Source: a virus. From it: DNA of 64,000 nt. Positions 1 to 64,000 of this stretch are shown here, piece after piece (positions within the stretch are counted from its first letter, which is position 1; every line of letters starts with the position of its first letter). The translations under genes were made by a program, and so were the position numbers. The notes under the pieces are model-generated. The model searched no databases. It worked only from the letters and a program-made list of their open reading frames with translations, and was not told where the DNA came from. The stretch spans positions 29,778-93,777 of the IMG/VR virus record IMGVR_UViG_3300013102_000005; one strand, given 5' to 3'.

Positions 1-40
1 CCATGGAATGCTCGGCATAGGCCCAAAGTAGGATGGGCCG

Positions 41-84
41 ATGGTAGGGGGCGCCAGGGGGCGTCCTCGGCCGAGCTTTCCGAT
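41..84 (-). promoter_or_regulatory. Putative late promoter (ATCGGAAA-N30-TACCAT), pointing out of the window
   Basis: Same motif and exact 30-nt spacing as six other copies. Confidence 0.7.
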
Positions 85-85
85 G

Positions 86-565
86 TCAGATGCCGGTGAG
101 TTCGTCCTGGCGCGGCTGCACCAGGTACTTGGTGACATAGGGGGGAATGGCGGACGGCGAGGTCCGGCCGACCACCTCGTAGGGGATGATCATTCCGTTG
201 CCAGGGAAGACGTCGAAGCGGTCGTGCTTCTTGATCTCGAACGCGCCCTCGGTGAGCGGCTCGATCTGACATTCCATGACGCCCTCGCTGTAGGTGACGC
301 CGTCGTCGCTGTCGATCAGGTTGTTATCGCCTTGGTAGACGCCCATGAACAGCACCTTGGCATCGCCCAGCTCGGGATAGGTGTAGGCCGCCTCGTCCTC
401 GCTATCGAGCACGCCGACGCCGCCCATGTCGGGCAGGCCGCCTACCACCTCCTCGGAGGTGCGCAGTACCTGCTTACGGTAGACCGTGCAGGCCATGCTG
501 TTGGGATGGCGCAGGGTCACCTGGCGCTGGCCACGCTGGGCCTGGATGGAGACGTTCGACAGCAT
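86..565 (-). CDS. Putative virion (head-tail/neck) protein
   Basis: 159-aa ORF, third gene of a late operon with P1-like structural genes. Confidence 0.55.
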   Translation of the reverse strand: MLSNVSIQAQRGQRQVTLRHPNSMACTVYRKQVLRTSEEVVGGLPDMGGVGVLDSEDEAAYTYPELGDAKVLFMGVYQGDNNLIDSDDGVTYSEGVMECQIEPLTEGAFEIKKHDRFDVFPGNGMIIPYEVVGRTSPSAIPPYVTKYLVQPRQDELTGI

Positions 566-574
566 GGGGACTCC

Positions 575-1624
575 TTAGCCTGCGGTCTTGGTGGCGGCCA
601 GTGCGGCCTGCGCCTGGGCCTCGGAAAAGCCCATGCTCATCAGCTGCTGGATGAACTTGGCATCGGGCACGGGCGCCTTGGCGGCGGCTTTCTTGGCCGA
701 GTTGGCGCGTTGCTGGCGCTGGGCCTCCAACTGACGCTGGTAACCGGGCTGAGCCTGGCGTTGCTTGCGCTTCTCGTCGCTGGTCTTGAGCTGCCGGGTA
801 CGCGATCGCTCGCCCTTCATCTGCTCGGCCAGGGCGTGCATCTGCTGCAAGCTGATGCGCTTCTGTTTCGTGCTGACCTGATTGCGCTCGGACTCGATCA
901 TCCGGGCCACGTAGTTGCGCATGGCCGCCGACTGCGACAGGGCGGTCACGGTGCGCAGGATGTGCTTGCAGGCCAGGCCGTGCAGGTTCGGGTTGCGGAC
1001 CTTTGGGAACGCCGATTCCCGGTGCCTGGCGTCGGCGTTGTAGTTGCCGGCGGTGGCCATGTAGGCGTACCAGAAGCGCCAGCGCTCGCAGTCGCAGGAG
1101 ATCGATACCGCCCCCTTGAGGAGCGGGCCGACGATCTCGCTTGCCGGCTTGGGCGAGACAACGTAGGCCTCAAAGTCGCGCAGCTTGACCGTCACGTAGT
1201 GGCGGCTCTTCTTCGACTCAGGCCCGGCGTTGGTCATGAACCGCAGTTCGCCGCCGCGCAAGGTGTGGGGCATCGCTTGATGGATCTGGGAGCGCGCTCG
1301 CTCGCGATCCTCGGCCAGGGACATGTCGATCACGTCCTTGATCTTGACCCCGCCCTTGTACTTGTTCTGGAGCCGGTCGCGCTGGCGCGTGAACTCCAGC
1401 AGGTCGTCCATGGTGAGCGGTCGGGCCTTGCCGCCGCGCGTGGTGATGTAGCGCCACAGCGTGCCGGCGTCGGCCTTGCCGTTGAGGATGTCGTCGGGGT
1501 TGAGCAGCGTGCCGGATTGGCTGCGTACCGCATTGTCCTGCTTGAACTGGCGGCTCTGCTCGGCCAGGCCCTGCTGGGCACTGACGGCGTTCGGGTCCCG
1601 GCGCTTCACCGGTGCCTTGGCCAC
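575..1624 (-). CDS. P1 gp7-like tail/morphogenesis protein with SWIM-type Zn motif
   Basis: CDCERWRFWYAYMATAGNY...FPKVRNPNLHGLACKH resembles the P1-family protein. Confidence 0.7.
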   Translation of the reverse strand: MAKAPVKRRDPNAVSAQQGLAEQSRQFKQDNAVRSQSGTLLNPDDILNGKADAGTLWRYITTRGGKARPLTMDDLLEFTRQRDRLQNKYKGGVKIKDVIDMSLAEDRERARSQIHQAMPHTLRGGELRFMTNAGPESKKSRHYVTVKLRDFEAYVVSPKPASEIVGPLLKGAVSISCDCERWRFWYAYMATAGNYNADARHRESAFPKVRNPNLHGLACKHILRTVTALSQSAAMRNYVARMIESERNQVSTKQKRISLQQMHALAEQMKGERSRTRQLKTSDEKRKQRQAQPGYQRQLEAQRQQRANSAKKAAAKAPVPDAKFIQQLMSMGFSEAQAQAALAATKTAG

Positions 1625-1625
1625 G

Positions 1626-1922
1626 TCAGCGCACCGACCGCGCGGAGGTGCTGGCGAAGCTGGTCATCTGCTTGAAGGCGAGCAACTGGGCGGGCGTAGG
1701 CAGCACCAGGCGGCGCTGGGTCAGTTCCTGGAACGGATGGTCGATGCCGGCAGCCGCGATAACGGCCAGGTACTCATCGCGCGTGCCATAGACGCGCTGG
1801 CTGACGAGGGTGGCGTCCCAGCGCTCGTCGGGCTGGGTGTCGTAGCGAATCGCTTCCTGCCAATCCTTGCGGGTGGCAGCGAACTCGCGGACCTTGCGGT
1901 AGAACTGGCTGGATTCAATCAT
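1626..1922 (-). CDS. Baseplate wedge protein (P1 gp26/T4 gp53/LysM-like)
   Basis: 98 aa, DERWDATLVSQRVYG...LVLP pattern. Confidence 0.65.
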   Translation of the reverse strand: MIESSQFYRKVREFAATRKDWQEAIRYDTQPDERWDATLVSQRVYGTRDEYLAVIAAAGIDHPFQELTQRRLVLPTPAQLLAFKQMTSFASTSARSVR

Positions 1923-1928
1923 GCCGCC

Positions 1929-1972
1929 ACTATGTCGCGGCGGCAGAGGCCTATCTGGCGGCGGTTTCCGAA
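1929..1972 (-). promoter_or_regulatory. Putative late promoter (TTCGGAAA-N30-CATAGT)
   Basis: Motif 1965-1972, -10 at 1929-1934, directly before the start codon at 1922. Confidence 0.7.
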
Positions 1973-2409
1973 GGTGGCGCGTCGTCGCGGATCCGCTTCA
2001 CCGCAGCGCTTATCCGGCGCAGATGCCGCCTGGGTACGAACCAACGGCCTTCGAGATCTCCCAGGTAAGCCAGCAGCAAGCGGATGCCGATCTGCTCGCC
2101 GCGCCGGTAGAGCACGTCCTGCATGCGCTCGGCATGTCCTACACGCTCGGCTAGCCTGCGGGCACCCAGTAGGGGATGGGGGCCGCCGACGACGTCGTGG
2201 ATGCGCGTGAGCTCCAGCTGGAGGCTGGCCACCCGCGTGCGCAATTCCAGATTCAAGGTATCCGCCGTGGCCAGCTTGGCGCGCTCTGCGCGCAGCTTGC
2301 TGCGAAGCTCGGCGGCGCAGTCATGGCCCATGGGCTGGAGCGGGTGACGCGGGAACTCGCAAATCGGGCAGACGGTGACGCCTGGATCCAGCGGGGCCGG
2401 TTTCGTCAT
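1951..2409 (-). CDS. Hypothetical protein (CxxC, coiled coil)
   Basis: ORF downstream of an operator-bearing promoter. Confidence 0.55.
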   Translation of the reverse strand: MTKPAPLDPGVTVCPICEFPRHPLQPMGHDCAAELRSKLRAERAKLATADTLNLELRTRVASLQLELTRIHDVVGGPHPLLGARRLAERVGHAERMQDVLYRRGEQIGIRLLLAYLGDLEGRWFVPRRHLRRISAAVKRIRDDAPPSETAAR

Positions 2410-2458
2410 GATGGTGTCCTTGACTGCGCTACAGGCTAGCAAGCGGCTAGCAGGTGAT

Positions 2459-2692
2459 TTATTGCAGCAGATGCTGCGGCACGAACTCGACGCGGACCTC
2501 TCGTCCCTGCACCGTCCATATCGCCGGGGTGCCGTTGTCTTGGGTGGTCGCCGGCCGGCCCGTCTGGGTCAGCTTGATAGCCTCGCCAGGGGCGAAAGGA
2601 TCAGTGCCAGTAAGGGCGCAGATGGCCAGATAGGGGGAGGCTTCGTGGACGTGGCTGACGGCTTGGCCATCCGTGATGCGGTACTGCTGCAT
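2459..2692 (-). CDS. Hypothetical protein
   Basis: 77-aa ORF after AT-rich operator region. Confidence 0.55.
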   Translation of the reverse strand: MQQYRITDGQAVSHVHEASPYLAICALTGTDPFAPGEAIKLTQTGRPATTQDNGTPAIWTVQGREVRVEFVPQHLLQ

Positions 2693-2735
2693 GGTGGTGT
2701 CCCTGGAATCTAGTTGGTCTGTGTACTAGATCACA

Positions 2736-2777
2736 TTGTAGCAGTTGATAAAATTTAAAATCTATCGCCTGCTACAA
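2736..2777. promoter_or_regulatory. Pair of repressor operator sites
   Basis: TAGCAGTTGATA (2739-2750) and TATCGCCTGCTA (2763-2774) fit TAKCR-NN-YGMTA. Confidence 0.65.
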
Positions 2778-2779
2778 AT

Positions 2780-4318
2780 CTACCGGATGCCCATGGCCGC
2801 CAGGGTCCTCGCCACCGCGTCGTCCTTGCGCTCGGAGACGGCCAGCACCTGCACGTCCTCGCTCTGGATGTAATGGGCGTTCTCCAGGAAGGCAAAGGCG
2901 ATGGTGTCCCAGATGTCAGGGGAGGGCAGGCCTTCCTTCTGCTGCATGTCGATCTTGCTCATCAGCTGCCACCGGCCTTTCTCGTCGAAACCGAAGGGGA
3001 TGCGTGAGCCTTGGTCGAGCATGTCGTTCTGCTGGGCATCGCAGAAGCTGATTCGGTTGTTGTCCACGGCCAGTTTCAGGTGCACGTTGCACTGGGCCCG
3101 CTGGTTGATGAAGCGCTCGCGGTATTCTTTGCGGAAGTTCGGCACGCCCCAGCTCACGTTGGTGATCAGGGGTACGCCCAGGCGCTCCAGCATCTTGGCG
3201 AACTGGATGCCCTGGCCACCGACGTCCACCAGCACGGTGCAGTTCGAGTATTTGGCAGCCTCCAGCGCCACCATGGCCGCCGCGTCCGTCCAGTCCCGGC
3301 TGTTGGTGTAGATCGGGATGTCCAGGACGTCCACCCGCCTGGGCTCGGGCGCCTCCGACCCGCCCTGGCCGATGACCCGCACGAGGGTGCCCACCGTCTT
3401 GTCGCGGTAGACGCCGCCGCCCACGTCCACCAGCAGGAAGTAGCCGTAGGGCTCGTCCTCGCCGATCACGCGATGCTCCTCGCCGATCAGGCGCTCGATG
3501 GAGCGCCGGCCGAGCAGGTACTTGTCGGAATGCTCGGGGAACCGACCCTGGACCTTGACCTGGTACTCCACGGAGTCGCGGCTGCCGTACTCCAGCGCCT
3601 TGTCGCGGATGAACTCGTCCGAAACGATGGGCGAGTCCTCGGAGTTGAACACGAGGCTCGTCCAGAGCCCTCCGTTGCGTACCGCCCACTTGTGATGGGT
3701 CTCGTAGAAGAAGCCCGACCCCCGGGTAGGCTGGCTGGCCAGCGCAAAGCGGTTGCGCTTGTCGGTCAGGGCGCCGGCGATGACCTTGAGGTTCGCGTCG
3801 GGGATACCCGAAGCCTCGTCACCCAGCCACAGCAGGTAGTTGCCGTGCGTACCGGCCATGTTCTCCGGCGAGCCGCGCGGTGCCGTCCGGCAGGTGATGA
3901 ACCAGCGCATGCTGGCGCCTTTGACGTAGACCTTCTTCGCCTTGATCTCGAAGTATTCGGCCACCCAGCCCTGCGGGCCCTGCTCGATCACCTCCTTGAG
4001 GGTCGAGAACTCTTTCCAGATGCCTTCCGACAGGGTGTTGAGCTTGGGCGCGGTCAGGTAGGTGTTGCTGTCCGCGTAGCAGAGCAGGTGCCACAGGGCG
4101 ATGACGGCAAAGGAGCGGGTCTTGCCCGTACCGTGACCGGACGACACTGAGGTGCGCGAGCCGAAGGGGGAGACACTGTTGAACAGGTCCACCTGCTGCC
4201 AGGTGATCGAGGTCATGCCGCAGACCTCTACGGCGAAGCGCGCCGCATCCATCGCATAGCGCTCGGCGAAGGCCTTCCAGCGGACATCGGCCGAGAGGGC
4301 CCGGATCTTCTTAGCCAC
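2780..4318 (-). CDS. pacB: Terminase large subunit, P1 PacB-like
   Basis: Walker A SGHGTGKT, Walker B DEASG, C-terminal nuclease DVGGG...SPDIWD. Confidence 0.92.
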   Translation of the reverse strand: MAKKIRALSADVRWKAFAERYAMDAARFAVEVCGMTSITWQQVDLFNSVSPFGSRTSVSSGHGTGKTRSFAVIALWHLLCYADSNTYLTAPKLNTLSEGIWKEFSTLKEVIEQGPQGWVAEYFEIKAKKVYVKGASMRWFITCRTAPRGSPENMAGTHGNYLLWLGDEASGIPDANLKVIAGALTDKRNRFALASQPTRGSGFFYETHHKWAVRNGGLWTSLVFNSEDSPIVSDEFIRDKALEYGSRDSVEYQVKVQGRFPEHSDKYLLGRRSIERLIGEEHRVIGEDEPYGYFLLVDVGGGVYRDKTVGTLVRVIGQGGSEAPEPRRVDVLDIPIYTNSRDWTDAAAMVALEAAKYSNCTVLVDVGGQGIQFAKMLERLGVPLITNVSWGVPNFRKEYRERFINQRAQCNVHLKLAVDNNRISFCDAQQNDMLDQGSRIPFGFDEKGRWQLMSKIDMQQKEGLPSPDIWDTIAFAFLENAHYIQSEDVQVLAVSERKDDAVARTLAAMGIR

Positions 4319-4472
4319 GCGCGCGCTCCGCCTTGAGGCGCGCCAGGGCCTGCTCGATGAGTTCCAGCGAGGTGGCGGCTACCAGCATCGTCAGGCAGTC
4401 CTGGGCGACGGTCAGCTGGTGGTCGTCGATAGCGGCGGCCTGAGCGCGGCGCCGGCGCTTGGCTTTAGGCAT
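4311..4472 (-). CDS. Small 53-aa protein overlapping the terminase start (MPKAKRRRRAQ...)
   Basis: Translated by hand; lies between late promoter and terminase. Confidence 0.55.
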   Translation of the reverse strand: MPKAKRRRRAQAAAIDDHQLTVAQDCLTMLVAATSLELIEQALARLKAERARG

Positions 4473-4500
4473 GATGTGGGTATCCAGAAAAAGTCAGGAA

Positions 4501-4544
4501 ACCCTACTGGCGCCCAGATAAGGGCTAGCTGTTCACTTTCCCAT
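4501..4544 (-). promoter_or_regulatory. Putative late promoter (ATGGGAAA-N30-TAGGGT) for the terminase operon
   Basis: Variant motif with the same 30-nt spacing. Confidence 0.6.
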
Positions 4545-4618
4545 CCAAGCGCTTCGGCAAGATGATTACTGCTGGTATGCTCGCAGTATTAACTCATGCA
4601 GGCCAGGATCGCAAAGTA

Positions 4619-5530
4619 ATGATGTATATAGAAGAGCTGGCATTTAACAGCGTGGAAGAACTACTTAATCATGTGGTTCCATGGGGTTCTAACCCAGAAC
4701 TCGACGGTTATATTTTTCGAGGGCATAGCCAGGAGTCGTATCTACTGGTGCCGCTTGCACTTCGGTCTGACAAATTGGATTTGCTATGCAACGCGGCTGG
4801 TTTCACTATAAATGATAAGCGTGAAATGAACCTTTTCGACCAGGTGCAAGCCGAATATCAAATATTGAGGAGATTCTATCGCTTGGCAGACCAGAGGGGA
4901 TTGCCTGTTCCGATCAGTACTCGCATTCGCGAAGATCTGGCATCAAAATCCTCGTCAATCATGAATTTCAAAGCCAAGCACACTGATACTTGGATTCCAC
5001 CGGACCTGCATGAAGCAGCGGCACTAGCCCAGCATTATGGTATGCCCACCAGACTTCTCGATTGGACATACGACATTTTTGTAGCGATGCATTTTGCATT
5101 CAAAGGTGCGATTAAAAAGGAGGATAACCTTTGTATCTGGGCGCTAAATATGGCCCACCTTTCGTGGCTAACTCCAACTGTAGAGGCTGTAGGTGTTGAC
5201 TTCGTGACTCCTCATTATGCCGGCAATCCGCATTTAAACGCCCAAAAAGGCCTGTTTACTCACATGCCTAGTTTTTTCCCCCATACTGTACAGATCCATC
5301 ATGATGTAAATAACGTCGAAAAAATAACTGGGCCAATCGATAGAGCGCCATTTGACGAAACGCTACGGGGGCGATTTGCCAATATAGAAGAAAATATATT
5401 TAAGAAATTCATATTGCCTTGCTCTGAGGCCAAGAAGGGGCTCCAGATACTGGACAACCTAGGCTATGACGAGTCTAGGATATATCCAGGGTATAAAGGT
5501 GTAGCTAATCAGCTGCTACACCCTAATTAA
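4619..5530 (+). CDS. FRG domain protein
   Basis: YIFRGH...LVP and AQHYGMPTRLLDWT motifs, NPHLNAQKGLF; low GC, opposite strand to neighbours. Confidence 0.9.
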   Translation: MMYIEELAFNSVEELLNHVVPWGSNPELDGYIFRGHSQESYLLVPLALRSDKLDLLCNAAGFTINDKREMNLFDQVQAEYQILRRFYRLADQRGLPVPISTRIREDLASKSSSIMNFKAKHTDTWIPPDLHEAAALAQHYGMPTRLLDWTYDIFVAMHFAFKGAIKKEDNLCIWALNMAHLSWLTPTVEAVGVDFVTPHYAGNPHLNAQKGLFTHMPSFFPHTVQIHHDVNNVEKITGPIDRAPFDETLRGRFANIEENIFKKFILPCSEAKKGLQILDNLGYDESRIYPGYKGVANQLLHPN

Positions 5531-6079
5531 GCTACTCAGCCAGCCGGCTATTGCTGCACTAATAGTCTGTGCACGCTCATATGTCTCGGCAGGAAATGCA
5601 AGGTATAGCGATCCCCAGATAGCTAATACAGCAGACATTACACTGTAGCCCGCCCCTTGCGCCAGAACCCTTGGCAATGTGACTTCGTCATGATATTGAA
5701 TTTGGGCTAGGCAGCTATCGACCCTGGCTCTATTTATTTTATAAAGCATTTCGAAACGCGCCTTGTCCTCATCAACTACCTTTCTTAGCTCTTCAATGTC
5801 TTTAGTAATCTGTGCAAGCGGATTTTTTGTATTAATGCCCATCAGGCTTGCGGTATATCTGAACGTATAGGACGGCGCGTCATTCCACTCCGGTAGGTAT
5901 TCTTCAAACTTCGCATCTTTTGCAGATCTCGCCTTGATAGCATTGCGGGCTGCCAGATAAATAGTAATCGCCGAAGAGATTCCTACCAGCAACATTCCAT
6001 ACGCGAGAAAGTAATTATTGGGGAATAGGCCAAGCACGACCGTTCCAACTAGCACAGATATGAATGCGAGAACGGCCAT
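5516..6079 (-). CDS. Low-GC membrane protein (about 3 TM segments), moron
   Basis: Two N-terminal and one C-terminal hydrophobic stretches; convergent with and overlapping FRG gene. Confidence 0.7.
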   Translation of the reverse strand: MAVLAFISVLVGTVVLGLFPNNYFLAYGMLLVGISSAITIYLAARNAIKARSAKDAKFEEYLPEWNDAPSYTFRYTASLMGINTKNPLAQITKDIEELRKVVDEDKARFEMLYKINRARVDSCLAQIQYHDEVTLPRVLAQGAGYSVMSAVLAIWGSLYLAFPAETYERAQTISAAIAGWLSSLIRV

Positions 6080-6123
6080 GAATGGTTATCCATTGAGGAG
6101 GCAGGACGGGCCCGCACTGTATC

Positions 6124-6513
6124 TCACAGGGCGGGTTGGGCGACACGGTAACGACCGCGCTTTTTACCACCAGGTGGTTGGTAGGCTGCGCAGCATGCCT
6201 TGCAGTGGGCCCGCACACGCGTGACCACACCTTTGACCCTCACCAGACCGAAGAACTCGCCGTCGTTCGGCCACCACTCCTGGCACTGGGTGCAGAGCTT
6301 TTCCTCACCGTACTCGGCCTGGCGCATCTGGGGCACGGTCGCCCGTTTGCGCCGGCGGCCGTTGGCCTTGGTCGGCTCCCGCACGGGCTCATCCGGCGGG
6401 GTTTCTGGCCACTCCATTTCCAGCACCAGCCGGTCGCGCTGCTCGCGCTCGAACCGGTAGAGGATGGCGAAGATGGGATCGCCCTGGAATGGCGTGGAGG
6501 CGAGCATCTGCAT
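6124..6513 (-). CDS. Zn-finger protein
   Basis: CTQCQEWWP...EFF...CKAC. Confidence 0.65.
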   Translation of the reverse strand: MQMLASTPFQGDPIFAILYRFEREQRDRLVLEMEWPETPPDEPVREPTKANGRRRKRATVPQMRQAEYGEEKLCTQCQEWWPNDGEFFGLVRVKGVVTRVRAHCKACCAAYQPPGGKKRGRYRVAQPAL

Positions 6514-6516
6514 GGC

Positions 6517-6978
6517 TCACCCCTTGGCGCCGAGGTAGGCCCGGCAGGCCTGGCCAGCTCGCACGCACAGCTCCAGATCGAACAGCCCGAAGTGGCACCG
6601 GTCGGGCGTCAGCCCCAGCTGCTCGGCAAGCCAGCGATAGGCCGCGCTTCTGGAGAGGTGCCCATCCCGCCAGATCAGCTCAAAGGGCGCCTTGTGCAGC
6701 TCGCGAGCCTTGCGTAGGGACTCATCGGCCAGGGTGCCCAGCGGCAGATTGGTGGAGGGGTGAAGCCCTACCCGTGCATCGCACCCGGTGCAGCCGTAGA
6801 CCCAGGGCCAGTCGCCGTAGCTGCGGCCGTTGTAGATGTCGTGGTGATGCTTGATCACCACCGCTCCACCGCAGCAGGGACACACAGTCGGGATGGCCAA
6901 CGGGTCTTTCACCCGCGCGATCGCCCGCCGACTCGGATTGCTGGGCGTCTTGACCGCCGACGCGACCTCACTGCTCAT
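6517..6978 (-). CDS. DUF3268-like zinc-finger protein
   Basis: CPCCGG...CTGCDARVGLHP...PLGTLAD...CHFGLFD. Confidence 0.8.
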   Translation of the reverse strand: MSSEVASAVKTPSNPSRRAIARVKDPLAIPTVCPCCGGAVVIKHHHDIYNGRSYGDWPWVYGCTGCDARVGLHPSTNLPLGTLADESLRKARELHKAPFELIWRDGHLSRSAAYRWLAEQLGLTPDRCHFGLFDLELCVRAGQACRAYLGAKG

Positions 6979-7951
6979 CGCCGTCCTCCCGCGCCTTCTC
7001 GGCTGCCTTGAGCTCGGCCTTGCGCCGGTTCTCCTCGTGGGTTTCGCGCACGTGCCGGGCCGTGGCCACCACCGCATTGAGCGAGCGGATGGTCAGGGGC
7101 ACCGTCATGCTGCCCAGGACCGTCTCACCGGTGCGGTAGCGCTCCACCTGCTCCAGGATCGACTCGGGCAGCTCGGCCACGAGCTGGAGCGAGGCGGCCA
7201 GCAGGTCCTCGGACAGAGCGCGCGGGATGGCTGGGGGCAGGGCGGGCAGTGCCTTGCGGGTCTTGCGCTCCTCCAGCATCTTGGGAGTGACCTTGGCGCC
7301 GCCGGCTTCCTCGCTGATCGTGCGGATCTCGGCGGCCGCCTCCTCCCCAAATGCTCGAAGGGCCTTCACGGCGGTGCCGGGGGCGATGACGTCCTGGTCG
7401 ATGAGGTCGCGCACGTCCTCGCCGCCATGGGCAATCTTGAGCAGCTGCTCCACGTACTGGCGAGAGAACCCCACGAGCTTGGCAATCTGGGCGGCTGGTA
7501 GGCCGTCGGTTTCGGCGAAGTCACGCACCACATCGGCCAGTTCGACCGGATCCAGCGGCTCCTGGCTCTGGGAGGTGACAATGCGCGCCTTGCACTCCAG
7601 CTCGTTGCCGATGAAGGGTTTCAACCCGATCAGCGGGATGGTGTAGCCCCAGGACTCCAGCAGGCGCAGCGCACGAATGCGGCGGTGCCCCTCGATCACC
7701 TTGAGTCCGCCCTCGGCCCGCGCCTGGACCTCGATTTGCGGCAGGACGTTGTTGATGTCCACCAGCGTTTTGGTCGCCTTGTCCTTGATCAGGCTGCGAG
7801 CGCTGCGCTCGATGCTGGCGTCCAGCTTGGGACCCTCGCGGCGCTTGTTGAAGCCGGGCGTGAAATGGAACTGGTCCAGGGCGGCAAACATGCCTTTGTC
7901 GGTGCGCTTGATGATCTTCTCGTTGATCATCTTTTGGATCGAATTACTCAT
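6968..7951 (-). CDS. ParB N-terminal domain/HTH protein
   Basis: PGFN.R, IEGHRRIRA, HTH IAKLVGFSRQYV. Confidence 0.8.
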   Translation of the reverse strand: MSNSIQKMINEKIIKRTDKGMFAALDQFHFTPGFNKRREGPKLDASIERSARSLIKDKATKTLVDINNVLPQIEVQARAEGGLKVIEGHRRIRALRLLESWGYTIPLIGLKPFIGNELECKARIVTSQSQEPLDPVELADVVRDFAETDGLPAAQIAKLVGFSRQYVEQLLKIAHGGEDVRDLIDQDVIAPGTAVKALRAFGEEAAAEIRTISEEAGGAKVTPKMLEERKTRKALPALPPAIPRALSEDLLAASLQLVAELPESILEQVERYRTGETVLGSMTVPLTIRSLNAVVATARHVRETHEENRRKAELKAAEKAREDGDEQ

Positions 7952-8060
7952 ACCTGCTCGCTCCTGAGCGTGCATGCGCGCCAAGGGCGCTGGCCGGCTG
8001 CCACGTGATGGATATTGAAAAGCACTAGGGGGCTCAGGGCGGGGTCCAGACTGTCTGGAG

Positions 8061-8627
8061 TCATAGTATCCGGGCCTCCCGCCGACGAGTCGGGCGATCG
8101 CCCAGGACGGCCGTCATGGCGTCCTCTGCGGCCCGGTACTCGCACCCCATGATCTCCACGCAGTAGGGAGCGGCAGCTGCGCTGACATGGAAGTAGAACC
8201 AGCCATCCACCCCGTCGAAGCAGTGGTAGCCGCGCCGTCGCTCATGACTCGCCAGGCTAACGCCCAGCTGACCCATCAGCCGCGACATGTCGGCGAGGAA
8301 ATAGGGGCGCTCGGCCGCCCAGCAAGCCCGTAGGGCGGCGATCTCGTCCAGGCGGATGTCGCGTAGCTCTTCGGGCGTGTTCACCGCAGGCACGCAGCGG
8401 GGAATGTAGCCGCCCTGGCCGCGCAGCTCCCACAGATGCAGGTTCGGCTGGGCTTCGAAGTTCAGGCCCGAGAACGAGCGGCCGCCCAGGTCGTTAAAGA
8501 ACACCGGCCGGCTGCCGGGGAAGTGATGGGCAAAGGCCTCGCCTTCGAGCTGCACGCGGCGGCAGTCGAGCAGGTACTGCTGGCGTGCATGTAGCACGTC
8601 AGGATTCTTGGTCTTGTAGTAGCTCAT
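8061..8627 (-). CDS. Hypothetical phage protein
   Basis: 188-aa ORF in operon. Confidence 0.6.
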   Translation of the reverse strand: MSYYKTKNPDVLHARQQYLLDCRRVQLEGEAFAHHFPGSRPVFFNDLGGRSFSGLNFEAQPNLHLWELRGQGGYIPRCVPAVNTPEELRDIRLDEIAALRACWAAERPYFLADMSRLMGQLGVSLASHERRRGYHCFDGVDGWFYFHVSAAAAPYCVEIMGCEYRAAEDAMTAVLGDRPTRRREARIL

Positions 8628-8644
8628 GGCAACGCGGTTCCTGC

Positions 8645-8974
8645 TCAGGCGCTGAGGGTGGCGGCGGGGATGTCGAGGAAGTAGCTGTTCTCGCCCTGGC
8701 CGGCGCGCATCACCCCGATGACGGTGCTGTCCCGGTGCAGCAGGACGTTTCCAAGCCGATCAAAGCGGGGCGTGACGTTCTCGCGCAGCAGGGCGCGATC
8801 CCAGTCCTGGGCAGTGCAGGGACGGATACGGGCCGCGCATTCCAGGGCCTCCTGGCGGGCAGCGGCGGCAGATACGCCGGCCATGCGCAGCAGGAAGTAG
8901 CGGGCGCCAACGCGGCGGTTGTAACGGCGCGTCAGGTAGACGAGCGATCCAATGAGCGCTGAGGTGTGGGACAT
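8645..8974 (-). CDS. Hypothetical protein
   Basis: ORF in operon. Confidence 0.5.
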   Translation of the reverse strand: MSHTSALIGSLVYLTRRYNRRVGARYFLLRMAGVSAAAARQEALECAARIRPCTAQDWDRALLRENVTPRFDRLGNVLLHRDSTVIGVMRAGQGENSYFLDIPAATLSA

Positions 8975-9112
8975 GGTGCATTTCCGTGTGGTGAGCCGGC
9001 GATCCTGCCGGCGGGTGTGGCGCGCAATCTGTCGTCGCGCTGCCTGGGTATCTCGATAGGGGCCGTCCTCGGCGCCTATCGACAGACCCAGTGCTCGCCT
9101 GGGCCTGCCCTG

Positions 9113-9397
9113 CTACATGCGTCGCCGCTGGCGACCCGCTGCGGGACGCATCCGCACCGTCCCCTGGGTGCCATGCCGGCCACTGAGCGTCCGCCACGCC
9201 ATCGTGTAGCCCATGCCGGCCAGGCGCATGGACATGCGGCGAACCCTACGCAGATCGGCCTGCGGATCGAGATCACCGTAGGTCTTGAGCGTGAGGGTGC
9301 GCACGACGTCGCCCGAGTCGTAGCCGACGAACTCGAACACGACCGCATTGGCGGTTGGGAAGGGGGTGGATACCTCAGCAAGCGGGCGGGACTGCAT
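9113..9397 (-). CDS. Hypothetical protein
   Basis: AGGAG RBS, first gene after operator/promoter. Confidence 0.55.
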   Translation of the reverse strand: MQSRPLAEVSTPFPTANAVVFEFVGYDSGDVVRTLTLKTYGDLDPQADLRRVRRMSMRLAGMGYTMAWRTLSGRHGTQGTVRMRPAAGRQRRRM

Positions 9398-9445
9398 GGC
9401 CTGAACTCCTGTATCGGCCCGGCAGGAGGCCGAGCAACGGACAGG

Positions 9446-9510
9446 GAAAGCCTACTGCAAGCCGCTAGCGAAATTCAAGCATATGCTACAATTATTTATA
9501 TCGCATGATA
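9446..9510 (-). promoter_or_regulatory. Early sigma70 promoter with operators
   Basis: TTGAAT-N18-TAGGCT; operators AAGCATATGCTA (9477-9488) and TATCGCATGATA (9499-9510). Confidence 0.6.
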
Positions 9511-9517
9511 TGAATAA

Positions 9518-9748
9518 TCAGATGGACATTTGGCGCCTGATCCACTGGAATAGCAGTATCCAAAGCATGACAGGCCAGATGACGACACACAGCAGGCTTG
9601 TAGCAAATGCTGATTTTATTGCGGACGCTCTCCCGCGTTCCTCCACCAGCTGGAGAAAGTCGGGATCGGCAAGGAGGTCGTGGCGATCGAGCCACAGGTA
9701 CAGCGCCCAGAGCAGGGCGCCGACCAGGTAGAGCATGAACCAATTCAA
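9518..9748 (-). CDS. Small two-TM membrane protein
   Basis: Two hydrophobic segments; similar layout to 14336..14596. Confidence 0.6.
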   Translation of the reverse strand: MNWFMLYLVGALLWALYLWLDRHDLLADPDFLQLVEERGRASAIKSAFATSLLCVVIWPVMLWILLFQWIRRQMSI

Positions 9749-9765
9749 AGGCGCTATTCCGGTGG

Positions 9766-10482
9766 TCAGACCGTAGCAGCTTCGCTGGCCGTCGATGGCG
9801 AAGCAAGCGAACTGCGTGCAGTTGCTATCAGCACGGGAAGAGCATTGACCGCAGCGATGGCCAGCGCGGCGTCGCGCTTGTAGCTAAAGCTGGCCCAGGC
9901 CTTCTCGTGGATGCTGAAAGCGGCTAGCAGATCGCCCACGGTGGGACTCGAACAGATGGCCCCCATGGAGAGCCGGGTAGGCGCCCAGTCGCCTGGCCGA
10001 TGTTCAGCCTCGGCGATGGCCACGTCCAGTTGATCCAGCAGAGAGGGCAGCTGGCCAGCCTCCAGAGCTTGTCGCACGCGCTCGCGTGAGCAGTCCAGAA
10101 ACGAGCGCCAGCGGCGGCCCTCTTGCGCCAGCTCGGTCAGCTCAGCCAGATCCTGCTGGCCAGCCTCAATCGCCGCGCGGCATGGCTCGACGCTGGGCGC
10201 CGGCATAGCCTGGGGCTCAGGGGTCGCCAAGCCGTCCTCGATCAGCATTTCCAGGCGGCGCATCAGGGTGTCGCGCGCCTCGCGCAGGTCCTTGGCTCTG
10301 TCCTTGCCGCCGCCCCGCTGACCTGGCAAGAGCAGCTTCTTGATGGCGTGCTGAGTGGCGCCGCTGTAGTCCTCCACCTGGAAGAGCTCGCACACCCGAT
10401 AGACATCCAGCTCGGTCAGCTGGCTGACGTCCTTGAAGTAGTGAAAATGCCGGCGTGCGCGGGCAACGATGCCCGCCCTCAT
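9766..10482 (-). CDS. Phage protein with DUF3310/SaV-like N-terminal domain
   Basis: HYFKDV...DVYRV...QHAIKKLLLPGQRGGGKD..KDLREARDTL. Confidence 0.6.
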   Translation of the reverse strand: MRAGIVARARRHFHYFKDVSQLTELDVYRVCELFQVEDYSGATQHAIKKLLLPGQRGGGKDRAKDLREARDTLMRRLEMLIEDGLATPEPQAMPAPSVEPCRAAIEAGQQDLAELTELAQEGRRWRSFLDCSRERVRQALEAGQLPSLLDQLDVAIAEAEHRPGDWAPTRLSMGAICSSPTVGDLLAAFSIHEKAWASFSYKRDAALAIAAVNALPVLIATARSSLASPSTASEAATV

Positions 10483-11225
10483 GCCTGGGCCTCACGCCAG
10501 CCGGCGAGCACCGTCCCAACGATACGCACCACCTCGTCCTGGGTAGCGGGGGCCGGCAGCGGAGAGCCGTATGCTTCACCGCGCGGATGGTAGGCGAACC
10601 CCTGGCCAGTCATAGGCAAGCCGAGCTGGAGGATCTCCACGGCGAAGCCCTGGGCCTCGATGCGGTGTGGCAGGTGGGCGTCCAGGGTGTAGCGCTCGCC
10701 CATGCGGTGAATACTCGCGCGCTGCTTGCGCAACTGCACCTGGCGCGCAAAACCACTGGCCAGGCGCAGGCTATTGACCGGCTGGCGCAGCAGGACGCCG
10801 TCGCTGTTCTGCCCGACCTCCTGGAACGAGGTGCACAGCAGGCCGCCGGCCAGGACGAGGGACTCATAGCCGCGCGCCTGGCTGCCGAGGTCACTGACGT
10901 CGGCGCAGCGATCGATAGCGCTCCAGATCCGCAGCTCGACCAGGCTGGACAGCCGGCAGGACAGCAGACCGGCCCGATCAATCACCCAGGGCAAGGCCAA
11001 GGTGCCGGCCAGGGACTTCTCCAGCAGCTGGCGCACCTCCAGCCGAGTGGCGGCGATGGTGAGGGTATCGCCGATCCGTGCGTCCACACGGCCGCGCTTG
11101 GCGGCCTTCTTTTCGGCCTTGGTTGGCCGGGCACCCTGGCGCAGGCGAACCGGCTGCGGGCGGCGGGGCGCGGTGTCAGGATTGGCGGCGACGACAAGGC
11201 TTTCGCCGGCAGTGATTTCGTTCAT
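10479..11225 (-). CDS. Hypothetical protein
   Basis: 248-aa ORF, 4-nt overlap with next gene. Confidence 0.6.
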   Translation of the reverse strand: MNEITAGESLVVAANPDTAPRRPQPVRLRQGARPTKAEKKAAKRGRVDARIGDTLTIAATRLEVRQLLEKSLAGTLALPWVIDRAGLLSCRLSSLVELRIWSAIDRCADVSDLGSQARGYESLVLAGGLLCTSFQEVGQNSDGVLLRQPVNSLRLASGFARQVQLRKQRASIHRMGERYTLDAHLPHRIEAQGFAVEILQLGLPMTGQGFAYHPRGEAYGSPLPAPATQDEVVRIVGTVLAGWREAQA

Positions 11226-11757
11226 GGCTGTGCTCGTGCAGAGGGAAGGGGTCAGCTCGCCAGGCGCGAGCCTTTGGGGGCCGGAGTGCCTAGAACGGCC
11301 TCCATGCGTCCGAGGGCGCCGCGCACCAGGCGTCGGCCACGCTCCTCGGCTTCCAGGCGCTGCTGGGCGCAGACCTGGGCGAAGGTGTCCGGGCGAATCG
11401 GCAGGGGCTCAGGCTGTACGACCCTGGCCTCCAGCTCATCCGCATAGCGCTCATAGCTGCGAGCACGGTCCCGCTCCCACTGGGCGGCCTGGCCGTCGGC
11501 ATACAAGGCATCCCTGCGGATCTCGGCGGCAAGCTTGCGGTAGTGCTCAGGCGTCTGGGGCACGTGGAGTCTCCTCGATAACGCCAGCAGCTTGCGCCAT
11601 GGCCAGGCCCGCCTCGGCGATGACATTCCGGCGCGCGACGCTATCGAGCTGGTCGGCCAGATCGAGCAAGGCCAGCAGCTCGGCACGCGGCCACACCACG
11701 GTGGCATAGGCGCCGCCGGCGGAGAGCAGCTGCTGGCGCAGCAGATCCCGCTGATCC

Positions 11758-12075
11758 TTATCCATGAGCTGGCACCTCACGCCCGCTGATCGCTGTCTCC
11801 AGCCTGGCCACGAGGCCGGCCTCGGAATGCTGGGCAGGGTTGGCGCTGACCGACACCTGCCAGCTGAGGACGCCGTAGCACTCCACTAGAAGATTGAGCA
11901 GCAGGGTGTCACGGGCGGCCGCCTGCTGGATGGCCTGGGCGGTCGTGGCCATGACCATCTGATTGACGATGCGGATGGCCTCGAACTGTGAGGGCGCAGG
12001 CTCGCCCAGGAACTGGTCGGCGGCCTGCTTGAGGTTGCGCATGGTGGGGCTGGAGAGCGGGTAGGCGGTGGGCAT
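11758..12075 (-). CDS. Hypothetical protein
   Basis: GGAG RBS, downstream of operator at 12161. Confidence 0.55.
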   Translation of the reverse strand: MPTAYPLSSPTMRNLKQAADQFLGEPAPSQFEAIRIVNQMVMATTAQAIQQAAARDTLLLNLLVECYGVLSWQVSVSANPAQHSEAGLVARLETAISGREVPAHG

Positions 12076-12160
12076 GTCGGCTCCGTTCAGAAACAGCGAG
12101 GGCGCCGAACCGAAGTGCGGCGCCCTCATTCTTGGGCGGAGCCACTATGCCTCTTTTTTC

Positions 12161-12172
12161 TATCACATGCTA
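12161..12172. promoter_or_regulatory. Operator site TATCACATGCTA
   Basis: Fits consensus, AT-rich flanks. Confidence 0.6.
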
Positions 12173-12355
12173 CATTTTTTGGGAGGGTATCGGCGCTATC
12201 GCACCGTATCGCCGGAGCAGTTGCTCAGCTCGCTGGCGTCGCTCTCGCTCCGCAGCAAGATCCGCTACGGCCTTGCGGTACAGGCCGCCAAAGCAGGCCA
12301 GGAACAGCGCAGAGCCGGCAAGCATGCCGAGCGCCAGGACGAGGATTGGTGACAT
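12170..12355 (-). CDS. Small membrane-anchored protein
   Basis: N-terminal hydrophobic helix. Confidence 0.45.
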   Translation of the reverse strand: MSPILVLALGMLAGSALFLACFGGLYRKAVADLAAERERRQRAEQLLRRYGAIAPIPSQKM

Positions 12356-12386
12356 CGTGCAACCCTTGGAGGTAGTTTCGGGTATG

Positions 12387-12398
12387 TATCATCTGATA
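12387..12398. promoter_or_regulatory. Operator site TATCATCTGATA
   Basis: Extended palindrome TGTATCA-TC-TGATACA in intergenic gap. Confidence 0.6.
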
Positions 12399-12436
12399 CA
12401 AGTGTTCGGCATTGCAGGCGCAGCTCTGGCCAGCGA

Positions 12437-12658
12437 CTACAGATCCGGCTTGATCAGGTCGAATCGCGTGCAGAAGCTCAGGAAGAGGCGTCCGTTCATT
12501 TCGTGCTTGCCCTCCTCGTAGTAGCCCCACATGCGTGCCGTCACGCCGATGCAGGCGGCGGCCGCAGTTGGCGAGACGTCGGCCAGCTTGCGGGCCAGCG
12601 CCACCTGTTCCTTGGTGGGGCTGGGGAAGGTCTTAACGTTCAATCGGCGAGCGGCCAT
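12437..12658 (-). CDS. XRE-type HTH protein
   Basis: ARKLADVSPTAAAACIGVTARMWGYYEEG. Confidence 0.75.
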   Translation of the reverse strand: MAARRLNVKTFPSPTKEQVALARKLADVSPTAAAACIGVTARMWGYYEEGKHEMNGRLFLSFCTRFDLIKPDL

Positions 12659-12661
12659 GGG

Positions 12662-13090
12662 TCACTCCAGGAAACGAATGTGTCGAGCGCATGGCGTCTC
12701 GATCCGGCCATCCGGGAACTCGACGACACCGCAGGTCACGTGCAGGGCGCCGACTTCCAGTTCCTCGCTTTCGACGGTGAACTGATGGAATCGAGCCTCC
12801 CCGATCTCGACCGGCTTGCGCTCATCCTTGTCCCAGGCGCTGACCATTACGCGGCGAAGGTGCGCGGTGCGCTGCTGCCGCACCTTGGCCATGGCCTCGT
12901 CAGCATCCATCACAAGAGCGCCGATCGGGACGACGGTGGCTGTAGCGCCTCCCAGCACGGGCTTGCCGCGCATCTTGGCGCCGCAGGCCTTGGAGCAGCA
13001 CTTGCCGCCGCCGCGCGCGACCTCAGCGGGGCGGGCATAGAAGGTCTGACCGCAGTCAGGATTTTCACAGGTTCTGTTGTGGGTCGTCAT
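12662..13090 (-). CDS. Zn-binding phage protein
   Basis: CENPDCG...KCCSKAC. Confidence 0.6.
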   Translation of the reverse strand: MTTHNRTCENPDCGQTFYARPAEVARGGGKCCSKACGAKMRGKPVLGGATATVVPIGALVMDADEAMAKVRQQRTAHLRRVMVSAWDKDERKPVEIGEARFHQFTVESEELEVGALHVTCGVVEFPDGRIETPCARHIRFLE

Positions 13091-13139
13091 ACACCCTCCG
13101 GGTGATGGTTTCTCAGGGCGTGCAGCGGATTGCATTGGC

Positions 13140-13898
13140 TCACTGGTGCGACCCCCCAATAGCCAGAGGCTGCTCGCCACGATTGGCCACTCCATGATGG
13201 AGCTGCACCTGGCTACCTATCACTGCGCCATTGTGCAGGTCCTCGCTGTAGTGCTTGCCAGTACGAGGCTGAATCTGGGTGATCTCCATGTGCTTGGCGA
13301 TGTACTCACGGATCAGCGCCTGCTCCTGGGTCTCGGTGGCCACCAGGGCGGTGGAATCGCTCGTCTCGATCTCCGGCGCAATCGCTTTCAGCTTGCTGGC
13401 CACCTGCGCAATCCAGCCCAACAGGAAGTGGTCGCCGCGCGTCTCCGGCGTCAACCCGCGCTGCCGGCCCCGAGACTTGCGCAGCCACGACACGTATTCG
13501 CGACGGGCGTGCACCGCTTTGGTATGCAGCGCCTCATAGGCGTAGGCAGCAACCTCCTGCGCGGGCGCTACGCCGATGAACAGCGAAACCTCGTACCACA
13601 GCCGGGTCTCCTCGTTCTTTACCGCATCGACCACACAGCGGCAGTTCATAGCCTCGGCAACGATGATGGCCAGCGACCACTCCCAACGCTTTAGGCGGAC
13701 CTTCATCACGTGGCCGCGCTGGGTCTTCACCTCCGCCAGCGCCACATCTTTCTCGGTCAACCGGTGCTTCTGCATGAGCGCCTGGGCTTGGCGCATGGCG
13801 GCCGCCGCCTCGTGCTCGTTGCTGCTCGCTGATAGGGCCAGGCAATGCTTGATCTTGCGGATGATCCGATCCTGGTCCTTTTCCCGCTCTGTGCTCAT
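13140..13898 (-). CDS. DUF2786 domain protein
   Basis: IIRKIKHCLALSASSNEHEAAAAMRQAQALMQKH. Confidence 0.85.
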   Translation of the reverse strand: MSTEREKDQDRIIRKIKHCLALSASSNEHEAAAAMRQAQALMQKHRLTEKDVALAEVKTQRGHVMKVRLKRWEWSLAIIVAEAMNCRCVVDAVKNEETRLWYEVSLFIGVAPAQEVAAYAYEALHTKAVHARREYVSWLRKSRGRQRGLTPETRGDHFLLGWIAQVASKLKAIAPEIETSDSTALVATETQEQALIREYIAKHMEITQIQPRTGKHYSEDLHNGAVIGSQVQLHHGVANRGEQPLAIGGSHQ

Positions 13899-13907
13899 GG
13901 TGACGTC

Positions 13908-14339
13908 CTAGATCTCGCTGTCGTATAGGCCGGTCTCGAAAAAGCCGAGCCTGCCTTTGATGGGGGTGAACGGTAGTGGGCGTGCGTCTCTCAGCACCAG
14001 CCCGATGTCGCCCATGTACCAGGGCGATTCGCTGTCGTCGATGCAGTCAACCAGCTCGACGGAACCGATGATGCCGCCACGCAGCAGCGCCTCACGGGAA
14101 GGCAGCACAATGGCACCGATGCGCTGATGGACCCAGGCCGACCACAGGTCGTACTCCATGCGGGTCATGCCGGCGGCGGCGTGCACCAGGAAGCGCCCCC
14201 GAAAGCGTGTCTTCCACGTGCGGTTCTCGATGTCCTTGATCAGGCCGGCTGCGGCTGCCTCGGCGCGCTGCTCTGCCGTGGCCAGGTCTGGGCGAACGAT
14301 CAACCAGGCCCAGGGCTGGCGGATGGATAGAGCTTTCAT
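13908..14339 (-). CDS. ASCH domain protein
   Basis: MKALSIRQPWAWLI...KDIENRTW.T.FRG.FLVHA...KGRLGFF. Confidence 0.9.
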   Translation of the reverse strand: MKALSIRQPWAWLIVRPDLATAEQRAEAAAAGLIKDIENRTWKTRFRGRFLVHAAAGMTRMEYDLWSAWVHQRIGAIVLPSREALLRGGIIGSVELVDCIDDSESPWYMGDIGLVLRDARPLPFTPIKGRLGFFETGLYDSEI

Positions 14340-14596
14340 GCGTATCTCCGGTAGAGCTGGCGCAGCTGGCCGAACAAGAGGGCAGGCCAGAAAACCAGGG
14401 AAAACAGGATCGTGGCGATCAGCAGCAGCGCCATCAGCCCTCGCACCGCCCACAGCGGATGCTCCCGCCGCAGGCGAGCGTTCGCCTCGGCGATGGAGCG
14501 ATCACGCGGCGCCGGCGCCAGGACCTCCCAGTAGACGTAGCGGGCGAACAGCAGGCCCCATGCCAGGCCCAGGGCGAGGTAGAGGCCCCAGGTCAT
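14336..14596 (-). CDS. Small two-TM membrane protein
   Basis: Hydrophobic segments, FWP motif. Confidence 0.6.
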   Translation of the reverse strand: MTWGLYLALGLAWGLLFARYVYWEVLAPAPRDRSIAEANARLRREHPLWAVRGLMALLLIATILFSLVFWPALLFGQLRQLYRRYA

Positions 14597-15321
14597 GCCG
14601 GCGCTTCCGGCGAGAAGTCTCGAGAACGGTTGAGCTCCTCCACGGGCACCCAGCCGATCACGTGGCCGGTACTGAGCAGGTCGCAGACGAAACCGGGGCT
14701 CATGTAGTGAGAGATCTCAAGCCAACGACCTGAGCGGTGGCCTGGGTGCAGACCATTACCCACGCGCCCTGCATCGCGCAGCACGACCACCATCTGGTCA
14801 CGCTCGGGGAGATCCTGCGGCGAGCGCCAGTAGCTGGCCAGCCGCTCCTTGGCCTGGAGCGCGTCCAGCTCGGCCTGTAGCTCCTGCGCCTTGCTCTTCC
14901 AGGCCTGAGCCTGCTGGTGCTCGTTCTCGGCCACTGTCCGCCAATGCTCATCAGGATCCCGTGGAGAGCGAATGACCTCAATTGCGATCTCAGGCCATTC
15001 CTTGCCCTGTTCCTGGCCGATGCGGGCCAGGACGTCCAATGTCTCGCGACGATCGCGCTCGGCACCCTCCTTGCTGATTGAGGGATGAAATTCATTGGGA
15101 CCGACGCTCCAGGTCCCCCACAGCTCCGGCTGCTCCTGATCGATCGCGGCGCGCAGCTCGTTCACCCAGAGGCGATCATCCAGCACCTCGGGGCGCCCAT
15201 CGTCCAGCAGCTTGAGCAGCTCCTTGGCGCCGGCCAAGGTGATGGTGACGACAGGGTCGGCCGGATCGGGGGCCCGGCCCATGGCTTCGAGCATTTGCAG
15301 CACCTGGCTATTTGGCTGCAT
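14593..15321 (-). CDS. Hypothetical phage protein
   Basis: 242-aa ORF directly downstream of rtcB. Confidence 0.6.
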   Translation of the reverse strand: MQPNSQVLQMLEAMGRAPDPADPVVTITLAGAKELLKLLDDGRPEVLDDRLWVNELRAAIDQEQPELWGTWSVGPNEFHPSISKEGAERDRRETLDVLARIGQEQGKEWPEIAIEVIRSPRDPDEHWRTVAENEHQQAQAWKSKAQELQAELDALQAKERLASYWRSPQDLPERDQMVVVLRDAGRVGNGLHPGHRSGRWLEISHYMSPGFVCDLLSTGHVIGWVPVEELNRSRDFSPEAPA

Positions 15322-15324
15322 GGC

Positions 15325-16560
<1,236 letters not shown>

Positions 16561-16599
16561 GGTGGTGACTCCGTGCTTTCTGGTTATGGGTGCCGCGCC

Positions 16600-17151
16600 T
16601 TACAGCGCGCGGCCCATGGGAATGGCGGCCGGCGCCGGCTTGGGCGGCGTCTCGCGCAGGTAGACGTGGCGGTAGCGCTCGCTCACCGGCTTGAGCCCCT
16701 GGATGTCAGCAGGCGCGGCCTCGTGGCAATAGCGGAAGTAGGAGAGCAGGGGGCAATAGGTCTCCTGCACCTCATTCAACTGGTTGCAGTCCTCCTGCCA
16801 GGCCTTCGCTTTGGCCACCTCCTCAGTGGAGCAGATGGTCAGCAAGGGCGTAGCCACCTGCACTGGAGAGGCGCTGCTGGCGTCGCTGGCGCTGGAGTGA
16901 GTGGCGGCCAGCCCCAGGGCGCCAGCGGCGACATACAGCGGCACCAAGCTGGCGGCGCTGGAGCTGCTCGACGTGGTAGGGCTGCGACGCATGACGGGGG
17001 CAGCAGTAGAGACACGCGGCGCACTCGCCGAGGGGCGCGCTACGGGTGCGGCCGGACGGACCGATATGACCGGCGCGCGGGCTACGACTGCCGCCTGGGC
17101 GGAGCCGGCCAGCAGCAGGGCCAGGGCGGCCAAGGTGGGGGCGTACTTCAT
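16600..17151 (-). CDS. Secreted/exported protein with Cys-containing C-terminal domain
   Basis: Signal peptide MKYAPTLAALALLLAGSAQA, low-complexity linker. Confidence 0.6.
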   Translation of the reverse strand: MKYAPTLAALALLLAGSAQAAVVARAPVISVRPAAPVARPSASAPRVSTAAPVMRRSPTTSSSSSAASLVPLYVAAGALGLAATHSSASDASSASPVQVATPLLTICSTEEVAKAKAWQEDCNQLNEVQETYCPLLSYFRYCHEAAPADIQGLKPVSERYRHVYLRETPPKPAPAAIPMGRAL

Positions 17152-17240
17152 GAGGGGAGACCTCTCGCTATGGCTTCTCGGGGGAAGGCGCACAGCAGGA
17201 CGCCCTCTCGCGAAGAGCCCGGCAGACCGGGCCCAGCGCA

Positions 17241-17384
17241 TTACTCGTCGTCGTCCTGGAGGCTTTCGAGCAGGGTGTCCACGTCGTCACGCAGCTCTTC
17301 GAGGCCCTCACGGGTTTCGGAGCGGCTGCGGGAGGTGTCGCCGAAAAAGTCTTGGATGCTTTGCTTGACGGAGTCGAGGGTCAT
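17241..17384 (-). CDS. 47-aa acidic protein (MTLDSVKQ...LQDDDE)
   Basis: Translated by hand; AGGTGG RBS; first gene after promoter cassette. Confidence 0.6.
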   Translation of the reverse strand: MTLDSVKQSIQDFFGDTSRSRSETREGLEELRDDVDTLLESLQDDDE

Positions 17385-17431
17385 GGTCCACCTGGTGGGA
17401 AGTTGCTTCGCGGTTGCGAACTAGCATGTTC

Positions 17432-17490
17432 GCCGGAAGTATTTTCGCATCAGGTGATACCAATCTCAATAGCAGATGCTACAAAATATA
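17432..17490 (-). promoter_or_regulatory. Early promoter cassette with two operators
   Basis: TTGAGA-N17-GAAAAT; TAGCAGATGCTA at 17470-17481; near copy of 26257-26312. Confidence 0.75.
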
Positions 17491-17523
17491 GCGGATGAAG
17501 CGGAGCGCGCGAGGTCGCTTGGG

Positions 17524-17913
17524 CTATTTGTTAAGCCGCGCGATCATGGTGTCTGCCCAATACAGTGGCCACTGTAGAGCGCGCTCCACAGCCTCGTTCT
17601 TAGCGTTCTGCTCTTTCTGGTCCGCAGCCACGTGATACTGCTCTAGATAGCTGAATAGCACCTCAATATCATCGATATCCCAGGTCTGGGTGTGTGCTTT
17701 CGCTTCATCGGGGGACCAGTCTTGGTCCAAAGCCAGGTTGGCCATCTCTGCGATGGAGGAGCCGCGTGGCAGCTTCTCGGGCCACTTCACTTCAGGCATC
17801 ACAGGCTCGAACGAGTTCGGCGCTGCGGGTGCATGTGCTACAAAATATTCACGCAGTGACAGCTGGCCAGGGATCACCTCGGGGACAGCTGTTTGGGATG
17901 GGTTACTGCTCAT
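17524..17913 (-). CDS. Hypothetical phage protein (lower GC)
   Basis: LSLREYFVAHAP...QWPLYWADTMIA motif common in phage proteins. Confidence 0.65.
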   Translation of the reverse strand: MSSNPSQTAVPEVIPGQLSLREYFVAHAPAAPNSFEPVMPEVKWPEKLPRGSSIAEMANLALDQDWSPDEAKAHTQTWDIDDIEVLFSYLEQYHVAADQKEQNAKNEAVERALQWPLYWADTMIARLNK

Positions 17914-18006
17914 GTGTACTACTCCAACGGTTGCGGGGCATGCCCCAGTGATCACTCGGACAGTATCCCCAAATCACGCGCAGCCTGCTGCACCTCGGCG
18001 GAGGCA

Positions 18007-18261
18007 TCAGCCATGGGCCACCTCCTGGCCTTTGCCAGGCTGGGTGAGGATGCGCCGGCCAGTCTGGAGGTGCTGCACCTCACCGCCGAACATGCGCGAG
18101 TAGTCACGCGCGGTCGGCCAGTACATGCGGCCGGAGGCGTGGCCTTCGGGGTAGACGACGCGATAGCGGCCCAGGTCGGCCTCGCGCAGGCGGGTATCGC
18201 AGTGGAAGCGATCCAGGTAGACGATCAGCGCCAGCAGCGCGGCTTGGATACGGTCGATCAT
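18007..18261 (-). CDS. Hypothetical protein
   Basis: AAGGA RBS, 84 aa. Confidence 0.55.
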   Translation of the reverse strand: MIDRIQAALLALIVYLDRFHCDTRLREADLGRYRVVYPEGHASGRMYWPTARDYSRMFGGEVQHLQTGRRILTQPGKGQEVAHG

Positions 18262-18383
18262 GGTGATGTCCTTGCGTTCTCGTTATGGGGTGACAGCGCG
18301 GCCGGCCGGCGCCGGCGGGTTGCAGCGGAAGCAGGCGCATCCTGCTGCCTTCAAGCCAGTGGTGCGGCAGTAGATCGGGGCGC

Positions 18384-18926
18384 TCATGCCTGCCTCCGGC
18401 GCTTGGCGCCTCGGTATTCGGGACAGGGGGTTGTCGCAGGCGCAGCGATCGCCGCTGCAATCAGCGCCTGCCAGGTCGGACGATCATTCGCGAGGCACAC
18501 GCCCTGCTCCCTGGTGTCGTACCCGACGACGCGCGCAAGGGCTCTCGCCGTGGCCAGGGGCACCGCCAGGTTGGAACAGCCATCGTTGTAGTAGCCCAGG
18601 TGCTGCATGACCTGCTCGCGCTGGTAGATGCCAGCCCCGGACAGGCGCCAGCAGTAGCCTTTATCGTCGGCCTGCCAGAGGGTGACGGCTCGATGCCGGC
18701 GCTGGGTGTGATTGAGGCTCAGCACAACGAAGTCGTCCGGGCCCGCCTGCTCCTTCAGGGCGACCTTCTCCCGATCGATACGCGCGCCGGACGCCTGGTT
18801 TTCTACCACCCGGTGGCAGCCCAGCAGGTGTACCTGTTCGGTGGTGAGGGTGAGGGACTCGCCTCGGGCAGCGGCCGTCACCAGCAGCTCCCAGGGCGAA
18901 GGAGTGTTCATGGACTGGGTAGTCAT
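18384..18926 (-). CDS. Hypothetical phage protein
   Basis: 180-aa ORF in operon. Confidence 0.6.
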   Translation of the reverse strand: MTTQSMNTPSPWELLVTAAARGESLTLTTEQVHLLGCHRVVENQASGARIDREKVALKEQAGPDDFVVLSLNHTQRRHRAVTLWQADDKGYCWRLSGAGIYQREQVMQHLGYYNDGCSNLAVPLATARALARVVGYDTREQGVCLANDRPTWQALIAAAIAAPATTPCPEYRGAKRRRQA

Positions 18927-19089
18927 CAGCAGCTCTCATCACAGGGACGCGACCCGCAGGTTTTGCAGGCAACAGGCGAGTGGTTGCAGCCCGACTGCGC
19001 CGTACCATCCACCGTGCGCTCGCCGCACGAAGGGCATTCGCCTACGAAGCCCTCGCTGTCGTCCAGGCGCCATCCATCGCAGCAGCCCA

Positions 19090-19509
19090 TCATTGCGCCC
19101 CTTCCGGCTGGCGGAACATCGCCAGCGCGCCCGCCTGGGCCCGGACGGTGGCCAGCGCCTCGGGCTCATAGCCCCAGATGTTCGATCCGTTCTCGCGCTC
19201 GTGGCCCAGGTAGCCGGGATGCAGCGGCTGGCCGGTGCGGATGTAGTCGCGGAACAGCTCCACCAGGTTGCGCAGCGTGCCGCCGTGGGAGAATCCGTTC
19301 CAGTCGTTACCGAACGAGGCCTCGTGGGTGTAGACGCGGCGCCGGGTGTAGTCGTCCACGAACCAGACCCGTCCGCGCGCGTCCACCTCCATGCCGGCGT
19401 AGGTGTCCTGGGACTTGCAGTAGAAGAACCGGCGCCCGTGGGCGGCGATGATGCGGATCGCCTGATTGACCAGCTCGCAGCGTTGCTGCTTGGCGGCCAG
19501 CTTAGACAT
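19090..19509 (-). CDS. Conserved-looking phage protein
   Basis: HGRRFF...WFVDDYT...GFSHGGTLR...NIWGY. Confidence 0.65.
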   Translation of the reverse strand: MSKLAAKQQRCELVNQAIRIIAAHGRRFFYCKSQDTYAGMEVDARGRVWFVDDYTRRRVYTHEASFGNDWNGFSHGGTLRNLVELFRDYIRTGQPLHPGYLGHERENGSNIWGYEPEALATVRAQAGALAMFRQPEGAQ

Positions 19510-19834
19510 CGCAGCTTTCCTGGCCCTGCTCGCGCATCACCCGGAAGGCGTCGCGGATGTCCTGGCAATGCAGCTCGCCCGACACTTCAACGTGCCGCAG
19601 CGCGGTAGCCACAAAGGTGCGCACCTGCTCGTCGCTCCAATGCTCGGGTGCGTCCTGACGTTCGGCCGCTTTCTTCCAGTCGGTATAGCGGACCCACGCG
19701 CCCATTTCGTTCGGCACCATGAGGGCGCTCTCGAAATGCTCGGAGCTGATCGACAGCAGGAAGCACTCAGGCTGGGCCAGAGGGATAGCCGCTCCAGCAG
19801 CGGGCGTGACAGCAGTTTCGGTCTGGGCGCTCAT
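19502..19834 (-). CDS. Hypothetical protein
   Basis: Coupled to neighbours by short overlaps. Confidence 0.55.
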   Translation of the reverse strand: MSAQTETAVTPAAGAAIPLAQPECFLLSISSEHFESALMVPNEMGAWVRYTDWKKAAERQDAPEHWSDEQVRTFVATALRHVEVSGELHCQDIRDAFRVMREQGQESCDV

Positions 19835-20076
19835 GCCGTGGCCTCTTCGTCTACCGGGGTGCAATGGCTCAGCATGACGCAGCCGGACTTGTTCTCCAGC
19901 CAGACCACCGCAGAGTGTCCGCTCAGCACCTGGGCCTCGCTGCGGGTCTTGGTGCGCAGGGTGGTTTCGCTACGGCCGCGCACTTCCTGGTAGTCCACCA
20001 CAGTGCCGATCGCATGCTCAGCGTTCCAGGCGGCGCATTCCGCCTCCAGCTGCTTGAGTGTTTTGGGTCGTGCCAT
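19831..20076 (-). CDS. Hypothetical phage protein
   Basis: WNAEHAIGT.V...AQVLSGHSAVVWL. Confidence 0.6.
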   Translation of the reverse strand: MARPKTLKQLEAECAAWNAEHAIGTVVDYQEVRGRSETTLRTKTRSEAQVLSGHSAVVWLENKSGCVMLSHCTPVDEEATA

Positions 20077-20127
20077 TTCGCCTACTCCGAAAGGAAGCAA
20101 CTTCACAGCTACCAACTAGCTGGAATG

Positions 20128-20183
20128 TGCGAAGCATCTTCCCATCGGGTGAGGCTCATTTCAATAGCAGATGCTACAATTTG
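20128..20183 (-). promoter_or_regulatory. Early promoter cassette with operator
   Basis: TTGAAA-N17-GAAGAT; TAGCAGATGCTA at 20165-20176. Confidence 0.7.
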
Positions 20184-20191
20184 TGGGCAAG

Positions 20192-20212
20192 AAAAAGCCC
20201 AGCGGACTGGGC
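20192..20212 (-). terminator. Rho-independent terminator
   Basis: GCCCAG-TCCG-CTGGGC-TTTTT on minus strand after helicase. Confidence 0.7.
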
Positions 20213-20284
20213 AAGGTGGGGGCTAAAGCAGCGACTTAATAGGTGTAGACCCGTTCTGTCGCTTTTTCCACGCTACATCAGGTG

Positions 20285-22123
20285 CTATAGCAAATCGAAC
20301 TGAGCGACAGTGGGCTGCACGGGTGCCGGCACGGCCTTTTCCGGGCGGGGCAGTACCGGGCGGGCAGGTTCAGACGCCGCCACCTCGGGCAACGCCTCGC
20401 CCTGGGCCACCAGATAGCGCCGCGCCAGGTGCTTGAGCTGGTTCTCACCAAGGTCGGCTCGCTCGACCAGATGCTGGCCAGGGTTGCGCACGCCCTCGAT
20501 CTGCTCACGCTTCACGCCCAGGACCTCGCACATGATCGGGTCGGTGCCGTCACTGGAGAGCGGGAAGAACGCTTGCACGGGCCGCTGCTGGCCATCGCGG
20601 TGGACTCGGCCAATGTTCTGCTCGATCACACCTGGCGACCAGTCCAGCTCGGCATGCACTGTGGTCGCGCACACGTGCTGTAGCCCATCGACGCCGGCGC
20701 CGGCGCGAACCGAGATCAGCATTACCCGTGCCTGGCCAGCCACGAAGGCGTCCTTGGCGGCCTGCTTCTGATTGGGCGACTCGCTGCCCGTGTAGAGCAC
20801 AGGGCTGTAGGTGGCCAGCGCCTCCTGGAGGATCGAATAGACCTCCCGGTGCCAGGCGAAGACCAGCACCTGCTCGCCCTGCTCCAGCAGCATGCGGGTG
20901 AACTCCGCCACGAAGGGCGCCTTCGCCACACCGGTGGCCTGGCGCATCAGCCGGTCGAACTCGCCGGCGGCCTGCATATGCTCGCCCCGGTAGCGCTCGT
21001 TCGCATCCAGGATCGTCTTGGCCAACTCCACCGCGTCGGTCTTCACCCGGCGCAGCACGCCCTCGTCGTGCTCGATCTCGTGGGTGATCTTGGTCAGCTC
21101 GGGCAGCTCGCGACCGACCTCCTCGCGGGTGCGGCGTAGCATGATCCCCTCGCGGCGCAGGTACTCGCCGAACATTTCGGCATCAGCCAGGCGGGGCTTG
21201 TCGTCGCCATAGTCGCGCACGCACCACTCGCGCAGGAACTCGTCCCGGTCGCCCAGGCAGTCCGGCAGGATCACGTCGATGACGTTCCAGAACTCGCCGC
21301 CGTAGTTGTAGATGGGGGTCGCGGACAGGCCCATGCAGTACCGGGCGTGGGCGCGCAGGTGCTTGGCCGCCGTGTAGATCTCGGTGCCGGAGCTGCGCAG
21401 CTGCTGGCACTCTTCAAAGACCACGTACTGCACCAGCTCGGCCAGCACCTCGGCCCAGCCGCGTAGCTTGTGATAGCTGATCAGGATCACGTCAGGCAGC
21501 GTGTCCCAGAGGTCCGTGCGGCGCTGACGCGGCTGCTTGATCAGCGGGTAGGGCGAACCCTTGTTCACGTGGTGCACGCGCAACCCAGGGCAGAACTCCG
21601 CCAGCTTCTCTGGCCAGTGGTTCGGCAGCGAGGCAGGGTAGACCACCACCGTGGGCAGATTGCCCGCCAGCGCCATCGCGCACATGGCGGTCACGGTCTT
21701 GCCCAGGCCGAGATCGTCGGCGACCAGCAGGCCGCCCTTGATCATCATCTGGGCGGCCGCATAGGCCTGGTACTGGCGTTCGGGCTTGGCCAGGCTGAAT
21801 GCGGGCACTTCGCGCCGGCCAGCCAGGAGATCGGCCAGGTCCTGCTCGGTGCGCACGTGCTCGGCAGCCAGGCGCTCCATGCGATCGCGGGTGGCCAGGT
21901 CCATGGTCATTGGATAGCGCTGGGTGAACCAGAGCAGCTCGCGGCTGTTCTCGGCGCTGGCCAGCAAGGGCAGGGTATTGGCGGCATGCTGCGGCGCGCG
22001 GGGGAAGACCCGCTTGAGCCTGGCGCGAACCTGGGGGTCGGCGGAGACGATCCAGCTGCGGCCGTCGAAGGCGATCGAGCCGAACGCGCGGACAGTGAGG
22101 GCCTGGGGTAGGGCTGCGGTCAC
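20285..22123 (-). CDS. SNF2-family helicase
   Basis: ADDLGLGKT, variant Walker B FEECQ, LSATP, QNIGRVHRDGQ. Confidence 0.9.
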   Translation of the reverse strand: MTAALPQALTVRAFGSIAFDGRSWIVSADPQVRARLKRVFPRAPQHAANTLPLLASAENSRELLWFTQRYPMTMDLATRDRMERLAAEHVRTEQDLADLLAGRREVPAFSLAKPERQYQAYAAAQMMIKGGLLVADDLGLGKTVTAMCAMALAGNLPTVVVYPASLPNHWPEKLAEFCPGLRVHHVNKGSPYPLIKQPRQRRTDLWDTLPDVILISYHKLRGWAEVLAELVQYVVFEECQQLRSSGTEIYTAAKHLRAHARYCMGLSATPIYNYGGEFWNVIDVILPDCLGDRDEFLREWCVRDYGDDKPRLADAEMFGEYLRREGIMLRRTREEVGRELPELTKITHEIEHDEGVLRRVKTDAVELAKTILDANERYRGEHMQAAGEFDRLMRQATGVAKAPFVAEFTRMLLEQGEQVLVFAWHREVYSILQEALATYSPVLYTGSESPNQKQAAKDAFVAGQARVMLISVRAGAGVDGLQHVCATTVHAELDWSPGVIEQNIGRVHRDGQQRPVQAFFPLSSDGTDPIMCEVLGVKREQIEGVRNPGQHLVERADLGENQLKHLARRYLVAQGEALPEVAASEPARPVLPRPEKAVPAPVQPTVAQFDLL

Positions 22124-22674
22124 AATTGCTCTCCTATGGTTGCCCAGCGTCGCCTAGCGGCCTCTCTATCGCGCTCACGCTCCTGGTGCTGACGCTCGAT
22201 GTCGGCCAGGACCTCTGGCAGGGCCGCCAGCACGTGGCGCGCCGTGGGCAACCGGCGCAGATAGACTATCTGCTGCTCGACGTAGCCGGTTTCCGGGCAT
22301 TCCGCGCCCTCGATGAAGGCCATGAAATGGCTCTCCACACGATCATGCAGCGAGCACCATGCGGTCTGCTCCGACCATTCGGACTCGTAGCCGCCGCTCA
22401 TGCAGCCCACCATCACGGTTCCTGGCCAGGGGCTCAGGTAGTCGCGATTCTGGACGATCATGCCTTCACCCTTGCGGGGCCGGGTATGGATGGCGCCATA
22501 GCGAGGCTTTTCGTCCCATCGGTGGCAGCGCCGGCGGCACCAGTGCTTTCGCTCGTTGATGTAGGTCTGCATTTCGTTATCGCCCTCAGCGAGGAACTGC
22601 CCCCGCGTGTCGTCCAGCGCCTCCAGGAACGGGGCGGCGCGCTTCGACAGCTTCTTGAGGATGCGTAGGTTCAT
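22120..22674 (-). CDS. Hypothetical phage protein
   Basis: MNLRILKKLSKRAAP start; coupled to helicase. Confidence 0.65.
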   Translation of the reverse strand: MNLRILKKLSKRAAPFLEALDDTRGQFLAEGDNEMQTYINERKHWCRRRCHRWDEKPRYGAIHTRPRKGEGMIVQNRDYLSPWPGTVMVGCMSGGYESEWSEQTAWCSLHDRVESHFMAFIEGAECPETGYVEQQIVYLRRLPTARHVLAALPEVLADIERQHQERERDREAARRRWATIGEQL

Positions 22675-22889
22675 GGCTCGCAGTGCTCCCGGTACTGGGT
22701 CGTGATCCGGCGGGCGATAGCGTCCAGGCGCTCGGCCATCCCGTAGGTGTCATTGTTGTCGTGGCGCGAGATCACGCCGGAGCGGCTCACGTTGCGGCTG
22801 CGCAAGATGCAAGCGGCTAGCTGGAGTAGCAGCGCCTCTAGTTGGCGGCGGCGCCAGCCGGCATGAGGGATCAAGCGAAGTAGGGTCAT
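22671..22889 (-). CDS. Hypothetical protein
   Basis: 4-nt overlaps on both sides. Confidence 0.55.
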   Translation of the reverse strand: MTLLRLIPHAGWRRRQLEALLLQLAACILRSRNVSRSGVISRHDNNDTYGMAERLDAIARRITTQYREHCEP

Positions 22890-23248
22890 CCCTGTCCCTC
22901 CTGGTTGCAGATGCAGACGGCATAGCTGTCTTCGGCATCTTCATCATCGACAGCAGCATTGACGGGGCCGATGCTGGCGAGCGCCTTTTTAGTTGCTTCG
23001 GGATTGGCCTCGCGCGCAATACGCACGCCAGCAGCCCACAGATCCACGCCGGTGCCCGAGCCCCACAGCGTTGCCCAGGAGCTCGTGCTCTCGGCATTCT
23101 CCTTGGCACTCATCAGGTACTGCTCTGTGTTGCAGCCAGGGCAAGGATCGCTATGGTCGCGCGGGTCGTATCCGTCTTTGTCGGCATCCCACAGGTAGCC
23201 ATCGCCTCGGCACTCAACGGTGCCGCGCTGATAGTCACAGCGGCTCAT
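22886..23248 (-). CDS. Cys-rich hypothetical protein
   Basis: C.GDGYLWDAD...PCPGCNT. Confidence 0.6.
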   Translation of the reverse strand: MSRCDYQRGTVECRGDGYLWDADKDGYDPRDHSDPCPGCNTEQYLMSAKENAESTSSWATLWGSGTGVDLWAAGVRIAREANPEATKKALASIGPVNAAVDDEDAEDSYAVCICNQEGQG

Positions 23249-23733
23249 GACTTGAGCCCCCCGTGAGCAGCGGTAGGCTGGGGCTTATATCCGCTGTGAA
23301 TGTCCCCATCGTAGTCAAGGACGAAAGGCTCTTCCGGCAGCTCACCGATGATGTACCGAACTTTGTCAGCCTCGTAGCGAACACGGTCCGGGTACTCGGA
23401 TCGAGCAATGGTGATGCACGCACCGTCGCCGAGAGGCTCGTTTTTACGGTGCAGGATTGCAGTCCAGTTGGTCCTACCGTTCGATTCAGGCATCGCGCCA
23501 TACCAAACCGCCAGCGCTACCGGCTCCGTAGTGGAAGGCTGGGCAATCGCATCCTCGCCGGCCTGGGTCATCATCCACCGTGCCGGGCTGCGCTGGACTC
23601 GCGCCAGCAGGCCCAGCTGGGTCAGCAGGTCGAAGCGGGCGCGCTCCAGGTTCACGTCGTTGTTGTCCTCGACGCACTCCGCAAAGCGGCGCAGGTCCGC
23701 AAGGATCTCTTCCATGAAGGGCTGACTACGCAT
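23245..23733 (-). CDS. Hypothetical phage protein
   Basis: ORF in operon. Confidence 0.6.
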   Translation of the reverse strand: MRSQPFMEEILADLRRFAECVEDNNDVNLERARFDLLTQLGLLARVQRSPARWMMTQAGEDAIAQPSTTEPVALAVWYGAMPESNGRTNWTAILHRKNEPLGDGACITIARSEYPDRVRYEADKVRYIIGELPEEPFVLDYDGDIHSGYKPQPTAAHGGLKS

Positions 23734-24334
23734 GGTCGGCACCTCGCACAGCACCCTGGGTTGTGTAGAGCGGGTATTCGCCAGCCGGCAGCGTTGTGTG
23801 CAGTCCATTCGGCCACTCGATACCCACCTGGGTGCTACGACCCCGAACCTCCACAGTCAGGTGCGCGACAGGCTCTGGGTGGACGAACACGGCGGGCTCG
23901 CTATGACTGGCGAGGAGTGCGTCAATCTCTTCACGCAGCTCGCTGGTGATCGTCCTGCCGACCTGGGTGACGACGCGATCCAGCAGACCCTCAGCCTCAG
24001 CTAACCGGCCTTGCAAGGCCGTCAGCCGCGCATAAGGGTTGGCGCCCAGGAGATCGCAGATGCGCCCTTCGAGATCCTCGACACGGGCCTTCTTTCGATC
24101 GCGATCAGCCATCAGCTCAGCCAGGCGGTCTCGCTCTGCCTTACCAATCTCATAGAAGCGCCAGGCCCAGTGTCCCTCGGGCGGCTCCTGGCCGTCCTGG
24201 AAGCCTCGCATCATGGCCCCTATGGCCACGTCGATCAGGTCGTCCTTGTAGAGGTTGTCCCCATCGACTCCCAGCCCCTGCTTACGCAGCGCGGTCAGCT
24301 GCTCGTTCATAGCTGCTTGGTCGTTCACGCTCAT
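23726..24334 (-). CDS. Hypothetical phage protein
   Basis: ORF in operon, coiled coil. Confidence 0.6.
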   Translation of the reverse strand: MSVNDQAAMNEQLTALRKQGLGVDGDNLYKDDLIDVAIGAMMRGFQDGQEPPEGHWAWRFYEIGKAERDRLAELMADRDRKKARVEDLEGRICDLLGANPYARLTALQGRLAEAEGLLDRVVTQVGRTITSELREEIDALLASHSEPAVFVHPEPVAHLTVEVRGRSTQVGIEWPNGLHTTLPAGEYPLYTTQGAVRGADHA

Positions 24335-24357
24335 GATCATTCCTTCGTTCAGGTGGA

Positions 24358-24621
24358 TTAGCGGGTAACGCCGTGGGCGCGGTACTGCGCTATGACGCCG
24401 TCCAGTACGTCACTAGGGCCGAACTCTGCGATGTTGTTCCGGCAATCCTTGGGAGTCATCCAAAGCCAGTTGACCTGCTCACCGCCCAGGAAGATGGCCA
24501 CCTTGGCTGCTGCGGCCCCGCGCATCATGCGCTGGGTGTTGAACTCGATCAGCGTGAAAGTCACGGTGTCGCCGGAATGGCCAGGCGCGGGTGCAACTTG
24601 GTCTGCGGTACTCATCGTCAT
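24358..24621 (-). CDS. Hypothetical protein
   Basis: ORF in operon. Confidence 0.55.
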   Translation of the reverse strand: MTMSTADQVAPAPGHSGDTVTFTLIEFNTQRMMRGAAAAKVAIFLGGEQVNWLWMTPKDCRNNIAEFGPSDVLDGVIAQYRAHGVTR

Positions 24622-24624
24622 GTC

Positions 24625-25122
24625 CTACTGGATGGGGAAGGGAATCAGCGGTGTGGAGTAGCCCAACATCAGGGGGTGAGCAGGATCGCCTCCCTTGGTG
24701 AGCCCAAAGGTGAGAACCGGTTTGCCGGTGGCCAGTAGCATGGCCAGCACGGTCGCGAGGCGCGCATGCAGCTCAAGGGGAAGCTTTCCCCTGGCGCCCC
24801 AGCAGGGCACCAGCACGTCCGCCGCTGCGGCGATGGCAGCCAGGTGCTGATCGTTTTCAGGCCCCACCGGATCGACAGCTAGTGCCAGGGCGCCAACGTC
24901 GGTCGCGCGGTAGGCGAAGGCATTACCTACCAGGAAGCGGCTGGAGCCATAGATCCGCGAAAAGCCCCGCCACTTGCGCACGGTGGCATCGTCCATTTCG
25001 GCGTCGGCCGTGGAGGGGTTCACCCCGAAATAGGCGATGACCTCGCCACCGAGCGGCAGGTCGTGCACATCACGCTCAAGGCGATAGCGGTAGGTGGCGC
25101 AGGGACTGAGGACCGCGCTCAT
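24625..25122 (-). CDS. DUF1643 domain protein
   Basis: YRYRLER...GVNPSTADA..DDATVRK...NAFAYRAT...PAHPL. Confidence 0.9.
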   Translation of the reverse strand: MSAVLSPCATYRYRLERDVHDLPLGGEVIAYFGVNPSTADAEMDDATVRKWRGFSRIYGSSRFLVGNAFAYRATDVGALALAVDPVGPENDQHLAAIAAAADVLVPCWGARGKLPLELHARLATVLAMLLATGKPVLTFGLTKGGDPAHPLMLGYSTPLIPFPIQ

Positions 25123-25397
25123 CGACGGCCTCGCTTGCCAGGGCCACGACCGTGAGCCATCCAGCCGGCGTCGGCGACTTCATTGCCCAGCTCGGCGATC
25201 AGCTCGTCTATGCGGTCGCCGATTGCCGGGACGAGGTCACTAACCGTTGCGCTCGGGATCACGAGGCTGTGGGTCGTCTTTTCACCGGAAGGCAGCTGAA
25301 CCCAGACGGTGACGTCCCAGCGACTGGGGCGCGGCGAGGGGGTGCCTTTGACCGTCGCGACTGAACGCCCGACGTGATGGGAGACGGTGCAGGTCAT
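25119..25397 (-). CDS. Hypothetical protein
   Basis: 4-nt overlaps with neighbours. Confidence 0.5.
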   Translation of the reverse strand: MTCTVSHHVGRSVATVKGTPSPRPSRWDVTVWVQLPSGEKTTHSLVIPSATVSDLVPAIGDRIDELIAELGNEVADAGWMAHGRGPGKRGRR

Positions 25398-25786
25398 GCG
25401 GCACCTCGCGCCCAGCGGCGGGCGTTGTATGGGTCGGGCTTGAACTCCAGGGCGACGCCCCGAACGGCCAGCGCCTTGACCAGCGCGCAACCGTCGCCGT
25501 AGCCAATCACCTTGGCCACCTGGATGAGGGTGTGAGTGGGCGCCAGTCGGCGGGCGGTGGTCACGACAGTCTCGCCACTGGTGCGAACCCAGTTCTGCGC
25601 CACCCAGCGGCTGGAGAAAGGGGATTGATCGCCCAGGCGATGGATATAGGCGCGCAGCGCCTCACGGCCGACGCCCATGATCTCGGCGCACTGGCGGATG
25701 CTGTGGCCCCGCTTGGCGAGCAGCACCAGCTGCGGGTAGCTGACAGGGGGCGTGGCGCCAGGGCGGCGCGGAATGCTGGTGCTCAT
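25394..25786 (-). CDS. HTH-containing protein
   Basis: GHSIRQCAEIMGVGREAL. Confidence 0.55.
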   Translation of the reverse strand: MSTSIPRRPGATPPVSYPQLVLLAKRGHSIRQCAEIMGVGREALRAYIHRLGDQSPFSSRWVAQNWVRTSGETVVTTARRLAPTHTLIQVAKVIGYGDGCALVKALAVRGVALEFKPDPYNARRWARGAA

Positions 25787-26208
25787 AGCGCCTGGCGCTC
25801 CAGCCGGCACATGCGCAGGGCTCCGGCCAGGTAGGCGGGCAGCTCGTGGATGCCCTCCAGCGCCCAGGTGGGCGTGCCGGCCAGCAGAACACCGGACACC
25901 TGCGGCAGCTTGAGATACCGATGTACCTGGCGCAGCGCCTGGGCCAGCGAGCCGTCTACCTTGACCTCGATCACCAGGCCGGACTCTTCCAGGAAGAAGT
26001 CGGCGCGGTTCTGCGCGTCCAGGATGTGCTCGTGCCGATAGGCGACCTGGTAGGTACTCAGCACGTCGGCGAGCCGCTCGTGGAGCTGCTGCTCACTGCC
26101 GTAGCGGTAGCGGTACTGAGTGAGAATCCGCGCGATCAGCAGCAGGGCGCCCGAAACATCCGGCTTCTGCTGCTCGACATCGCAGGCGGTAGGCAAAGGG
26201 AGAGGCAT
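25783..26208 (-). CDS. PD-(D/E)xK nuclease-like protein
   Basis: SEQQLH...RADF...VIEVK...QVHRY. Confidence 0.7.
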   Translation of the reverse strand: MPLPLPTACDVEQQKPDVSGALLLIARILTQYRYRYGSEQQLHERLADVLSTYQVAYRHEHILDAQNRADFFLEESGLVIEVKVDGSLAQALRQVHRYLKLPQVSGVLLAGTPTWALEGIHELPAYLAGALRMCRLERQAL

Positions 26209-26256
26209 TGTAGGCACCCGAAAGACGAAGAAACTTCGGTAAAACGCCAGGGTTTG

Positions 26257-26312
26257 GCCGAAGTATTTTCGCATCAGGTGATACAGTTAACAATAGCAGA
26301 TGCTACAATTTT
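26257..26312 (-). promoter_or_regulatory. Early promoter cassette with two operators
   Basis: TTGTTA-N17-GAAAAT; TAGCAGATGCTA at 26294-26305. Confidence 0.75.
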
Positions 26313-26462
26313 AGGGCTTCCTTTCCCATCCTGCTGGCCCGTGCGTCGGGATCCTGAACGGTCAGACGCCAGCAACGGCGGCCTATTGCGCGATCTACCC
26401 CCTACCCGCTACCCATGCACAGGGTGATAGCCGTTTGCTGCGCCTACGGGCCGCTCCGTTCG

Positions 26463-27389
26463 CTACAGGTTGCGCCGAGGGGCAGCGGCACCGGTGAATT
26501 TAGCCCGGTTGGCCTCCGCCTGCTTCATCGAACGCTCATACAGGGCATCCAGCTCGGCCGCGCTCACCAGATTGACCACGGTCTCCTGGCGCTCGTCGTA
26601 CAGGCGCAGAATCTTCATCAGGGTCTCACGGGCCCGTTCCTGGTTGTGCACCATCAGCTCCAGACCTTCCTTGGTGCGCTTCACGCCGGCATACAGTGCC
26701 TGAGCGGACGGAGACAGGTTGCGCGTGTCCTTGAACACCTCGCGCTCGATGCCTTCGCCGTAGCACTCCGGGCAGCTCTCGACCGGCTCCTTGCGTGGAT
26801 CGTAGCCCGTCCCGCCCTCGGGATCGGGTTCGGGCGGTAGGTCAGCGTCGCTGGCGTCAGGGTTGCGCTCCAGGGCCTTGCGCAGGTCCTCCTCCCACTT
26901 GCGCTGCCGGTTGCGCCACTCGCCTGGCTTGTACTGATACAGGTGATCCTCCCCGTAGCAGAAGCGGCAGCACTCCCGGCGCATCTCCATGAGTTCGTTC
27001 GGGTCAGCGAACGCAACGGCCACCAGCTGCTCTAGCACGCGCGTCTGGAGGTCTTCGCTCTTCTCGAACAGGACCTTGATGCGTAGCGCCATCAGCGCCC
27101 GGACCTTAGCGGAATTTAGCAGGCGATGCGCACTCGCACATGCCCCGCCGGTGCTCTGGACGTTGTAGACCGCCATGTAGGCCTTGGTCTGGTTGTAGGT
27201 CCGCAGGTACTCATCCACGAACTGGACGTGTTGCGGATCCATGCCAGAGACCAGCTCATCCTCAGCGGACAGCTTGGGATCGAGCACCACGGGAGCAGGC
27301 GCCTCCTCCTTGGCCGTAGCCTTGGATCGAGGAGGACGCTTGGGCTTGGCCTTGGGAGCTGGCTTATCCGCCTTGGGCTTGGGAGCCAT
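26463..27389 (-). CDS. Terminase small subunit
   Basis: FVDEYL..YNQTKAY...AHRLL HTH, AFADPNEL, CRFCYG...CPECYGEG, LYAGVKRTKEG. Confidence 0.85.
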   Translation of the reverse strand: MAPKPKADKPAPKAKPKRPPRSKATAKEEAPAPVVLDPKLSAEDELVSGMDPQHVQFVDEYLRTYNQTKAYMAVYNVQSTGGACASAHRLLNSAKVRALMALRIKVLFEKSEDLQTRVLEQLVAVAFADPNELMEMRRECCRFCYGEDHLYQYKPGEWRNRQRKWEEDLRKALERNPDASDADLPPEPDPEGGTGYDPRKEPVESCPECYGEGIEREVFKDTRNLSPSAQALYAGVKRTKEGLELMVHNQERARETLMKILRLYDERQETVVNLVSAAELDALYERSMKQAEANRAKFTGAAAPRRNL

Positions 27390-27510
27390 AGGGAGAACCT
27401 TGCAGGAATGAGAGGAACACGACCACGGAGCGCCCTGCTGATCGAGCAATGGGAACCGTAGGCGATGCGGGGTATCGAGCCTTGCCGACTAGGGCAGGTA
27501 TGTGAGCACC

Positions 27511-27554
27511 AGGGTATGAGGTGCTACGGGACGAAGCGGAGGGGGCTTTCCGAA
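27511..27554 (-). promoter_or_regulatory. Putative late promoter (TTCGGAAA-N30-TACCCT) for terS
   Basis: Motif and spacing conserved. Confidence 0.7.
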
Positions 27555-27578
27555 AGGGATCGCCCTATAGGGGTGGTA

Positions 27579-28115
27579 TTACCGGTGACGCTTGGACAGG
27601 TAGGGATTGGGGAGGCGGTAGACGGCGCGCTCGACCAGGCCGGCCCAGAACAGGGTGGCGGCACTCAGGGACACGGAGAGGCTGTAGGCACCGGCCAGGG
27701 CGGCAGTGCAGGCCTCATGACCGGTTACCGCTGTCAGGCCGAAGTAGACCAGGGCGGCGCAAGCATACAGGGCGCGACGGGCCCAGCGCTTCCAGCGTAC
27801 CGACATGCCGAGGCGGTTGCGCAGCTCGATGACGTCGCCCTCCCGCATGGTCATGCGCATATTGCCGCCGGCGGTGACCTTCACGCCCTTGTAGAGGAAG
27901 GCAGTACCCTCCCGTAGCTGGATGTCCACAAGGGTGTGCGGCTGTACGGCCATATCGGCCCGGCGGGTGGTCAGCCAGGCGCGCAGGCGGTTGGGGCGAG
28001 GTGGCAGCTTGCGGCTCTCTTCGGCCTCACGGCAACCCAGGCACCAGATCAGGTGGCCACCGATCTCGTCGTAGCGGCACTCGCAGGTCTGGGGGATACG
28101 AGGCTCACACGTCAT
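27579..28115 (-). CDS. Hypothetical membrane protein
   Basis: Two C-terminal hydrophobic segments; start uncertain. Confidence 0.5.
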   Translation of the reverse strand: MTCEPRIPQTCECRYDEIGGHLIWCLGCREAEESRKLPPRPNRLRAWLTTRRADMAVQPHTLVDIQLREGTAFLYKGVKVTAGGNMRMTMREGDVIELRNRLGMSVRWKRWARRALYACAALVYFGLTAVTGHEACTAALAGAYSLSVSLSAATLFWAGLVERAVYRLPNPYLSKRHR

Positions 28116-28283
28116 ACGTCACCTGGGTGATGGGTGAAACCATGGAAGAAAAACGCATGCTGGACCTCGGTAACGGTTGAATGGGTCCCGGTTACTCCAT
28201 CCGGGGCGCTCTGGTAGCGGCTTCGAGGGCACGCTGTGCGCAGCAAGCGACTTGCGGTCGCGGCGCCCGATACCCTGGGCGCG

Positions 28284-28389
28284 TGGTGCAGGTGGCCGGT
28301 GCCGTCTCTCCGGCTTGTTGCTCGTCCCGCTATGGGAGCAACCCCAGGCGGCGGGTTTCAGTGCGCATCGGCCTGCGCATTCACCTGCA
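28284..28389 (-). ncRNA. tRNA-shaped structured RNA ending in CCA
   Basis: TGCAGGTG/CACCTGCA 8-bp closing stem followed by CCA, TGCGCA/TGCGCA hairpin, GCCGG/CCGGC T-arm-like hairpin. Confidence 0.6.
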
Positions 28390-28460
28390 TCGGTAGAACG
28401 TCCTGCCAGGGCTCACCAGGAAAAGGTGCGGGCCCTGGCAGGGCGCTCTCCCATGCAGCC
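28385..28460 (-). promoter_or_regulatory. Long intergenic hairpin (RNase III-like processing stem), copy 3
   Basis: CTGCATGGGAGAGCGCCCTGCCAGGGC pairs with GCCCTGGCAGGACGTTCTACCGATGCAG. Confidence 0.55.
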
Positions 28461-28486
28461 CACACTGCCGTGGGTGCAATCGGGGG

Positions 28487-28984
28487 TCAGGCGGCGGCCC
28501 GCGCCTCTTGTGCAAGCGGCTGGCAGAAGTTGCGAGCGACCTGATCCAGGTACTTGGCGCCCACCAGGCCGAGGGTCTCAAAGCCGGCCAGCTCCTCAAC
28601 GCTGAACTGCACCAAGGAGACGAGATCCACGACGCCGGCCGGATACAGCACCTGGCGATATTCGTAGGGCACCCGCATATCCAGCAGGGAGGGATTACCG
28701 AAATCCACCTCCGGGCCATCCGCCAGGCACAGGCCATGAGCACGAAGCAGGTTGTGGATGTGTGCAGCGCCCCGGTAGCGGATACCCGGAATGTCGATGA
28801 GCTCTTCCAGGCTGGTGCACTGGAGATCGACGACGGTGAGGATGTTGGCGCGAGCCAGGTCGCTCAGCTGCTTGGTGCAAAGACCCAGGGTGGCCAGGTC
28901 GAGCGCGGCGATCAGCGCCCGATCAAGATCGGCGACGACGATGGCGGCGGCCAGGGAGGTGGTGCTAACACTGTCTTGGGTCAT
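28487..28984 (-). CDS. Protein with two tandem RNA polymerase alpha-CTD-like (HhH) domains
   Basis: LATLGLCTKQLSDLARANILTVVDLQCTSLEELIDIPGIRYRGAAHIHNLLRAHGLCL aligns by eye to RpoA CTD; second degenerate copy follows. Confidence 0.75.
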   Translation of the reverse strand: MTQDSVSTTSLAAAIVVADLDRALIAALDLATLGLCTKQLSDLARANILTVVDLQCTSLEELIDIPGIRYRGAAHIHNLLRAHGLCLADGPEVDFGNPSLLDMRVPYEYRQVLYPAGVVDLVSLVQFSVEELAGFETLGLVGAKYLDQVARNFCQPLAQEARAAA

Positions 28985-29002
28985 GGGTTCACGTCTTTGC
29001 GT

Positions 29003-29050
29003 GGCTGTATGGGGGAGGCACCTGAGCCAGGGGACTCTCCGATACAGCCC
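29003..29050 (-). promoter_or_regulatory. Intergenic hairpin, copy 2
   Basis: GGCTGTATCGGAGAG...CTCCCCCATACAGCC. Confidence 0.55.
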
Positions 29051-29078
29051 GACCGCCGCAGCGGCCAGGCATAGCGCA

Positions 29079-29498
29079 TCAGCGGCGAGCGGCGCGCGGC
29101 TTCTTGGGCTTGGTGTCGGGCACCTGGGCCGGATCGGTCTTGGCCACCGCCGGGCCGGCATCGGCCAGCAGGGTGTGGCGCGGCAGGCCCTCGGGGGTGA
29201 CAGCCATGTGACGGCACTTCACGACGGTCGCCGGGGATCTCTGGCCAGGAAGGTCTGCAACGTCGTAAACCACCAGCACCAGGTGATCACCCACCTCGGG
29301 CAGTACGCCGCCCACGAAGGTGTCCGCGATCTTGTCGTTCTCGACAGCGACGCCGTGAGGGATGTACTCGGGCTCGGGCTGGCGACTGAGCCAGGATTGC
29401 GCCAGCGCGTGGATGGCAGGCGCCGAGTTCGGGTCTTGCAGCGCGCCATTGAGGGCGTATTGCAGTTGCTGGGGCGTCATGTCTTGCGGCTGATTCAT
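29079..29498 (-). CDS. Hypothetical protein
   Basis: 139-aa ORF between two homologous hairpins. Confidence 0.6.
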   Translation of the reverse strand: MNQPQDMTPQQLQYALNGALQDPNSAPAIHALAQSWLSRQPEPEYIPHGVAVENDKIADTFVGGVLPEVGDHLVLVVYDVADLPGQRSPATVVKCRHMAVTPEGLPRHTLLADAGPAVAKTDPAQVPDTKPKKPRAARR

Positions 29499-29531
29499 GT
29501 CGGTCTCACTGGTCTCGGGTTGCTGCTGCAT

Positions 29532-29588
29532 GGCTGCATGGGTCAGGACGCCGGCGCCGGTCGCGCTGCGTACTCACCGATGCACCCT
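29532..29588 (-). promoter_or_regulatory. Intergenic hairpin, copy 1
   Basis: GGGTGCATCGGTGAG...CTGACCCATGCAGCC. Confidence 0.5.
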
Positions 29589-29692
29589 TGCGGGGTTCGG
29601 GCCGGTTGCCACTCCCGGCGATCACCCTCACCAGCGTCGCTGGCCAGGGCATCGGCTTCACCCTGTGCGGCCACTGCCAGCCAGGGAGGTCT

Positions 29693-29761
29693 TGGGCGAG
29701 GCGGTGGAGTTGAACCACCGAGTCGGGATGATGAGTCCCGTCTTGCACCGGCATGCCTCGC
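29693..29761 (-). tRNA. Atypical tRNA, anticodon CAT (Met/Ile2), truncated D arm
   Basis: GCGAGGC/GCCTCGC acceptor then CCA; CGGGA-CTCATCA-TCCCG anticodon arm; GGTGG-TTCAACT-CCACC T arm; D arm only TGC-CGGT-GCA. Confidence 0.75.
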
Positions 29762-29973
29762 AGTGCTCATGCCCTCTTGACGCCCGTTGCCGGGGAGGAC
29801 TTACGACTGGGTCCCGCCATTGGGCCAGCCCACTCCGTTGGGCGACCCTGCCGAGGAGGTTGCCGGCAGGCGTATCAGCTGTGTGGGATGGTGGCCCTAC
29901 GCTCTCCACACCCACGTATCCAGGCTATCCCTCCGCGAGGGCCGCCCTGGCACGGTGTTTCCAATCCCTCAGC

Positions 29974-30717
29974 TCAAGCGAACAAGTCGCCGCTCGGGCT
30001 GCGTTCGGCCTGGGCCCGGTCGCGCAGGTCGGCGCGATCGGCGATCAGGTCGATGCTGATTTGCTTAACGTTCTGCGCGGTGGACTGGCGCATCCGGCGA
30101 TCAAACTCACCGTTGGCCACCTGGAACTCGCGCTCGATGATTTCGCAGTGCTTCAACTCGCCCGCGATACGGGCATCCGCACCGGTGATGACGTCTTCAA
30201 GGCCGCGCAGAGCCGCCTCCAGCGTTGCCGAGCCGCGCCACTCCTCCTCGTACTCGGGATTGAGCTGGGCCATGCGGCGATGGGCGTGCTTCACGTCCTT
30301 GAGCTTGATGGCGATACGCTGGAGGTCGGAGCGGTCCTGGTTCTGGCCCTGGAGGGCGACACCCACCTGCTGGGCCAGATACTCGTGGTAGCGGCTGGTG
30401 GACTCGGCGATGGTGTTGGCCACCAGCCTGACGCGAAAGCTCTGGTTGTTCTCGGCAGCGTCGGCCAGGGGGTCGTCGCTGGTGCCGGACAGGTAGTCCA
30501 GAGGTACTGCGAACAGCTCGGCCATGCCGATCATGTCCAGCAGCTTGGGCATGCGCTCACCGCTCTCCCAAAGACTGATCTGGGTAGCGTTTTCGTGTCC
30601 CAAGTGATGCGCAACTGCGTCCTGGCTCATGTCCGCCAATTTGCGGGCAGCGTAGATGCGGCAACCTATGATCTGGCGCAGCTTTGCGGCTCTTTCGGCA
30701 GCGGTCGGAATGGCCAT
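29974..30717 (-). CDS. XRE-family HTH regulator (candidate repressor)
   Basis: RIYAARKLADMSQDAVAHHLG...QISLWESGERMP...VPLDYL; operator TAGCAAATGATA at 30748-30759 upstream. Confidence 0.85.
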   Translation of the reverse strand: MAIPTAAERAAKLRQIIGCRIYAARKLADMSQDAVAHHLGHENATQISLWESGERMPKLLDMIGMAELFAVPLDYLSGTSDDPLADAAENNQSFRVRLVANTIAESTSRYHEYLAQQVGVALQGQNQDRSDLQRIAIKLKDVKHAHRRMAQLNPEYEEEWRGSATLEAALRGLEDVITGADARIAGELKHCEIIEREFQVANGEFDRRMRQSTAQNVKQISIDLIADRADLRDRAQAERSPSGDLFA

Positions 30718-30839
30718 GGACGACGTCTCTCATGGGGTGAATTTCTGTAGCAAATGATAGAAATATCACACCCTAACCGCAACGCAGTTCACGCTTTCCC
30801 TGTGAACTTATTCCCATTGACAGGATCGTTTCTGTCGAT

Positions 30840-31319
30840 CTAGGAAAACCGGATGATTTCGTCCACCTGCTGCTGTAGCCGCTGCTCGTCCAGCTGGTTG
30901 CGGTACACGTGCTTGAGGATGGCGTTGATGACGTCGGAGTAGATCGCCTGGGCCTGCTCTTCCTTGCAGTTGGCGTAGCTCAGGCTCGCGGCCTTGAGCC
31001 GCACCTTGCCGGTGATGTCATAGGTCGGCTCGTAGTGGCCGGCCATGATGATCAGGTCCTTGCGGAAGCGATCGATGCACGGCACCACCTGGCGGCCTCG
31101 GTACTCCATCGCGGCCAGGTTGTTCTCGCACCAGTGGTCATAGGCCACGCGGAACAGCACCATGGTTTTCTGGAGGAACTTGTAGTTGCGGACCTGCTTG
31201 ACCTCGCAACGCACGCCAGCGCCGACCTTGAGCCTTTGCAGCTGCTCGATGCCCTCCTCGGTGGCCGGCCGTAGCGACCCGTCCATGGTCTTGACGAGGA
31301 TGATCTCCAAGGCGCGCAC
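30840..31319 (-). CDS. DUF1367 family (NinB-like) protein
   Basis: VRNYKF..K...FRKDLIIMAGHY...ASLSYAN. Confidence 0.8.
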   Translation of the reverse strand: MRALEIILVKTMDGSLRPATEEGIEQLQRLKVGAGVRCEVKQVRNYKFLQKTMVLFRVAYDHWCENNLAAMEYRGRQVVPCIDRFRKDLIIMAGHYEPTYDITGKVRLKAASLSYANCKEEQAQAIYSDVINAILKHVYRNQLDEQRLQQQVDEIIRFS

Positions 31320-31332
31320 TCCAGAGGGTGCG

Positions 31333-31611
31333 CTACTCCTCGGTGGCGTTGAGCCCCAGGATCTCGTGCACCCGTTGTTTCAGGGCTGGGAAGAGGTGCG
31401 GGGCGTCCCGGCGCTCGGCCTGCATGATGCGGCGGCGCTCCAGACGATCCGGCTGGGACATGATGAAAGCGGTCAGGTAGTCCACCCGGAGCGCCTTTCC
31501 GATTTCGCAGTAGCGCGCCGACGGCGCATGGCAGCAGCGTGCTGCGCTCATGATGTGAGCGAGGTAAGGCGCGTGGGCCGCTTCCACCGGATCAGTCTCG
31601 AGATCGGTCAC
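31333..31611 (-). CDS. Hypothetical protein
   Basis: GTG start overlapping upstream stop; H/C cluster. Confidence 0.55.
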   Translation of the reverse strand: MTDLETDPVEAAHAPYLAHIMSAARCCHAPSARYCEIGKALRVDYLTAFIMSQPDRLERRRIMQAERRDAPHLFPALKQRVHEILGLNATEE

Positions 31612-32072
31612 GCGCGAACTTCCTCGATGTCGTAGCCACCGCCGTCCGCCGCCTTGCGCGGATAGACCAGGTAGAACGCAAATGGGTAGCGCTGCGCGGC
31701 CCATTGCATTTTGACCTTGGAGTCCTCCTGGGTGATGGCGCGGGCGCCCTTGGTGTCGTGCATTTCCAGCTGGCCATCGGCGAGCATGACGGCGAAGTCC
31801 ACCGTGAGGTGGCGATTGTTGGCGAGCTTGAACTTGATCGCCTCGAACGCCCACCAGAGGATCTCCCCCGCCTGCTTTCGCTGATCCAGGTACTGCGCGT
31901 AGGCCTCCTCGGTCTTGTTCATCACGCCAGCCGGCAGGCGCCCCTTGGCGAACAGCTTCGCCTTGGGGTCCTTGGCCTTGGCCGACGACGGTTGGCCGGC
32001 CGAGGGCGGCGACTGACGGCCCTGGGCCAGGCGCCGCTCGCGGTCGATGACATCCTGGGCCGTCATGCGCAT
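31608..32072 (-). CDS. DUF1064-like PD-(D/E)xK endonuclease / Holliday junction resolvase-like
   Basis: MNKTE..YA...FEAIKFKLA...VDFAV...MHDTKG. Confidence 0.75.
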   Translation of the reverse strand: MRMTAQDVIDRERRLAQGRQSPPSAGQPSSAKAKDPKAKLFAKGRLPAGVMNKTEEAYAQYLDQRKQAGEILWWAFEAIKFKLANNRHLTVDFAVMLADGQLEMHDTKGARAITQEDSKVKMQWAAQRYPFAFYLVYPRKAADGGGYDIEEVRA

Positions 32073-32074
32073 GG

Positions 32075-32515
32075 TCAGTCGTAGCTCGAGCTGGAGGAGC
32101 TGCTGGAGTCGCTGGAGCTGCTCGACCACGAGTCCGAGCCGCTGTAATGGCTATGACTGGAACTGGAGTGGTCGCTATGGCTCGGCGACTCACTACGCAC
32201 CGGCTCGCAGCGCACCGGCTCGGGATCGGCAAGCCGCTTGCGCGGTTCGTCGTCCAGGGCCGCCAGCTGATTCGCCTGATTGTAGGGCGACAGCGGATTG
32301 AGCGGATGCAGTGGGCTGGCCAGCCCCATCGAGTCCGCCGGCGCGCTTTGGCTTTCGAAGCGGACAGTGCCGGCCGGCGCAGACTGCTGGCGTACCTCGG
32401 CACGCTTGGCAGCCACCCCCGGCGGCACCTGGCGCGGCTCGGTCAGCGGAGGGGCGCCGGTGGCGCGCGCTACGGTCCGAGCCTTGCGGTTGCTCCACCA
32501 GGTGCGCAGGCCCAT
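32075..32515 (-). CDS. Phage protein with Ser-rich tail
   Basis: SPLHPLNPLSP motif and poly-Ser C-terminus. Confidence 0.65.
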   Translation of the reverse strand: MGLRTWWSNRKARTVARATGAPPLTEPRQVPPGVAAKRAEVRQQSAPAGTVRFESQSAPADSMGLASPLHPLNPLSPYNQANQLAALDDEPRKRLADPEPVRCEPVRSESPSHSDHSSSSHSHYSGSDSWSSSSSDSSSSSSSSYD

Positions 32516-32979
32516 CAGTGCAGCCCCATGGCGCCAGTGGAGCCAAAGCCGCCCGCGCCACGCTCGGTCGCCGGCAGTTCGACGGGATCGACCTCGCCCA
32601 GAGTGGTCGGCAGGTAGCCCTGGAGCACGATCTGCGCGACCCGCTCGCCATGCTGGAGGGTAATCGGCTGATCCCCCAGGTTGATCAGCGCCACCTTGAT
32701 CTCGCCGGTGTAGTCCTGATCGATCAAGCCGGCGAGCACGTCCAACCCATGGCGGGTAGCCAGACCAGAACGCGGCCAGATGAAACCGGCGACGCCCAGA
32801 GGGAAGTGGATGGCGAAGCCAGTCGGCACCAGGGTGCGCTGGCCAGGCATGAGGGTGTGCTCACCGACCGCCGATAGGTCCAGACCGGCCGCGCCAGGGG
32901 TAGCATGCGACGGGCGCGGCAGGTTGTGCTCGCCGATGCGGACACAGGAGACGAGGTGACGGGTAGGCATGTCGATCAT
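32515..32979 (-). CDS. dut: dUTP diphosphatase
   Basis: AAGLDL, PRSGLA, GLIDQDYTGEI, ERVAQ, RGAGGFGSTG. Confidence 0.95.
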   Translation of the reverse strand: MIDMPTRHLVSCVRIGEHNLPRPSHATPGAAGLDLSAVGEHTLMPGQRTLVPTGFAIHFPLGVAGFIWPRSGLATRHGLDVLAGLIDQDYTGEIKVALINLGDQPITLQHGERVAQIVLQGYLPTTLGEVDPVELPATERGAGGFGSTGAMGLH

Positions 32980-33266
32980 GCTGGCTTGACCTTGCGTGTG
33001 GCCCGGCTGGGCTGGAGGGTATAGGTCTGCCCTTGGTCGAGATCCCATGGGGTCTCGCTCTGGCAGTCCACACAGATTTTCAGGCGCAAGCTGGGCAGCT
33101 GAACCATGCACTTTCCGAAACAGCGCGGACAGACCTTGGTGGTCGGCAGGTCCGCGCCGGCAGGCGCGGCGGTCCGGTGACGCGCCTGGCGCCACCGATT
33201 GGATTTGGGCTTGCTCCAGACCCAGGCCAGCGCGACGCTCACGGCGAGCAGGATGATCTGTTTCAT
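32976..33266 (-). CDS. Membrane-anchored Zn-ribbon protein
   Basis: N-terminal hydrophobic helix, CPRC...CVDC. Confidence 0.6.
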   Translation of the reverse strand: MKQIILLAVSVALAWVWSKPKSNRWRQARHRTAAPAGADLPTTKVCPRCFGKCMVQLPSLRLKICVDCQSETPWDLDQGQTYTLQPSRATRKVKPA

Positions 33267-34477
33267 TCGCACAGTCCGTAGGCAGAGCTGCATGCCTTCC
33301 CATCGTCGGCGGCGGCCAGCAGGTCGAACTGGCGGCCCCCGCGCGCAGTCATCGACCACTCCACCATGCGCTCGATGCCATGCGTCTCATGAGCGATCAG
33401 GTCACTGGACAGTACCGTCGGGTCACCCACAGCCGGGAAGAACGTCGAGTTACCGCGCTTGCAGGCGATCGATACTGACCGCTCCCAGCGAGCCACCCGC
33501 TCGATCACTTCGGGGAAACGCCGGCTGATGTTGCTCAGCTCTTCCTTGCGAGTGTTAACGCACGGCATACAGCCCACGCGACCCATCCCCTCCTCGTACA
33601 GCGGGTTCCATTTGATGCCGTGCCGGCGGTGCATGTCGAACACGTCCGCAGCCGACCAGTGCAGCAGCGGCCGATAGTTGAACAGGCCGTTGCCGACTTC
33701 ATCCTGGATTGGAAGCAGGCTTCGAGCGCGGGACTCATCGGCACGAACGCCTTGCCAGCTGTAGACGTCGGCGGTGGTGTGCAGCGCCAGCAGAGGCTCG
33801 AATACCTGCCGCTGCATGGGGAAGACCTTGAGCTCCTGAGTGCAGAACCTGGTCTTGGTCCCAGGGAATCGGCCGCGCCACAGGCAGAGGTCCAGGAACG
33901 GGATACCCGTGGGTTGCAGCATGGCAATCGCGGCGGCACATACCTCATCGGCCTCGCCGGCCGTCAGCGGCCGCACGGCGCGTCGCGCCGGCATCCAGCT
34001 CCAGCACATGAAATCGTGGGGACCATAGACATGCACTGGTGAGCGGGTAGGCATCGGCACCGCTGGAGGGAAGTCGCTTTCGCTGTCGCAGCCCTCCAAG
34101 TCATTGCGATACCAATGGCCAGGCACCTCGGGTACGCCCGCCATCAACTCGGCCGGCCAGCGCTTGGCGATGTACTCGCGCTTGTGCGCCATCTGGCTGG
34201 TGAAGTCCGCGCGGATCCGCCGGATTTCGAGCCCCAGCGTGGTCTGGAGGTAGTCCACGTAGGCGTAGGTTACCGGGTGCTCATGCCCGGTATCGCAGAA
34301 CACCGCCATGAGGTTGGGCACGTCCAGCTCTCGCGCCAGCAGGAACAGCGCGGTGCTGTCCTTGCCACCGCTGATGCTGAGCACGTTGGTGTCGGCGGCA
34401 TCGAGGCCGGTGATGCGGCAGGTAGCGGCCACCAGGTCGTGGATACGGCCGGCCAGCGGGGTCATCATCATCGTCAT
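33263..34477 (-). CDS. PAPS reductase family protein
   Basis: SISGGKDSTA, DTGHEH, RFCTQELK, GVRADESRAR, RVGCMPC. Confidence 0.9.
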   Translation of the reverse strand: MTMMMTPLAGRIHDLVAATCRITGLDAADTNVLSISGGKDSTALFLLARELDVPNLMAVFCDTGHEHPVTYAYVDYLQTTLGLEIRRIRADFTSQMAHKREYIAKRWPAELMAGVPEVPGHWYRNDLEGCDSESDFPPAVPMPTRSPVHVYGPHDFMCWSWMPARRAVRPLTAGEADEVCAAAIAMLQPTGIPFLDLCLWRGRFPGTKTRFCTQELKVFPMQRQVFEPLLALHTTADVYSWQGVRADESRARSLLPIQDEVGNGLFNYRPLLHWSAADVFDMHRRHGIKWNPLYEEGMGRVGCMPCVNTRKEELSNISRRFPEVIERVARWERSVSIACKRGNSTFFPAVGDPTVLSSDLIAHETHGIERMVEWSMTARGGRQFDLLAAADDGKACSSAYGLCE

Positions 34478-34827
34478 GCCGCAATCTCCAATCCAGTAAG
34501 CTCCAATACCCGCGCCGGCACGTCGTGCCCCAGGCGCAGCAGTTCCTCGGCGATGCCCTTGAGCACCTGCTCCTGGGCGCCGTAGTGCGCCTCCCACCGC
34601 CGCTTGTGCGGGTGCACCGCCAGCGCGGCGCCGTTGTCCTGGTGATGGGGCTCGCACAGCGGCAGCACCAGCCAGTGGGCGTCGGGCTTGGTGCGGCCGT
34701 CGATGTGATGGATCGAGACGTAGCTGTTGAAACCATGGCCATCGGCTGCGCAGCACACGCAACCGATCACCTGGGCAAGCAAATCGTGCCAGCGCTTCTG
34801 CACCGGACTCGGGGTGGTTCCAAACAT
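34474..34827 (-). CDS. ref: Ref-like RecA-dependent HNH nuclease
   Basis: GCVCC...IHHIDGRT...VLPLCEPHHQ...AVHPHK..WE..YG. Confidence 0.75.
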   Translation of the reverse strand: MFGTTPSPVQKRWHDLLAQVIGCVCCAADGHGFNSYVSIHHIDGRTKPDAHWLVLPLCEPHHQDNGAALAVHPHKRRWEAHYGAQEQVLKGIAEELLRLGHDVPARVLELTGLEIAA

Positions 34828-34870
34828 GACCGGACTCCAGCGCCCCAGGCGGGGCGCTCTCGGTAAGGGG

Positions 34871-35704
34871 TTAGCCGCTGAGCTGCTGCCGCTTGGCCGC
34901 GAGGAGCCGCAGCTCCGCCTCGGCGACCTGGCGCTGGCGCGCCTCCTCGAACTCGCGCTCACGCTGCTGGAGCGATCGCGCGTCCTCGACCTTCGGTGCA
35001 ATTCGCTTGCGCCCGCCCAGGGTGCTGAGCATGTCGCTGATCATGGCCTTCTGGGCCTCCGGTGCGATGGTGCGCTTTCCCGCGCCCTTGGCTTCCGGCG
35101 CCGGCAGGTAGGCGGCCGGCTTCTCGGGATCGTAGGGCGGCGGCACGGGCAGGCCTTCCTTGCGGGCCTTCTCCAGCGCGCTGGTAAAGCGCGAGCGGAT
35201 GTCCCGCCAGGACAGCTCCTCCAGGTCCTTACCCATGGCCACGGCCGCGTGATACACCGCAGGCTCTGTCCATCGCGCCTGGCTCACCAGCTCGCCGTCG
35301 ATACGGGCCGGCCGGCGGTGCTTCGGGATCTCGCGCACGGCCTCGTGGAACGCATCCTCGGGATCCAGGCGCGGCCGGCAGGCGGCGATGAAGTCTTCCA
35401 CCGTCACCCGCCCGAACTGCATGTCCCGACGGCTGATCACCTCGCCCAGCCTGGCCAGGCCGATCTGGACCTCATCCGGCCGCAGTTGGACGACCACGAA
35501 GCGCATCGCCCAGGCCTGGCGCCAGTGCTCCAGGGAGTCTTCGCTGGTGAAGTGACGCGACCAGGCACCCGGCATCAGGCCATTGAGGCGTGCCCACAGG
35601 ATCTGCATCAGCGACAGGCCGTCCAGGGCGGGCTCGCTGGGGCAGGGCCGTGACTCAGTCCAAACGTTCGGCTTGGCCTTCGATGACATCGCGATTGCGG
35701 TCAT
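34871..35704 (-). CDS. Replication protein P-like helicase loader
   Basis: Follows O-like gene; W...F.AACRP.LD.E.AF.EA...W..PAVY pattern. Confidence 0.55.
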   Translation of the reverse strand: MTAIAMSSKAKPNVWTESRPCPSEPALDGLSLMQILWARLNGLMPGAWSRHFTSEDSLEHWRQAWAMRFVVVQLRPDEVQIGLARLGEVISRRDMQFGRVTVEDFIAACRPRLDPEDAFHEAVREIPKHRRPARIDGELVSQARWTEPAVYHAAVAMGKDLEELSWRDIRSRFTSALEKARKEGLPVPPPYDPEKPAAYLPAPEAKGAGKRTIAPEAQKAMISDMLSTLGGRKRIAPKVEDARSLQQREREFEEARQRQVAEAELRLLAAKRQQLSG

Positions 35705-36623
35705 GGGTGCGCTCCTCTCGGGTGGATTGGGTGCCTCGGGCGTTGGCCAGCGTCGGATCGAACCGCTCCTCGCGGAGATCCTGGCGAGTATTGGCCGTGG
35801 GGTCTTCGTAGATCCGCAGGAATCGCTCGGTCTTCTCGGCCTCGCGGAAGATCAGCGACAGGTCGTTGTACTTCACCTTGCCCTTGATCGGCCGGCCTTG
35901 GTCGTCACGACCCATGTGGAAGTGCGAGCGTGAACACCCGGTGATGGCGTTCAGGGTCGTGTCCAGCCCGTAGGTTCTCAAGGCGCGGTTCAGGATGGCG
36001 CGGCGTTTGGCGTCGAGCAGCGAACGGGGGGATGCCATCGAGTTCTGCCAGTGAACGAATACCCGCTCCACGAGGCGCTCACGGTCAGCAGCGGTCAGCG
36101 CAGCAAACACATCGGCCGTCACCAGGCGTCCGTCGCCAGACGGACAAGTATCTGTCTCTACTGGATTATTGTTGTTTGTATTATTCCCTTGCGTGTTTTC
36201 CGAAGGGGGGTATTCGGATTCCCGAACACACCCCTTCGGAATCTCGAAGGGGTCAGAGCCCGTGTTCGAATTATCGAAGGGGGGCAAGTCTGGGCCCCGC
36301 GTCACAGAAACCGGCGCGCCCAGTGGACGGGTCAGACGGATGATCCGGGTCTGTACCTGCTTGGTCCCCGCCTTGTATTTCAGCTCCACCGAGATCAGGC
36401 GCTTCTGCTCCAGGCCGCTGATGATCTCCGATACCCGCGACTTGGACAGGTTGAAGAACTCAGCGAAGTAGGCGTTCTTGGCGTAGCACCCGCGCTCGAC
36501 GTCATCCAGGCTGTCGATCTCCGTCAGCATCACCTTCTCGACGATGGACAAGTCCCGATCCAGCCACACCTCGGCGGGGATCCAGACGCCCTTGAATTTG
36601 CGTTTTGGCTCGAAACACGTCAC
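35655..36623 (-). CDS. Lytic replication initiator (N-terminal winged HTH, lambda O-like)
   Basis: FKGVWIP.EVW...LTEIDSL...GCYAKNAYFAEFFNLSKSRVSEIISGL; internal iterons. Confidence 0.8.
   Translation of the reverse strand: MTCFEPKRKFKGVWIPAEVWLDRDLSIVEKVMLTEIDSLDDVERGCYAKNAYFAEFFNLSKSRVSEIISGLEQKRLISVELKYKAGTKQVQTRIIRLTRPLGAPVSVTRGPDLPPFDNSNTGSDPFEIPKGCVRESEYPPSENTQGNNTNNNNPVETDTCPSGDGRLVTADVFAALTAADRERLVERVFVHWQNSMASPRSLLDAKRRAILNRALRTYGLDTTLNAITGCSRSHFHMGRDDQGRPIKGKVKYNDLSLIFREAEKTERFLRIYEDPTANTRQDLREERFDPTLANARGTQSTREERTHDRNRDVIEGQAERLD
36145..36285. repeat. Putative lytic origin: iterons plus AT-rich tract inside initiator gene
   Basis: TTCGGATTCCCGAA, TTCGGAATCTCGAA, TTCGAATTATCGAA and a partial copy, beside the AT-rich 36145-36190 tract. 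Confidence 0.6.
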
Positions 36624-37194
36624 GCGGTCACCTCGAAAACAGTTGCAGCCGGTGCCCGACGACGGGAGCCAAAGCCGATAGAGCGGTGGAGTGACAGGGC
36701 GCCAGAGGCACTGCGGCGGCCTGTTCGCAGGTGCTGAAATTCACGCTGCGTGTTTTCTATCGACTGAGATTCGGATTCTTTAGCGGGTTTCGTGCAGCAG
36801 AACACAGACACAGATAGACCGTTCCTTGGAATATAGCGGGTTTTGTGCGCATTCTCCCCGTCTGAATTGCCGTTGACCAGTGCCGCCCGTGCCATTCGTT
36901 TGACCGGTACACCGTCAATTTTCTGTATCAATTGCGGGACAATGACGCCCGCACCTGCTGTAAAACCGTCGCCAGTCGTGCCGAATCGTCCAGCTTTTTC
37001 AGGCTGAACGATCCCGCACAGCCTTACGGCCGTGTTCGAAAATTTCATGCGCTTTCCCCAGGCATGAGTGTTATGTCGTGCCGGCCTCGCGACCAGCTTG
37101 TTCCCCAGGTGAGAGAGGATGGAAGGGCCCCATGCCTGGGGAGACGGGCCTTTTCAGCGGGGCAGCTACTCCTCGCCTATCCATCCCTTTGCCA

Positions 37195-37458
37195 CTATGC
37201 GCTAGCGGCCAGCGTGTTGCACTCGGAGCGAACCAGCTCATAGCGCACGTAGGCTTTGCCCGGTACGCGGTGGTTGATGATCGTTCCGAGCTTGTCCTGG
37301 TCCAGGTCATGCCGGATGTCTCGAATACGGGCGCTTATGGCCGAATCCGAGTCCGTTTGCACGAACCGTTCCAGGATCTTCTCGCGGATCTGGAACAGCG
37401 CCAGCGGCGCGTCCGCGTCCTCAAGAACCCTTTTTACCCTTTGATATTGACTGAGCAT
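37195..37458 (-). CDS. Small winged-helix protein
   Basis: SDSAISARIRDIR...VRYEL. Confidence 0.7.
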   Translation of the reverse strand: MLSQYQRVKRVLEDADAPLALFQIREKILERFVQTDSDSAISARIRDIRHDLDQDKLGTIINHRVPGKAYVRYELVRSECNTLAASA

Positions 37459-37936
37459 CCGTTGGTAACCCGTCCCGCAGCTCCTGGAGTAACTCCAGTT
37501 TCGCCTGCGCCTTGATGGCGTCTTGGGCCAGGTTTCCCATTCGGAAGTACAGCGCCGACATCACGTAGTCCCACTTGATCGCATGGGAAGGGTCTTCCTC
37601 CCACACAAGCTCCCTCATATCGAGGGTGCCGCCAGACTCCTTGTCCAGATTGATGGCCAGCCAGACCGCGATATTGCGATCACCCGAGGCAACTTGCCGC
37701 AGGTGGCCCAGCGTGGTCCCGCAGCGCTTGGCGAACTCCTCACGCTGCTCCGGCGAACGGAGGTTGCGCTTGATGAACAGCCGTAACGCCACCAGGCCGG
37801 GCCTGGATTTGCGCTCCTCCTTCGCCGAATCCACGGCCCGCTTTCCCTTGGGCTTCTGGTCTAACTCCTTGCCCTGATCTTCGCCGGCCGCTCCGACGTC
37901 CTTTCCGCTCAGCCCGTTATCGGCATTCGCGTTCAT
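37421..37936 (-). CDS. Cro/YdaS-like transcriptional regulator
   Basis: REEFAKRCGTTLGHLRQVASG.R...LAINLDKESGG. Confidence 0.8.
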   Translation of the reverse strand: MNANADNGLSGKDVGAAGEDQGKELDQKPKGKRAVDSAKEERKSRPGLVALRLFIKRNLRSPEQREEFAKRCGTTLGHLRQVASGDRNIAVWLAINLDKESGGTLDMRELVWEEDPSHAIKWDYVMSALYFRMGNLAQDAIKAQAKLELLQELRDGLPTDAQSISKGKKGS

Positions 37937-37959
37937 ACGACTCTCCATGGGCTTCACCC

Positions 37960-38175
37960 AAATAATGTAGCAAACGATACAAGTCGTGCCAATCACTTGC
38001 GGCATGACTTTCCCAAAAGGGACGACTTGCTCTAATCCTTTAAAGCCGCGCAGTGACATTGGTTTCCCTGACTAGATCCGTCTGCGCTTCGTCGTGTTTT
38101 TTGCATCACCTGCTGAAATATCGCTTGCGCAATTGACTAGCAGACGCTAGATTTTTTGAGCAGATGCTACAAACA
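37960..38175. promoter_or_regulatory. Divergent early control region with multiple operators
   Basis: TAGCAAACGATA 37968-37979, TAGCAGACGCTA 38138-38149, GAGCAGATGCTA 38158-38169, weaker sites 38104-38130. Confidence 0.7.
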
Positions 38176-38190
38176 CAATCGGAGGCTACC

Positions 38191-39249
38191 ATGACCACGC
38201 AGATAACTGCCTGGCAGCAGCAAAACCCCAATTTGGCCGAGCGCGGCATTACAGAAGCCGCGTGGTCCACTATTCGTAATAGCTTGTTCCCCGGCGCTTC
38301 GGATGCCAGCGCTCTGATGGCGTGGGATTACTGCAAGGCACGTGGGCTCGACATCATGCTCAAGCCCGTGCATCTGGTTGAGATGAGCGTCAAGGTCGTC
38401 ACGCCACCGCCGGCCAATCGCCCGAACGACAAACCCAAGACCTCGTATGTAAAGCGCGATGTAGTGCTGCCTGGTATCGGCCTGTATCGGGTGCAGGCCA
38501 GCCGCTCTGGCTCCTATGCCGGCATCGACCGGCCAATTTATGGGGAAATGCAAGAGCGGACCTTAACGGTCACTTATGAGGACGAGCAGCGGTTCCAGCA
38601 GAGCCGCACCGTCAACTACTCTTTTCCCGAATATTGCGAAATTACCGTCTACAAGATGATCGACGGCCAGCGCTGCGCCTTTACCGCGCTGGAATACTGG
38701 GAAGAGAACTACGCGACCAAGGGCTACCAGTCCGAAGAGCCCAACGACATGTGGCGCCGGCGCAGTCGTGGACAGCTCGCCAAGTGCACCGAAGCCCAGG
38801 CGCTGCGTAAAGCCTGGCCGGAGCTGCTGGGCAGTGAACCGACATTCGAGGAGCTGGAGGGCAAGGACTGGGTCGTCAACGCCCGTGACATCACCCCCCA
38901 AGGCGGCATCGATCCCGAGTCGGAAGGGCCGCAGCCCCTGCGTGAAGCCGCACCTATCGACGGGGACTTTCAGGCCGCCGACGAAACCCCGCAGCAGGAG
39001 CCGCAAAAGCCTGGCGGCAAGAGCAAGGCCGGCAACCAGGCCAAGGCAGCCGCCGCTCCGGTCGCCGATGACGGCCCCCGCATCACCGAGCGCCAGGTGC
39101 GCCTGCTACGCAAGCGCCTGGAGAGCACCAACATCGCCGAGGCCGATCTGCTGGCCCGCTTCAACGCCCAGCAGTTGGAGGATCTCGCCGGCTCCTTGAT
39201 CAATGACCTGATGGCCTTCGCCGAAGGCAAGGCCAAGGCCGCTGCATGA
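38191..39249 (+). CDS. bet: Phage single-strand annealing recombinase Bet
   Basis: YCKARGLD.MLKPVH.V...GIGLYR.QA.RSG.YAG...MW...RGQLAKCTEAQALRKAWP. Confidence 0.9.
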   Translation: MTTQITAWQQQNPNLAERGITEAAWSTIRNSLFPGASDASALMAWDYCKARGLDIMLKPVHLVEMSVKVVTPPPANRPNDKPKTSYVKRDVVLPGIGLYRVQASRSGSYAGIDRPIYGEMQERTLTVTYEDEQRFQQSRTVNYSFPEYCEITVYKMIDGQRCAFTALEYWEENYATKGYQSEEPNDMWRRRSRGQLAKCTEAQALRKAWPELLGSEPTFEELEGKDWVVNARDITPQGGIDPESEGPQPLREAAPIDGDFQAADETPQQEPQKPGGKSKAGNQAKAAAAPVADDGPRITERQVRLLRKRLESTNIAEADLLARFNAQQLEDLAGSLINDLMAFAEGKAKAAA

Positions 39250-39878
39250 GCCAGGTCCTGACCTTTGACGAAGCCAGCCACAGCTACCGGCTCGACGGCG
39301 AGCTGATTCCGGGCGTCACCTCGGTTCTGGCCCCGCTGTCGAGCTACGGCGACGTGCCCACGGAAATTCTCGAGGCTGCTGCCCGGCGCGGCACCCACGT
39401 GCACCGCGCCGTGGAGCTGATCGCCCAGGACCGCCTGGACTGGAGCACGGTGGACGAGGACCACTACGGCTACCTGGAGGCCTTCATGACCTTCTGCGAC
39501 CGGATGAAGCCCGAGTTCATCGCCAACGAGAAGCGGACCTTTCACCCGGTGCTCAAGTACGCCGGCACCTTGGACATGGAGCTGGTCCTGCATGGGAAAC
39601 CCAAGGCCAAGCTCGCGGTGCTGGACGTGAAAAGCTGCGTCACCGTCATGCCGACCACGGGCCCTCAGACCGCCGCCTACCTGGCAGCCGAGAACGCCCA
39701 CCGGCCGGTCAAGCGCGACCACATCGTAGAGCGCTACGGCCTGCGCCTGGGCAAGGACGGCACGTTCGACCTGATTCCCTACACCGCTGCTAGCGACTTG
39801 CACGACTTCAACGCCTGCCTGCGCCTGTACCGGTTCCAGCAACTCCACCACAAGTTCTACAAGCAACTCGCCGCCTGA
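39246..39878 (+). CDS. PD-(D/E)xK exonuclease
   Basis: PGVTSVL...RGTHVH...YAGTLD...LDVKS...QTAAY. Confidence 0.85.
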   Translation: MSQVLTFDEASHSYRLDGELIPGVTSVLAPLSSYGDVPTEILEAAARRGTHVHRAVELIAQDRLDWSTVDEDHYGYLEAFMTFCDRMKPEFIANEKRTFHPVLKYAGTLDMELVLHGKPKAKLAVLDVKSCVTVMPTTGPQTAAYLAAENAHRPVKRDHIVERYGLRLGKDGTFDLIPYTAASDLHDFNACLRLYRFQQLHHKFYKQLAA

Positions 39879-39902
39879 GCGAGACCATCAAGGAGAGTCA
39901 CC

Positions 39903-40754
39903 ATGCAAGAAGTCATGAACCTGAACGTCGAGACCGCCACCCCCGTCAGCGCCACCGAGGCCCTGGGCCTGGCCGCCGGTGCCGGCGTCTTCCCCATCAT
40001 CATCCAGGCCGATCTGCTGCCGGAAACCGTCGCCCTGCTCCAGCGGGTGGCCATCGAGTCCCAGACCGCCAGCCAGCTGGTCATCCAGACGGCAGGTGAC
40101 CTGCAAATCGCCGGCGACCAGCTCCAGCGCATCAAGGGCATGACCAAGTCGATCAACGAGCAGCGGCTGCAAGTCACCAAGCCGTTCGACGACGCGAAAA
40201 AGAAGGTCATGGACTACGTCGCCGCCCCGCTGGCCGCGCTGGCTGAGGTAGAGACCAGCCTCAAGAACGCCATCCTCGAATGCCAGACCCGCCTGGACAA
40301 CGAGCGCCGCGAGGAAGAGGCCCGCCAGCAGGAGAAGGCCCGCAAGGAGCAGGAAGCCCTGGAGCGCAAGGCCGAGAAGGCCGAGGAGTCCGGCAAGGTC
40401 GAGCGCGCCGAGGCCCTGCGCGAGCAAGCCGCCACGGTAGTGGCTGCCCCCGCCCCTGTCGCCTCTACCAAGGTCGCGGGCGTTTCCACCCGCTGGACCT
40501 TCGGCGCCGAAGTCATCGACCTGAAAGAGCTGGTGCTGTCGGTGGCCTGCGGTCTGCTGGCCGACGAGGCCGACGGCGACGCCAACAAGCTGATGGCCCT
40601 GGTGAACAAGCGCGCACGCAATGCCGCCCCGCTCCAGGCGATCACCGCCGACACCAAGTTCATCGACAAGCAGGCCAAGGCCTTCAAGGAAGCCTTCGCC
40701 ATGCCCGGCGTCAAGCTGACCAAGACCCCCAGCGTCGCCTCCCGCGCCAAATAG
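39903..40754 (+). CDS. Coiled-coil phage recombination-module protein
   Basis: QRLQVTKPFDDAKK...MPGVK pattern. Confidence 0.65.
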   Translation: MQEVMNLNVETATPVSATEALGLAAGAGVFPIIIQADLLPETVALLQRVAIESQTASQLVIQTAGDLQIAGDQLQRIKGMTKSINEQRLQVTKPFDDAKKKVMDYVAAPLAALAEVETSLKNAILECQTRLDNERREEEARQQEKARKEQEALERKAEKAEESGKVERAEALREQAATVVAAPAPVASTKVAGVSTRWTFGAEVIDLKELVLSVACGLLADEADGDANKLMALVNKRARNAAPLQAITADTKFIDKQAKAFKEAFAMPGVKLTKTPSVASRAK

Positions 40755-40808
40755 TCCATCCGCTCACCCTGCCCCGGTTCGCCGGGGCCTCTTTAGAGAT
40801 CCAGCCCC

Positions 40809-41372
40809 ATGGCACGTGGAATCAACAAGGTCATCCTCGTCGGCAACCTGGGCGGAGACCCCGAACTCCGCTACATGCCCAACGAGACGCCCGTTACCAA
40901 CATCACCCTGGCTACCAGCGAGTCCTGGAAGGACAAGCAGACCGGTCAGCAGCAGGAACGCACCGAGTGGCACCGCGTGGTCTTCATCGGTCCGCTGGCC
41001 GAGATCGTGAGCCAGTACGCCACCAAAGGCAGCCAGCTCTATGTCGAGGGCAAGCTGCGCACTCGCAAATGGCAGGGCCAGGATGGCCAGGACCGCTACA
41101 CCACCGAGGTGGTCGTGGACCGTGACGGCAACATGCAGCTGCTCGGCGGCCGGCCAGGCGATGGCCAGCAGCAGAGTTACCAGAACGCGCCGCGCCAGCA
41201 GCAGGGCAACCCGAACGGCCGGCCCCAGCAGAACGCCCGTCCGCAGAACCACGCCGGCAACCGCCAGCCGTCTCGTCCTCAGCAGCAGCCCCAGCAGCAA
41301 CAGGGCGGCCACGACCACTACGACGACGACATCCCGTTCATGCGCCTGCAAAACGAACTGATCATCTGCTGA
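40809..41372 (+). CDS. ssb: Single-stranded DNA-binding protein
   Basis: [18 protein letters not shown]...TEWHRVV...DDDIPF. Confidence 0.97.
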
Positions 41373-41388
41373 CGGACACCGAACCCCG

Positions 41389-41868
41389 ATGAGCACGCAT
41401 TCCATCGAGCACTTCGCCAACGCCCCCCACACCATCGCCGGCCGCGACGCTGCCCGCGAACTGCTGGCCAACCTGACCGAGAATTTCGAGGCCGCACATG
41501 GCCCGGTCGCCGAGGCTGATTCCAGCGAGTACGTCCCCCACCCCGCCCGCCGCGAGCCCATTGGCCGCCCGGTGCGCCGGCGCCACCGCAGCCGCCTGCG
41601 CCTGGCAGCCGATGAGCTGTTCGCCGTGGTGCCCGAGCACGAACTGGCCCGCATCCTGGGCTACAAGAACGGCGCCTGCGCCTGGGTCAACTGGGTCCCC
41701 GAGCCGCAAGAGGACTTCTGCCGCGAGCTGATGAAGCACTGGCGCCTGCTACGCGATGCCCGCGAGTACCTGCGCCGTGGCAAGACGCCTGAGCAGGCCG
41801 CCGCCGAAATGCAGGTGGAGACCGATCTGCTGGGCGCCCTGATCTCCACCTACAAGATGGGGGCCTGA
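41389..41868 (+). CDS. Hypothetical protein (possible DNA-binding)
   Basis: 159-aa ORF in operon. Confidence 0.6.
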
Positions 41869-41870
41869 GC

Positions 41871-43109
41871 ATGTGTTGGTTCAATAGCCTCCGCCTGTAC
41901 CGCCTGACCCAGCCGGTCGAGTTCGAGCCCGACGCCCTGGAGGCAGCGCTGGCCAGCAAGCCCGCCCGCCCGTGCGGATCCCAGGAGCTGTCCACCTACG
42001 GTTTCATCCCGCCGCTCGGCAAGCATGGCGTCGCCCTGGTGCACGCCGTTGCCGGCAACCTGCTGGTGGCCTGCCGCCGTGAGGAGCGCAAGCTCAATTC
42101 CGGCGCCATCAAGGACGCGCTCCAGGACAAGGTGGACGCCATCGAGAAGGAGCAGCTGCGCAAGGTCTACAAGAAGGAGAAGGAGCAGCTCAAGGACGAG
42201 ATCGTCATGGCCATGCTCCCGCACACCCCGCCCACGCGCAAAACCACCTACGCGGCCATCCTGCCCGCCCTCGGCATGATTGCCGTGAACGCCAGCAGCC
42301 CGCGCGCCGCCGAGGACCTGCTATCGACCCTGCGCGACGCCCTGGGCTCGCTGCCGGTGCGGCCGGTAGGCGTGAAACAAGCGCCGATGGCCACCTTCAC
42401 CGACTGGGTCAAGGCGGGCGATGCCACCCACGGCCTGCTGCTGCTCGATGAGTGCGAGCTGCGCGACATCAGCGAAGGCGGCGGCATCGTGCGGTGCAAG
42501 AATCAGGACCTCACCGCCGAGGAGATCCAGAACCACCTGGAGGCCGGCAAGCTGGTGACGCGGCTGATGCTGGCCTGGGAGGACAAACTGGCCTTCCACC
42601 TGGCGGACGACCTGGCCATCACCCGACTCAAGTTCGAGGACCTGCTCCAGGAGCAGGCCGAGCAGGACGGCGGCGACGAGGCGGCCGGCCAGTTCGATGC
42701 GAGTTTCGCCCTCATGTGCCTGACCTTCGAGCAGTTCGTGCCGCAGCTGATCGAGGCCCTGGGCGGCGAGGAGATCCCTCAAGGCCTGGGCGATGACCCA
42801 GCGGCCCCGCCGGCCCAACGCGAGGCGCGCGTGGTACGCGCCGAGGTTCAGCTGGATGCGTTCAATGCCAACGCCTCCCAGCAAGCCGCCAGGGAAGAGC
42901 TGGCCACCGTCGCCGGTCTGGGCGAGCAGGATGCCCTTCTGGGTGAGGCGATCGCCTTCGTGCGCGAGAGTCGGCGCGCCAGCATCAGTGCGATCCAGCG
43001 CAAGCTCAAGATCGGCTACAACCGGGCGGCGGCGATGATCGAGGCGCTGGAACAGATGGGCATCGTCACGCCGATGAGTTCCAACGGCACCCGTGAGGTG
43101 ATCGGCTGA
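41871..43109 (+). CDS. rdgC: RdgC fused to a C-terminal FtsK gamma domain
   Basis: [10 protein letters not shown]...QELSTYGF...ALGGE then [36 protein letters not shown]. Confidence 0.92.
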
Positions 43110-44584
43110 TGCTGTCCTACGGGTCCGTCTGTAGCGGCATCGAAGCCGCCACCGTTGCATGGGAACCGCTCGGCATGCGTGCCGCCTGGTACGCCGAGAT
43201 CGAGGCCTTCCCCTGTGCTGTTCTCGCCCACCACTACCCCCAGACCCCGAATCTCGGGGACATGACCACCATCGCCCGCCAGGTACTGGCCGGCCTGGTG
43301 GACGCGCCAGACGTCCTCGTCGGCGGCACTCCCTGCCAGGCATTCAGCCTGGCAGGCATGCGCCAGGGACTTGAAGACCCGCGCGGCGCCCTGACCATCA
43401 GATATGTGGAGCTCCTCGATGCAATTGACCATGTTCGAACCCAACGCGGGGACCCCGAGTGCGCTGGAGTCTGGGAAAACGTCCCAGGTGTCCTCTCCGA
43501 CAAAGGCAATGCGTTCGGCTGCTTCCTCGCAGCCATGGTGGGCGAACCCGAAGAACTCCAGCCGCCAGGGGGAAAATGGAAGGACGCTGGTTGTGTGTAT
43601 GGACCCCGCCGAGCAGTCGCATGGCGGGTTCTGGATGCCCAATATTTCGGCCTGGCCCAACGACGCCGCCGTGTGTTCCTTGTGGCAAGTGCTCGAAAAG
43701 ACTTCGATCCCGCATCGGTACTTTTTGAGCGCGAAGGCCTGCGCCGGGATTCTCCGCCGCGCCGTGGCGCGGAACAGGACCTTGCCGGCGCCCTTACTTC
43801 GAGCCTTGCAAAGCGGGGCGGAAAGCCGGACTGCGGAAGCACACCAGGACACCTGATCGCCGGCACGCTCCAGGCGGGCGGCAAGACTGCCGGTTCGGCT
43901 ACTTTGCAGGACGCAGAGTCGGGCCTCCTGCTGGCATTTGGTGGCGGCGCAAACTGTAACGCCACCGAGGTCAGCACTGCCCTGCAAGCGCATCCTGGTG
44001 GTGTGCGCATGGAGGGGGAGACAGACACCTTCGTCGTCCACGGCACTCAGGACCCGGATGTCAGCGTAGGCGTCACTCACCCCATGGGCCGCAACCAGGG
44101 CCAGGAGAACGTCGTACTGGCGTTCAGCTGCAAGGATCATGGTGCCGATGTGGGTCCGTTGGCGCCGACACTGCGCGCAATGGGGCACGGCGAGAGTCAC
44201 GCCAATGCAGGCGGCCAAGTTGCGGTCTGCATCAGCGAGACGCCCAGCGCGGCGGCCTTTGCAGAGAACTCCAGGGCCGAGCTTCGTTACGAGGCAGGCG
44301 ATGGGAGCATCACCGGCTCAATGTGCAGCGGCGGCGGCAAGCCAGGCCAGTCCTACCCCGTCGCACAGGTCGGCTCATCGGTGCGCCGCCTGATGCCCCA
44401 CGAATGCGAACGCCTCCAGGGCTTCCCTGATGACTACACCCTGATCCCCTGGCGCAGCAGACCAGCCGAGGAATGCCCGGACGGTCCCCGCTACAAGGCC
44501 ATCGGCAATAGCAAGGCCGTGCCTGTGGTGCGCTGGATCGGTCGGCGGCTCCTGGCGCAGCTCGGCAGGGGGACCCTCCATTGA
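43109..44584 (+). CDS. C5-cytosine DNA methyltransferase
   Basis: SVCSGIEA, GGTPCQAFS, WENVPG, AQRRRRVF, ECERLQGFP, YKAIGNS. Confidence 0.93.
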   Translation: MLSYGSVCSGIEAATVAWEPLGMRAAWYAEIEAFPCAVLAHHYPQTPNLGDMTTIARQVLAGLVDAPDVLVGGTPCQAFSLAGMRQGLEDPRGALTIRYVELLDAIDHVRTQRGDPECAGVWENVPGVLSDKGNAFGCFLAAMVGEPEELQPPGGKWKDAGCVYGPRRAVAWRVLDAQYFGLAQRRRRVFLVASARKDFDPASVLFEREGLRRDSPPRRGAEQDLAGALTSSLAKRGGKPDCGSTPGHLIAGTLQAGGKTAGSATLQDAESGLLLAFGGGANCNATEVSTALQAHPGGVRMEGETDTFVVHGTQDPDVSVGVTHPMGRNQGQENVVLAFSCKDHGADVGPLAPTLRAMGHGESHANAGGQVAVCISETPSAAAFAENSRAELRYEAGDGSITGSMCSGGGKPGQSYPVAQVGSSVRRLMPHECERLQGFPDDYTLIPWRSRPAEECPDGPRYKAIGNSKAVPVVRWIGRRLLAQLGRGTLH

Positions 44585-44943
44585 TCAGCCTCAAGGTCTC
44601 TCCTGACCTTGCCCAGGCGCTGCGGGGCGGCCGCAAGACCGTTCACCGGCTGCCGGCGGCCGAGGCCCAGGCGCTCGGGGCTGGCGGCCTCGTCGGGCAG
44701 CGTCTCCAGCTGGTCGAGGCTCTCCCTTTCGGCAAGACGGCCGCGATCGGCATTGCCAGCATCAGCAGCGTCCAGGACGTGCACCTGGAGGACATGGACG
44801 ATTCGGAAATAGCGGCCGAGGGCTTCGCCAGCTGGGCGCTATTTTCGCATCACTGGGATGACCGATACGGCCGCAAAGGCCTACCGGCGATCCTCAACCC
44901 GCCCTGTGTCCGCCTCGCGTTCGTCCTGGAGCCCACCCCGTGA
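44581..44943 (+). CDS. ASCH-like protein
   Basis: LRGGRKTVHR...AAEGF...F...W pattern. Confidence 0.6.
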   Translation: MISLKVSPDLAQALRGGRKTVHRLPAAEAQALGAGGLVGQRLQLVEALPFGKTAAIGIASISSVQDVHLEDMDDSEIAAEGFASWALFSHHWDDRYGRKGLPAILNPPCVRLAFVLEPTP

Positions 44944-45248
44944 ACATCATGCTCGTCTGCACCCTCCTCTCCCTTGGCCTCGGCGCCCTCTGCTGGCAGG
45001 CCTATCGCTTGCCCGCCACGATGGAGACCCGCGTGGCCATGCTGGGATTTGCGGCGGTAGCGAGCATCCTGCTGCTGGCCGGCCAGTTCTTGTGGGCGCC
45101 GGCGGATCGCTGGGCGGCGGAAAGTCGTTTCGCCGTGCGCCAGCTGGAGATCCAGGCAGAAGCCGCCAGCGCTCGCGCCATGGTCGAGGCACTGGGCGGC
45201 ACCGCCGCCTACATCGAGTACCTGCGCGCCAAGGAGGGCCGGCCGTGA
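44940..45248 (+). CDS. Membrane protein
   Basis: Two TM segments. Confidence 0.6.
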   Translation: MNIMLVCTLLSLGLGALCWQAYRLPATMETRVAMLGFAAVASILLLAGQFLWAPADRWAAESRFAVRQLEIQAEAASARAMVEALGGTAAYIEYLRAKEGRP

Positions 45249-45565
45249 TCAAGCCCACCTTCAACAACGGCGACCCGTATCTGCCAACAATCTCCGCCGA
45301 GACGAAGATCAGTCGAGATGAGGCAGTCCTCCAGGGACGCCCGGTTTACTTCGCCCTGGGCTCGTGCGCGGCTGATCGCGCGCACATCTGGCGCTACACC
45401 AGCACCCGCTACTGCGTGATCTGCCATCGGCGCACGAATGCCCGGCGGCAAGATCGCGTAGACGAAGCCGGAGCGAAAGCGCGCGGGATCAATCCTGAGA
45501 TCCGCCGGCGCATCGAGGCGCGGCGCGACCTACAGATAATGGTTGACGATACTTACAATCTGTAG
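45245..45565 (+). CDS. Small Zn-binding phage protein
   Basis: YF.LGSC...H..RYTSTRYCVIC. Confidence 0.6.
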   Translation: MIKPTFNNGDPYLPTISAETKISRDEAVLQGRPVYFALGSCAADRAHIWRYTSTRYCVICHRRTNARRQDRVDEAGAKARGINPEIRRRIEARRDLQIMVDDTYNL

Positions 45566-45594
45566 TTGTCACCCGCTTCGGATGTCAGTAATCT
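45566..45594 (+). promoter_or_regulatory. sigma70 promoter of moron gene
   Basis: TTGTCA-N17-TAATCT. Confidence 0.65.
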
Positions 45595-45629
45595 GCAATC
45601 CATTACCGCAATTTCTTGCAGGCCCCTCC

Positions 45630-46283
45630 ATGCCGACGCTTCTCGTCCCCCAAGACGTCGCCCACGAGTTCGATCGTTACGACCTCGACGCGAGCAACGG
45701 CCTGCTCTATGCCGCTCTGAATGCTGCGCCGCATCCTACCGATCTTGCTCCATTGCTGGCCCACGAAGTGCCTGCCGGGTATCGCCTGGTGCGTATCGAC
45801 AACCGTCTGGAGCCCGTGGCTCATGAGCGGTTCGAGGTGGCGCTGCTGTGCGACACCACCCATCGCGTTGCCTACTATAACCAGGTGATTGTGACGGGCT
45901 ATCAGGATCTGAACCATCGGCCGGCCACCCAAGTCCTCGTCTGGCGTTCAACCGCTTTCCAGCATGAGGCGGTCCTGCACCAGCTCGCTCGCGCGGTATT
46001 CTTCGACTACCTGCTGGAGAACTACGACGTTCTGGTCAGTGACAACCAGCAGACCTACGAGGGTCAGAGGTTCTGGCTGACGCAGATGTCGCGCGCCCTG
46101 GGGCTGCAACTGTTCGTCTACCACTACCATCTGATTTCCACTGAGCTGGTGCAGCTGCGGCAGGAAACAGACATTCAGGCCCTGCGCGCAGTGGCCTGGG
46201 GTGGCGAGCAGGATCACGCCCACCACTTGGTGATCATTTCTAAGCTGGAGCTGCCCGCGCAGCTCAACGTCGAAGCGGCATAG
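45630..46283 (+). CDS. Hypothetical moron protein (possible GNAT-like fold)
   Basis: ATQVLVWR...LVSDNQQTYEGQRFW; own promoter. Confidence 0.7.
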   Translation: MPTLLVPQDVAHEFDRYDLDASNGLLYAALNAAPHPTDLAPLLAHEVPAGYRLVRIDNRLEPVAHERFEVALLCDTTHRVAYYNQVIVTGYQDLNHRPATQVLVWRSTAFQHEAVLHQLARAVFFDYLLENYDVLVSDNQQTYEGQRFWLTQMSRALGLQLFVYHYHLISTELVQLRQETDIQALRAVAWGGEQDHAHHLVIISKLELPAQLNVEAA

Positions 46284-46286
46284 CGG

Positions 46287-47411
46287 CTACCAGAGCCGCT
46301 CTGCCAAATCACTCCCTCGGAGCGAGAGATAACGCCGCAGCGTGTTCACGTTGCGGTGCCCCGTTATCCGCGCGATCACCATCATGTCCATGTTCGTCCG
46401 CTCGAAGTAGCGGCAAGTCGCTTCGTGCCGGCAGTCATGGAAATGGAAGTCGCTGCACTCGGCGGCATCGAATATTCGCGCGAACTGGCGCGAGAGCAGC
46501 GCCGACACTCGTTTCAGTTCCTTGGCCGCACGCGCCCCTGACCACCACGGAAACAGCGGATCGTCGCCCTCCCCCGCGTGGCGCTCGATGCAGCCCTGGA
46601 GTACGCGCACCGCGACCGTCGATAGCGGCACCTGGCGGGTGTCCCCGTTCTTGGTTCGGTCCAGGTAGACGGTACGCCTGGCCAGGCTCACCTGATCCGG
46701 CGTGAGTGTGTAGATCTCGCGCAGTCGCATAGCGGTTTCCAGCGCCAGGTCGAACACGGCAAGGAGATCCTCCCGATGCTCCAGGCGCAGGGGGCGCTGG
46801 CGGCCGGTCGGCGTCTCACGGTCCAGAATCTCGCGCACAGCCTGTTCCTCCTCGCCGGCCAGGCGCCGGTCACGGACGCCCTCCTCTATCGGCGGCAGGT
46901 TTCGCTGAGCCAGCGCCTGGCGATCGGCGTCGTTGTAGGTGGCATAGCGCCTGGGCAGCTCCCGAACCGGATTGGCTGCTAGCCGCTTGCGGCGAACAGC
47001 CCAGTCCATCGCCCGGCCCAGGGCCCCAACGTAGTGCCGGATGGTCACCGGTGCCAAGCCGCGCTCGCGTTTCATCACCAGGATCCAGCCATCGAGCCAC
47101 CCATGGTCCAGCTCGGTGATGGTTCGCCGGCCGTGCTGGCGCGCAATGGCCGCCAGCAGCGGCGGGTCAGATTCCGATACCGCCACCGCCTCCTGGTACT
47201 CCTCGATGAGGCGAGACAGGGTCAGCGGTGGTGTCAGGCGATCACGCAGGATCGGATGGATCACGCCGTCAGCCAGGCCTGCCTCAATGGCAGCGACTAC
47301 AGCGTCACCCTCCTCCTCAGTCGCGAAGCTCAGCGACACGGGCCGCTCCAGCAGCCCCTTGCGGCGCACGACGTATTCCCAAGACCGGCCGCGCAGGCGC
47401 TTGGTTGCCAT
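46287..47411 (-). CDS. Tyrosine recombinase/integrase
   Basis: TAMRLRE, RTKNG, FHDCRHE, ITGH, RRY catalytic residues. Confidence 0.93.
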   Translation of the reverse strand: MATKRLRGRSWEYVVRRKGLLERPVSLSFATEEEGDAVVAAIEAGLADGVIHPILRDRLTPPLTLSRLIEEYQEAVAVSESDPPLLAAIARQHGRRTITELDHGWLDGWILVMKRERGLAPVTIRHYVGALGRAMDWAVRRKRLAANPVRELPRRYATYNDADRQALAQRNLPPIEEGVRDRRLAGEEEQAVREILDRETPTGRQRPLRLEHREDLLAVFDLALETAMRLREIYTLTPDQVSLARRTVYLDRTKNGDTRQVPLSTVAVRVLQGCIERHAGEGDDPLFPWWSGARAAKELKRVSALLSRQFARIFDAAECSDFHFHDCRHEATCRYFERTNMDMMVIARITGHRNVNTLRRYLSLRGSDLAERLW

Positions 47412-47441
47412 CTGCTACTCCATGAAACAAGACAGGTGAAG

Positions 47442-47500
47442 AATGACCCATGACGTCATGCAGGTGATGTCATGGGTATTACGTCATACAAATGACGTCA
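47442..47500. repeat. Centromere-like array downstream of par genes
   Basis: ATGACGTCA(T) at 47450 and 47492 plus degenerate copies. Confidence 0.7.
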
Positions 47501-47803
47501 CTGCTTCGGCTTGCCGTAGCCCGCTGCGCGCAGCGCATCCTCAATGATGTGGCTCACAGCCTTGTGGCCGTCTGTCTTGTTGCGCTTGTTCTGGTAGATC
47601 TCGTCGTTCAGCTGCTGGAGCATCTGCGACGGCAAGGTGATGGTGATCCGGTCGCGCCCTTCGGGTTCTTCCGGCGCTGGGTTGTCCTGTCCGTACTCAC
47701 GATTGGCCAATGTCTTGGCCAGTGCCTGGGAGATCGCGGGATCCGGCGGGAGGCGATCCTCGGCGGGTAGTTCCTGGGGCTGGGAGTTGTTGGGCTTACG
47801 CAT
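47498..47803 (-). CDS. ParG-like ribbon-helix-helix centromere-binding protein
   Basis: Overlaps parA stop; RITITLPSQMLQQL...AVSHIIEDAL. Confidence 0.75.
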   Translation of the reverse strand: MRKPNNSQPQELPAEDRLPPDPAISQALAKTLANREYGQDNPAPEEPEGRDRITITLPSQMLQQLNDEIYQNKRNKTDGHKAVSHIIEDALRAAGYGKPKQ

Positions 47804-48446
47804 CGCCGAATACCTCCGCATACAGGGCTTCGACCTCGGCACGTGCCTTGTCGTCGTTCGCCTCCAGCACGCCCTTGCCCTGGGCGGCGCTATCCCGGTA
47901 GACCTGGCGGTAGCAGGCGATGGCCGCCAAATACTCGAGTTCGGGCAGCTCCTTGATGAAGCTGACGAAGTCCTCGCGCTCGCGCTTGGATAGATGAGGG
48001 TGGGTGCTGGCCATCGATTGGTAGCAGCGGACGCGCAGGCGCTTGTTGTGCAGGCGAGCAGCACGTGCCTGGGCCGACAGCTCTTTCATGGTGTCCATGT
48101 CGAACTGGCTGGACTGATGCGGCGCTATCACCTGGTCGGCCACGAGCATGCCCGTTACGAGCTCTTCGCTGTTCCGGCCGGCCACGTCCACCAGCACGTG
48201 CTGGTACTTCTTAGCCATGTCGAACAGCGCCATAGCGATGTCGCCGCGCGCCTCCACCATCGGGATGCGCGGCTCGATCTTTTCCTCGTTGCGGTACTGG
48301 ATGAAGTCGGGCAACGACTTCTGCTTGTCCGCGTTCACCACGATGAAGTCGAGCCCCAGATGGGCCATCTTCACTGCCATTTGTATGCAGGTGGTGGTCT
48401 TGGTGGCGCCGCCTTTGTTGCAGCCAACGATCGTTATCTGTCCCAT
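47796..48446 (-). CDS. parA: Type Ib ParA partition ATPase
   Basis: Deviant Walker A NKGGATKTT, VDVAG, 216 aa with no N-terminal HTH. Confidence 0.92.
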   Translation of the reverse strand: MGQITIVGCNKGGATKTTTCIQMAVKMAHLGLDFIVVNADKQKSLPDFIQYRNEEKIEPRIPMVEARGDIAMALFDMAKKYQHVLVDVAGRNSEELVTGMLVADQVIAPHQSSQFDMDTMKELSAQARAARLHNKRLRVRCYQSMASTHPHLSKREREDFVSFIKELPELEYLAAIACYRQVYRDSAAQGKGVLEANDDKARAEVEALYAEVFGDA

Positions 48447-48590
48447 GACTTCCTATCCATGACGTACTACATGTGACGCAGGACAGATGACGTATGACAG
48501 ATGAAGTCCTACGCTCGGCCCCGCGAGATGTATTAAGCATGAAGCATTACCCATGACGTCATCAATCATGTGCATGACGTCATACAGACG
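48444..48590. repeat. Centromere/autoregulatory array upstream of parA
   Basis: ATGACGTCAT at 48553 and 48574, many TGACG/ATGA half-sites. Confidence 0.7.
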
Positions 48591-49030
48591 ACAGTGATCC
48601 AGTTCGCGCTGGCCACTCGCCCGGAGCCCGAGCGAGTGGCTACCCTTTCGGACACTCAACGCTGGACCATGACCGAGACCTGCACCGATGATTGGGAGGG
48701 AGGCATAGGCGCCGGGGTTGGTTGCAGAGCCGCCAGGATCAGCAGGGCGATGATTTCAGGAATGTGTTTGCGCATCGGGGGCATCCAGTGGGTGAGTTCG
48801 CCGCCAATCGTGTTGTCACGACTCCAACGCTTCCACTTGGGGTTCTGCACGAAGGGGGTCACGACCATCTGAGGTGTCAAGGCTCGCTGGTCAAGAAGCC
48901 TAGGCCAATGCCCTGCCGTCTCCCGGCAGGGCATTGGCCTCTCCCGCAGTCCAAGATAGGCATCATCCAGTGCGCAGCAGAGCAGCAAGCCCAAATAGCC
49001 GCCGGTTCCGCCGGCCAGGAGTCTTGAAAC

Positions 49031-49342
49031 ATGGAAGAGTCGATTTTCGTGATCCACCGCGCCACGATCCTGCGGCAAGAACGCCTACAGGCCCTCGTGC
49101 TGCACCTCTACAACTCCAGTGAATGGGATTTCAACTTGGGCGACCAGTTGACCCAGTTGGACGCCGAGAACTTGGAGATCGCTATTGCGATGATGCGGTC
49201 CTATCACCAGCATGGCGAGAACGACCCAGATTTCTTGGACCTTGGCCGGAAGCTGGCTGACTACCGAATTGAACGTAGGCGCCAGTTCGACGCCGAGCTT
49301 GCCGCGCTGGACGAAGAGGCTCGACGCGACGCCCAGGAATAG
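49031..49342 (+). CDS. Hypothetical protein
   Basis: AGGAG RBS; LHLYN..W.F.L...LD.EN motif. Confidence 0.65.
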   Translation: MEESIFVIHRATILRQERLQALVLHLYNSSEWDFNLGDQLTQLDAENLEIAIAMMRSYHQHGENDPDFLDLGRKLADYRIERRRQFDAELAALDEEARRDAQE

Positions 49343-49398
49343 AACAGCCCGACGAGGGCACCCCGCCGGCGCCGCCGGCCTTGACGCGAGGTGACATC

Positions 49399-49620
49399 AT
49401 GAAAACCTGCACTGTGTACGGCGATATGCAAGCCGATCGAGCTTCCGAGCAATACCCGACGGTGAACCTCTGCGACGAATGCCACGCGCAAGAATTGGCA
49501 GCAGAGAAAGCCAACGGCGAATCAAACCTAGTGAGTACCGACTCGACCTATGACCCGGATCTAGGCGAATGCTCCAGCTGCGGCAAGACCGAGGAAGAGG
49601 AAAAGCTTGAGGTCTTCTGA
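49399..49620 (+). CDS. Small Cys-rich acidic protein
   Basis: GAGG RBS; CDEC...CSSC. Confidence 0.65.
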   Translation: MKTCTVYGDMQADRASEQYPTVNLCDECHAQELAAEKANGESNLVSTDSTYDPDLGECSSCGKTEEEEKLEVF

Positions 49621-49709
49621 CCTAGGCGCTCTGGATCAACTCCATGTCCGGGCCCTAGCCCGGCTGGAGCCTCCCACAACAGCGCTGTGGCCGAGTAACG
49701 ACCCTGCCG

Positions 49710-50120
49710 CTACCCGATCTTCGGCAGTGATTCAGTTAGGTCTGTAGGCGGCTTGGGCGGCGGCGTGAAGTAGTCGCCTTGGGTATGATCGGTTCGACCG
49801 GGGCTGCTCAAAGCCTTCGCCAGGGCGCTATCGGGATAGCGTGGGGGCAGATTAGGAGGGTTTAGGGACTTGAGGCCAAGTTGCTGGCGCAGCCGGGTGT
49901 TCTCGATGCTCAGCCTATGGACCCATTCGCGTAACCCATTGGCCGTGAGCTGGGCGTCCTCCACCTGGTAGGACAGCCGGCCGATGAGGGTATTCCGATT
50001 GGCCAGGGCGATGTGCAATCGCTCAACTTCGTCTGGCGACCCATAGCCCAACATGTCATTTTCCCCATTGGGTCGATCAAGCTGGGTATGGCAATAGAAC
50101 TGCGAATGGCAAGCGGGCAT
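49710..50120 (-). CDS. SOS-box-preceded coiled-coil protein
   Basis: AGGAGG RBS; LexA box directly upstream. Confidence 0.6.
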   Translation of the reverse strand: MPACHSQFYCHTQLDRPNGENDMLGYGSPDEVERLHIALANRNTLIGRLSYQVEDAQLTANGLREWVHRLSIENTRLRQQLGLKSLNPPNLPPRYPDSALAKALSSPGRTDHTQGDYFTPPPKPPTDLTESLPKIG

Positions 50121-50135
50121 GGCGAGGTCCTCCTA

Positions 50136-50155
50136 TACTGTTTATATGTCCAGTA
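50136..50155. promoter_or_regulatory. LexA (SOS) box
   Basis: TACTG-TTTATATGTC-CAGTA fits CTG-N10-CAG. Confidence 0.8.
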
Positions 50156-50382
50156 TTGAGGATGATAGTTCATCCCTGAGCCGCCATGAATAGACCGATC
50201 ACCAACCACCGCGCTTCGAACGCATGGCATCAAGGCTACGAGGCGTTCCTGGCGGGCCTGGGAGACCCCTGTCCCTACCCAGGCGACTCGCTGGCGGGGA
50301 TTGAGTGGAACGATGGCTGGAGCGTCGCTGAGCGCCGCCTACGCTTCTTGGAAGACGAGTGATCACACGAAAGGGAATTAGG

Positions 50383-50859
50383 ATGAGCGTTACCGCCTTC
50401 ACCGAACTGGCAAAAGAAATCCTAGCGGCAGTTACTCCAGAAGGGCTCGTGGCACCGGAACCACTCGAAAGTAAGGTGGCCGACCTCAAGGCCCAGGGGA
50501 AGCTGAGCCCATACCAGGAAAAATTCCTTTTGGGCATGATTCATCACGAAAAGATCCGCGCAGCAGCGAAGACGATGTTTGACTCCCGTGAGGCCAGTCA
50601 GAAGTCCAAAGACGCAGCGAAGAAGCTGATGAATACCCCGAGCGCAACCGCCGACGGGCCCATGCAGCTGTTCACCGCAGCAGAAATTGGGGACCTCGGT
50701 GATGAACAGTTCAAGCTGATCACGCTTAAAGCAATCGACAAGCTCAAAATACCCAGCCGGCCGGTCACACAAACAGCGCCAGCTGCGAAGGTCCAGGATG
50801 AATCCCCAGCGCCCCAGAACAAGAAAAACGACTCCACCAGCACCAGCAAGCCGAAATAA
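50383..50859 (+). CDS. Hypothetical protein
   Basis: 158-aa ORF before origin. Confidence 0.6.
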   Translation: MSVTAFTELAKEILAAVTPEGLVAPEPLESKVADLKAQGKLSPYQEKFLLGMIHHEKIRAAAKTMFDSREASQKSKDAAKKLMNTPSATADGPMQLFTAAEIGDLGDEQFKLITLKAIDKLKIPSRPVTQTAPAAKVQDESPAPQNKKNDSTSTSKPK

Positions 50860-50904
50860 GGGCATTTCGCCTAAATAGCCGAAATATGGACGCTCCAGGC
50901 ACCA

Positions 50905-51153
50905 GCACCAAATCTGTACGGCGCAAGCACCAAATTCCTCCGGTTGAAGCACCAAATTTGTACGGTCGAGACACCAAATGTGTACGGCTGAAACCCCTGG
51001 AAGCCGCGCCATTACTGGGCTGTAGAGGTCCGAAAGCTTTTAAAGTTAGTAAAGCTATAAAAGGGAAAACAGCCTGTGAATAACTTGAAAACCCAGCAGC
51101 AGCGCAGGTTTCAGGCCCAAAAAGCCCCGTTTTTCACCGTACAGAATTGGTGC
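50905..51153. repeat. Plasmid origin: four iterons, AT-rich tract, DnaA box, one inverted iteron
   Basis: RCACCAAATNNNNNCGG (three end TGTACGG) at 50905, 50927, 50949, 50971; TGTGAATAA at 51075-51083; inverted copy 51137-51153. Confidence 0.85.
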
Positions 51154-51161
51154 AATTTCCC

Positions 51162-52034
51162 ATGAGGCAGTACGTCCGCAAATCGAACACCCTGGTGACA
51201 GCGCCCTACACGCTATCGCTCCAGGAACAGCGGGTGCTGCTGTGCTGCCTGGCGCAGATACCCAAGGACGCGCCGGCCAGCGATGAGATCTTCTACACGG
51301 TCACCACGGCCGACATCATTCGCCTCTCCGGCATATCGGCCACCTCAGCCTACGCAGAGCTGAAACGCGCCGCCGAGGGCCTCAAGCGCAAGGAGGTACG
51401 TCTTACCGACGGTCCCCAAGGCGATCCGCTCGATGACGTGGTAATCACCAACTGGGCCCAGGCCATCAAGCTGTCGAAAAAGGGCGGCATTATCGGCATC
51501 CAGTTTCCCAAGGTACTGCTGCCCTACCTCTCGGAACTGAACAAACAGTTCACGTATTACGAGCTGGCTGACGTGCTCAAGATGAGCAGCACCTACTCGA
51601 TACGCCTCTACGAGCTGATGCGCCAATGGCGCGCCGCTGGCTCGGTTGAGATCCCCTTATCGGAGCTGCGGGTGATGTTCGAGCTCCAGGACAAATACCC
51701 GGAATACTACGAATTCAAGCGTCGCGTACTGGATCCTGCGCTCAAGGAGATCAACGACCTGTCGCCGATCAACGTGATGATGGAGCCGGTGAAAGCCGGC
51801 AAAAGCGTCGAGGGCCTGCTGTTCGACATCAGCCAGAAATCCAAGCCGGCCAAGCAAGAGCCAGAGCAACTGGGTTTTCTCGATCTGGGCGAGATCATCG
51901 TCCCACCGCCAAAGCGTCGGGGCCGCAAACGACTGGTGACAGAACAGCAGCTCAGCGAACTGGCCAGGCCAGGCGAGAGCCGGGAGGCAGCGATGCTGCG
52001 CCTGAACGTCCGCCTGCGTACAGCAGACGCATGA
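51162..52034 (+). CDS. repA: Rep_3 family plasmid replication initiator
   Basis: VRKSNTLV.A.Y.LSLQEQR...LPYLSEL..QFT.Y...SSTYSIRLYEL...FKRRVLDPALKEIN. Confidence 0.93.
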   Translation: MRQYVRKSNTLVTAPYTLSLQEQRVLLCCLAQIPKDAPASDEIFYTVTTADIIRLSGISATSAYAELKRAAEGLKRKEVRLTDGPQGDPLDDVVITNWAQAIKLSKKGGIIGIQFPKVLLPYLSELNKQFTYYELADVLKMSSTYSIRLYELMRQWRAAGSVEIPLSELRVMFELQDKYPEYYEFKRRVLDPALKEINDLSPINVMMEPVKAGKSVEGLLFDISQKSKPAKQEPEQLGFLDLGEIIVPPPKRRGRKRLVTEQQLSELARPGESREAAMLRLNVRLRTADA

Positions 52035-52155
52035 AGTCACCTGTATTACGGGTGATTTCTTGCATCATACGGATGATGTCACCCATAACTCTTCATTCGT
52101 CATGGGTCGTGGGTCTTCCGAATGACGTCACCTTTCATCTGTATGAAAGATGACT
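52031..52155. repeat. Third centromere-like array, downstream of repA
   Basis: ATGAAGTCA, ATGATGTCA, ATGACGTCA (52122) copies. Confidence 0.6.
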
Positions 52156-52265
52156 CCGCTCGGCGCCCTGGACAGTCCATCTGTCCAGCGAAATGTCGAA
52201 ATACTGGCGAAATAGCCAACTCGCGTAGTCGGCCTAGTTGACGTCCACTTTTTGCCTGATCAAGA

Positions 52266-52292
52266 GAAAGCCGCCCATGAGGCGGCTTTTTC
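52266..52292. terminator. Bidirectional rho-independent terminator
   Basis: AAAGCCGCC-CATGA-GGCGGCTTTTT between convergent genes. Confidence 0.85.
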
Positions 52293-52326
52293 ATGGAAGA
52301 ACGATATTCTCCCGTAGACGGCTATC

Positions 52327-52677
52327 CTAGCCGTTGCATGTCATGCCAGGCGCGGCCTCTAGCACATCTGCCACTTCTGGCGCCGTGCGGCTGCGAAATT
52401 CGGAGCGCAGACACAGATCCCGCATTTCGATCCGCAGGGTCTGGGTATCAGCAATCAGCTCGCCACGGTCACTCTGGCCATACGCCGCAACGTTCAGCCG
52501 GCCCAGGGCGCGGCGCGCCATCGACTGCCACGCTTGAACCTCATCCGTCCGCCAGGCCAGCATCGCCTCGCACCGATAGGCATTGCGCCGCAGTCGCTGA
52601 TTCTGGCGCATGCTCACCATCAGTAGCAGAGACATCAGCAGCAGGGCGACGAGCGCGACGGTGGTGGTGGTGATCAT
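52327..52677 (-). CDS. Membrane-anchored late protein
   Basis: N-terminal TM; own late promoter. Confidence 0.6.
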   Translation of the reverse strand: MITTTTVALVALLLMSLLLMVSMRQNQRLRRNAYRCEAMLAWRTDEVQAWQSMARRALGRLNVAAYGQSDRGELIADTQTLRIEMRDLCLRSEFRSRTAPEVADVLEAAPGMTCNG

Positions 52678-52708
52678 GGAGAGCCTCGGTAGGGGATGGT
52701 GTGCCACT

Positions 52709-52752
52709 ACGGTAGTGGCAGCCGAAGGGCCTACGGCGGGCGACTTTCCGAA
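52709..52752 (-). promoter_or_regulatory. Putative late promoter (TTCGGAAA-N30-TACCGT)
   Basis: Motif and spacing conserved. Confidence 0.7.
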
Positions 52753-53099
52753 GCCGGCGACACCATGCCCTGGGTCTGGATGCACCCGACGGTCGCGGCC
52801 TCCCACGCGAGCCCGTACTGCACGGCTTGCTCACGGTCGGCCATCAGGATGGCGCCGGCCTCCTTGTCGCTTGCGGGGTACTGCCCGCGCCCCCAGCGAT
52901 AGATCGGGCGGGGAGGGGCCTCTTTCACGCAGGGCTTGCTGACCACCACCTTCTGGGGAACGACATCGATCGGTTTGACCCCGCCGGGCTCCTGTACGGG
53001 CGAGCTGCACGCCGCGAGAGACGCGCCCAGGGCCAGGCTACATGCCAAGATCAGACCGCCGGATACGAACCGGCGGCGATAGTTGAAAGCGTCCCTCAT
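52731..53099 (-). CDS. Outer-membrane spanin (Rz1-like lipoprotein)
   Basis: Lipobox LAAC, Pro-rich, follows i-spanin. Confidence 0.75.
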   Translation of the reverse strand: MRDAFNYRRRFVSGGLILACSLALGASLAACSSPVQEPGGVKPIDVVPQKVVVSKPCVKEAPPRPIYRWGRGQYPASDKEAGAILMADREQAVQYGLAWEAATVGCIQTQGMVSPASESRPP

Positions 53100-53500
53100 G
53101 GCTGGGTCTCCCAGTTCTGGCTCATCATGTCGTGGAGGGTGGACTGGGCGTTGGCCAGCGCCCGCTCCAGGGCGGCGATGCGCACCTGACTCTGCTTGGC
53201 CTGGGAGCCGGCCTGCACCTTGGCCTGGGCCTGCTGCGCCTCGGCGCTGCGAGTTTTCTCCTCAGCCAAGTCAGCTGCGGCAGTTTGCTGGGCAACCGCC
53301 AGCTTGAGGTCGCCGACCTGACCGGTAAGGGTGCCCTTATCCAGCGCCAGGCGCGTCAACTGGGTCTGCTGATCGGCTACCTGGGTCAGGTAGTGGTTCG
53401 AGACGGCAAGGTCCGCCACCTTGTAGGCGGCAGCGGCGACAACCACCAAGACCAGGGCAACGATCACCGCACGGGCGGCGACGGAGAGATCAGCGAGCAT
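53096..53500 (-). CDS. Inner-membrane spanin (Rz-like)
   Basis: N-terminal TM plus coiled coil in lysis block. Confidence 0.7.
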   Translation of the reverse strand: MLADLSVAARAVIVALVLVVVAAAAYKVADLAVSNHYLTQVADQQTQLTRLALDKGTLTGQVGDLKLAVAQQTAAADLAEEKTRSAEAQQAQAKVQAGSQAKQSQVRIAALERALANAQSTLHDMMSQNWETQP

Positions 53501-53963
53501 TGGCGACCACCTCAAATTTCAGCGGGGGATAGACGTTCTGCTCGTCACGGCCGACCCAGTTGGTCTGGTACTGCACCATGTTCTGGTAGGTGTAGATGCC
53601 CGGCAGCAGGTTCCTGGGCAGCTCGAAGCCGTAGAGCGTCTCGCGGCAGCCCTCCTTGAAGTGAGTGGCGCCCGAGGGGAGGGCGAACAGCACCCCCTCG
53701 GCACTGCGCAGTCCAGGGTAGAAGCCCAGCGCCACCTCTCTGGAGGTGCAGACCTGGCGCCTGATAACGACCACTTCGCCCACGTGAAACTGCTCGCGGG
53801 GCTGGCCGGTCAGGTCCTGGGTGCCAAGATTGCGCACCACGAAGGGGTCACTGCCGCTGACCAACATGACCACCACCACCAGGGCCATGCTGACCGCTGC
53901 GCAGAGGCAGAGCACTGGCCAGAAGACATAGGGAGGGACGAGACGGTTGATGTATTTGTTCAT
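53490..53963 (-). CDS. Single-TM lysis-region protein (possible antiholin)
   Basis: TM followed by beta-rich domain with two Cys. Confidence 0.55.
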   Translation of the reverse strand: MNKYINRLVPPYVFWPVLCLCAAVSMALVVVVMLVSGSDPFVVRNLGTQDLTGQPREQFHVGEVVVIRRQVCTSREVALGFYPGLRSAEGVLFALPSGATHFKEGCRETLYGFELPRNLLPGIYTYQNMVQYQTNWVGRDEQNVYPPLKFEVVANAR

Positions 53964-54157
53964 GGGGATCCCTTAACGACTAGGGTGACCAGGGCGGTAA
54001 ATACGCCCGAGAGGATCAGGCCGGTGGCGCCGAACACCAGCAACTTGACGGGAAAGAATTGCTCCTTGGTGATGTAGCCCTTTTCCCGCTCTTCAATCGC
54101 CGTGAGCCGCAGCTCAATCAGCGCGAGGCGCACGGCCTCGTTTTGTGCGTCAGCCAT
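53960..54157 (-). CDS. Small holin-like membrane protein
   Basis: Coiled coil plus C-terminal TM, 65 aa. Confidence 0.55.
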   Translation of the reverse strand: MADAQNEAVRLALIELRLTAIEEREKGYITKEQFFPVKLLVFGATGLILSGVFTALVTLVVKGSP

Positions 54158-54911
54158 TGGGCGAGTCTCTGAAATAGGGTCGATATTTATGGCTGCGAAC
54201 GTCGAGGATGTTGGTGACATATTCGCGGTTGATCGCGAAAAATGACTTGCCATAGCCTGGCGATGGACGGCGTGCTTTCAGGCTATGTAGGGCGACGTGA
54301 CCATCCCAGCGAGAGGGATCGCACCCCCGCGTATTGGCGCAGAGTCGGCGATCCTGGAGCACGCCCGACTCGCCGCCGTTGTAGCCTGAAAAGGTAAAGC
54401 TCCAGCGGTCCCGGTCAGTGGCGGCGCCCTTCTGCCGCTGGTAGATGCCCTTGTCCATTTCCACCAGGGCGGTCAGCTGGTAGCGGCCGTCGTAGCGGTT
54501 CGCCCAGCCCCAGCCCTTGAGGGTGGGATAGGTGCTGGCCAATTCGGTGATCTTGTCGAAGCGGATCGAGCCGTCCGCGCGATAGGCTCGCGTGAACTGG
54601 CCCAGGCCGATGCCGTTCTCGCGCTTGGTCTTGAGCTCAGCGCGGGGGTTCCAGCACTTCGAGTGGGTCACCGTGATGCAGGATTCCTGCTCGATCTGGC
54701 CGGCCAGCACCTCCGGGGAGGGCGCGTCCGGCCAAATCAGGCGCTGCTGCTGGGCCAGAATGGGCAGCAGTGGCTTCGCGCCTGCCGGCACCTCGGCGGC
54801 ATGGGCAATCGTGGGCACGCACAGCATTACCGCCGCCACGCCCAGGATGCCGATCACCGCCAGCAGCGCCAGCAGGTAGTGGACCAGGGGCTGGACTAGG
54901 CGCGGACCCAT
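54150..54911 (-). CDS. Endolysin, SLT lytic transglycosylase with N-terminal TM
   Basis: GQIEQES...WNPRAEL...GLGQF...YNGG...INREYV. Confidence 0.88.
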   Translation of the reverse strand: MGPRLVQPLVHYLLALLAVIGILGVAAVMLCVPTIAHAAEVPAGAKPLLPILAQQQRLIWPDAPSPEVLAGQIEQESCITVTHSKCWNPRAELKTKRENGIGLGQFTRAYRADGSIRFDKITELASTYPTLKGWGWANRYDGRYQLTALVEMDKGIYQRQKGAATDRDRWSFTFSGYNGGESGVLQDRRLCANTRGCDPSRWDGHVALHSLKARRPSPGYGKSFFAINREYVTNILDVRSHKYRPYFRDSPNG

Positions 54912-55216
54912 AGCACCATCCCCAGGAAGACCAGGCCCACGAAGAGCACCAGCGCCGCCGCCAGCAGGCCGGCCGCCACGTTGCCCTGGCGGATCTCCGC
55001 GACCAGCCAGGCGATGGACACCTGGGGGAACATGATGCGGGTGATGATGATCGTGAGCCCCGCCAGCACCAGGGGCACCAGCACCCACTGGCCGATGGTC
55101 TGGGCCATGGCGGGATCGATGTAGATCAGTGCAATCGCCGCCGGCAGCATCAGCAGCCAGGCGCCTTGGTCGAAGAGGGAACGGATCAGGAGAAAGAGGT
55201 GCTTGAGATTGCCCAT
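54896..55216 (-). CDS. Putative holin (3 TM)
   Basis: Hydrophobic, overlaps endolysin start. Confidence 0.65.
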   Translation of the reverse strand: MGNLKHLFLLIRSLFDQGAWLLMLPAAIALIYIDPAMAQTIGQWVLVPLVLAGLTIIITRIMFPQVSIAWLVAEIRQGNVAAGLLAAALVLFVGLVFLGMVLWVRA

Positions 55217-55246
55217 GGAAGGCTCCGGCTCAGGTGATTTCGCCGG

Positions 55247-55290
55247 ATTGTGATGGCCGCGCGCTAGCACCCCGCGCGCGGCTTTCCGAA
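55247..55290 (-). promoter_or_regulatory. Putative late promoter (TTCGGAAA-N30-CACAAT) for lysis operon
   Basis: Motif and spacing conserved. Confidence 0.7.
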
Positions 55291-55294
55291 GCCC

Positions 55295-55585
55295 TCAGCG
55301 CCGGCGGGAGACGATCCTGGCCATGGTCTCGCCCAGGTTGCCGATGCTGGTGATGATGGCGTCCAGCCGGCCGGCCAGGGCGACCACATTCGCCGACTCC
55401 ACCCCCTTGCCGTCCTGCCAGACCTTGAAGGCCTGGGACTCCATCAGGCGATCGCCTTCGGACAATGGGATGCGGCTGGCCACGTCGAACGGCTGGCCGA
55501 AGTGCAGCATCAGCTCAGCGCGGCGGTTAATCAACGACCGCAAGTAGCCGGGCAATGATTCCTTCGAACAGGTTGGATAATGGAA
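55295..55585 (-). CDS. C-terminal extension of tail/baseplate chaperone (probable frameshift product, or ATG start at 55510)
   Basis: Open +1 frame overlapping the end of 55527..56318. Confidence 0.5.
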   Translation of the reverse strand, partial: FHYPTCSKESLPGYLRSLINRRAELMLHFGQPFDVASRIPLSEGDRLMESQAFKVWQDGKGVESANVVALAGRLDAIITSIGNLGETMARIVSRRR

Positions 55586-56318
55586 ATCGCGCCGGGCCCA
55601 CGCCCGGCACCTCCGATACCAGTACCGGCCCCTGATCGTTGAAGTTGATGCGCACCAGGTGCTGCTGCTGCTCGCAGCCCAGCAGGAAGGCCCGCAGCAT
55701 GTCGGAGAGGTCGCTTTGGGCGAAGCGCTTGAAGACCTCGACGCGGCGAAACACCCACTCGTCCACCTGGGCATCAGGCAGCGTTTCGAGCGGATCGGTG
55801 GGTAGCTTGCTGTCGCGCAAGAATCCCGCCTCGGTCTCATCGGTGGCCACCAGCTGGCAAGCCAGGGCGCCGGAAATCCAGCCAGCCTGCTTGCCCGGAA
55901 TACGGCGCCCGAGAATTAGCCGCTCGATCGCCTCGGCGTGCATGCCCAGCAGCGGCCGCAGGGTCCACTCATCGCCGGCGATGGGGCCCAGTGGGATGTC
56001 CTCGGCCGTTCGCACCGACTGGTGCAGGTACTGGGAGAACCGCGCACTCTCGCCCACCTGAAAATCGAACTCGGGGTAGGTGTGGGCGATGTAGTGGGCC
56101 TGCACCGCGTGGCGCTCCTGCACCGTCCACTGGCGGGGGTCGGTGACGGTCCCCTCACGGATCGGGTCAGGATGGCGAACCACCATGCGGAGGAACGTGG
56201 TCAGGCGTGCCTCATAAAGGCTCGGCGACCACTGGGCCAGGTCGATAGCGTTGCCATAGTCGAGCTCGGCGATATCGACGTTGATCCTGGGCGTGCGATA
56301 GGGGGTAAATCGGCGCAT
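55527..56318 (-). CDS. P1-like baseplate hub/tail assembly chaperone
   Basis: DPRQWTVQER, WTLRPLLG..AEAIE resemble a P1 morphogenesis protein. Confidence 0.65.
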   Translation of the reverse strand: MRRFTPYRTPRINVDIAELDYGNAIDLAQWSPSLYEARLTTFLRMVVRHPDPIREGTVTDPRQWTVQERHAVQAHYIAHTYPEFDFQVGESARFSQYLHQSVRTAEDIPLGPIAGDEWTLRPLLGMHAEAIERLILGRRIPGKQAGWISGALACQLVATDETEAGFLRDSKLPTDPLETLPDAQVDEWVFRRVEVFKRFAQSDLSDMLRAFLLGCEQQQHLVRINFNDQGPVLVSEVPGVGPARFPLSNLFEGIIARLLAVVD

Positions 56319-56325
56319 GGCGGGC

Positions 56326-57003
56326 CTACACGAGGTTGGTGAAGGTGTCGAACTGGACGAAGGACAGTTGCAGCTCCTGCATGCCGTCCTGGCGGCGCGA
56401 GCCCTCGTATTCGATGTTCTGCGGCCGCACCACGTAGCTCTCTACGAAGGCGCGGCCGGCGTTCTCGGACTTCTCGCTGATGAACGCATGGGTGATGGTG
56501 ATCCGCACCAGGTAGGAGAGCGGTAGGCCTACCGTCCCATCCCCTGGCGCCATCGCGCGCTTCAAGGTCTTGAACCAGGTCTTCACCGAACCGCCGACAT
56601 CGTCCATCGTCGTCAGGCGCAGCTGGACGGCTTCCACGCCATCCACCCGGTCGAAGCTGCCGGCGCCGACCGCCACCGACTCACCGCGCACGGTGAAGGG
56701 GGACACCCCGAAGTCCACGATGAACATGTTCATCGCCGGGGCGGTGCCGGTTTGCAGGTTGGTGACGTTGACGTGGTAGAGATTGGCCTTGGCCCGGTCG
56801 ATGGACATGAACTCATCGGCCATCGACCGCCAGTTCTTCTCGGACAGGCCGCCGAAAAGGGCCCGGTCGCCGGCGCGCACCGAGCTCGTGAGCTTCTGGC
56901 TGATCAGGTCGGTCCCGAACTTGATCAGCGGCGAGGCCTGGCCGAGGGCGGTCAGGTAATTCTGCCCCACCTGGTTAGCGAGCCGGCTAAAGATGCTACT
57001 CAA
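56326..57003 (-). CDS. P1 Tub-like tail tube initiator
   Basis: MFIVD...TWFK......DGTVGLP.SYLVRI. Confidence 0.7.
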   Translation of the reverse strand: MSSIFSRLANQVGQNYLTALGQASPLIKFGTDLISQKLTSSVRAGDRALFGGLSEKNWRSMADEFMSIDRAKANLYHVNVTNLQTGTAPAMNMFIVDFGVSPFTVRGESVAVGAGSFDRVDGVEAVQLRLTTMDDVGGSVKTWFKTLKRAMAPGDGTVGLPLSYLVRITITHAFISEKSENAGRAFVESYVVRPQNIEYEGSRRQDGMQELQLSFVQFDTFTNLV

Positions 57004-57565
57004 TCGTGATCACCTCGAACCGGTATGCCAGGCGCTCCATGCGCTCCTCGACCTGGCCAATCTCGACCTGGATCTCACCGGTGGTGCGCCCGTAGATCTC
57101 GGCGCCCATGCCGCGAGACGATTCCAGCGCGGTGGCATTCTCGAGTTCGATGTAGAGGCGAAAGAGCGGCCAAATCAGCGCGTATTCACTGGGCGTCAGG
57201 TCGAAGTCCTGGCTACCGGAGAAACCGTTGGTGGCGTCGATGGGGGTATGCACCTCGGTGCCCGGCGCTGGCCACTGGGACACCTGGGGCTCCGGATCGC
57301 ACCGGTCCTCGACGCCCTTGAGCGCGTAGCTCAGGAAGTCGGTGACCGGAACAATCACGGGCGGCGGAAGGGCACGATGAGCCGCCTCCGCCACGCGCTC
57401 CTGCGCCTGGAGCTGTTCAAAGGCGCTGGGCGCGTGCACGAGCGTGGCATAGCCGCAGTAGAACCGAATGGCATTCTTGAGGTGGCGGGTGACCTGCCCC
57501 TCCGTCAGCACGTTGCCCAGGGGCAACTCGGCCAGATACGCGGCGACCAGCTCGGAGCAACGCAT
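56996..57565 (-). CDS. Putative head-tail adaptor/virion protein
   Basis: Within structural operon. Confidence 0.55.
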   Translation of the reverse strand: MRCSELVAAYLAELPLGNVLTEGQVTRHLKNAIRFYCGYATLVHAPSAFEQLQAQERVAEAAHRALPPPVIVPVTDFLSYALKGVEDRCDPEPQVSQWPAPGTEVHTPIDATNGFSGSQDFDLTPSEYALIWPLFRLYIELENATALESSRGMGAEIYGRTTGEIQVEIGQVEERMERLAYRFEVITIE

Positions 57566-58038
57566 TACGCCTTACCGACGTAGTGGTAGTACATGGTGCC
57601 GCTCCACATGGAGACCTGGGTGCGGTTCTCGATGTCGCGGTCCATCGGCTCGACACGCAGGAAGGCGAGCGTGATACGGGCGGTGTCGGAGGGGTTCTCG
57701 TAGGTGCCCCGGTAGACGCGAGCGTTGAAGCGGCCGCCCTGCTCGTTGATCTTGTGCAGCATCGCCTTGATGTGGCCGGCCTTGGTTTCCATCATGGTCA
57801 CCGCGCCTTCCTGGGCGATATTGATCTGGGCCGGCTGGTGGTGCTTGAGGCCCATCGGCATGGGCACCTCGACGTTGCCCTCCGGGGTCAGAACCGGCCA
57901 GGGAAACTGCTTGAACAGAAAGCGTTCTTGCTCATAGCCGTCGATGACCATGAAGGCGTCGGAGTTGATGTCCTTGTCACCCAGCGCCATGACGCTGTCG
58001 AGCGATTCGGAGAGATAGGATTCGTTGGAAACGGTCAT
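57565..58038 (-). CDS. Tail tube protein, P1 BplB-like
   Basis: Size and G.K...S.F...P.G.K.HQ...EG.V..MET..G.I pattern; own late promoter. Confidence 0.7.
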   Translation of the reverse strand: MTVSNESYLSESLDSVMALGDKDINSDAFMVIDGYEQERFLFKQFPWPVLTPEGNVEVPMPMGLKHHQPAQINIAQEGAVTMMETKAGHIKAMLHKINEQGGRFNARVYRGTYENPSDTARITLAFLRVEPMDRDIENRTQVSMWSGTMYYHYVGKA

Positions 58039-58067
58039 GCTGACCTCCCATGTAGGTTGATGCGCCT

Positions 58068-58111
58068 ATCATGGATGGGCCGATAAGCCGCAACGGGGCG
58101 ACCTTTCCGAA
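58068..58111 (-). promoter_or_regulatory. Putative late promoter (TTCGGAAA-N30-CATGAT)
   Basis: Motif and spacing conserved. Confidence 0.7.
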
Positions 58112-58118
58112 GCGAGTG

Positions 58119-58139
58119 AAAACCCCGCTTGCGCGGGGT
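58119..58139 (-). terminator. Rho-independent terminator
   Basis: ACCCCGC-GCAA-GCGGGGT-TTT on minus strand. Confidence 0.75.
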
Positions 58140-58147
58140 ATGGAGAA

Positions 58148-59287
58148 CTAGACGAACAGATAGGCAAGGTCCTGGCGATCCATCGCCGTGAGGGTGGCCA
58201 ACTGCACCTGCACTGGCAGATAGCACCAGTGTCCGCTGCTAACGCGCGGGGCGCTCAGCGGATGACTGACCGACTCGATCACCATCGGCGGCAGCGCCAG
58301 GCGGCCGTAGTACATGGACACCATGCTCGGGGCCAACGAGGGGAACAGCGCCTCGATCATCGTCGTACCGTCGCCGGTGGACTTGATGATGTTGGCCAGC
58401 GTGCCGTCCTCGGCCAGCTGCTGGGGAAGCGACCAACTCAGCAGCCGCTGGTATAGCTCCATCAGCTCGCCCTCTGGATCACCGATCGCCCGCAGGTGCA
58501 GGGTCATGCTGATCTTGATCGGCGGCATGCCGGAGAACACCTGGCGGCTGTTCAGCTTAGTGATGCCAGTCCGGCCTTCGAGCGCCTTGACGTTCTGTCG
58601 GGCCTTCTCTGCCGCCGCGTTGAGCTCGCTATCCGTGCTGCCTGCCAGGCCACTGACCTGCAAGGCATTGATGACGGTTGCGAACGAGCCGGTTTGCAGC
58701 ATGGCCAGCAGGGCAGGGGCCTTGCTCTCCGGGCCGGTGTGCTCGAACGGGGATTGCCAGTTGAACCCCATTTCCATGGAGTCGTCGGTGATGGGGCCGC
58801 TGACGAATCCTGTCTCCAGCATGTTGCCCTGGGCGTCGCAGGCATACAGACGTGCCAGCAGGCTTGGGTGCAGGTTGCCCCAGGTCTTCTTGGCGCGCTG
58901 GGTATCCAAGATACCGCCGGCGGCGCCGGCCAGCGTGCCTAGAAGGCTGCCGGAGTCGCCGATGGAGCCGATGATAGATCCCCCGATGTCGTCCAGCAGC
59001 CCCTCGCTGGCGCCGACCAGCGTCGTGCCCGCCAGGCCTACCGCATCGGAGACGCTCGATAGCGCGCCGCCGACCACCTTGCCGGCCGACTCCCCCAGTA
59101 CCGACGTGGCCAGAGAGGTGCCGCCTTCCACCACTGAACCGGCGAGTTCGTGGTAGCCGGAAGACACCCCGCCGACCAAGTCAGACGCCATGGAGCGGCC
59201 GTCACTCACGAGCGAGGAGGCGCCTTTGACCACGGTCTCGGCCCCGCTGGACAGCGCGGAACTGATCGAGCCAAAGACGCTGGCCAC
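58148..59287 (-). CDS. P1 PmgG-like tail protein with Gly/Ser-rich N-terminal extension
   Basis: WQSPF...LNSRQVFSGMPP...APRVSSGH. Confidence 0.7.
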   Translation of the reverse strand: MASVFGSISSALSSGAETVVKGASSLVSDGRSMASDLVGGVSSGYHELAGSVVEGGTSLATSVLGESAGKVVGGALSSVSDAVGLAGTTLVGASEGLLDDIGGSIIGSIGDSGSLLGTLAGAAGGILDTQRAKKTWGNLHPSLLARLYACDAQGNMLETGFVSGPITDDSMEMGFNWQSPFEHTGPESKAPALLAMLQTGSFATVINALQVSGLAGSTDSELNAAAEKARQNVKALEGRTGITKLNSRQVFSGMPPIKISMTLHLRAIGDPEGELMELYQRLLSWSLPQQLAEDGTLANIIKSTGDGTTMIEALFPSLAPSMVSMYYGRLALPPMVIESVSHPLSAPRVSSGHWCYLPVQVQLATLTAMDRQDLAYLFV

Positions 59288-59290
59288 GGC

Positions 59291-60151
59291 TTAGATACCC
59301 ATCCGCTGGCGGGCGCGCATCGAGCGAGCGCGGCGCGCCTTGGCCAGGGAGGTGCGGCTCTTGATCTGCATCTTGCGCACGGCGGTTTTCTGGGCGGCGT
59401 TGAGGATCACGGTGCCGGAAACGCGCTTGCGCACGCGGGTCTTCTTACCACCGCGCACCGCGAGCTTGACGCGATACACGGCGCTATCGAATGCCGCCTC
59501 GTCGCTGCCGTCGCCCATGACGAAGCTGACCGGATCGGCGCCGTCTTCCAGGCTGCCGGCGACCAACTCCACCACGCGGTCGGCCACGTCGTTGTCGTAG
59601 TCGTCGATCAGGCCGGTGATGTCGTCGTCCGACACGCCCAGGCTGGCCAGCACGTTGCCCACGGCATCGCCCAGGTCCATCAGATCGTCGGCAGCTTCGT
59701 CGCTGATGTCGCTGACGAACTCACCCTCGGGGAGGGCGCCGACCATCAGGGCCAGCAGGCGGTCAGCCATGCCTTCGCCCGGCTCAAGATCATCGGTCTC
59801 GACCCATTCCTGGACGATGGAGGATGCGGTGATGTCCAGGTCCGTATCGATCACGTCGTCCAGCTTGAAGCCGCTCGGCACGGCGTCGAGCTGTGCACCG
59901 GATGCCGGAGCAGTCTTGCCGGCGTCGCCAGGGCCTTCACCTGCGGTGTCCAGGGCGGCAGCGCCTTCGCCAGCACCTTCGCCGGCGGCGGCCGCAGCAG
60001 CAGCCTCCGCGTTGGCGGCGTCCAGTGCTGCCTGGCCTTCCTGGCCTGCGGCGGCTTGTTGCGCGCTATCCAGCTGGTTCTTGTCGGCGGCGGCTTTCGC
60101 CGCCTCCTGCTTGCGCCGCAAGTCGCGCAAGTAGCTCATTTGGTAACTCAT
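59291..60151 (-). CDS. P1 gp21-position protein; likely prohead core protein
   Basis: Acidic body and very basic C-terminus reminiscent of T4 gp68. Confidence 0.6.
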   Translation of the reverse strand: MSYQMSYLRDLRRKQEAAKAAADKNQLDSAQQAAAGQEGQAALDAANAEAAAAAAAGEGAGEGAAALDTAGEGPGDAGKTAPASGAQLDAVPSGFKLDDVIDTDLDITASSIVQEWVETDDLEPGEGMADRLLALMVGALPEGEFVSDISDEAADDLMDLGDAVGNVLASLGVSDDDITGLIDDYDNDVADRVVELVAGSLEDGADPVSFVMGDGSDEAAFDSAVYRVKLAVRGGKKTRVRKRVSGTVILNAAQKTAVRKMQIKSRTSLAKARRARSMRARQRMGI

Positions 60152-60163
60152 GGTGTTCTCCTA

Positions 60164-61783
60164 TTACCGGCTCAGGGTCTGGCCCACGGTGATGACGCGG
60201 GTGGTGCCCTCGTAGCTGCACGAATGGCGCTCGTCGATCTTCTGCTTGGGCTGGGCCGAGTTCGGCTTGATGGTGGCCATGTAGGCCGCGCCACCCATGT
60301 CGTCCGAAGGCACCAGCCAGCCGGCGGTCTGCAACGCCGGGAACAGAGCCTCGATGTAGCGGGTGGTCAGCCGGATCGCTTCGCTGATCGGCTTCTGGAG
60401 CGCTTCCTTGGTGAAGATGGCAATGGCCTCGTCCACCGCTGCCGACATCTCAGCCACCGCTGCTAGCTGCTTGTCACCGTTGCTCTTGGAGCAGGTCAGC
60501 GAATCGAGGAAGACGTACTTGGCGCCGGAGGCGTAGGTCTGGGAGATCACCGGATTGATCTTGGCCTTGGCCAGCTTCTCCAGGTCGGCGTCTTCCAGGT
60601 TCACCAGCTGACGCACGCCAGTGCGGCCGGTCAGCGGGAACATGGACCCGGCGACCGGGTAATGCTTGGGTGCCACGCCGTTGGCGTCGGTCTGGGCGTT
60701 GCGCTTGCAGCGCAGGCCGAGGTGGGCGCCGGAGGTGCCGATGATCGCCTTGCCACCGTTGAGCGGGTCGTCCGAGTTCAGCGGGGCCCACAGCGCCTGG
60801 GTGTAGTGGTTGTCCAGGCCCAGATTGGCCATGAAGGCAACGGCGCCGGTCAGGGACAGCTCGCCCGGCACGTCGAACACGAAGACCTTGTTCATCTTGG
60901 TGGCCAGGGCGTCGAGCTTGCTCAGCAGGGCGACGTTCTTGCTTCCACCAGCACCCAGGTAGCCGAACGACTGGTTCGCGTGGAACAGGCGGTTGAGCGC
61001 TGCGTCGTAGTCGGTCGCCGCGTAGGTGGTGCCGCCCTCGTTGAAGTAGCTCAGGGTCGCATAGACCCACTGATCGTTGCCGTTGGCGTCCTGGCCATAG
61101 ATGTTCGAGGTGGCCGGCACGGTGGTGCCCTTGACCGAGACCTCTACGAGATCCGTCTGGCTGGCGACGGTGGAGCCCAGGAAATAGGAGTTGCCCGACT
61201 GATCCTTGTCGGTGACCACCAGCGAGCCGGTGAAATCGTCGAACAGCAGCTCGCCGCTGACCACGTCGTAGAGGCGAACCTTGACCACCTTGGACGCGAC
61301 AGCGGCGCCGGTGTTGTCGGCGGCCTCGACGGCATGGATGCCGATCTTGACGCCATCGTTGAAGCATTCCAGGTGCCGGATGGCTACCAGGTAGTCCGCC
61401 GGCAAGGCGCTGGCGACGCTCCAGGTGACGGCCTTGCTGGTGGTATCCATGGTGGCGACCATGTAGCTCAGGGTGGCGGCGGCCGGCACGATGCGCGAGC
61501 AGACGACTTGGGCGGCGCCGTTGGCCAGCGCCTCATAGACGTGCACGTGCGCCTCGTTGAGCGCGCTCGCCAGGATGGAGGTAGCCTGGCCCAGGCTGCG
61601 CGAACGGTTGCTCGCAGTGACCGGGAACGCCCGGTCAATCGCCCCGCGATCGGCGCGCAGCGGGATGGCCACGACCTGATCGCTGTCCGAGGCGGTGCCG
61701 CGCTCGGAGGCGTCGGCGAGATAGAGCAGCTGCACGCCGGAGCGGTAGACCGGAGCGCTGCGCGAAAACGCGGTTTGAGTCAT
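60164..61783 (-). CDS. Tail sheath protein (P1 gp22-like)
   Basis: 539 aa; HYPVAG..FPL, LAKAKINPV, FLDSLT; follows capsid gene. Confidence 0.85.
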   Translation of the reverse strand: MTQTAFSRSAPVYRSGVQLLYLADASERGTASDSDQVVAIPLRADRGAIDRAFPVTASNRSRSLGQATSILASALNEAHVHVYEALANGAAQVVCSRIVPAAATLSYMVATMDTTSKAVTWSVASALPADYLVAIRHLECFNDGVKIGIHAVEAADNTGAAVASKVVKVRLYDVVSGELLFDDFTGSLVVTDKDQSGNSYFLGSTVASQTDLVEVSVKGTTVPATSNIYGQDANGNDQWVYATLSYFNEGGTTYAATDYDAALNRLFHANQSFGYLGAGGSKNVALLSKLDALATKMNKVFVFDVPGELSLTGAVAFMANLGLDNHYTQALWAPLNSDDPLNGGKAIIGTSGAHLGLRCKRNAQTDANGVAPKHYPVAGSMFPLTGRTGVRQLVNLEDADLEKLAKAKINPVISQTYASGAKYVFLDSLTCSKSNGDKQLAAVAEMSAAVDEAIAIFTKEALQKPISEAIRLTTRYIEALFPALQTAGWLVPSDDMGGAAYMATIKPNSAQPKQKIDERHSCSYEGTTRVITVGQTLSR

Positions 61784-61795
61784 TTCTGTGCCCCT

Positions 61796-62155
61796 TTAGG
61801 CGACGGAGATCGCGCCTATGGTGTCGCGCTGCAAGCGGTCACCTACGCCGATCATTCCGAAAATCAGGTCGTACAGCTGGCTCTCGCTGGAGCACTCGTG
61901 CTGTACCGTTGCGCCTTCGTCGATCACCCGGATGGGCTGTGCCTGGGCAAGCACCAGGGAGCCGCGCATGCGGTTCTCGACGTTAAGCGATACCGGGTAG
62001 GCCAAGCCGTCAGCAAAGCCGGCCAGCACCTGGGCGGCATCCATGCCCATGCCAAGCACCAGCGCAGCTGGAGCTGCGGCGGTCTTGGGCTTGTTTTTTT
62101 TGCTGCCGGTGGCCACCGTCTCGGTGGTGCCGGCGTCTACTGCGTCGTCGCTCAT
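61796..62155 (-). CDS. Hypothetical virion protein
   Basis: Between capsid and sheath. Confidence 0.55.
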   Translation of the reverse strand: MSDDAVDAGTTETVATGSKKNKPKTAAAPAALVLGMGMDAAQVLAGFADGLAYPVSLNVENRMRGSLVLAQAQPIRVIDEGATVQHECSSESQLYDLIFGMIGVGDRLQRDTIGAISVA

Positions 62156-62715
62156 GCAGGGCTCTCCCAGTGCAGACCTTCGTTCTTATCCCAGCGATGC
62201 AGGCGGGCCAGACTGGCGATGTCCTGCTCGCATTCAGCCTTGTGCAGCTCGCTGCCGAAGGTCACCGCGCGAGACTCGCCGGGCTGGAGCGAAACGCCCA
62301 AGCAGCGCACGATCTGGCGCGAAGGGGTGTGGTTGTTGAGGGTGGCTGTCAGGGGCAGGGCGGCCTGGGCATCGCCCTGGCCATCTTCGTCGCCCTGATC
62401 GCCAGCGCTCTCTTCGTCGTTGCCCCGGCCGCTGGTGGTGCCGTCGCCCTCGGGGCCGCCCTGGCCGCCGGTGGTGCCGTCGCCCTCGGTGCCGCCCTGG
62501 CCGTCGGTGGTGCCGTCGCCTTCGGTGCCGCCACCGCTCTGGGTCGTTACTTTCTCGTCTGCGCTTCCACCAGATGCGCCAGCGCCCGATTCACCATTGC
62601 TGGAGATCGGGTTGGCACCATCCTGGAGGGCGGCATCCGCAGCCTTGGCAGTCGCCGAGGCCTTGGATGCACGCGCCTTGGTAGAGGCAGACACGGGGGA
62701 TTTCCGCGTGCCCAT
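62152..62715 (-). CDS. Hypothetical virion protein with low-complexity repeat region
   Basis: Directly after capsid gene. Confidence 0.6.
   Translation of the reverse strand: MGTRKSPVSASTKARASKASATAKAADAALQDGANPISSNGESGAGASGGSADEKVTTQSGGGTEGDGTTDGQGGTEGDGTTGGQGGPEGDGTTSGRGNDEESAGDQGDEDGQGDAQAALPLTATLNNHTPSRQIVRCLGVSLQPGESRAVTFGSELHKAECEQDIASLARLHRWDKNEGLHWESPA
62434..62532. repeat. 36-bp tandem repeat, about 2.75 copies (GGTEGDGTTxGQ)
   Basis: Units start at 62434, 62470, 62506. Confidence 0.85.
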
Positions 62716-62725
62716 GCTCTACCCC

Positions 62726-64000
62726 TTACGCCGCAGCAGCGGTGCTGGTGGAGGAGTTCGCCGCCTTGAACATGTTCTTGACGGTGATCAGGGCGCAGCC
62801 CATCGCGGACGGCATATGCGGGTTCACCGAGGTGAAGTTCCGGGCGTAGAGCGCCTGGCCGAACTTCATGTCCTGGCCGAAGGCGGTCGGGAGCACGGTG
62901 ACCGGTACGGCGTCGCCCATGACGAAGCTGTTACGCGCCGGGCTGTTGGAGCGGCCGTAGCAGAGGATCTGAGCGGTGCCGGCGGCTTCGTCTTCCAGCA
63001 CTTCCCACGGGGTGTAGTACACCTCGTAGCGACCGAACAGGCGGCCGACGCGGTAGATACCGGGGATCTCGGTCAGGCCCGACTTCTCGAACAGGTCCGA
63101 GGGCAGGGCTTCCCACTGCGCCTTGACGGTCTTCGGGATGTAGAGGTGGGTCACCCCGCGATCCATGGTGAGCTCGGCCATCTTCTGGCTGACCTTGCCG
63201 AGGATGGCGGAGAAATCCTGCCAGACCTGGGCGCGGGTCTTCTGCTGCATCTGGCCTGCGTAGTCGAAATCGAACTCGTCGGTGTTGGCCGCAGCCAGGC
63301 GAACCGCCTTCACGAGGATGGAGCGGTGACGCTCGACGGTGATCTGGTTGCGAGCAGCCACCAGCGACTCGGCTTGCAGGTCCATGCCGATCTCGTTCTG
63401 GGCCTGGGTCTTGGAGTCGATGGTCTGGTCCAGCAGGCCACGCCAGGGCTTGGCGTAGAGGGTGTAGGTCTGGACCTGGGTTGCGATGCGCGGCGCCAGG
63501 GTAGGCTGCTTCTCGAAGTCGATATAGCCCTCGGCATGCACCACAGTGCCGGCCGGCAGGGCGGGGCTGAATGCCAGCGATACGGCGCCGGTGTCCGGGG
63601 TCACGGTGCCGCTGATGGTGTAGGTGGTGCCGGCCAGAATGGCCAGACCGGACAGCGGCAGGGTGGTGGCCGAAGCGTTGGCGTTCGGGTTTTCCTCAGC
63701 GACCGGGAAGCCGTTGACGTAGACCTGGGTACGGCCGCGCAGCAGCTTAACCTGGCTGTTTCCGTCCAGAGTAATACCACCCGTTGCAGTCGCTCGGTCG
63801 GTCGCCAGGGTGAGCTTTACCGTCCGCTCGGAAGACAAGAAGGTGTCGCCGATGTGGGTGCCGTCGAGCAGGTCGCCCACGTCGTAGCCGCCGACCTTGC
63901 TGGCGGCCTGGTGGCTGACGATGCCCAGGCGGGCCTCGTTCGAACCGATGCCGGTGGGCAGGTAGGTGGCGCCGGGGAAGGCCTCGGCTACAGCGCTCAG
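62726..64000 (-). CDS. Major capsid protein (P1 gp23-like), 5' end outside window
   Basis: Frame open to window edge; VKLLRGRT.VYVNG, DFEK.P, YRVGRLFG...YYTP. Confidence 0.88.
   Translation of the reverse strand: MSAVAEAFPGATYLPTGIGSNEARLGIVSHQAASKVGGYDVGDLLDGTHIGDTFLSSERTVKLTLATDRATATGGITLDGNSQVKLLRGRTQVYVNGFPVAEENPNANASATTLPLSGLAILAGTTYTISGTVTPDTGAVSLAFSPALPAGTVVHAEGYIDFEKQPTLAPRIATQVQTYTLYAKPWRGLLDQTIDSKTQAQNEIGMDLQAESLVAARNQITVERHRSILVKAVRLAAANTDEFDFDYAGQMQQKTRAQVWQDFSAILGKVSQKMAELTMDRGVTHLYIPKTVKAQWEALPSDLFEKSGLTEIPGIYRVGRLFGRYEVYYTPWEVLEDEAAGTAQILCYGRSNSPARNSFVMGDAVPVTVLPTAFGQDMKFGQALYARNFTSVNPHMPSAMGCALITVKNMFKAANSSTSTAAAA

Follow-up and report, generated by a model that had tools for sequence, protein, structure and literature searches.

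A short box set at a fixed distance upstream of a -10-like hexamer very probably forms a late gene switch that is read by a phage protein, as judged from the sequence of this genome and its relatives. In the window (the whole 64-kb stretch of DNA that was analyzed) and the 93,777-bp record to which it belongs, we observed the motif, its constant spacing and its position at late genes, and we saw how it is conserved and how it varies among relatives; that the sites act as promoters, where their transcripts would start and that an activator exists are what we infer. In this temperate P1-like phage-plasmid of Pseudomonas, the elements are likely to be late promoters that lack a -35 element and depend on a box read by an activator that is supplied by the early genes. 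Their -10 hexamer is of a weak, host-like form (nAnnAT, invariant at A2 and T6); having no -35 partner, it would be nearly silent alone, and wTCGGAAAG at about -50 to -42 would serve as the docking site for the phage activator. Bound just upstream of sigma region 4 and the alpha C-terminal domain, the activator would recruit or stabilize host RNA polymerase, and transcription would start at an A 6-7 nt past the hexamer, which in two cases also opens the start codon. Roughly twelve promoters of this type would jointly turn on the scattered operons for head, tail, baseplate, packaging, lysis and anti-restriction functions.

A preliminary description had listed seven minus-strand copies of [T/A]T[C/G]GGAAA, each followed after exactly 30 nt by a hexamer, and all seven were found again in the window at the same coordinates and with the same hexamers. 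The gapped motif search that it had proposed was run on this genome and on relatives, and extended the grammar beyond these seven copies. In the window the motif occurs 17 times, compared with 3.2 occurrences expected from shuffled sequences, none of which reached 17, and 15 of the 17 matches lie on the minus strand. An eighth good copy, at 31496-31503 on the minus strand with the hexamer CATCAT, was absent from the earlier list. Twelve strong copies at late genes, together with the 31496 copy, are present in the complete record, all on the minus strand. The record also carries a few weaker copies. When the genome was scanned with a matrix trained on the 12 late-gene copies, with the 31496 copy excluded from training, the 13 core sites were the top-ranked ones.

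The consensus derived from these sites reads wTCGGAAAG, 29 unconserved bases, nAnnAT, and then an A. The box is asymmetric and 9 bp long, and the 13 core sites share the G after it, a C-rich -16/-15 and the A located 6-7 nt past the hexamer. Hexamer positions A2 and T6 are present in 13 of 13 core sites, which partly reflects how the sites were selected, but 17 of the 22 box matches in the record carry nA...T at an offset of exactly 30; the remaining offsets between 15 and 45 have 0-2 matches each, except for smaller peaks at 41 (7) and 44 (3). The lack of a shared -35 that had been reported earlier holds true, since no position of the 29-nt spacer is conserved. Conservation is absent between -41 and -17, leaving the -50 to -42 box as the sole box, and it has no second conserved half-site. 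This layout fits the suggestion, made in the preliminary description, of a different activator at about -43 to -50. A purine is conserved at the expected +1, and two genes in the record are leaderless in layout, with ATG exactly at the predicted +1 (hexamer + 7), which supports the assignment of the hexamer as a -10 element. The corresponding sites in pPRS08-11306 and in viral contig G004 hold ATG at hexamer + 7 or + 8.

Predicted promoters, further copies of the element and the candidate activator gene in the window (coordinates of the window unless marked otherwise).
Feature	Coordinates	Strand	Box, spacer, hexamer	Context
Predicted promoter	58061..58111	-	TTCGGAAAG, 29-nt spacer, CATGAT, predicted +1 A	Precedes tail tube gene 57565-58038; intrinsic terminator-like hairpin immediately upstream; pPRS08-11306 ortholog differs in its spacer but shares box, spacing and hexamer
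Predicted promoter	55240..55290	-	TTCGGAAAG-N29-CACAAT	Precedes holin gene 54896-55270 and lysis block
Predicted promoter	52702..52752	-	TTCGGAAAG-N29-TACCGT	Precedes 116-aa gene 52330-52677 (N-terminal transmembrane segment; membrane/spanin-like by sequence only; no PHROG match); hexamer inside a 17-bp palindrome
Eighth copy	31453..31503	-	ATCGGAAAG-N29-CATCAT	Matrix score 23.3; within a small conserved ORF
Candidate activator gene	29974..30717	-		247 aa; N-terminal XRE-type HTH_3 domain (E = 5e-9); long helical C-terminal part
Predicted promoter	27504..27554	-	TTCGGAAAG-N29-TACCCT	Precedes small terminase gene 26463-27449; ortholog in pPRS08-11306 at 85622
Predicted promoter, weakest box	4494..4544	-	ATGGGAAAG-N29-TAGGGT	Matrix score 18.4; followed by 53-aa gene (4311-4472) and large terminase gene (2780-4318); box of the pPRS08-11306 ortholog is TTCGGAAAC
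Predicted promoter	1922..1972	-	TTCGGAAAC-N29-CATAGT	Precedes baseplate wedge gene 1626-1922, whose mRNA is predicted to be leaderless (predicted +1 = A of ATG); hexamer-N6-ATG layout also in pPRS08-11306 and viral contig G004
Predicted promoter	34..84	-	ATCGGAAAG-N29-TACCAT	Best matrix score, 35.3; reads out of the window into the portal gene (record coordinates 28216-29781; E = 2e-134)
Possible member	44802..44852	+	TTCGGAAA-N30-TATTTT	Low matrix score; inside 120-aa ORF 44581-44943, upstream of 102-aa membrane-like ORF (44940-45248); arrangement kept in pPRS08-11306 at 69398
Weak intragenic copy, status uncertain	33069..33119	-	TTCGGAAA-N30-GAAAAT	Inside dUTPase-like gene; pPRS08-11306 counterpart TTGGGAAA-N30-CAAGCT at 79316, similar coding context
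Weak intragenic copy, status uncertain	37490..37540	-	ATGGGAAA-N30-GAAACT	In first gene of the leftward early operon; pPRS08-11306 counterpart ATGGGAAA-N30-CAAGCT at 76217, corresponding region

Of the 13 core sites, 11 fall between genes or within the final codons of the upstream gene, immediately ahead of genes for terS, terL, capsid, portal, tail tube, baseplate, holin and DarB/Hdf-like proteins. PHROG matches place baseplate, terminase (terS and terL), tail tube and holin genes behind the listed copies, and the copy that had been described as pointing out of the window does so, with the portal gene as its target. The proposed restriction to late genes stood only in part: nearly every virion, packaging or lysis block has a copy, but 3-5 copies are located inside early or plus-strand genes, a few of them in genes of early operons. 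The eighth copy, located upstream of a NinB-like gene (30840-31319) and the HTH gene and kept in pPRS08-11306 at 81511, is possibly an internal or feedback promoter; alternatively, it has been kept merely through coding constraint.

The system is not confined to this phage and is shared by a large family of phage-plasmids. At orthologous intergenic sites of related Pseudomonas phage-plasmids, box, spacing and hexamer are kept and the spacers have diverged, with ∼11 such one-stranded copies in pPRS08-11306. Viral contigs G004, G006 and G007 contain 14, 10 and 7 one-stranded copies, compared with 6, 0 and 0 for backwards-pattern controls on the same strand, and contig G005 contains 4 + 2 copies compared with 0 in its control. 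The same grammar is found with other boxes: GCAAAC-N29 in three Pseudomonas plasmids (13-17 copies each), cGGAAAa-N29 in Xanthomonas phage Rb1, and GGAAA-N30 in Burkholderia pBVIE05 (12 versus 0). An Acinetobacter phage-plasmid, whose virion genes are distantly homologous to those of this phage, has a comparable GGAAx box (GGAAT + 28, a spacer 2 nt shorter), a fixed ∼28-nt spacer and a cAnAAT hexamer before virion and lysis operons, but differs in its box flanks and its A+T-rich spacers. That phages sharing a host genus use two boxes argues for a phage-encoded reader.

The most likely activator, although we give it somewhat less than an even chance on the evidence of gene content and order, is the conserved 247-aa XRE-HTH protein encoded by the final gene of the leftward early operon. 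This is the only regulator-like gene found to be conserved across all the relatives compared (W01-W04, Rb1, G004, pBVIE05 and, weakly, the Acinetobacter plasmid), and the shared late-promoter site co-occurs with a phage HTH_3 regulator gene. It is followed by terS in pPRS08-11306, W02-W04, Rb1, pBVIE05 and contig L072, and it comes after resolvase/NinB genes in most of those and in contigs L068 and L071; in relatives whose packaging genes could be located, its place is between Holliday-junction resolvase/NinB genes and terS. The homologue in the Acinetobacter plasmid is weak and does not adjoin terL, which counts against the candidate. HTH proteins of the XRE type typically recognize dyads as dimers, and an asymmetric 9-bp box with no second half-site therefore also argues against it. 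The recognition helix (TQ[IVL]SL) is nearly identical in the TCGGAAA and GCAAAC clades and different in Rb1; because it is nearly the same across two box clades, box and helix do not convincingly co-vary. A structure model of the protein gave only a generic HTH and low-confidence helices, and no annotated relative was found.

It is rather unlikely, but deserves weight, that the promoters are real and that their box is read by some other phage protein: a zinc-ribbon protein, a 73-aa HTH protein, or a fast-evolving protein missed by the searches. Zinc-ribbon candidates, which would act in an Ogr/Delta-like manner, are encoded just before terS, at 27579-28115 in this genome and as two tandem ribbons in Rb1, where two CxxC...CxxC ORFs lie between the HTH gene and terS. 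The 178-aa product of 27579-28115 has an N-terminal CxC...CxxC motif and a homologue in pPRS08-11306, but membrane helices are also predicted for it and W02-W04 lack a detectable homologue. In pBVIE05 the HTH gene and terS leave no space for another gene between them, and the Ogr_Delta domain is absent from this genome. The gene for the 73-aa HTH protein (12437-12658) is located directly after terS in most relatives, and the protein is conserved in six Pseudomonas elements; however, no copy of it was detected in the Acinetobacter plasmid, Rb1 or pBVIE05, and its gene lies inside a late operon in most relatives.

A system with no phage activator, in which the box is a UP-element-like or host-factor site and late timing comes from something else, for instance genome copy number or repressor loss, is improbable. 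The GGAAA core at -46 to -42, with AAA at about -45 to -43, does overlap the proximal UP subsite for the RNA polymerase alpha C-terminal domain, which reportedly spans -46 to -38 in the work of Ross and Gourse, and a G(G/C)AAA core is common to the Pseudomonas, Xanthomonas and Burkholderia phages. The box is, however, G+C-rich but for three A's and clade-specific, with conserved flanks (TTCG..G versus ..GC...C) that are not alike in phage clades sharing one host genus, and it is rigidly spaced, with a tolerance of essentially zero, unlike UP elements. The grammar is also little or not enriched in host chromosomes, two of three being at the level of the backwards-pattern control and one ∼1.5-fold above it.

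We consider it very improbable that the 9-mer and a hairpin form an RNA-level element in read-through transcripts, such as a nut-like antitermination or processing site: several spacers contain inverted repeats, and a sister clade has a terminator hairpin between box and hexamer, but mean spacer folding energy equals that of GC-matched genomic 30-mers in six of six genomes, the hairpins vary in position and are not always there, Rfam gave no match, and neither the constant distance to a hexamer with invariant A2 and T6 nor the cases with ATG at +1 would be explained. Recognition by a phage sigma factor or phage RNA polymerase, with the box as an upstream element, would suit a non-canonical promoter class used only on the phage, but is scarcely credible given that the genome has no Sigma70_r2 match, that its sole region-4_2-like match (14 bits) is below the cut-off and in a gene not conserved in relatives, that the 29-nt gap exceeds any known sigma -35/-10 pair, whose elements would stand 15-20 nt apart, that nothing is conserved 16-18 nt past the box, and that no polymerase is found among ∼40 ORFs scanned against PHROGs or Pfam.

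A late system with an activator bound upstream of host polymerase is of a known kind. Like activator-dependent phage late promoters in general, the sites combine a weak core with one shared upstream site that is present at most late operons, and we found no description of this variant in the literature searched. The closest parallel is with P1, whose late promoters (LPpac, LPhot, LPsit and others) are activated by Lpa (gp10) with host SspA. Both are phage-plasmids of roughly 94 kb with about a dozen dispersed late operons, whose promoters, predicted ones in this phage, have a -10 hexamer (of the TANNNT type), no -35 and one short phage-specific box; both place Dar/Hdf-like anti-restriction genes under late control, have dispersed repressor operators at early genes, and carry the activator gene, here a candidate, just upstream of the packaging genes (lpa-LPpac-pacA-pacB in P1). 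In P1, however, the 9-bp box is centered at -22, 4-9 nt from the hexamer according to the LPpac and LPhot annotation, whereas here it lies 29 nt before the hexamer. A -22 box of the P1 type was rejected here, as nothing is conserved in that region. The candidate activator, an HTH protein of the XRE type, has 247 aa and Lpa 150 aa, and the reported lack of a recognizable Lpa homologue was borne out: tblastn of P1 Lpa against the record and five relatives gave a best E of 0.11, and hhalign of the HTH_3 profile with Lpa gave a probability of 1.7%.

The Mor- and C-activated middle and late promoters of phage Mu have a -10 with a poor or no -35 and an activator site at -30 to -55, from which the activators contact polymerase near sigma region 4 and alpha. 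Mor and C bind as dimers to dyad-symmetric sites overlapping -35, in contrast to the asymmetric box found here, which is farther upstream and followed by a non-conserved spacer, and the Mor family (PF08765) had no match in six frames of the genome. In P2, P4 and 186, a small activator (Ogr, Delta or B) that binds upstream of -35 and acts via alpha turns on several late operons. These zinc-finger activators use TGT-N12-ACA near -55, a box different from that found here; the dyad is absent from the sequence logo, and Ogr_Delta (PF04606) had no match in the genome.

A broader proposal, which we put forward tentatively and as more doubtful than likely, is that the single asymmetric 9-bp box, centered at -46, is bound by an XRE-HTH protein ending in a coiled coil, which recruits host RNA polymerase to promoters lacking a -35 across the rigid 29-bp gap, as one family-wide late system. 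It would be shared by P1-like phage-plasmids and temperate phages of Pseudomonas, Xanthomonas, Burkholderia and Acinetobacter, and would be non-homologous to Lpa, Mor/C and Ogr. If this is true, the clades would have re-tuned their box specificity, from TCGGAAAG to GCAAAC, GGAAAA and GGAAT, and a large, previously unstudied family of phage-plasmids and temperate phages would share this one late-transcription system.

The degenerate 8-mer [T/A]T[C/G]GGAAA occurs 17 times in the window, compared with 3.2 expected, and 15 of the 17 copies are on the minus strand. All seven minus-strand copies of the preliminary description were found where it had placed them, with the same hexamers, but it had overlooked an eighth full copy at 31496; the search for motif and spacing recovered the arrangement both in this genome and in related ones. 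Over the whole record, 13 minus-strand copies, five of them beyond the window, have YAnnnT exactly 30 nt past the 8-mer. When offsets of 15-45 were scanned, nA...T was present at offset 30 after 17 of the 22 box matches and 0-2 times at other offsets, except for smaller peaks at 41 (7) and 44 (3). The aligned sites read wTCGGAAAG, 29 unconserved bases (C-rich at -16/-15), (c/t)A..AT, 5-6 bases, and A, so that the absence of a shared -35, already noted from the sequence, holds across the alignment. If the A 7 nt past the hexamer is taken as the predicted +1, the box lies at -50 to -42 and the hexamer at -12 to -7, in agreement with the earlier estimate of about -43 to -50 for the box. A weight matrix built from 12 sites ranked the 13 at the top genome-wide, and added a variant, GCCGGAAAG-N29-CACCAT, before the Hdf-like gene. 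The top over-represented 8-mer of the whole record, TTCGGAAA (10 copies, 0.5 expected), is also that of the related Pseudomonas plasmid pPRS08-11306.

Eleven of the 13 sites are intergenic or in the final codons of the gene before them. Genes downstream of sites encode the major capsid protein (copy at record position 622), the portal, a 638-aa protein with a minor-head-protein-like match, the DarB-like protein, a 1421-aa ORF that aligns to a gene of Xanthomonas phage Rb1 annotated as tail-fibre, a baseplate wedge, the tail tube, terS, terL (behind a 53-aa ORF), a holin, and a spanin-like product with no PHROG match. In two of these genes, baseplate wedge (window 1922) and DarB-like (record 9692), the ATG falls exactly on the predicted +1, leaving no space for a ribosome-binding site, and this supports the assignment of the -10 and of +1. 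At the corresponding sites in pPRS08-11306 and viral contig G004, an ATG is kept at hexamer + 7 or + 8; the equivalent baseplate gene of the sister clade has a normal leader. An ATG on the predicted start would be hard to explain other than by the requirement of a leaderless mRNA.

The sites were described as a late-promoter grammar (box, 29-nt spacer and -10-like hexamer), and their position before late genes bears this out, but they are not strictly confined to such genes, because the copy at 31496 falls, upstream of both the NinB-like gene and the HTH gene, inside a short conserved ORF, those at 33112 and 37533 are in early genes, that at 44802 is on the plus strand, and that at 51504 is antisense. 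For the 31496 copy, a role as internal promoter or feedback promoter is possible, as is its maintenance by coding constraint. The other four all have poor matrix scores; for three of these, pPRS08-11306 has an equivalent copy. Among the box matches remaining after the 13, nA...T is found at offset 30 in 4 of 9, above the 3% chance rate.

The record (93,777 bp, 64% G+C, direct terminal repeats), of which the window is bases 29778-93777, is a P1-like phage-plasmid, as judged from its myovirus-type virion, split terminase, ParA partition ATPase, DarB/Hdf-like genes and dispersed early operator. Gene calls were GC3-based, and part of them were checked against PHROGs or Pfam. Baseplate genes are present, as are portal and capsid genes that cross the record ends; the window takes in just the C-terminal two thirds of the capsid gene, whose true start is 47 nt past the hexamer of the predicted promoter at record position 622. 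A conserved virion-module ORF is called on the plus strand within the otherwise minus-strand late region, and in relatives its homologues run in the direction of the late genes; the call may be wrong, or the segment may be inverted like the C-segment of P1. The Dar system is expressed late in P1, which is paralleled here by DarB-like and Hdf-like genes behind late boxes. The palindromic early operator, ATAGCAGATGCTACAA, is dispersed before early operons (5 copies with up to 3 mismatches, 0.2 expected), reminiscent of the C1 operators of P1, and in the sister plasmids another word, AATGTACGGGGATAGTTTT, has the equivalent role.

Coordinates of features, counted in the window unless the whole record (L028) or a sister-plasmid locus (L004-L006) is named
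Feature	Coordinates	Strand	Remark
terL	2780-4318		
73-aa HTH gene	12437-12658	minus	end of rtcB-containing early operon
Early operator copies	17469, 20164, 26293, 38157, 9476 (+)		
terS	26463-27449		
alpha-CTD-like ORF	28487-28987	minus	
tRNA-Met (CAT)	29694-29761	minus	ARAGORN
247-aa HTH_3 gene	29974-30717	minus	ends leftward early operon
Operator look-alike	30750-30765		5 mismatches
ParA partition ATPase gene	47796-48446		
Tail tube gene	57565-58038		
379-aa virion protein gene	58148-59287		
Tail sheath gene	60164-61783		PHROG match
Major capsid gene	62726-64000 and record positions 1-580	minus	crosses record ends
DarB-like anti-restriction gene	L028:7539-9692	minus	outside window; directly behind late box
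Virion-module ORF	L028:10973-11503	plus	
Hdf-like anti-restriction gene	L028:11605-12372	minus	outside window; directly behind late box
Terminator/promoter overlap, sister plasmids	L004:3270-3330, L005:3270-3335, L006:3270-3335		

The closest annotated relatives are Pseudomonas plasmids, with pPRS08-11306 showing 56% identity in the 379-aa virion protein; a P. atacamensis plasmid, a P. fluorescens plasmid and pKF715C are more distant, and Burkholderia pBVIE05, Rb1, and Acinetobacter and Vibrio plasmids lie further out. A search of pPRS08-11306 for the full grammar gave 14 forward and 2 reverse matches, with 0 for the backwards control, and ∼11 forward matches are unique after removal of a 20-kb assembly overlap. 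These are orthologous sites before portal, baseplate, terS, terL, tube and capsid genes, in which box, spacing and hexamer are retained and the spacers have diverged beyond recognition, the pattern that would be expected of two protein-contacted elements at a fixed distance. One-stranded copies are also present in viral contigs (14 in G004, 10 in G006 and 7 in G007), and G005 has 4 + 2. TCGGAAA was not found in three sister Pseudomonas plasmids, which carry, in the same intergenic regions, 13-17 copies each of GCAAA(C/G) with nA...T after a gap of exactly 29 bases; GCAAAC is the sister-clade counterpart of the box word TCGGAAAG. In this clade, the 29-nt gap often also contains the intrinsic terminator that closes the preceding virion operon, so that terminator and predicted late promoter overlap. 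Rb1 has cGGAAAa-N29-nA...T before protease, capsid, lysis, tube and baseplate genes, pBVIE05 has one-stranded GGAAA-N30 (12 copies, 0 in the control), and an Acinetobacter plasmid has GGAAT with the hexamer after 28 nt (19 copies, background ∼6). De novo discovery of word-plus-hexamer pairs in 20-kb loci returned nothing usable, since coding periodicity drowned the signal.

Two observations argue for a phage-encoded protein, rather than a host factor, as the reader of the box. In the chromosomes of three carrier hosts, GGAAA-N30-nA...T is hardly, if at all, commoner than the backwards control (two equal, one ∼1.5-fold higher), and phages of a single host genus have two distinct boxes. We tentatively put forward the 247-aa HTH protein as a candidate activator. 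It is the only regulator-like gene product conserved in this phage and all relatives compared, although only a weak homologue is present in the Acinetobacter plasmid, and it combines an N-terminal HTH_3 domain with a long helical C-terminal region (the structure model is confident for the HTH only, and poor for the C-terminal part). The HTH_3 gene is followed by terS in pPRS08-11306, three further Pseudomonas plasmids (W02-W04), Rb1, pBVIE05 and contig L072, and in most of these, as well as in contigs L068 and L071, it comes after Holliday-junction resolvase and NinB genes. It thereby occupies the place of lpa in the order lpa-LPpac-pacA of P1 and D6. A repressor operator before it, comparable to Olpa of P1, was discounted, since only a look-alike with 5 mismatches was seen. 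Between the HTH gene and terS, where genes are sparse, ARAGORN calls a tRNA-Met, and we regard it as non-canonical because Rfam gave no match at gathering score anywhere in the window.

The HTH_3-protein family has ∼430 representatives (E < 1e-10), and none of them is annotated with a known function. The activator assignment stays tentative because the box lacks symmetry and no second half-site is conserved, because the recognition helix does not clearly co-vary with box type, and because the box could instead be read by another small protein near terS. Possible readers of this kind are zinc ribbons in Rb1, a 178-aa Cys-rich membrane protein here, and the conserved 73-aa HTH protein, whose gene is immediately downstream of terS in the sister plasmids, also downstream of it in G004, and has moved between early and late contexts. 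The near-invariant LNPEF of the HTH_3 family (residues 148-165 here) is also found in P1 Lpa (SLNPEFF, residues 84-101), and was rejected as a sign of homology (hhalign probability 1.7%, and D6 Lpa has no such motif), so that the sharing is probably chance. Also rejected as activator was an ORF whose two tandem helix-hairpin-helix segments resemble the alpha C-terminal domain of RNA polymerase (Pfam RNA_pol_A_CTD E = 0.002, below cut-off; top PDB match Thermus alpha-CTD, E = 0.016). The similarity is weak, the GC3-based caller favoured the opposite strand, and four related Pseudomonas plasmids contain no homologue, which places the ORF outside the shared late system.

The box might act directly on RNA polymerase as a pure UP element, and its AAA does coincide with the proximal UP subsite, for which reason a contribution of the alpha C-terminal domain at these promoters is possible; a UP element, however, would leave the clade-specific, G+C-rich flanks and the zero tolerance in spacing unaccounted for. 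The 29-nt gap makes recognition by a sigma factor or phage polymerase unlikely, as does the failure to detect a gene for either: sigma region 2 was undetected in the record, the sole region-4-like match (14 bits) is in a gene without a counterpart in relatives, and among roughly 40 ORFs compared with PHROGs or Pfam there was no polymerase. An RNA-level element, hairpin or nut-like, is also unlikely, as in six genomes the spacers had the same folding energy as GC-matched controls, and Rfam gave no match. Activator-dependent late promoters are probably the correct reading of these sites.

The set resembles the P1 Lpa regulon in having about a dozen dispersed, predicted -35-less promoters with one phage-specific box each, and in that the candidate activator gene adjoins the packaging genes. 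It differs in the features that define that regulon, having no -22 box and, as first reported and now supported by negative tblastn and hhalign searches, no Lpa homologue. Nor does it match the Mor/C or Ogr/Delta systems, and Mor and Ogr/Delta were undetected in the record. Because none of the three types fits, the system is filed, on sequence grounds, under the general activator-dependent phage late promoters. No description of the grammar was found in the literature searched. To our knowledge, a rigid 29-bp gap with a single asymmetric box is unusual among bacterial activators, and the combination could inform how an activator at -46 touches RNA polymerase.

Phage-plasmids are frequent carriers of accessory and resistance genes, and we know of almost nothing about their gene regulation beyond P1, N15 and a few others. 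The grammar provides a map of late transcription units for dozens of 80-115-kb elements of Pseudomonas and its neighbours, a simple sequence-based means of annotating them, as well as a lead to a new type of late activator, and the clade-specific boxes would serve as orthogonal, phage-derived expression switches for Pseudomonas.

Follow-up and report, generated by a model that had tools for sequence, protein, structure and literature searches.

Why would a temperate phage encode a short, detached protein built from two units that resemble the RNA polymerase (RNAP) α subunit's C-terminal domain (α-CTD), and on what would such a protein act? The question is raised by one gene in a 93,777-bp IMG/VR virus genome that carries direct terminal repeats and is rated complete; the window, meaning the whole stretch of DNA analysed, is the final 64 kb of that record. 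The phage is a temperate myovirus of 93.8 kb, with integrase and tail sheath genes present, and has a G+C content of ~65%. The gene, its product P0001 with its domains, and the surrounding features are located in Table 1.

Table 1 Positions of the P0001 gene, its encoded domains and neighbouring features in the window
Feature	Position	Strand	Basis or remark
Gene for P0001 (165 aa)	28487–28984, stop included	−	ORF and translation
N-terminal hydrophobic helix, residues 5–27	28904–28972	−	AF2 helix, pLDDT 51–66
Domain 1, residues 28–90, α-CTD-like (HhH)2	28715–28903	−	hhalign, VIA-align
Inter-domain linker, residues 91–102	28679–28714	−	pLDDT ~74
Domain 2 core, residues 103–159 (fold matches from 96)	28508–28678	−	hhalign, fold matches
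Imperfect hairpin	29003–29049	−	18 nt before the ATG, between 150-aa gene and P0001 gene
Very stable hairpin	~28385–28462	−	~25 nt past the stop; −55.8 kcal/mol
150-aa orphan gene	29079–29531	−	Flanks P0001 gene upstream
178-aa Cys-rich orphan gene	27579–28115	−	Flanks P0001 gene downstream
Late-promoter-like motif	27511–27554	−	TTCGGAAA, 30 nt, TACCCT; between 178-aa gene and terS; operon end
Other nine motif sites	41, 1929, 4501, 31460, 44802 (+), 51468, 52709, 55247, 58068		
terS (Terminase_2 small subunit)	26463–27449	−	
TerL (large terminase)	2780–4318	−	
RtcB	15325–16560		
tRNA-Met (CAT)	29694–29761	−	ARAGORN; between HTH_3 gene and 150-aa orphan gene
HTH_3 protein	29974–30717	−	
NinB (NinB/Orf)	30840–31319	−	
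dUTPase fusion protein	32515–33303		Adjoins PAPS-reductase-like gene
PAPS-reductase-like protein, 499 aa	33263–34762	−	phrog_424, E 2e-71; early operon
O-like initiator	35655–36623		
Integrase	46287–47411		
Tail sheath	60164–61783		

The reading frame of P0001 opens with an ATG at 28984, closes with a TGA stop at 28487–28489 and encodes 165 aa. A longer reading of 224 aa from an ATG at 29161 was rejected: it would run into both the upstream gene and the hairpin, and every relative begins MTQD. The family comprises 10 distinct sequences, each of 165 aa, and the close relatives are 81–97% identical and all belong to one phage lineage. One member (WP_313417014.1), annotated as 'hypothetical protein', lies on a 90.9-kb contig of Pseudomonas oryzihabitans and thereby names the likely host group. 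IMG/VR yielded one syntenic fragment of 7.6 kb (L002). No close relative was matched in GenBank phages by DNA or by protein (tblastn), nor in plasmids, GTDB species genomes or JGI metagenome contigs, and the protein has no PHROG of its own. Comparison with the L002 codons revealed 20 synonymous and five non-synonymous changes, with zero non-synonymous changes beyond residue 58; the gene is real and under purifying selection. Among the 10 members, 36 sites vary, 22 of them within residues 1–52. The N-terminal helix is the most variable part (11/36 variable sites), the linker contains no variable site at all, and domain 2 shows conservative changes only. The protein is acidic, with a pI of 4.59 and a net charge of −9; each domain is net negative, domain 2 alone carrying −3.2.

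Domain 1 is a clear but divergent homologue of the RNAP α-CTD. At the level of family models the signal is faint: Pfam RNA_pol_A_CTD (PF03118) matches P0001 with E 0.0022 and 18.1 bits, under its 23.8-bit gathering cut-off (16.7 bits in a six-frame search of the genome, 17.0 bits with domain 1 alone), and the best Pfam match, also to domain 1, is RAD51D_N (PF21794; 20.3 bits, E 6.5e-4), under a cut-off of 27.3 bits. The three NCBIfam matches are all to rpoA models, through the last ~60 positions only (E 0.01). Among PDB sequences, the Thermus α-CTD (1doq) ranks best, reaching E 0.015 when the single sequence is the query and 0.0044 when the family profile is; the matches are mostly RpoA C-termini, with N-terminal domains of RAD51 paralogues among the rest. 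An α-CTD repeat profile was assembled from 116 Pfam-positive repeats in phmmer hits, P0001 being left out. Aligned to this profile by hhalign, domain 1 reaches a probability of 97.8% (E 1e-12, 58 columns), and the corresponding HMMER score is 30.5 bits. Against single sequences, hhalign scores of 20.1 for the E. coli α-CTD and 18.1 for E. coli NusA AR2 were each reached by none of 100 shuffles. Identity to the E. coli α-CTD amounts to 15 of 68 residues (22%). An α-NTD is absent, as the first-pass annotation had noted: the longest possible frame is the 224-aa one, and family searches gave HhH-type matches only. Without an α-NTD, P0001 is no part of RNAP.

Structure prediction agrees with this assignment. 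AF2 supplied with P0001 and three close homologues only gave an unusable model (pLDDT 42.7); a 19-row alignment that included repeat proteins raised the pLDDT to 78.7 overall and to 84–92 over both domain cores. Foldseek against the PDB returned nearly exclusively RNAP α chains as top matches (target-normalised TM ~0.8). In VIA-align, residues 22–90 superimpose on residues ~250–317 of E. coli α over 67 residues with Z 10.4 and an rmsd of 1.6 Å, a superposition that is not fully independent of the homology result, since the alignment behind the model contained α-CTD repeats. When domain 1 was put to a search independent of Foldseek, α-CTD chains took first and second place (Z 10.0 and 9.7, rmsd 1.6–2.1 Å), and superpositions on solved α-CTDs reach Z 10.0–10.4 and rmsd 1.4–1.9 Å over 63–68 residues. 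The profile and structure comparison with the α-CTD suggested at first pass is in this way borne out for domain 1, at a Pfam score below the cut-off. Among viral models, Foldseek places highest a set of phage proteins whose annotation reads 'RNA polymerase alpha subunit, C-terminal'; matches in the ESM Atlas (scores 0.81–0.88), which serve as leads only, all belong to the HhH/α-CTD clan.

Domain 2 is probably a degenerate (HhH)2 domain of the α-CTD type. In a MAFFT alignment it lies 70 residues on from domain 1 and keeps register with whichever repeat comes next in each of the repeat proteins; domain 2 and the repeats coincide at the EEL motif, at the glycine of the hairpin and at the terminal PLA. 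The first unit of P0001 begins at residue 33 and the second at residue 103, each in register with P0019 and 14 other repeat proteins. The repeat HMM gives domain 2 only 2.2 bits, and domain 2 alone retrieves nothing from Pfam even at E ≤ 10. Its hhalign comparison with the 116-repeat profile scores 20.5 (probability 34%), a value reached by none of 100 column shuffles (8.3 ± 1.4, maximum 13.2). Two consecutive α-CTD-like segments, first discerned by eye, are accordingly confirmed, the second more weakly than the first. Because the AF2 alignment was filled with α-CTD repeat proteins, the fold and the homology of domain 2 constitute one line of evidence rather than two.

The affinities of domain 2 also extend beyond the α-CTD. 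Its closest fold matches are the C-domain of AF1548 (Z 9.5) and the N-domains of Rad51, Dmc1 and RAD51 paralogues (Z 8.4–9.7), the latter reflecting a shared superfamily only. NusA AR2 (2jzb_B) follows with Z 7.9 and 28% identity over 64 residues, which is among the highest identities in the list, and NusA AR1 with Z 7.0; Z values under 8, such as that for AR2, may reflect a shared arrangement only. In hhalign, domain 2 scores 22.7 against E. coli NusA AR2, with 36% identity over 42 columns including the terminal ARNxC, and none of 100 shuffles is as good (9.1 ± 2.0). The score against AR1 is 16.8, given without a shuffle control, and that against the E. coli α-CTD is 7.7, which is noise, being equalled by 86 of 100 shuffles. 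These comparisons with NusA and α-CTD used single E. coli MG1655 sequences, the NusA homologues found being only enterobacterial ones of 93–100% identity. Neither half of P0001 matches Pfam HHH_5 (PF14520), a model on which E. coli AR2 reaches 48.6 bits. The α-CTD repeat profile in turn matches NusA AR1 and AR2 in hhalign, with probabilities of 89% and 44%, indicating that the subfamilies overlap and that domain 2 fits no single one of them. By these alignments, domain 2 appears equally close to NusA AR2 and to the α-CTD repeats. We consider it very likely that P0001 consists of an N-terminal helix, an α-CTD-homologous domain 1 and a degenerate domain 2 of the same superfamily.

Where does such a protein come from? 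A phmmer search of 1.8 billion representatives retrieved 17 non-self matches (E 6.5e-17 to 7.6e-4), all of them long and matched in multiple stretches. Ten of the 17 were scanned with Pfam, and all carry 3–12 α-CTD stretches. Judged by sequence similarity, the nearest kin outside the phage lineage are bacterial tandem α-CTD repeat proteins, not RpoA, which argues that P0001 was not copied from the host α subunit. These proteins (P0004, P0006, P0019 and others) are 27–36% identical to P0001 per matched stretch and have in common with it a repeat spacing of ~70 residues and a head-to-tail order of units. They differ from it in length (180–2100 residues), in that every repeat passes Pfam, and in mostly retaining Arg at the R265 position, whereas P0001 has two repeats only, the second of them degenerate, and an N-terminal helix of its own. 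The α-CTD of RpoA (E. coli 249–329; PF03118) resembles domain 1 in its five-helix (HhH)2 fold, and domain 1 is basic where RpoA has R265 and K298; P0001 departs from RpoA in presenting the α-CTD-type unit twice in one chain, without an α-NTD or a flexible linker.

Detached α-CTD-type domains also occur in other tailed-phage proteins modelled in BFVD, including A0A6J5MNY7, A0A2P1JY10 of Rhodococcus phage Finch and A0A5Q2WLP1 of Mycobacterium phage Mithril, which, unlike P0001, mostly have one such domain joined to something else. In tblastn searches of GenBank phages, neither P0001 nor P0019 showed detectable similarity to phage α-CTD proteins. NusA AR1–AR2 (E. coli NusA 352–495; HHH_5) is likewise a pair of tandem acidic (HhH)2 domains, but P0001 lacks an HHH_5 match and its domain 1 lies nearer to the α-CTD. 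The title of PDB entry 1u9l describes NusA AR1 as binding lambda N. AR2 binds the α-CTD and SuhB (PMC6614801), and the partners of the α-CTD comprise DNA, sigma region 4, activators and NusA AR2 (PMC1874639, PMC6614801). Our literature search found no functional study of phage α-CTD-like or tandem α-CTD proteins. Detached and tandem α-CTD domains are already catalogued through Pfam/InterPro annotation, BFVD names and ESM Atlas clusters; the P0001 family is a new, divergent and lineage-restricted member, unnamed in current libraries.

The residues through which an α-CTD works were then compared position by position, using the 265, 261 and 287 determinants as defined previously (PMC1874639). Sequence and structure agree on the numbering, residue n of domain 1 corresponding to residue n+227 of E. 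coli α. Within the DNA-binding 265 determinant, R265 is replaced by K38 and K298 by R71, both conservatively, and these are the sole basic contacts kept. The other seven contact positions, N268, C269, K271, N294, G296, K297 and S299, have become S, D, A, G, R, Y and G, respectively; at the N268 position the family carries S, A or G, indicating that it is unconstrained. K38, R69 and R71 together form a small basic patch on domain 1. The 261 determinant is lost, with D258, D259 and E261 replaced by A31, T32 and G34, while in the 287 determinant V287 is replaced by E60, with T285, E288 and L289 either retained or similarly replaced. In domain 2, R265 corresponds to E108 and K298 to V141, leaving zero basic DNA-contact positions; this domain would therefore be unable to bind DNA in the α-CTD manner. 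The earlier observation that DNA-contacting positions have diverged holds in the main, the two basic positions of domain 1 being the exception. From these substitutions, P0001 resembles neither an activator-soaking copy of host surfaces nor a protein that reads the late motif sequence-specifically.

The position of the gene was examined along the minus strand, where the order runs from the O-like initiator through the dUTPase fusion and a 356-aa orphan to NinB, HTH_3, tRNA-Met, the 150-aa orphan and P0001, followed by a 370-nt non-coding stretch, the 178-aa protein, a late-type motif and terS. The early (replication/nin) operon has one more gene after that of P0001, and P0001 lies upstream of the first late promoter. 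Lambdoid phages keep their late regulator upstream of the first late promoter, and the location of P0001 may be likened to that slot as a weak, positional hint only. The resemblance is one of gene position only, namely a place in the last part of the early operon ahead of a 370-nt structured non-coding stretch. Families of Q-type antiterminators (Q-lambda, Q21, Q82) did not appear among the Pfam, PHROG, NCBIfam or fold matches of P0001, and F116p37, the gene that occupies the equivalent slot in phage F116, whose terS is related, was rejected as a counterpart since it is unrelated to P0001. No sigma factor of the phage's own was found in its genome, and sigma region 2 appears nowhere in it. At 25637–25708 (minus strand), in a small ORF 3′ of terS, a helix-turn-helix resembling Sigma70_r4_2 scored weakly and below threshold (14 bits, E 0.004).

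Several further features of the surroundings were recorded. Both orphans flanking P0001 lack matches in Pfam, PHROGs and NCBIfam, and the 150-aa one also among PDB sequences; the 178-aa protein has a Cys-rich N-terminus (CxC ... CxxC) and a C-terminal part that is hydrophobic by eye and possibly membrane-spanning. The terS and large terminase genes stand ~22 kb apart, which is not how packaging modules are usually arranged, with a PD-(D/E)XK-like gene, DUF1643, an SNF2-type helicase (20285–22123) and RtcB between them. The PAPS-reductase-like gene beside the dUTPase fusion may point to DNA modification or sulfur transfer. Next to tRNA-Met, positions 29877–29956 (minus strand) gave a sub-threshold Rfam match to Proteo-phage-1 RNA (26.3 bits, cut-off 42).

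P0001 had also been described as lying between homologous hairpins, which holds in part. Both hairpins are present, and the base-stem words GGCUGYAUSGGAGAG ... AURCAG are common to them. The downstream one is exceptionally stable (z −5.6, with none of 200 shuffles as stable) and conserved in L002; the upstream one, an inverted repeat with 22-nt arms that are 82% complementary, is no better than shuffles (z −1.1). A role as terminators was discarded, as no U-tract follows either hairpin and no terminator-like site was called at the downstream one. The 370-nt non-coding stretch (28116–28486, minus strand) is ~95% conserved in L002 (5965–6365) except for one block at ~28300–28360, where L002 carries a longer, unrelated sequence, like a swapped cassette in a structured region.

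A link of P0001 to the late motif is not supported. The motif itself is real: WTSGGAAA-N30-YANNNT occurs 10 times in the window against 0.04 expected, with nine of the 10 matches on the minus strand, and it is probably a phage promoter of late or middle type without a −35 element. Nothing ties P0001 to it. The HTH_3 protein, encoded two protein-coding genes upstream of P0001, is a more ordinary candidate for its reader.

What, then, would P0001 do? UP elements, class I/II activators, sigma region 4 and NusA all work on bacterial RNAP by way of the α-CTD as their hub; the textbook example of a phage that attacks this domain is T4, which ADP-ribosylates R265. The best explanation overall, which we put forward tentatively, is that the tandem (HhH)2 protein would bind proteins and serve the host transcription apparatus as an accessory factor; that it acts as a transcription factor by the route outlined here is a shade more doubtful. 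P0001 would be expressed distally in the early operon, immediately ahead of the first late promoter. The basic patch of domain 1 would present the face that in a real α-CTD binds the minor groove or NusA AR2, the invariant linker and domain 2 would provide a second, protein-binding surface, and the outcome would be a change, at about the time of the early-to-late switch, in host transcription that depends on the α-CTD or on NusA. The protein-binding reading is favoured by the acidity of the protein, by its lost DNA contacts and by the fact that conservation is strongest in the linker and in the half without contacts, as well as by the known partner range of α-CTD and NusA AR domains (PMC6614801). 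A predicted complex of P0001 with P. aeruginosa RpoA 240–333 scored 0.00 without controls and speaks neither for nor against binding. A bolder version, to which we give very little credence, would make P0001 a one-chain look-alike of both partners that intercepts the host contact between α-CTD and NusA AR2 from the lambdoid Q position, domain 1 binding NusA AR2 and domain 2 binding the basic face of the host α-CTD. If this were true, NusA-dependent pausing and termination, or the use of UP elements and activators, would be reprogrammed through a protein and not, as in T4, through ADP-ribosylation.

The rival readings turn largely on how the same residues and neighbours are weighed. (HhH)2 domains are generic and serve recombination, repair and DNA uptake too, which, together with the proximity of the gene to NinB and terS, counts against a reading in terms of transcription. 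The main rival, in our estimate unlikely, holds that P0001 would be a sequence-independent DNA-binding accessory for recombination, replication or packaging, comparable to RuvA domain II, ComEA or the Rad51 N-domain. The location between NinB/Orf and terS would suit such a role, as would the Rad51-type and AF1548 domains heading the fold matches of domain 2, the RAD51D_N model at the top of the Pfam matches, and K38 and R71 at two key DNA-contact positions of domain 1. Against it weigh the negative charge of the whole protein and of each domain, the E and V at the key basic positions of domain 2, the freedom of the N268 position to vary, and the fact that the best-conserved parts, linker and domain 2, are devoid of DNA-contact residues.

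The model originally advanced for this locus, a single-chain mimic of an α-CTD pair that titrates activators (Vfr/CRP), sigma or NusA, or else a late activator on the −50 to −43 motif, is the least consistent with the residues, and we regard it as improbable. It can draw on the superposition of domain 1 on a whole α-CTD, on T285, E288 and L289 of the 287 determinant being retained or similar, on a genuine late motif placed where the α-CTD or class I/II activators bind, and on a gene second-last before the first late promoter. The decoy half of this model is not supported, given the 22% identity, the lost 261 determinant, the acidic E60 in place of V287, the net charge of the protein, and kinship to repeat proteins rather than RpoA, by which host surfaces would not have been copied. 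As for the late motif, domain 2 cannot bind DNA as an α-CTD does, HhH domains read backbone and minor groove and are ill-suited to a G+C-containing 8-mer, and the HTH_3 protein is an obvious alternative reader. A protein-binding role outside transcription, for example as an acidic protein that inhibits a DNA-binding factor of host defence or of the nucleoid, or as a scaffold for the neighbouring orphans, would fit a small, acidic, lineage-restricted early-operon product without a PHROG, flanked by two family-less genes; no positive evidence points to it, we know of no DNA-mimic or anti-defence role for the (HhH)2 fold, and we judge it distinctly unlikely.

For the phage, the favoured reading of P0001 as a protein-binding accessory of host transcription keeps its conditional character, and the identity of the protein has consequences of its own. 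An entry that NCBI lists as 'hypothetical protein' can be described as a tandem α-CTD-like (HhH)2 protein. Detached α-CTD-type domains recur in phage genomes and in the viral structure library, and P0001, whose host genus is cultivable, could be a handle on the role of this class, be it decoy, anti-α factor, NusA modulator or DNA binder.
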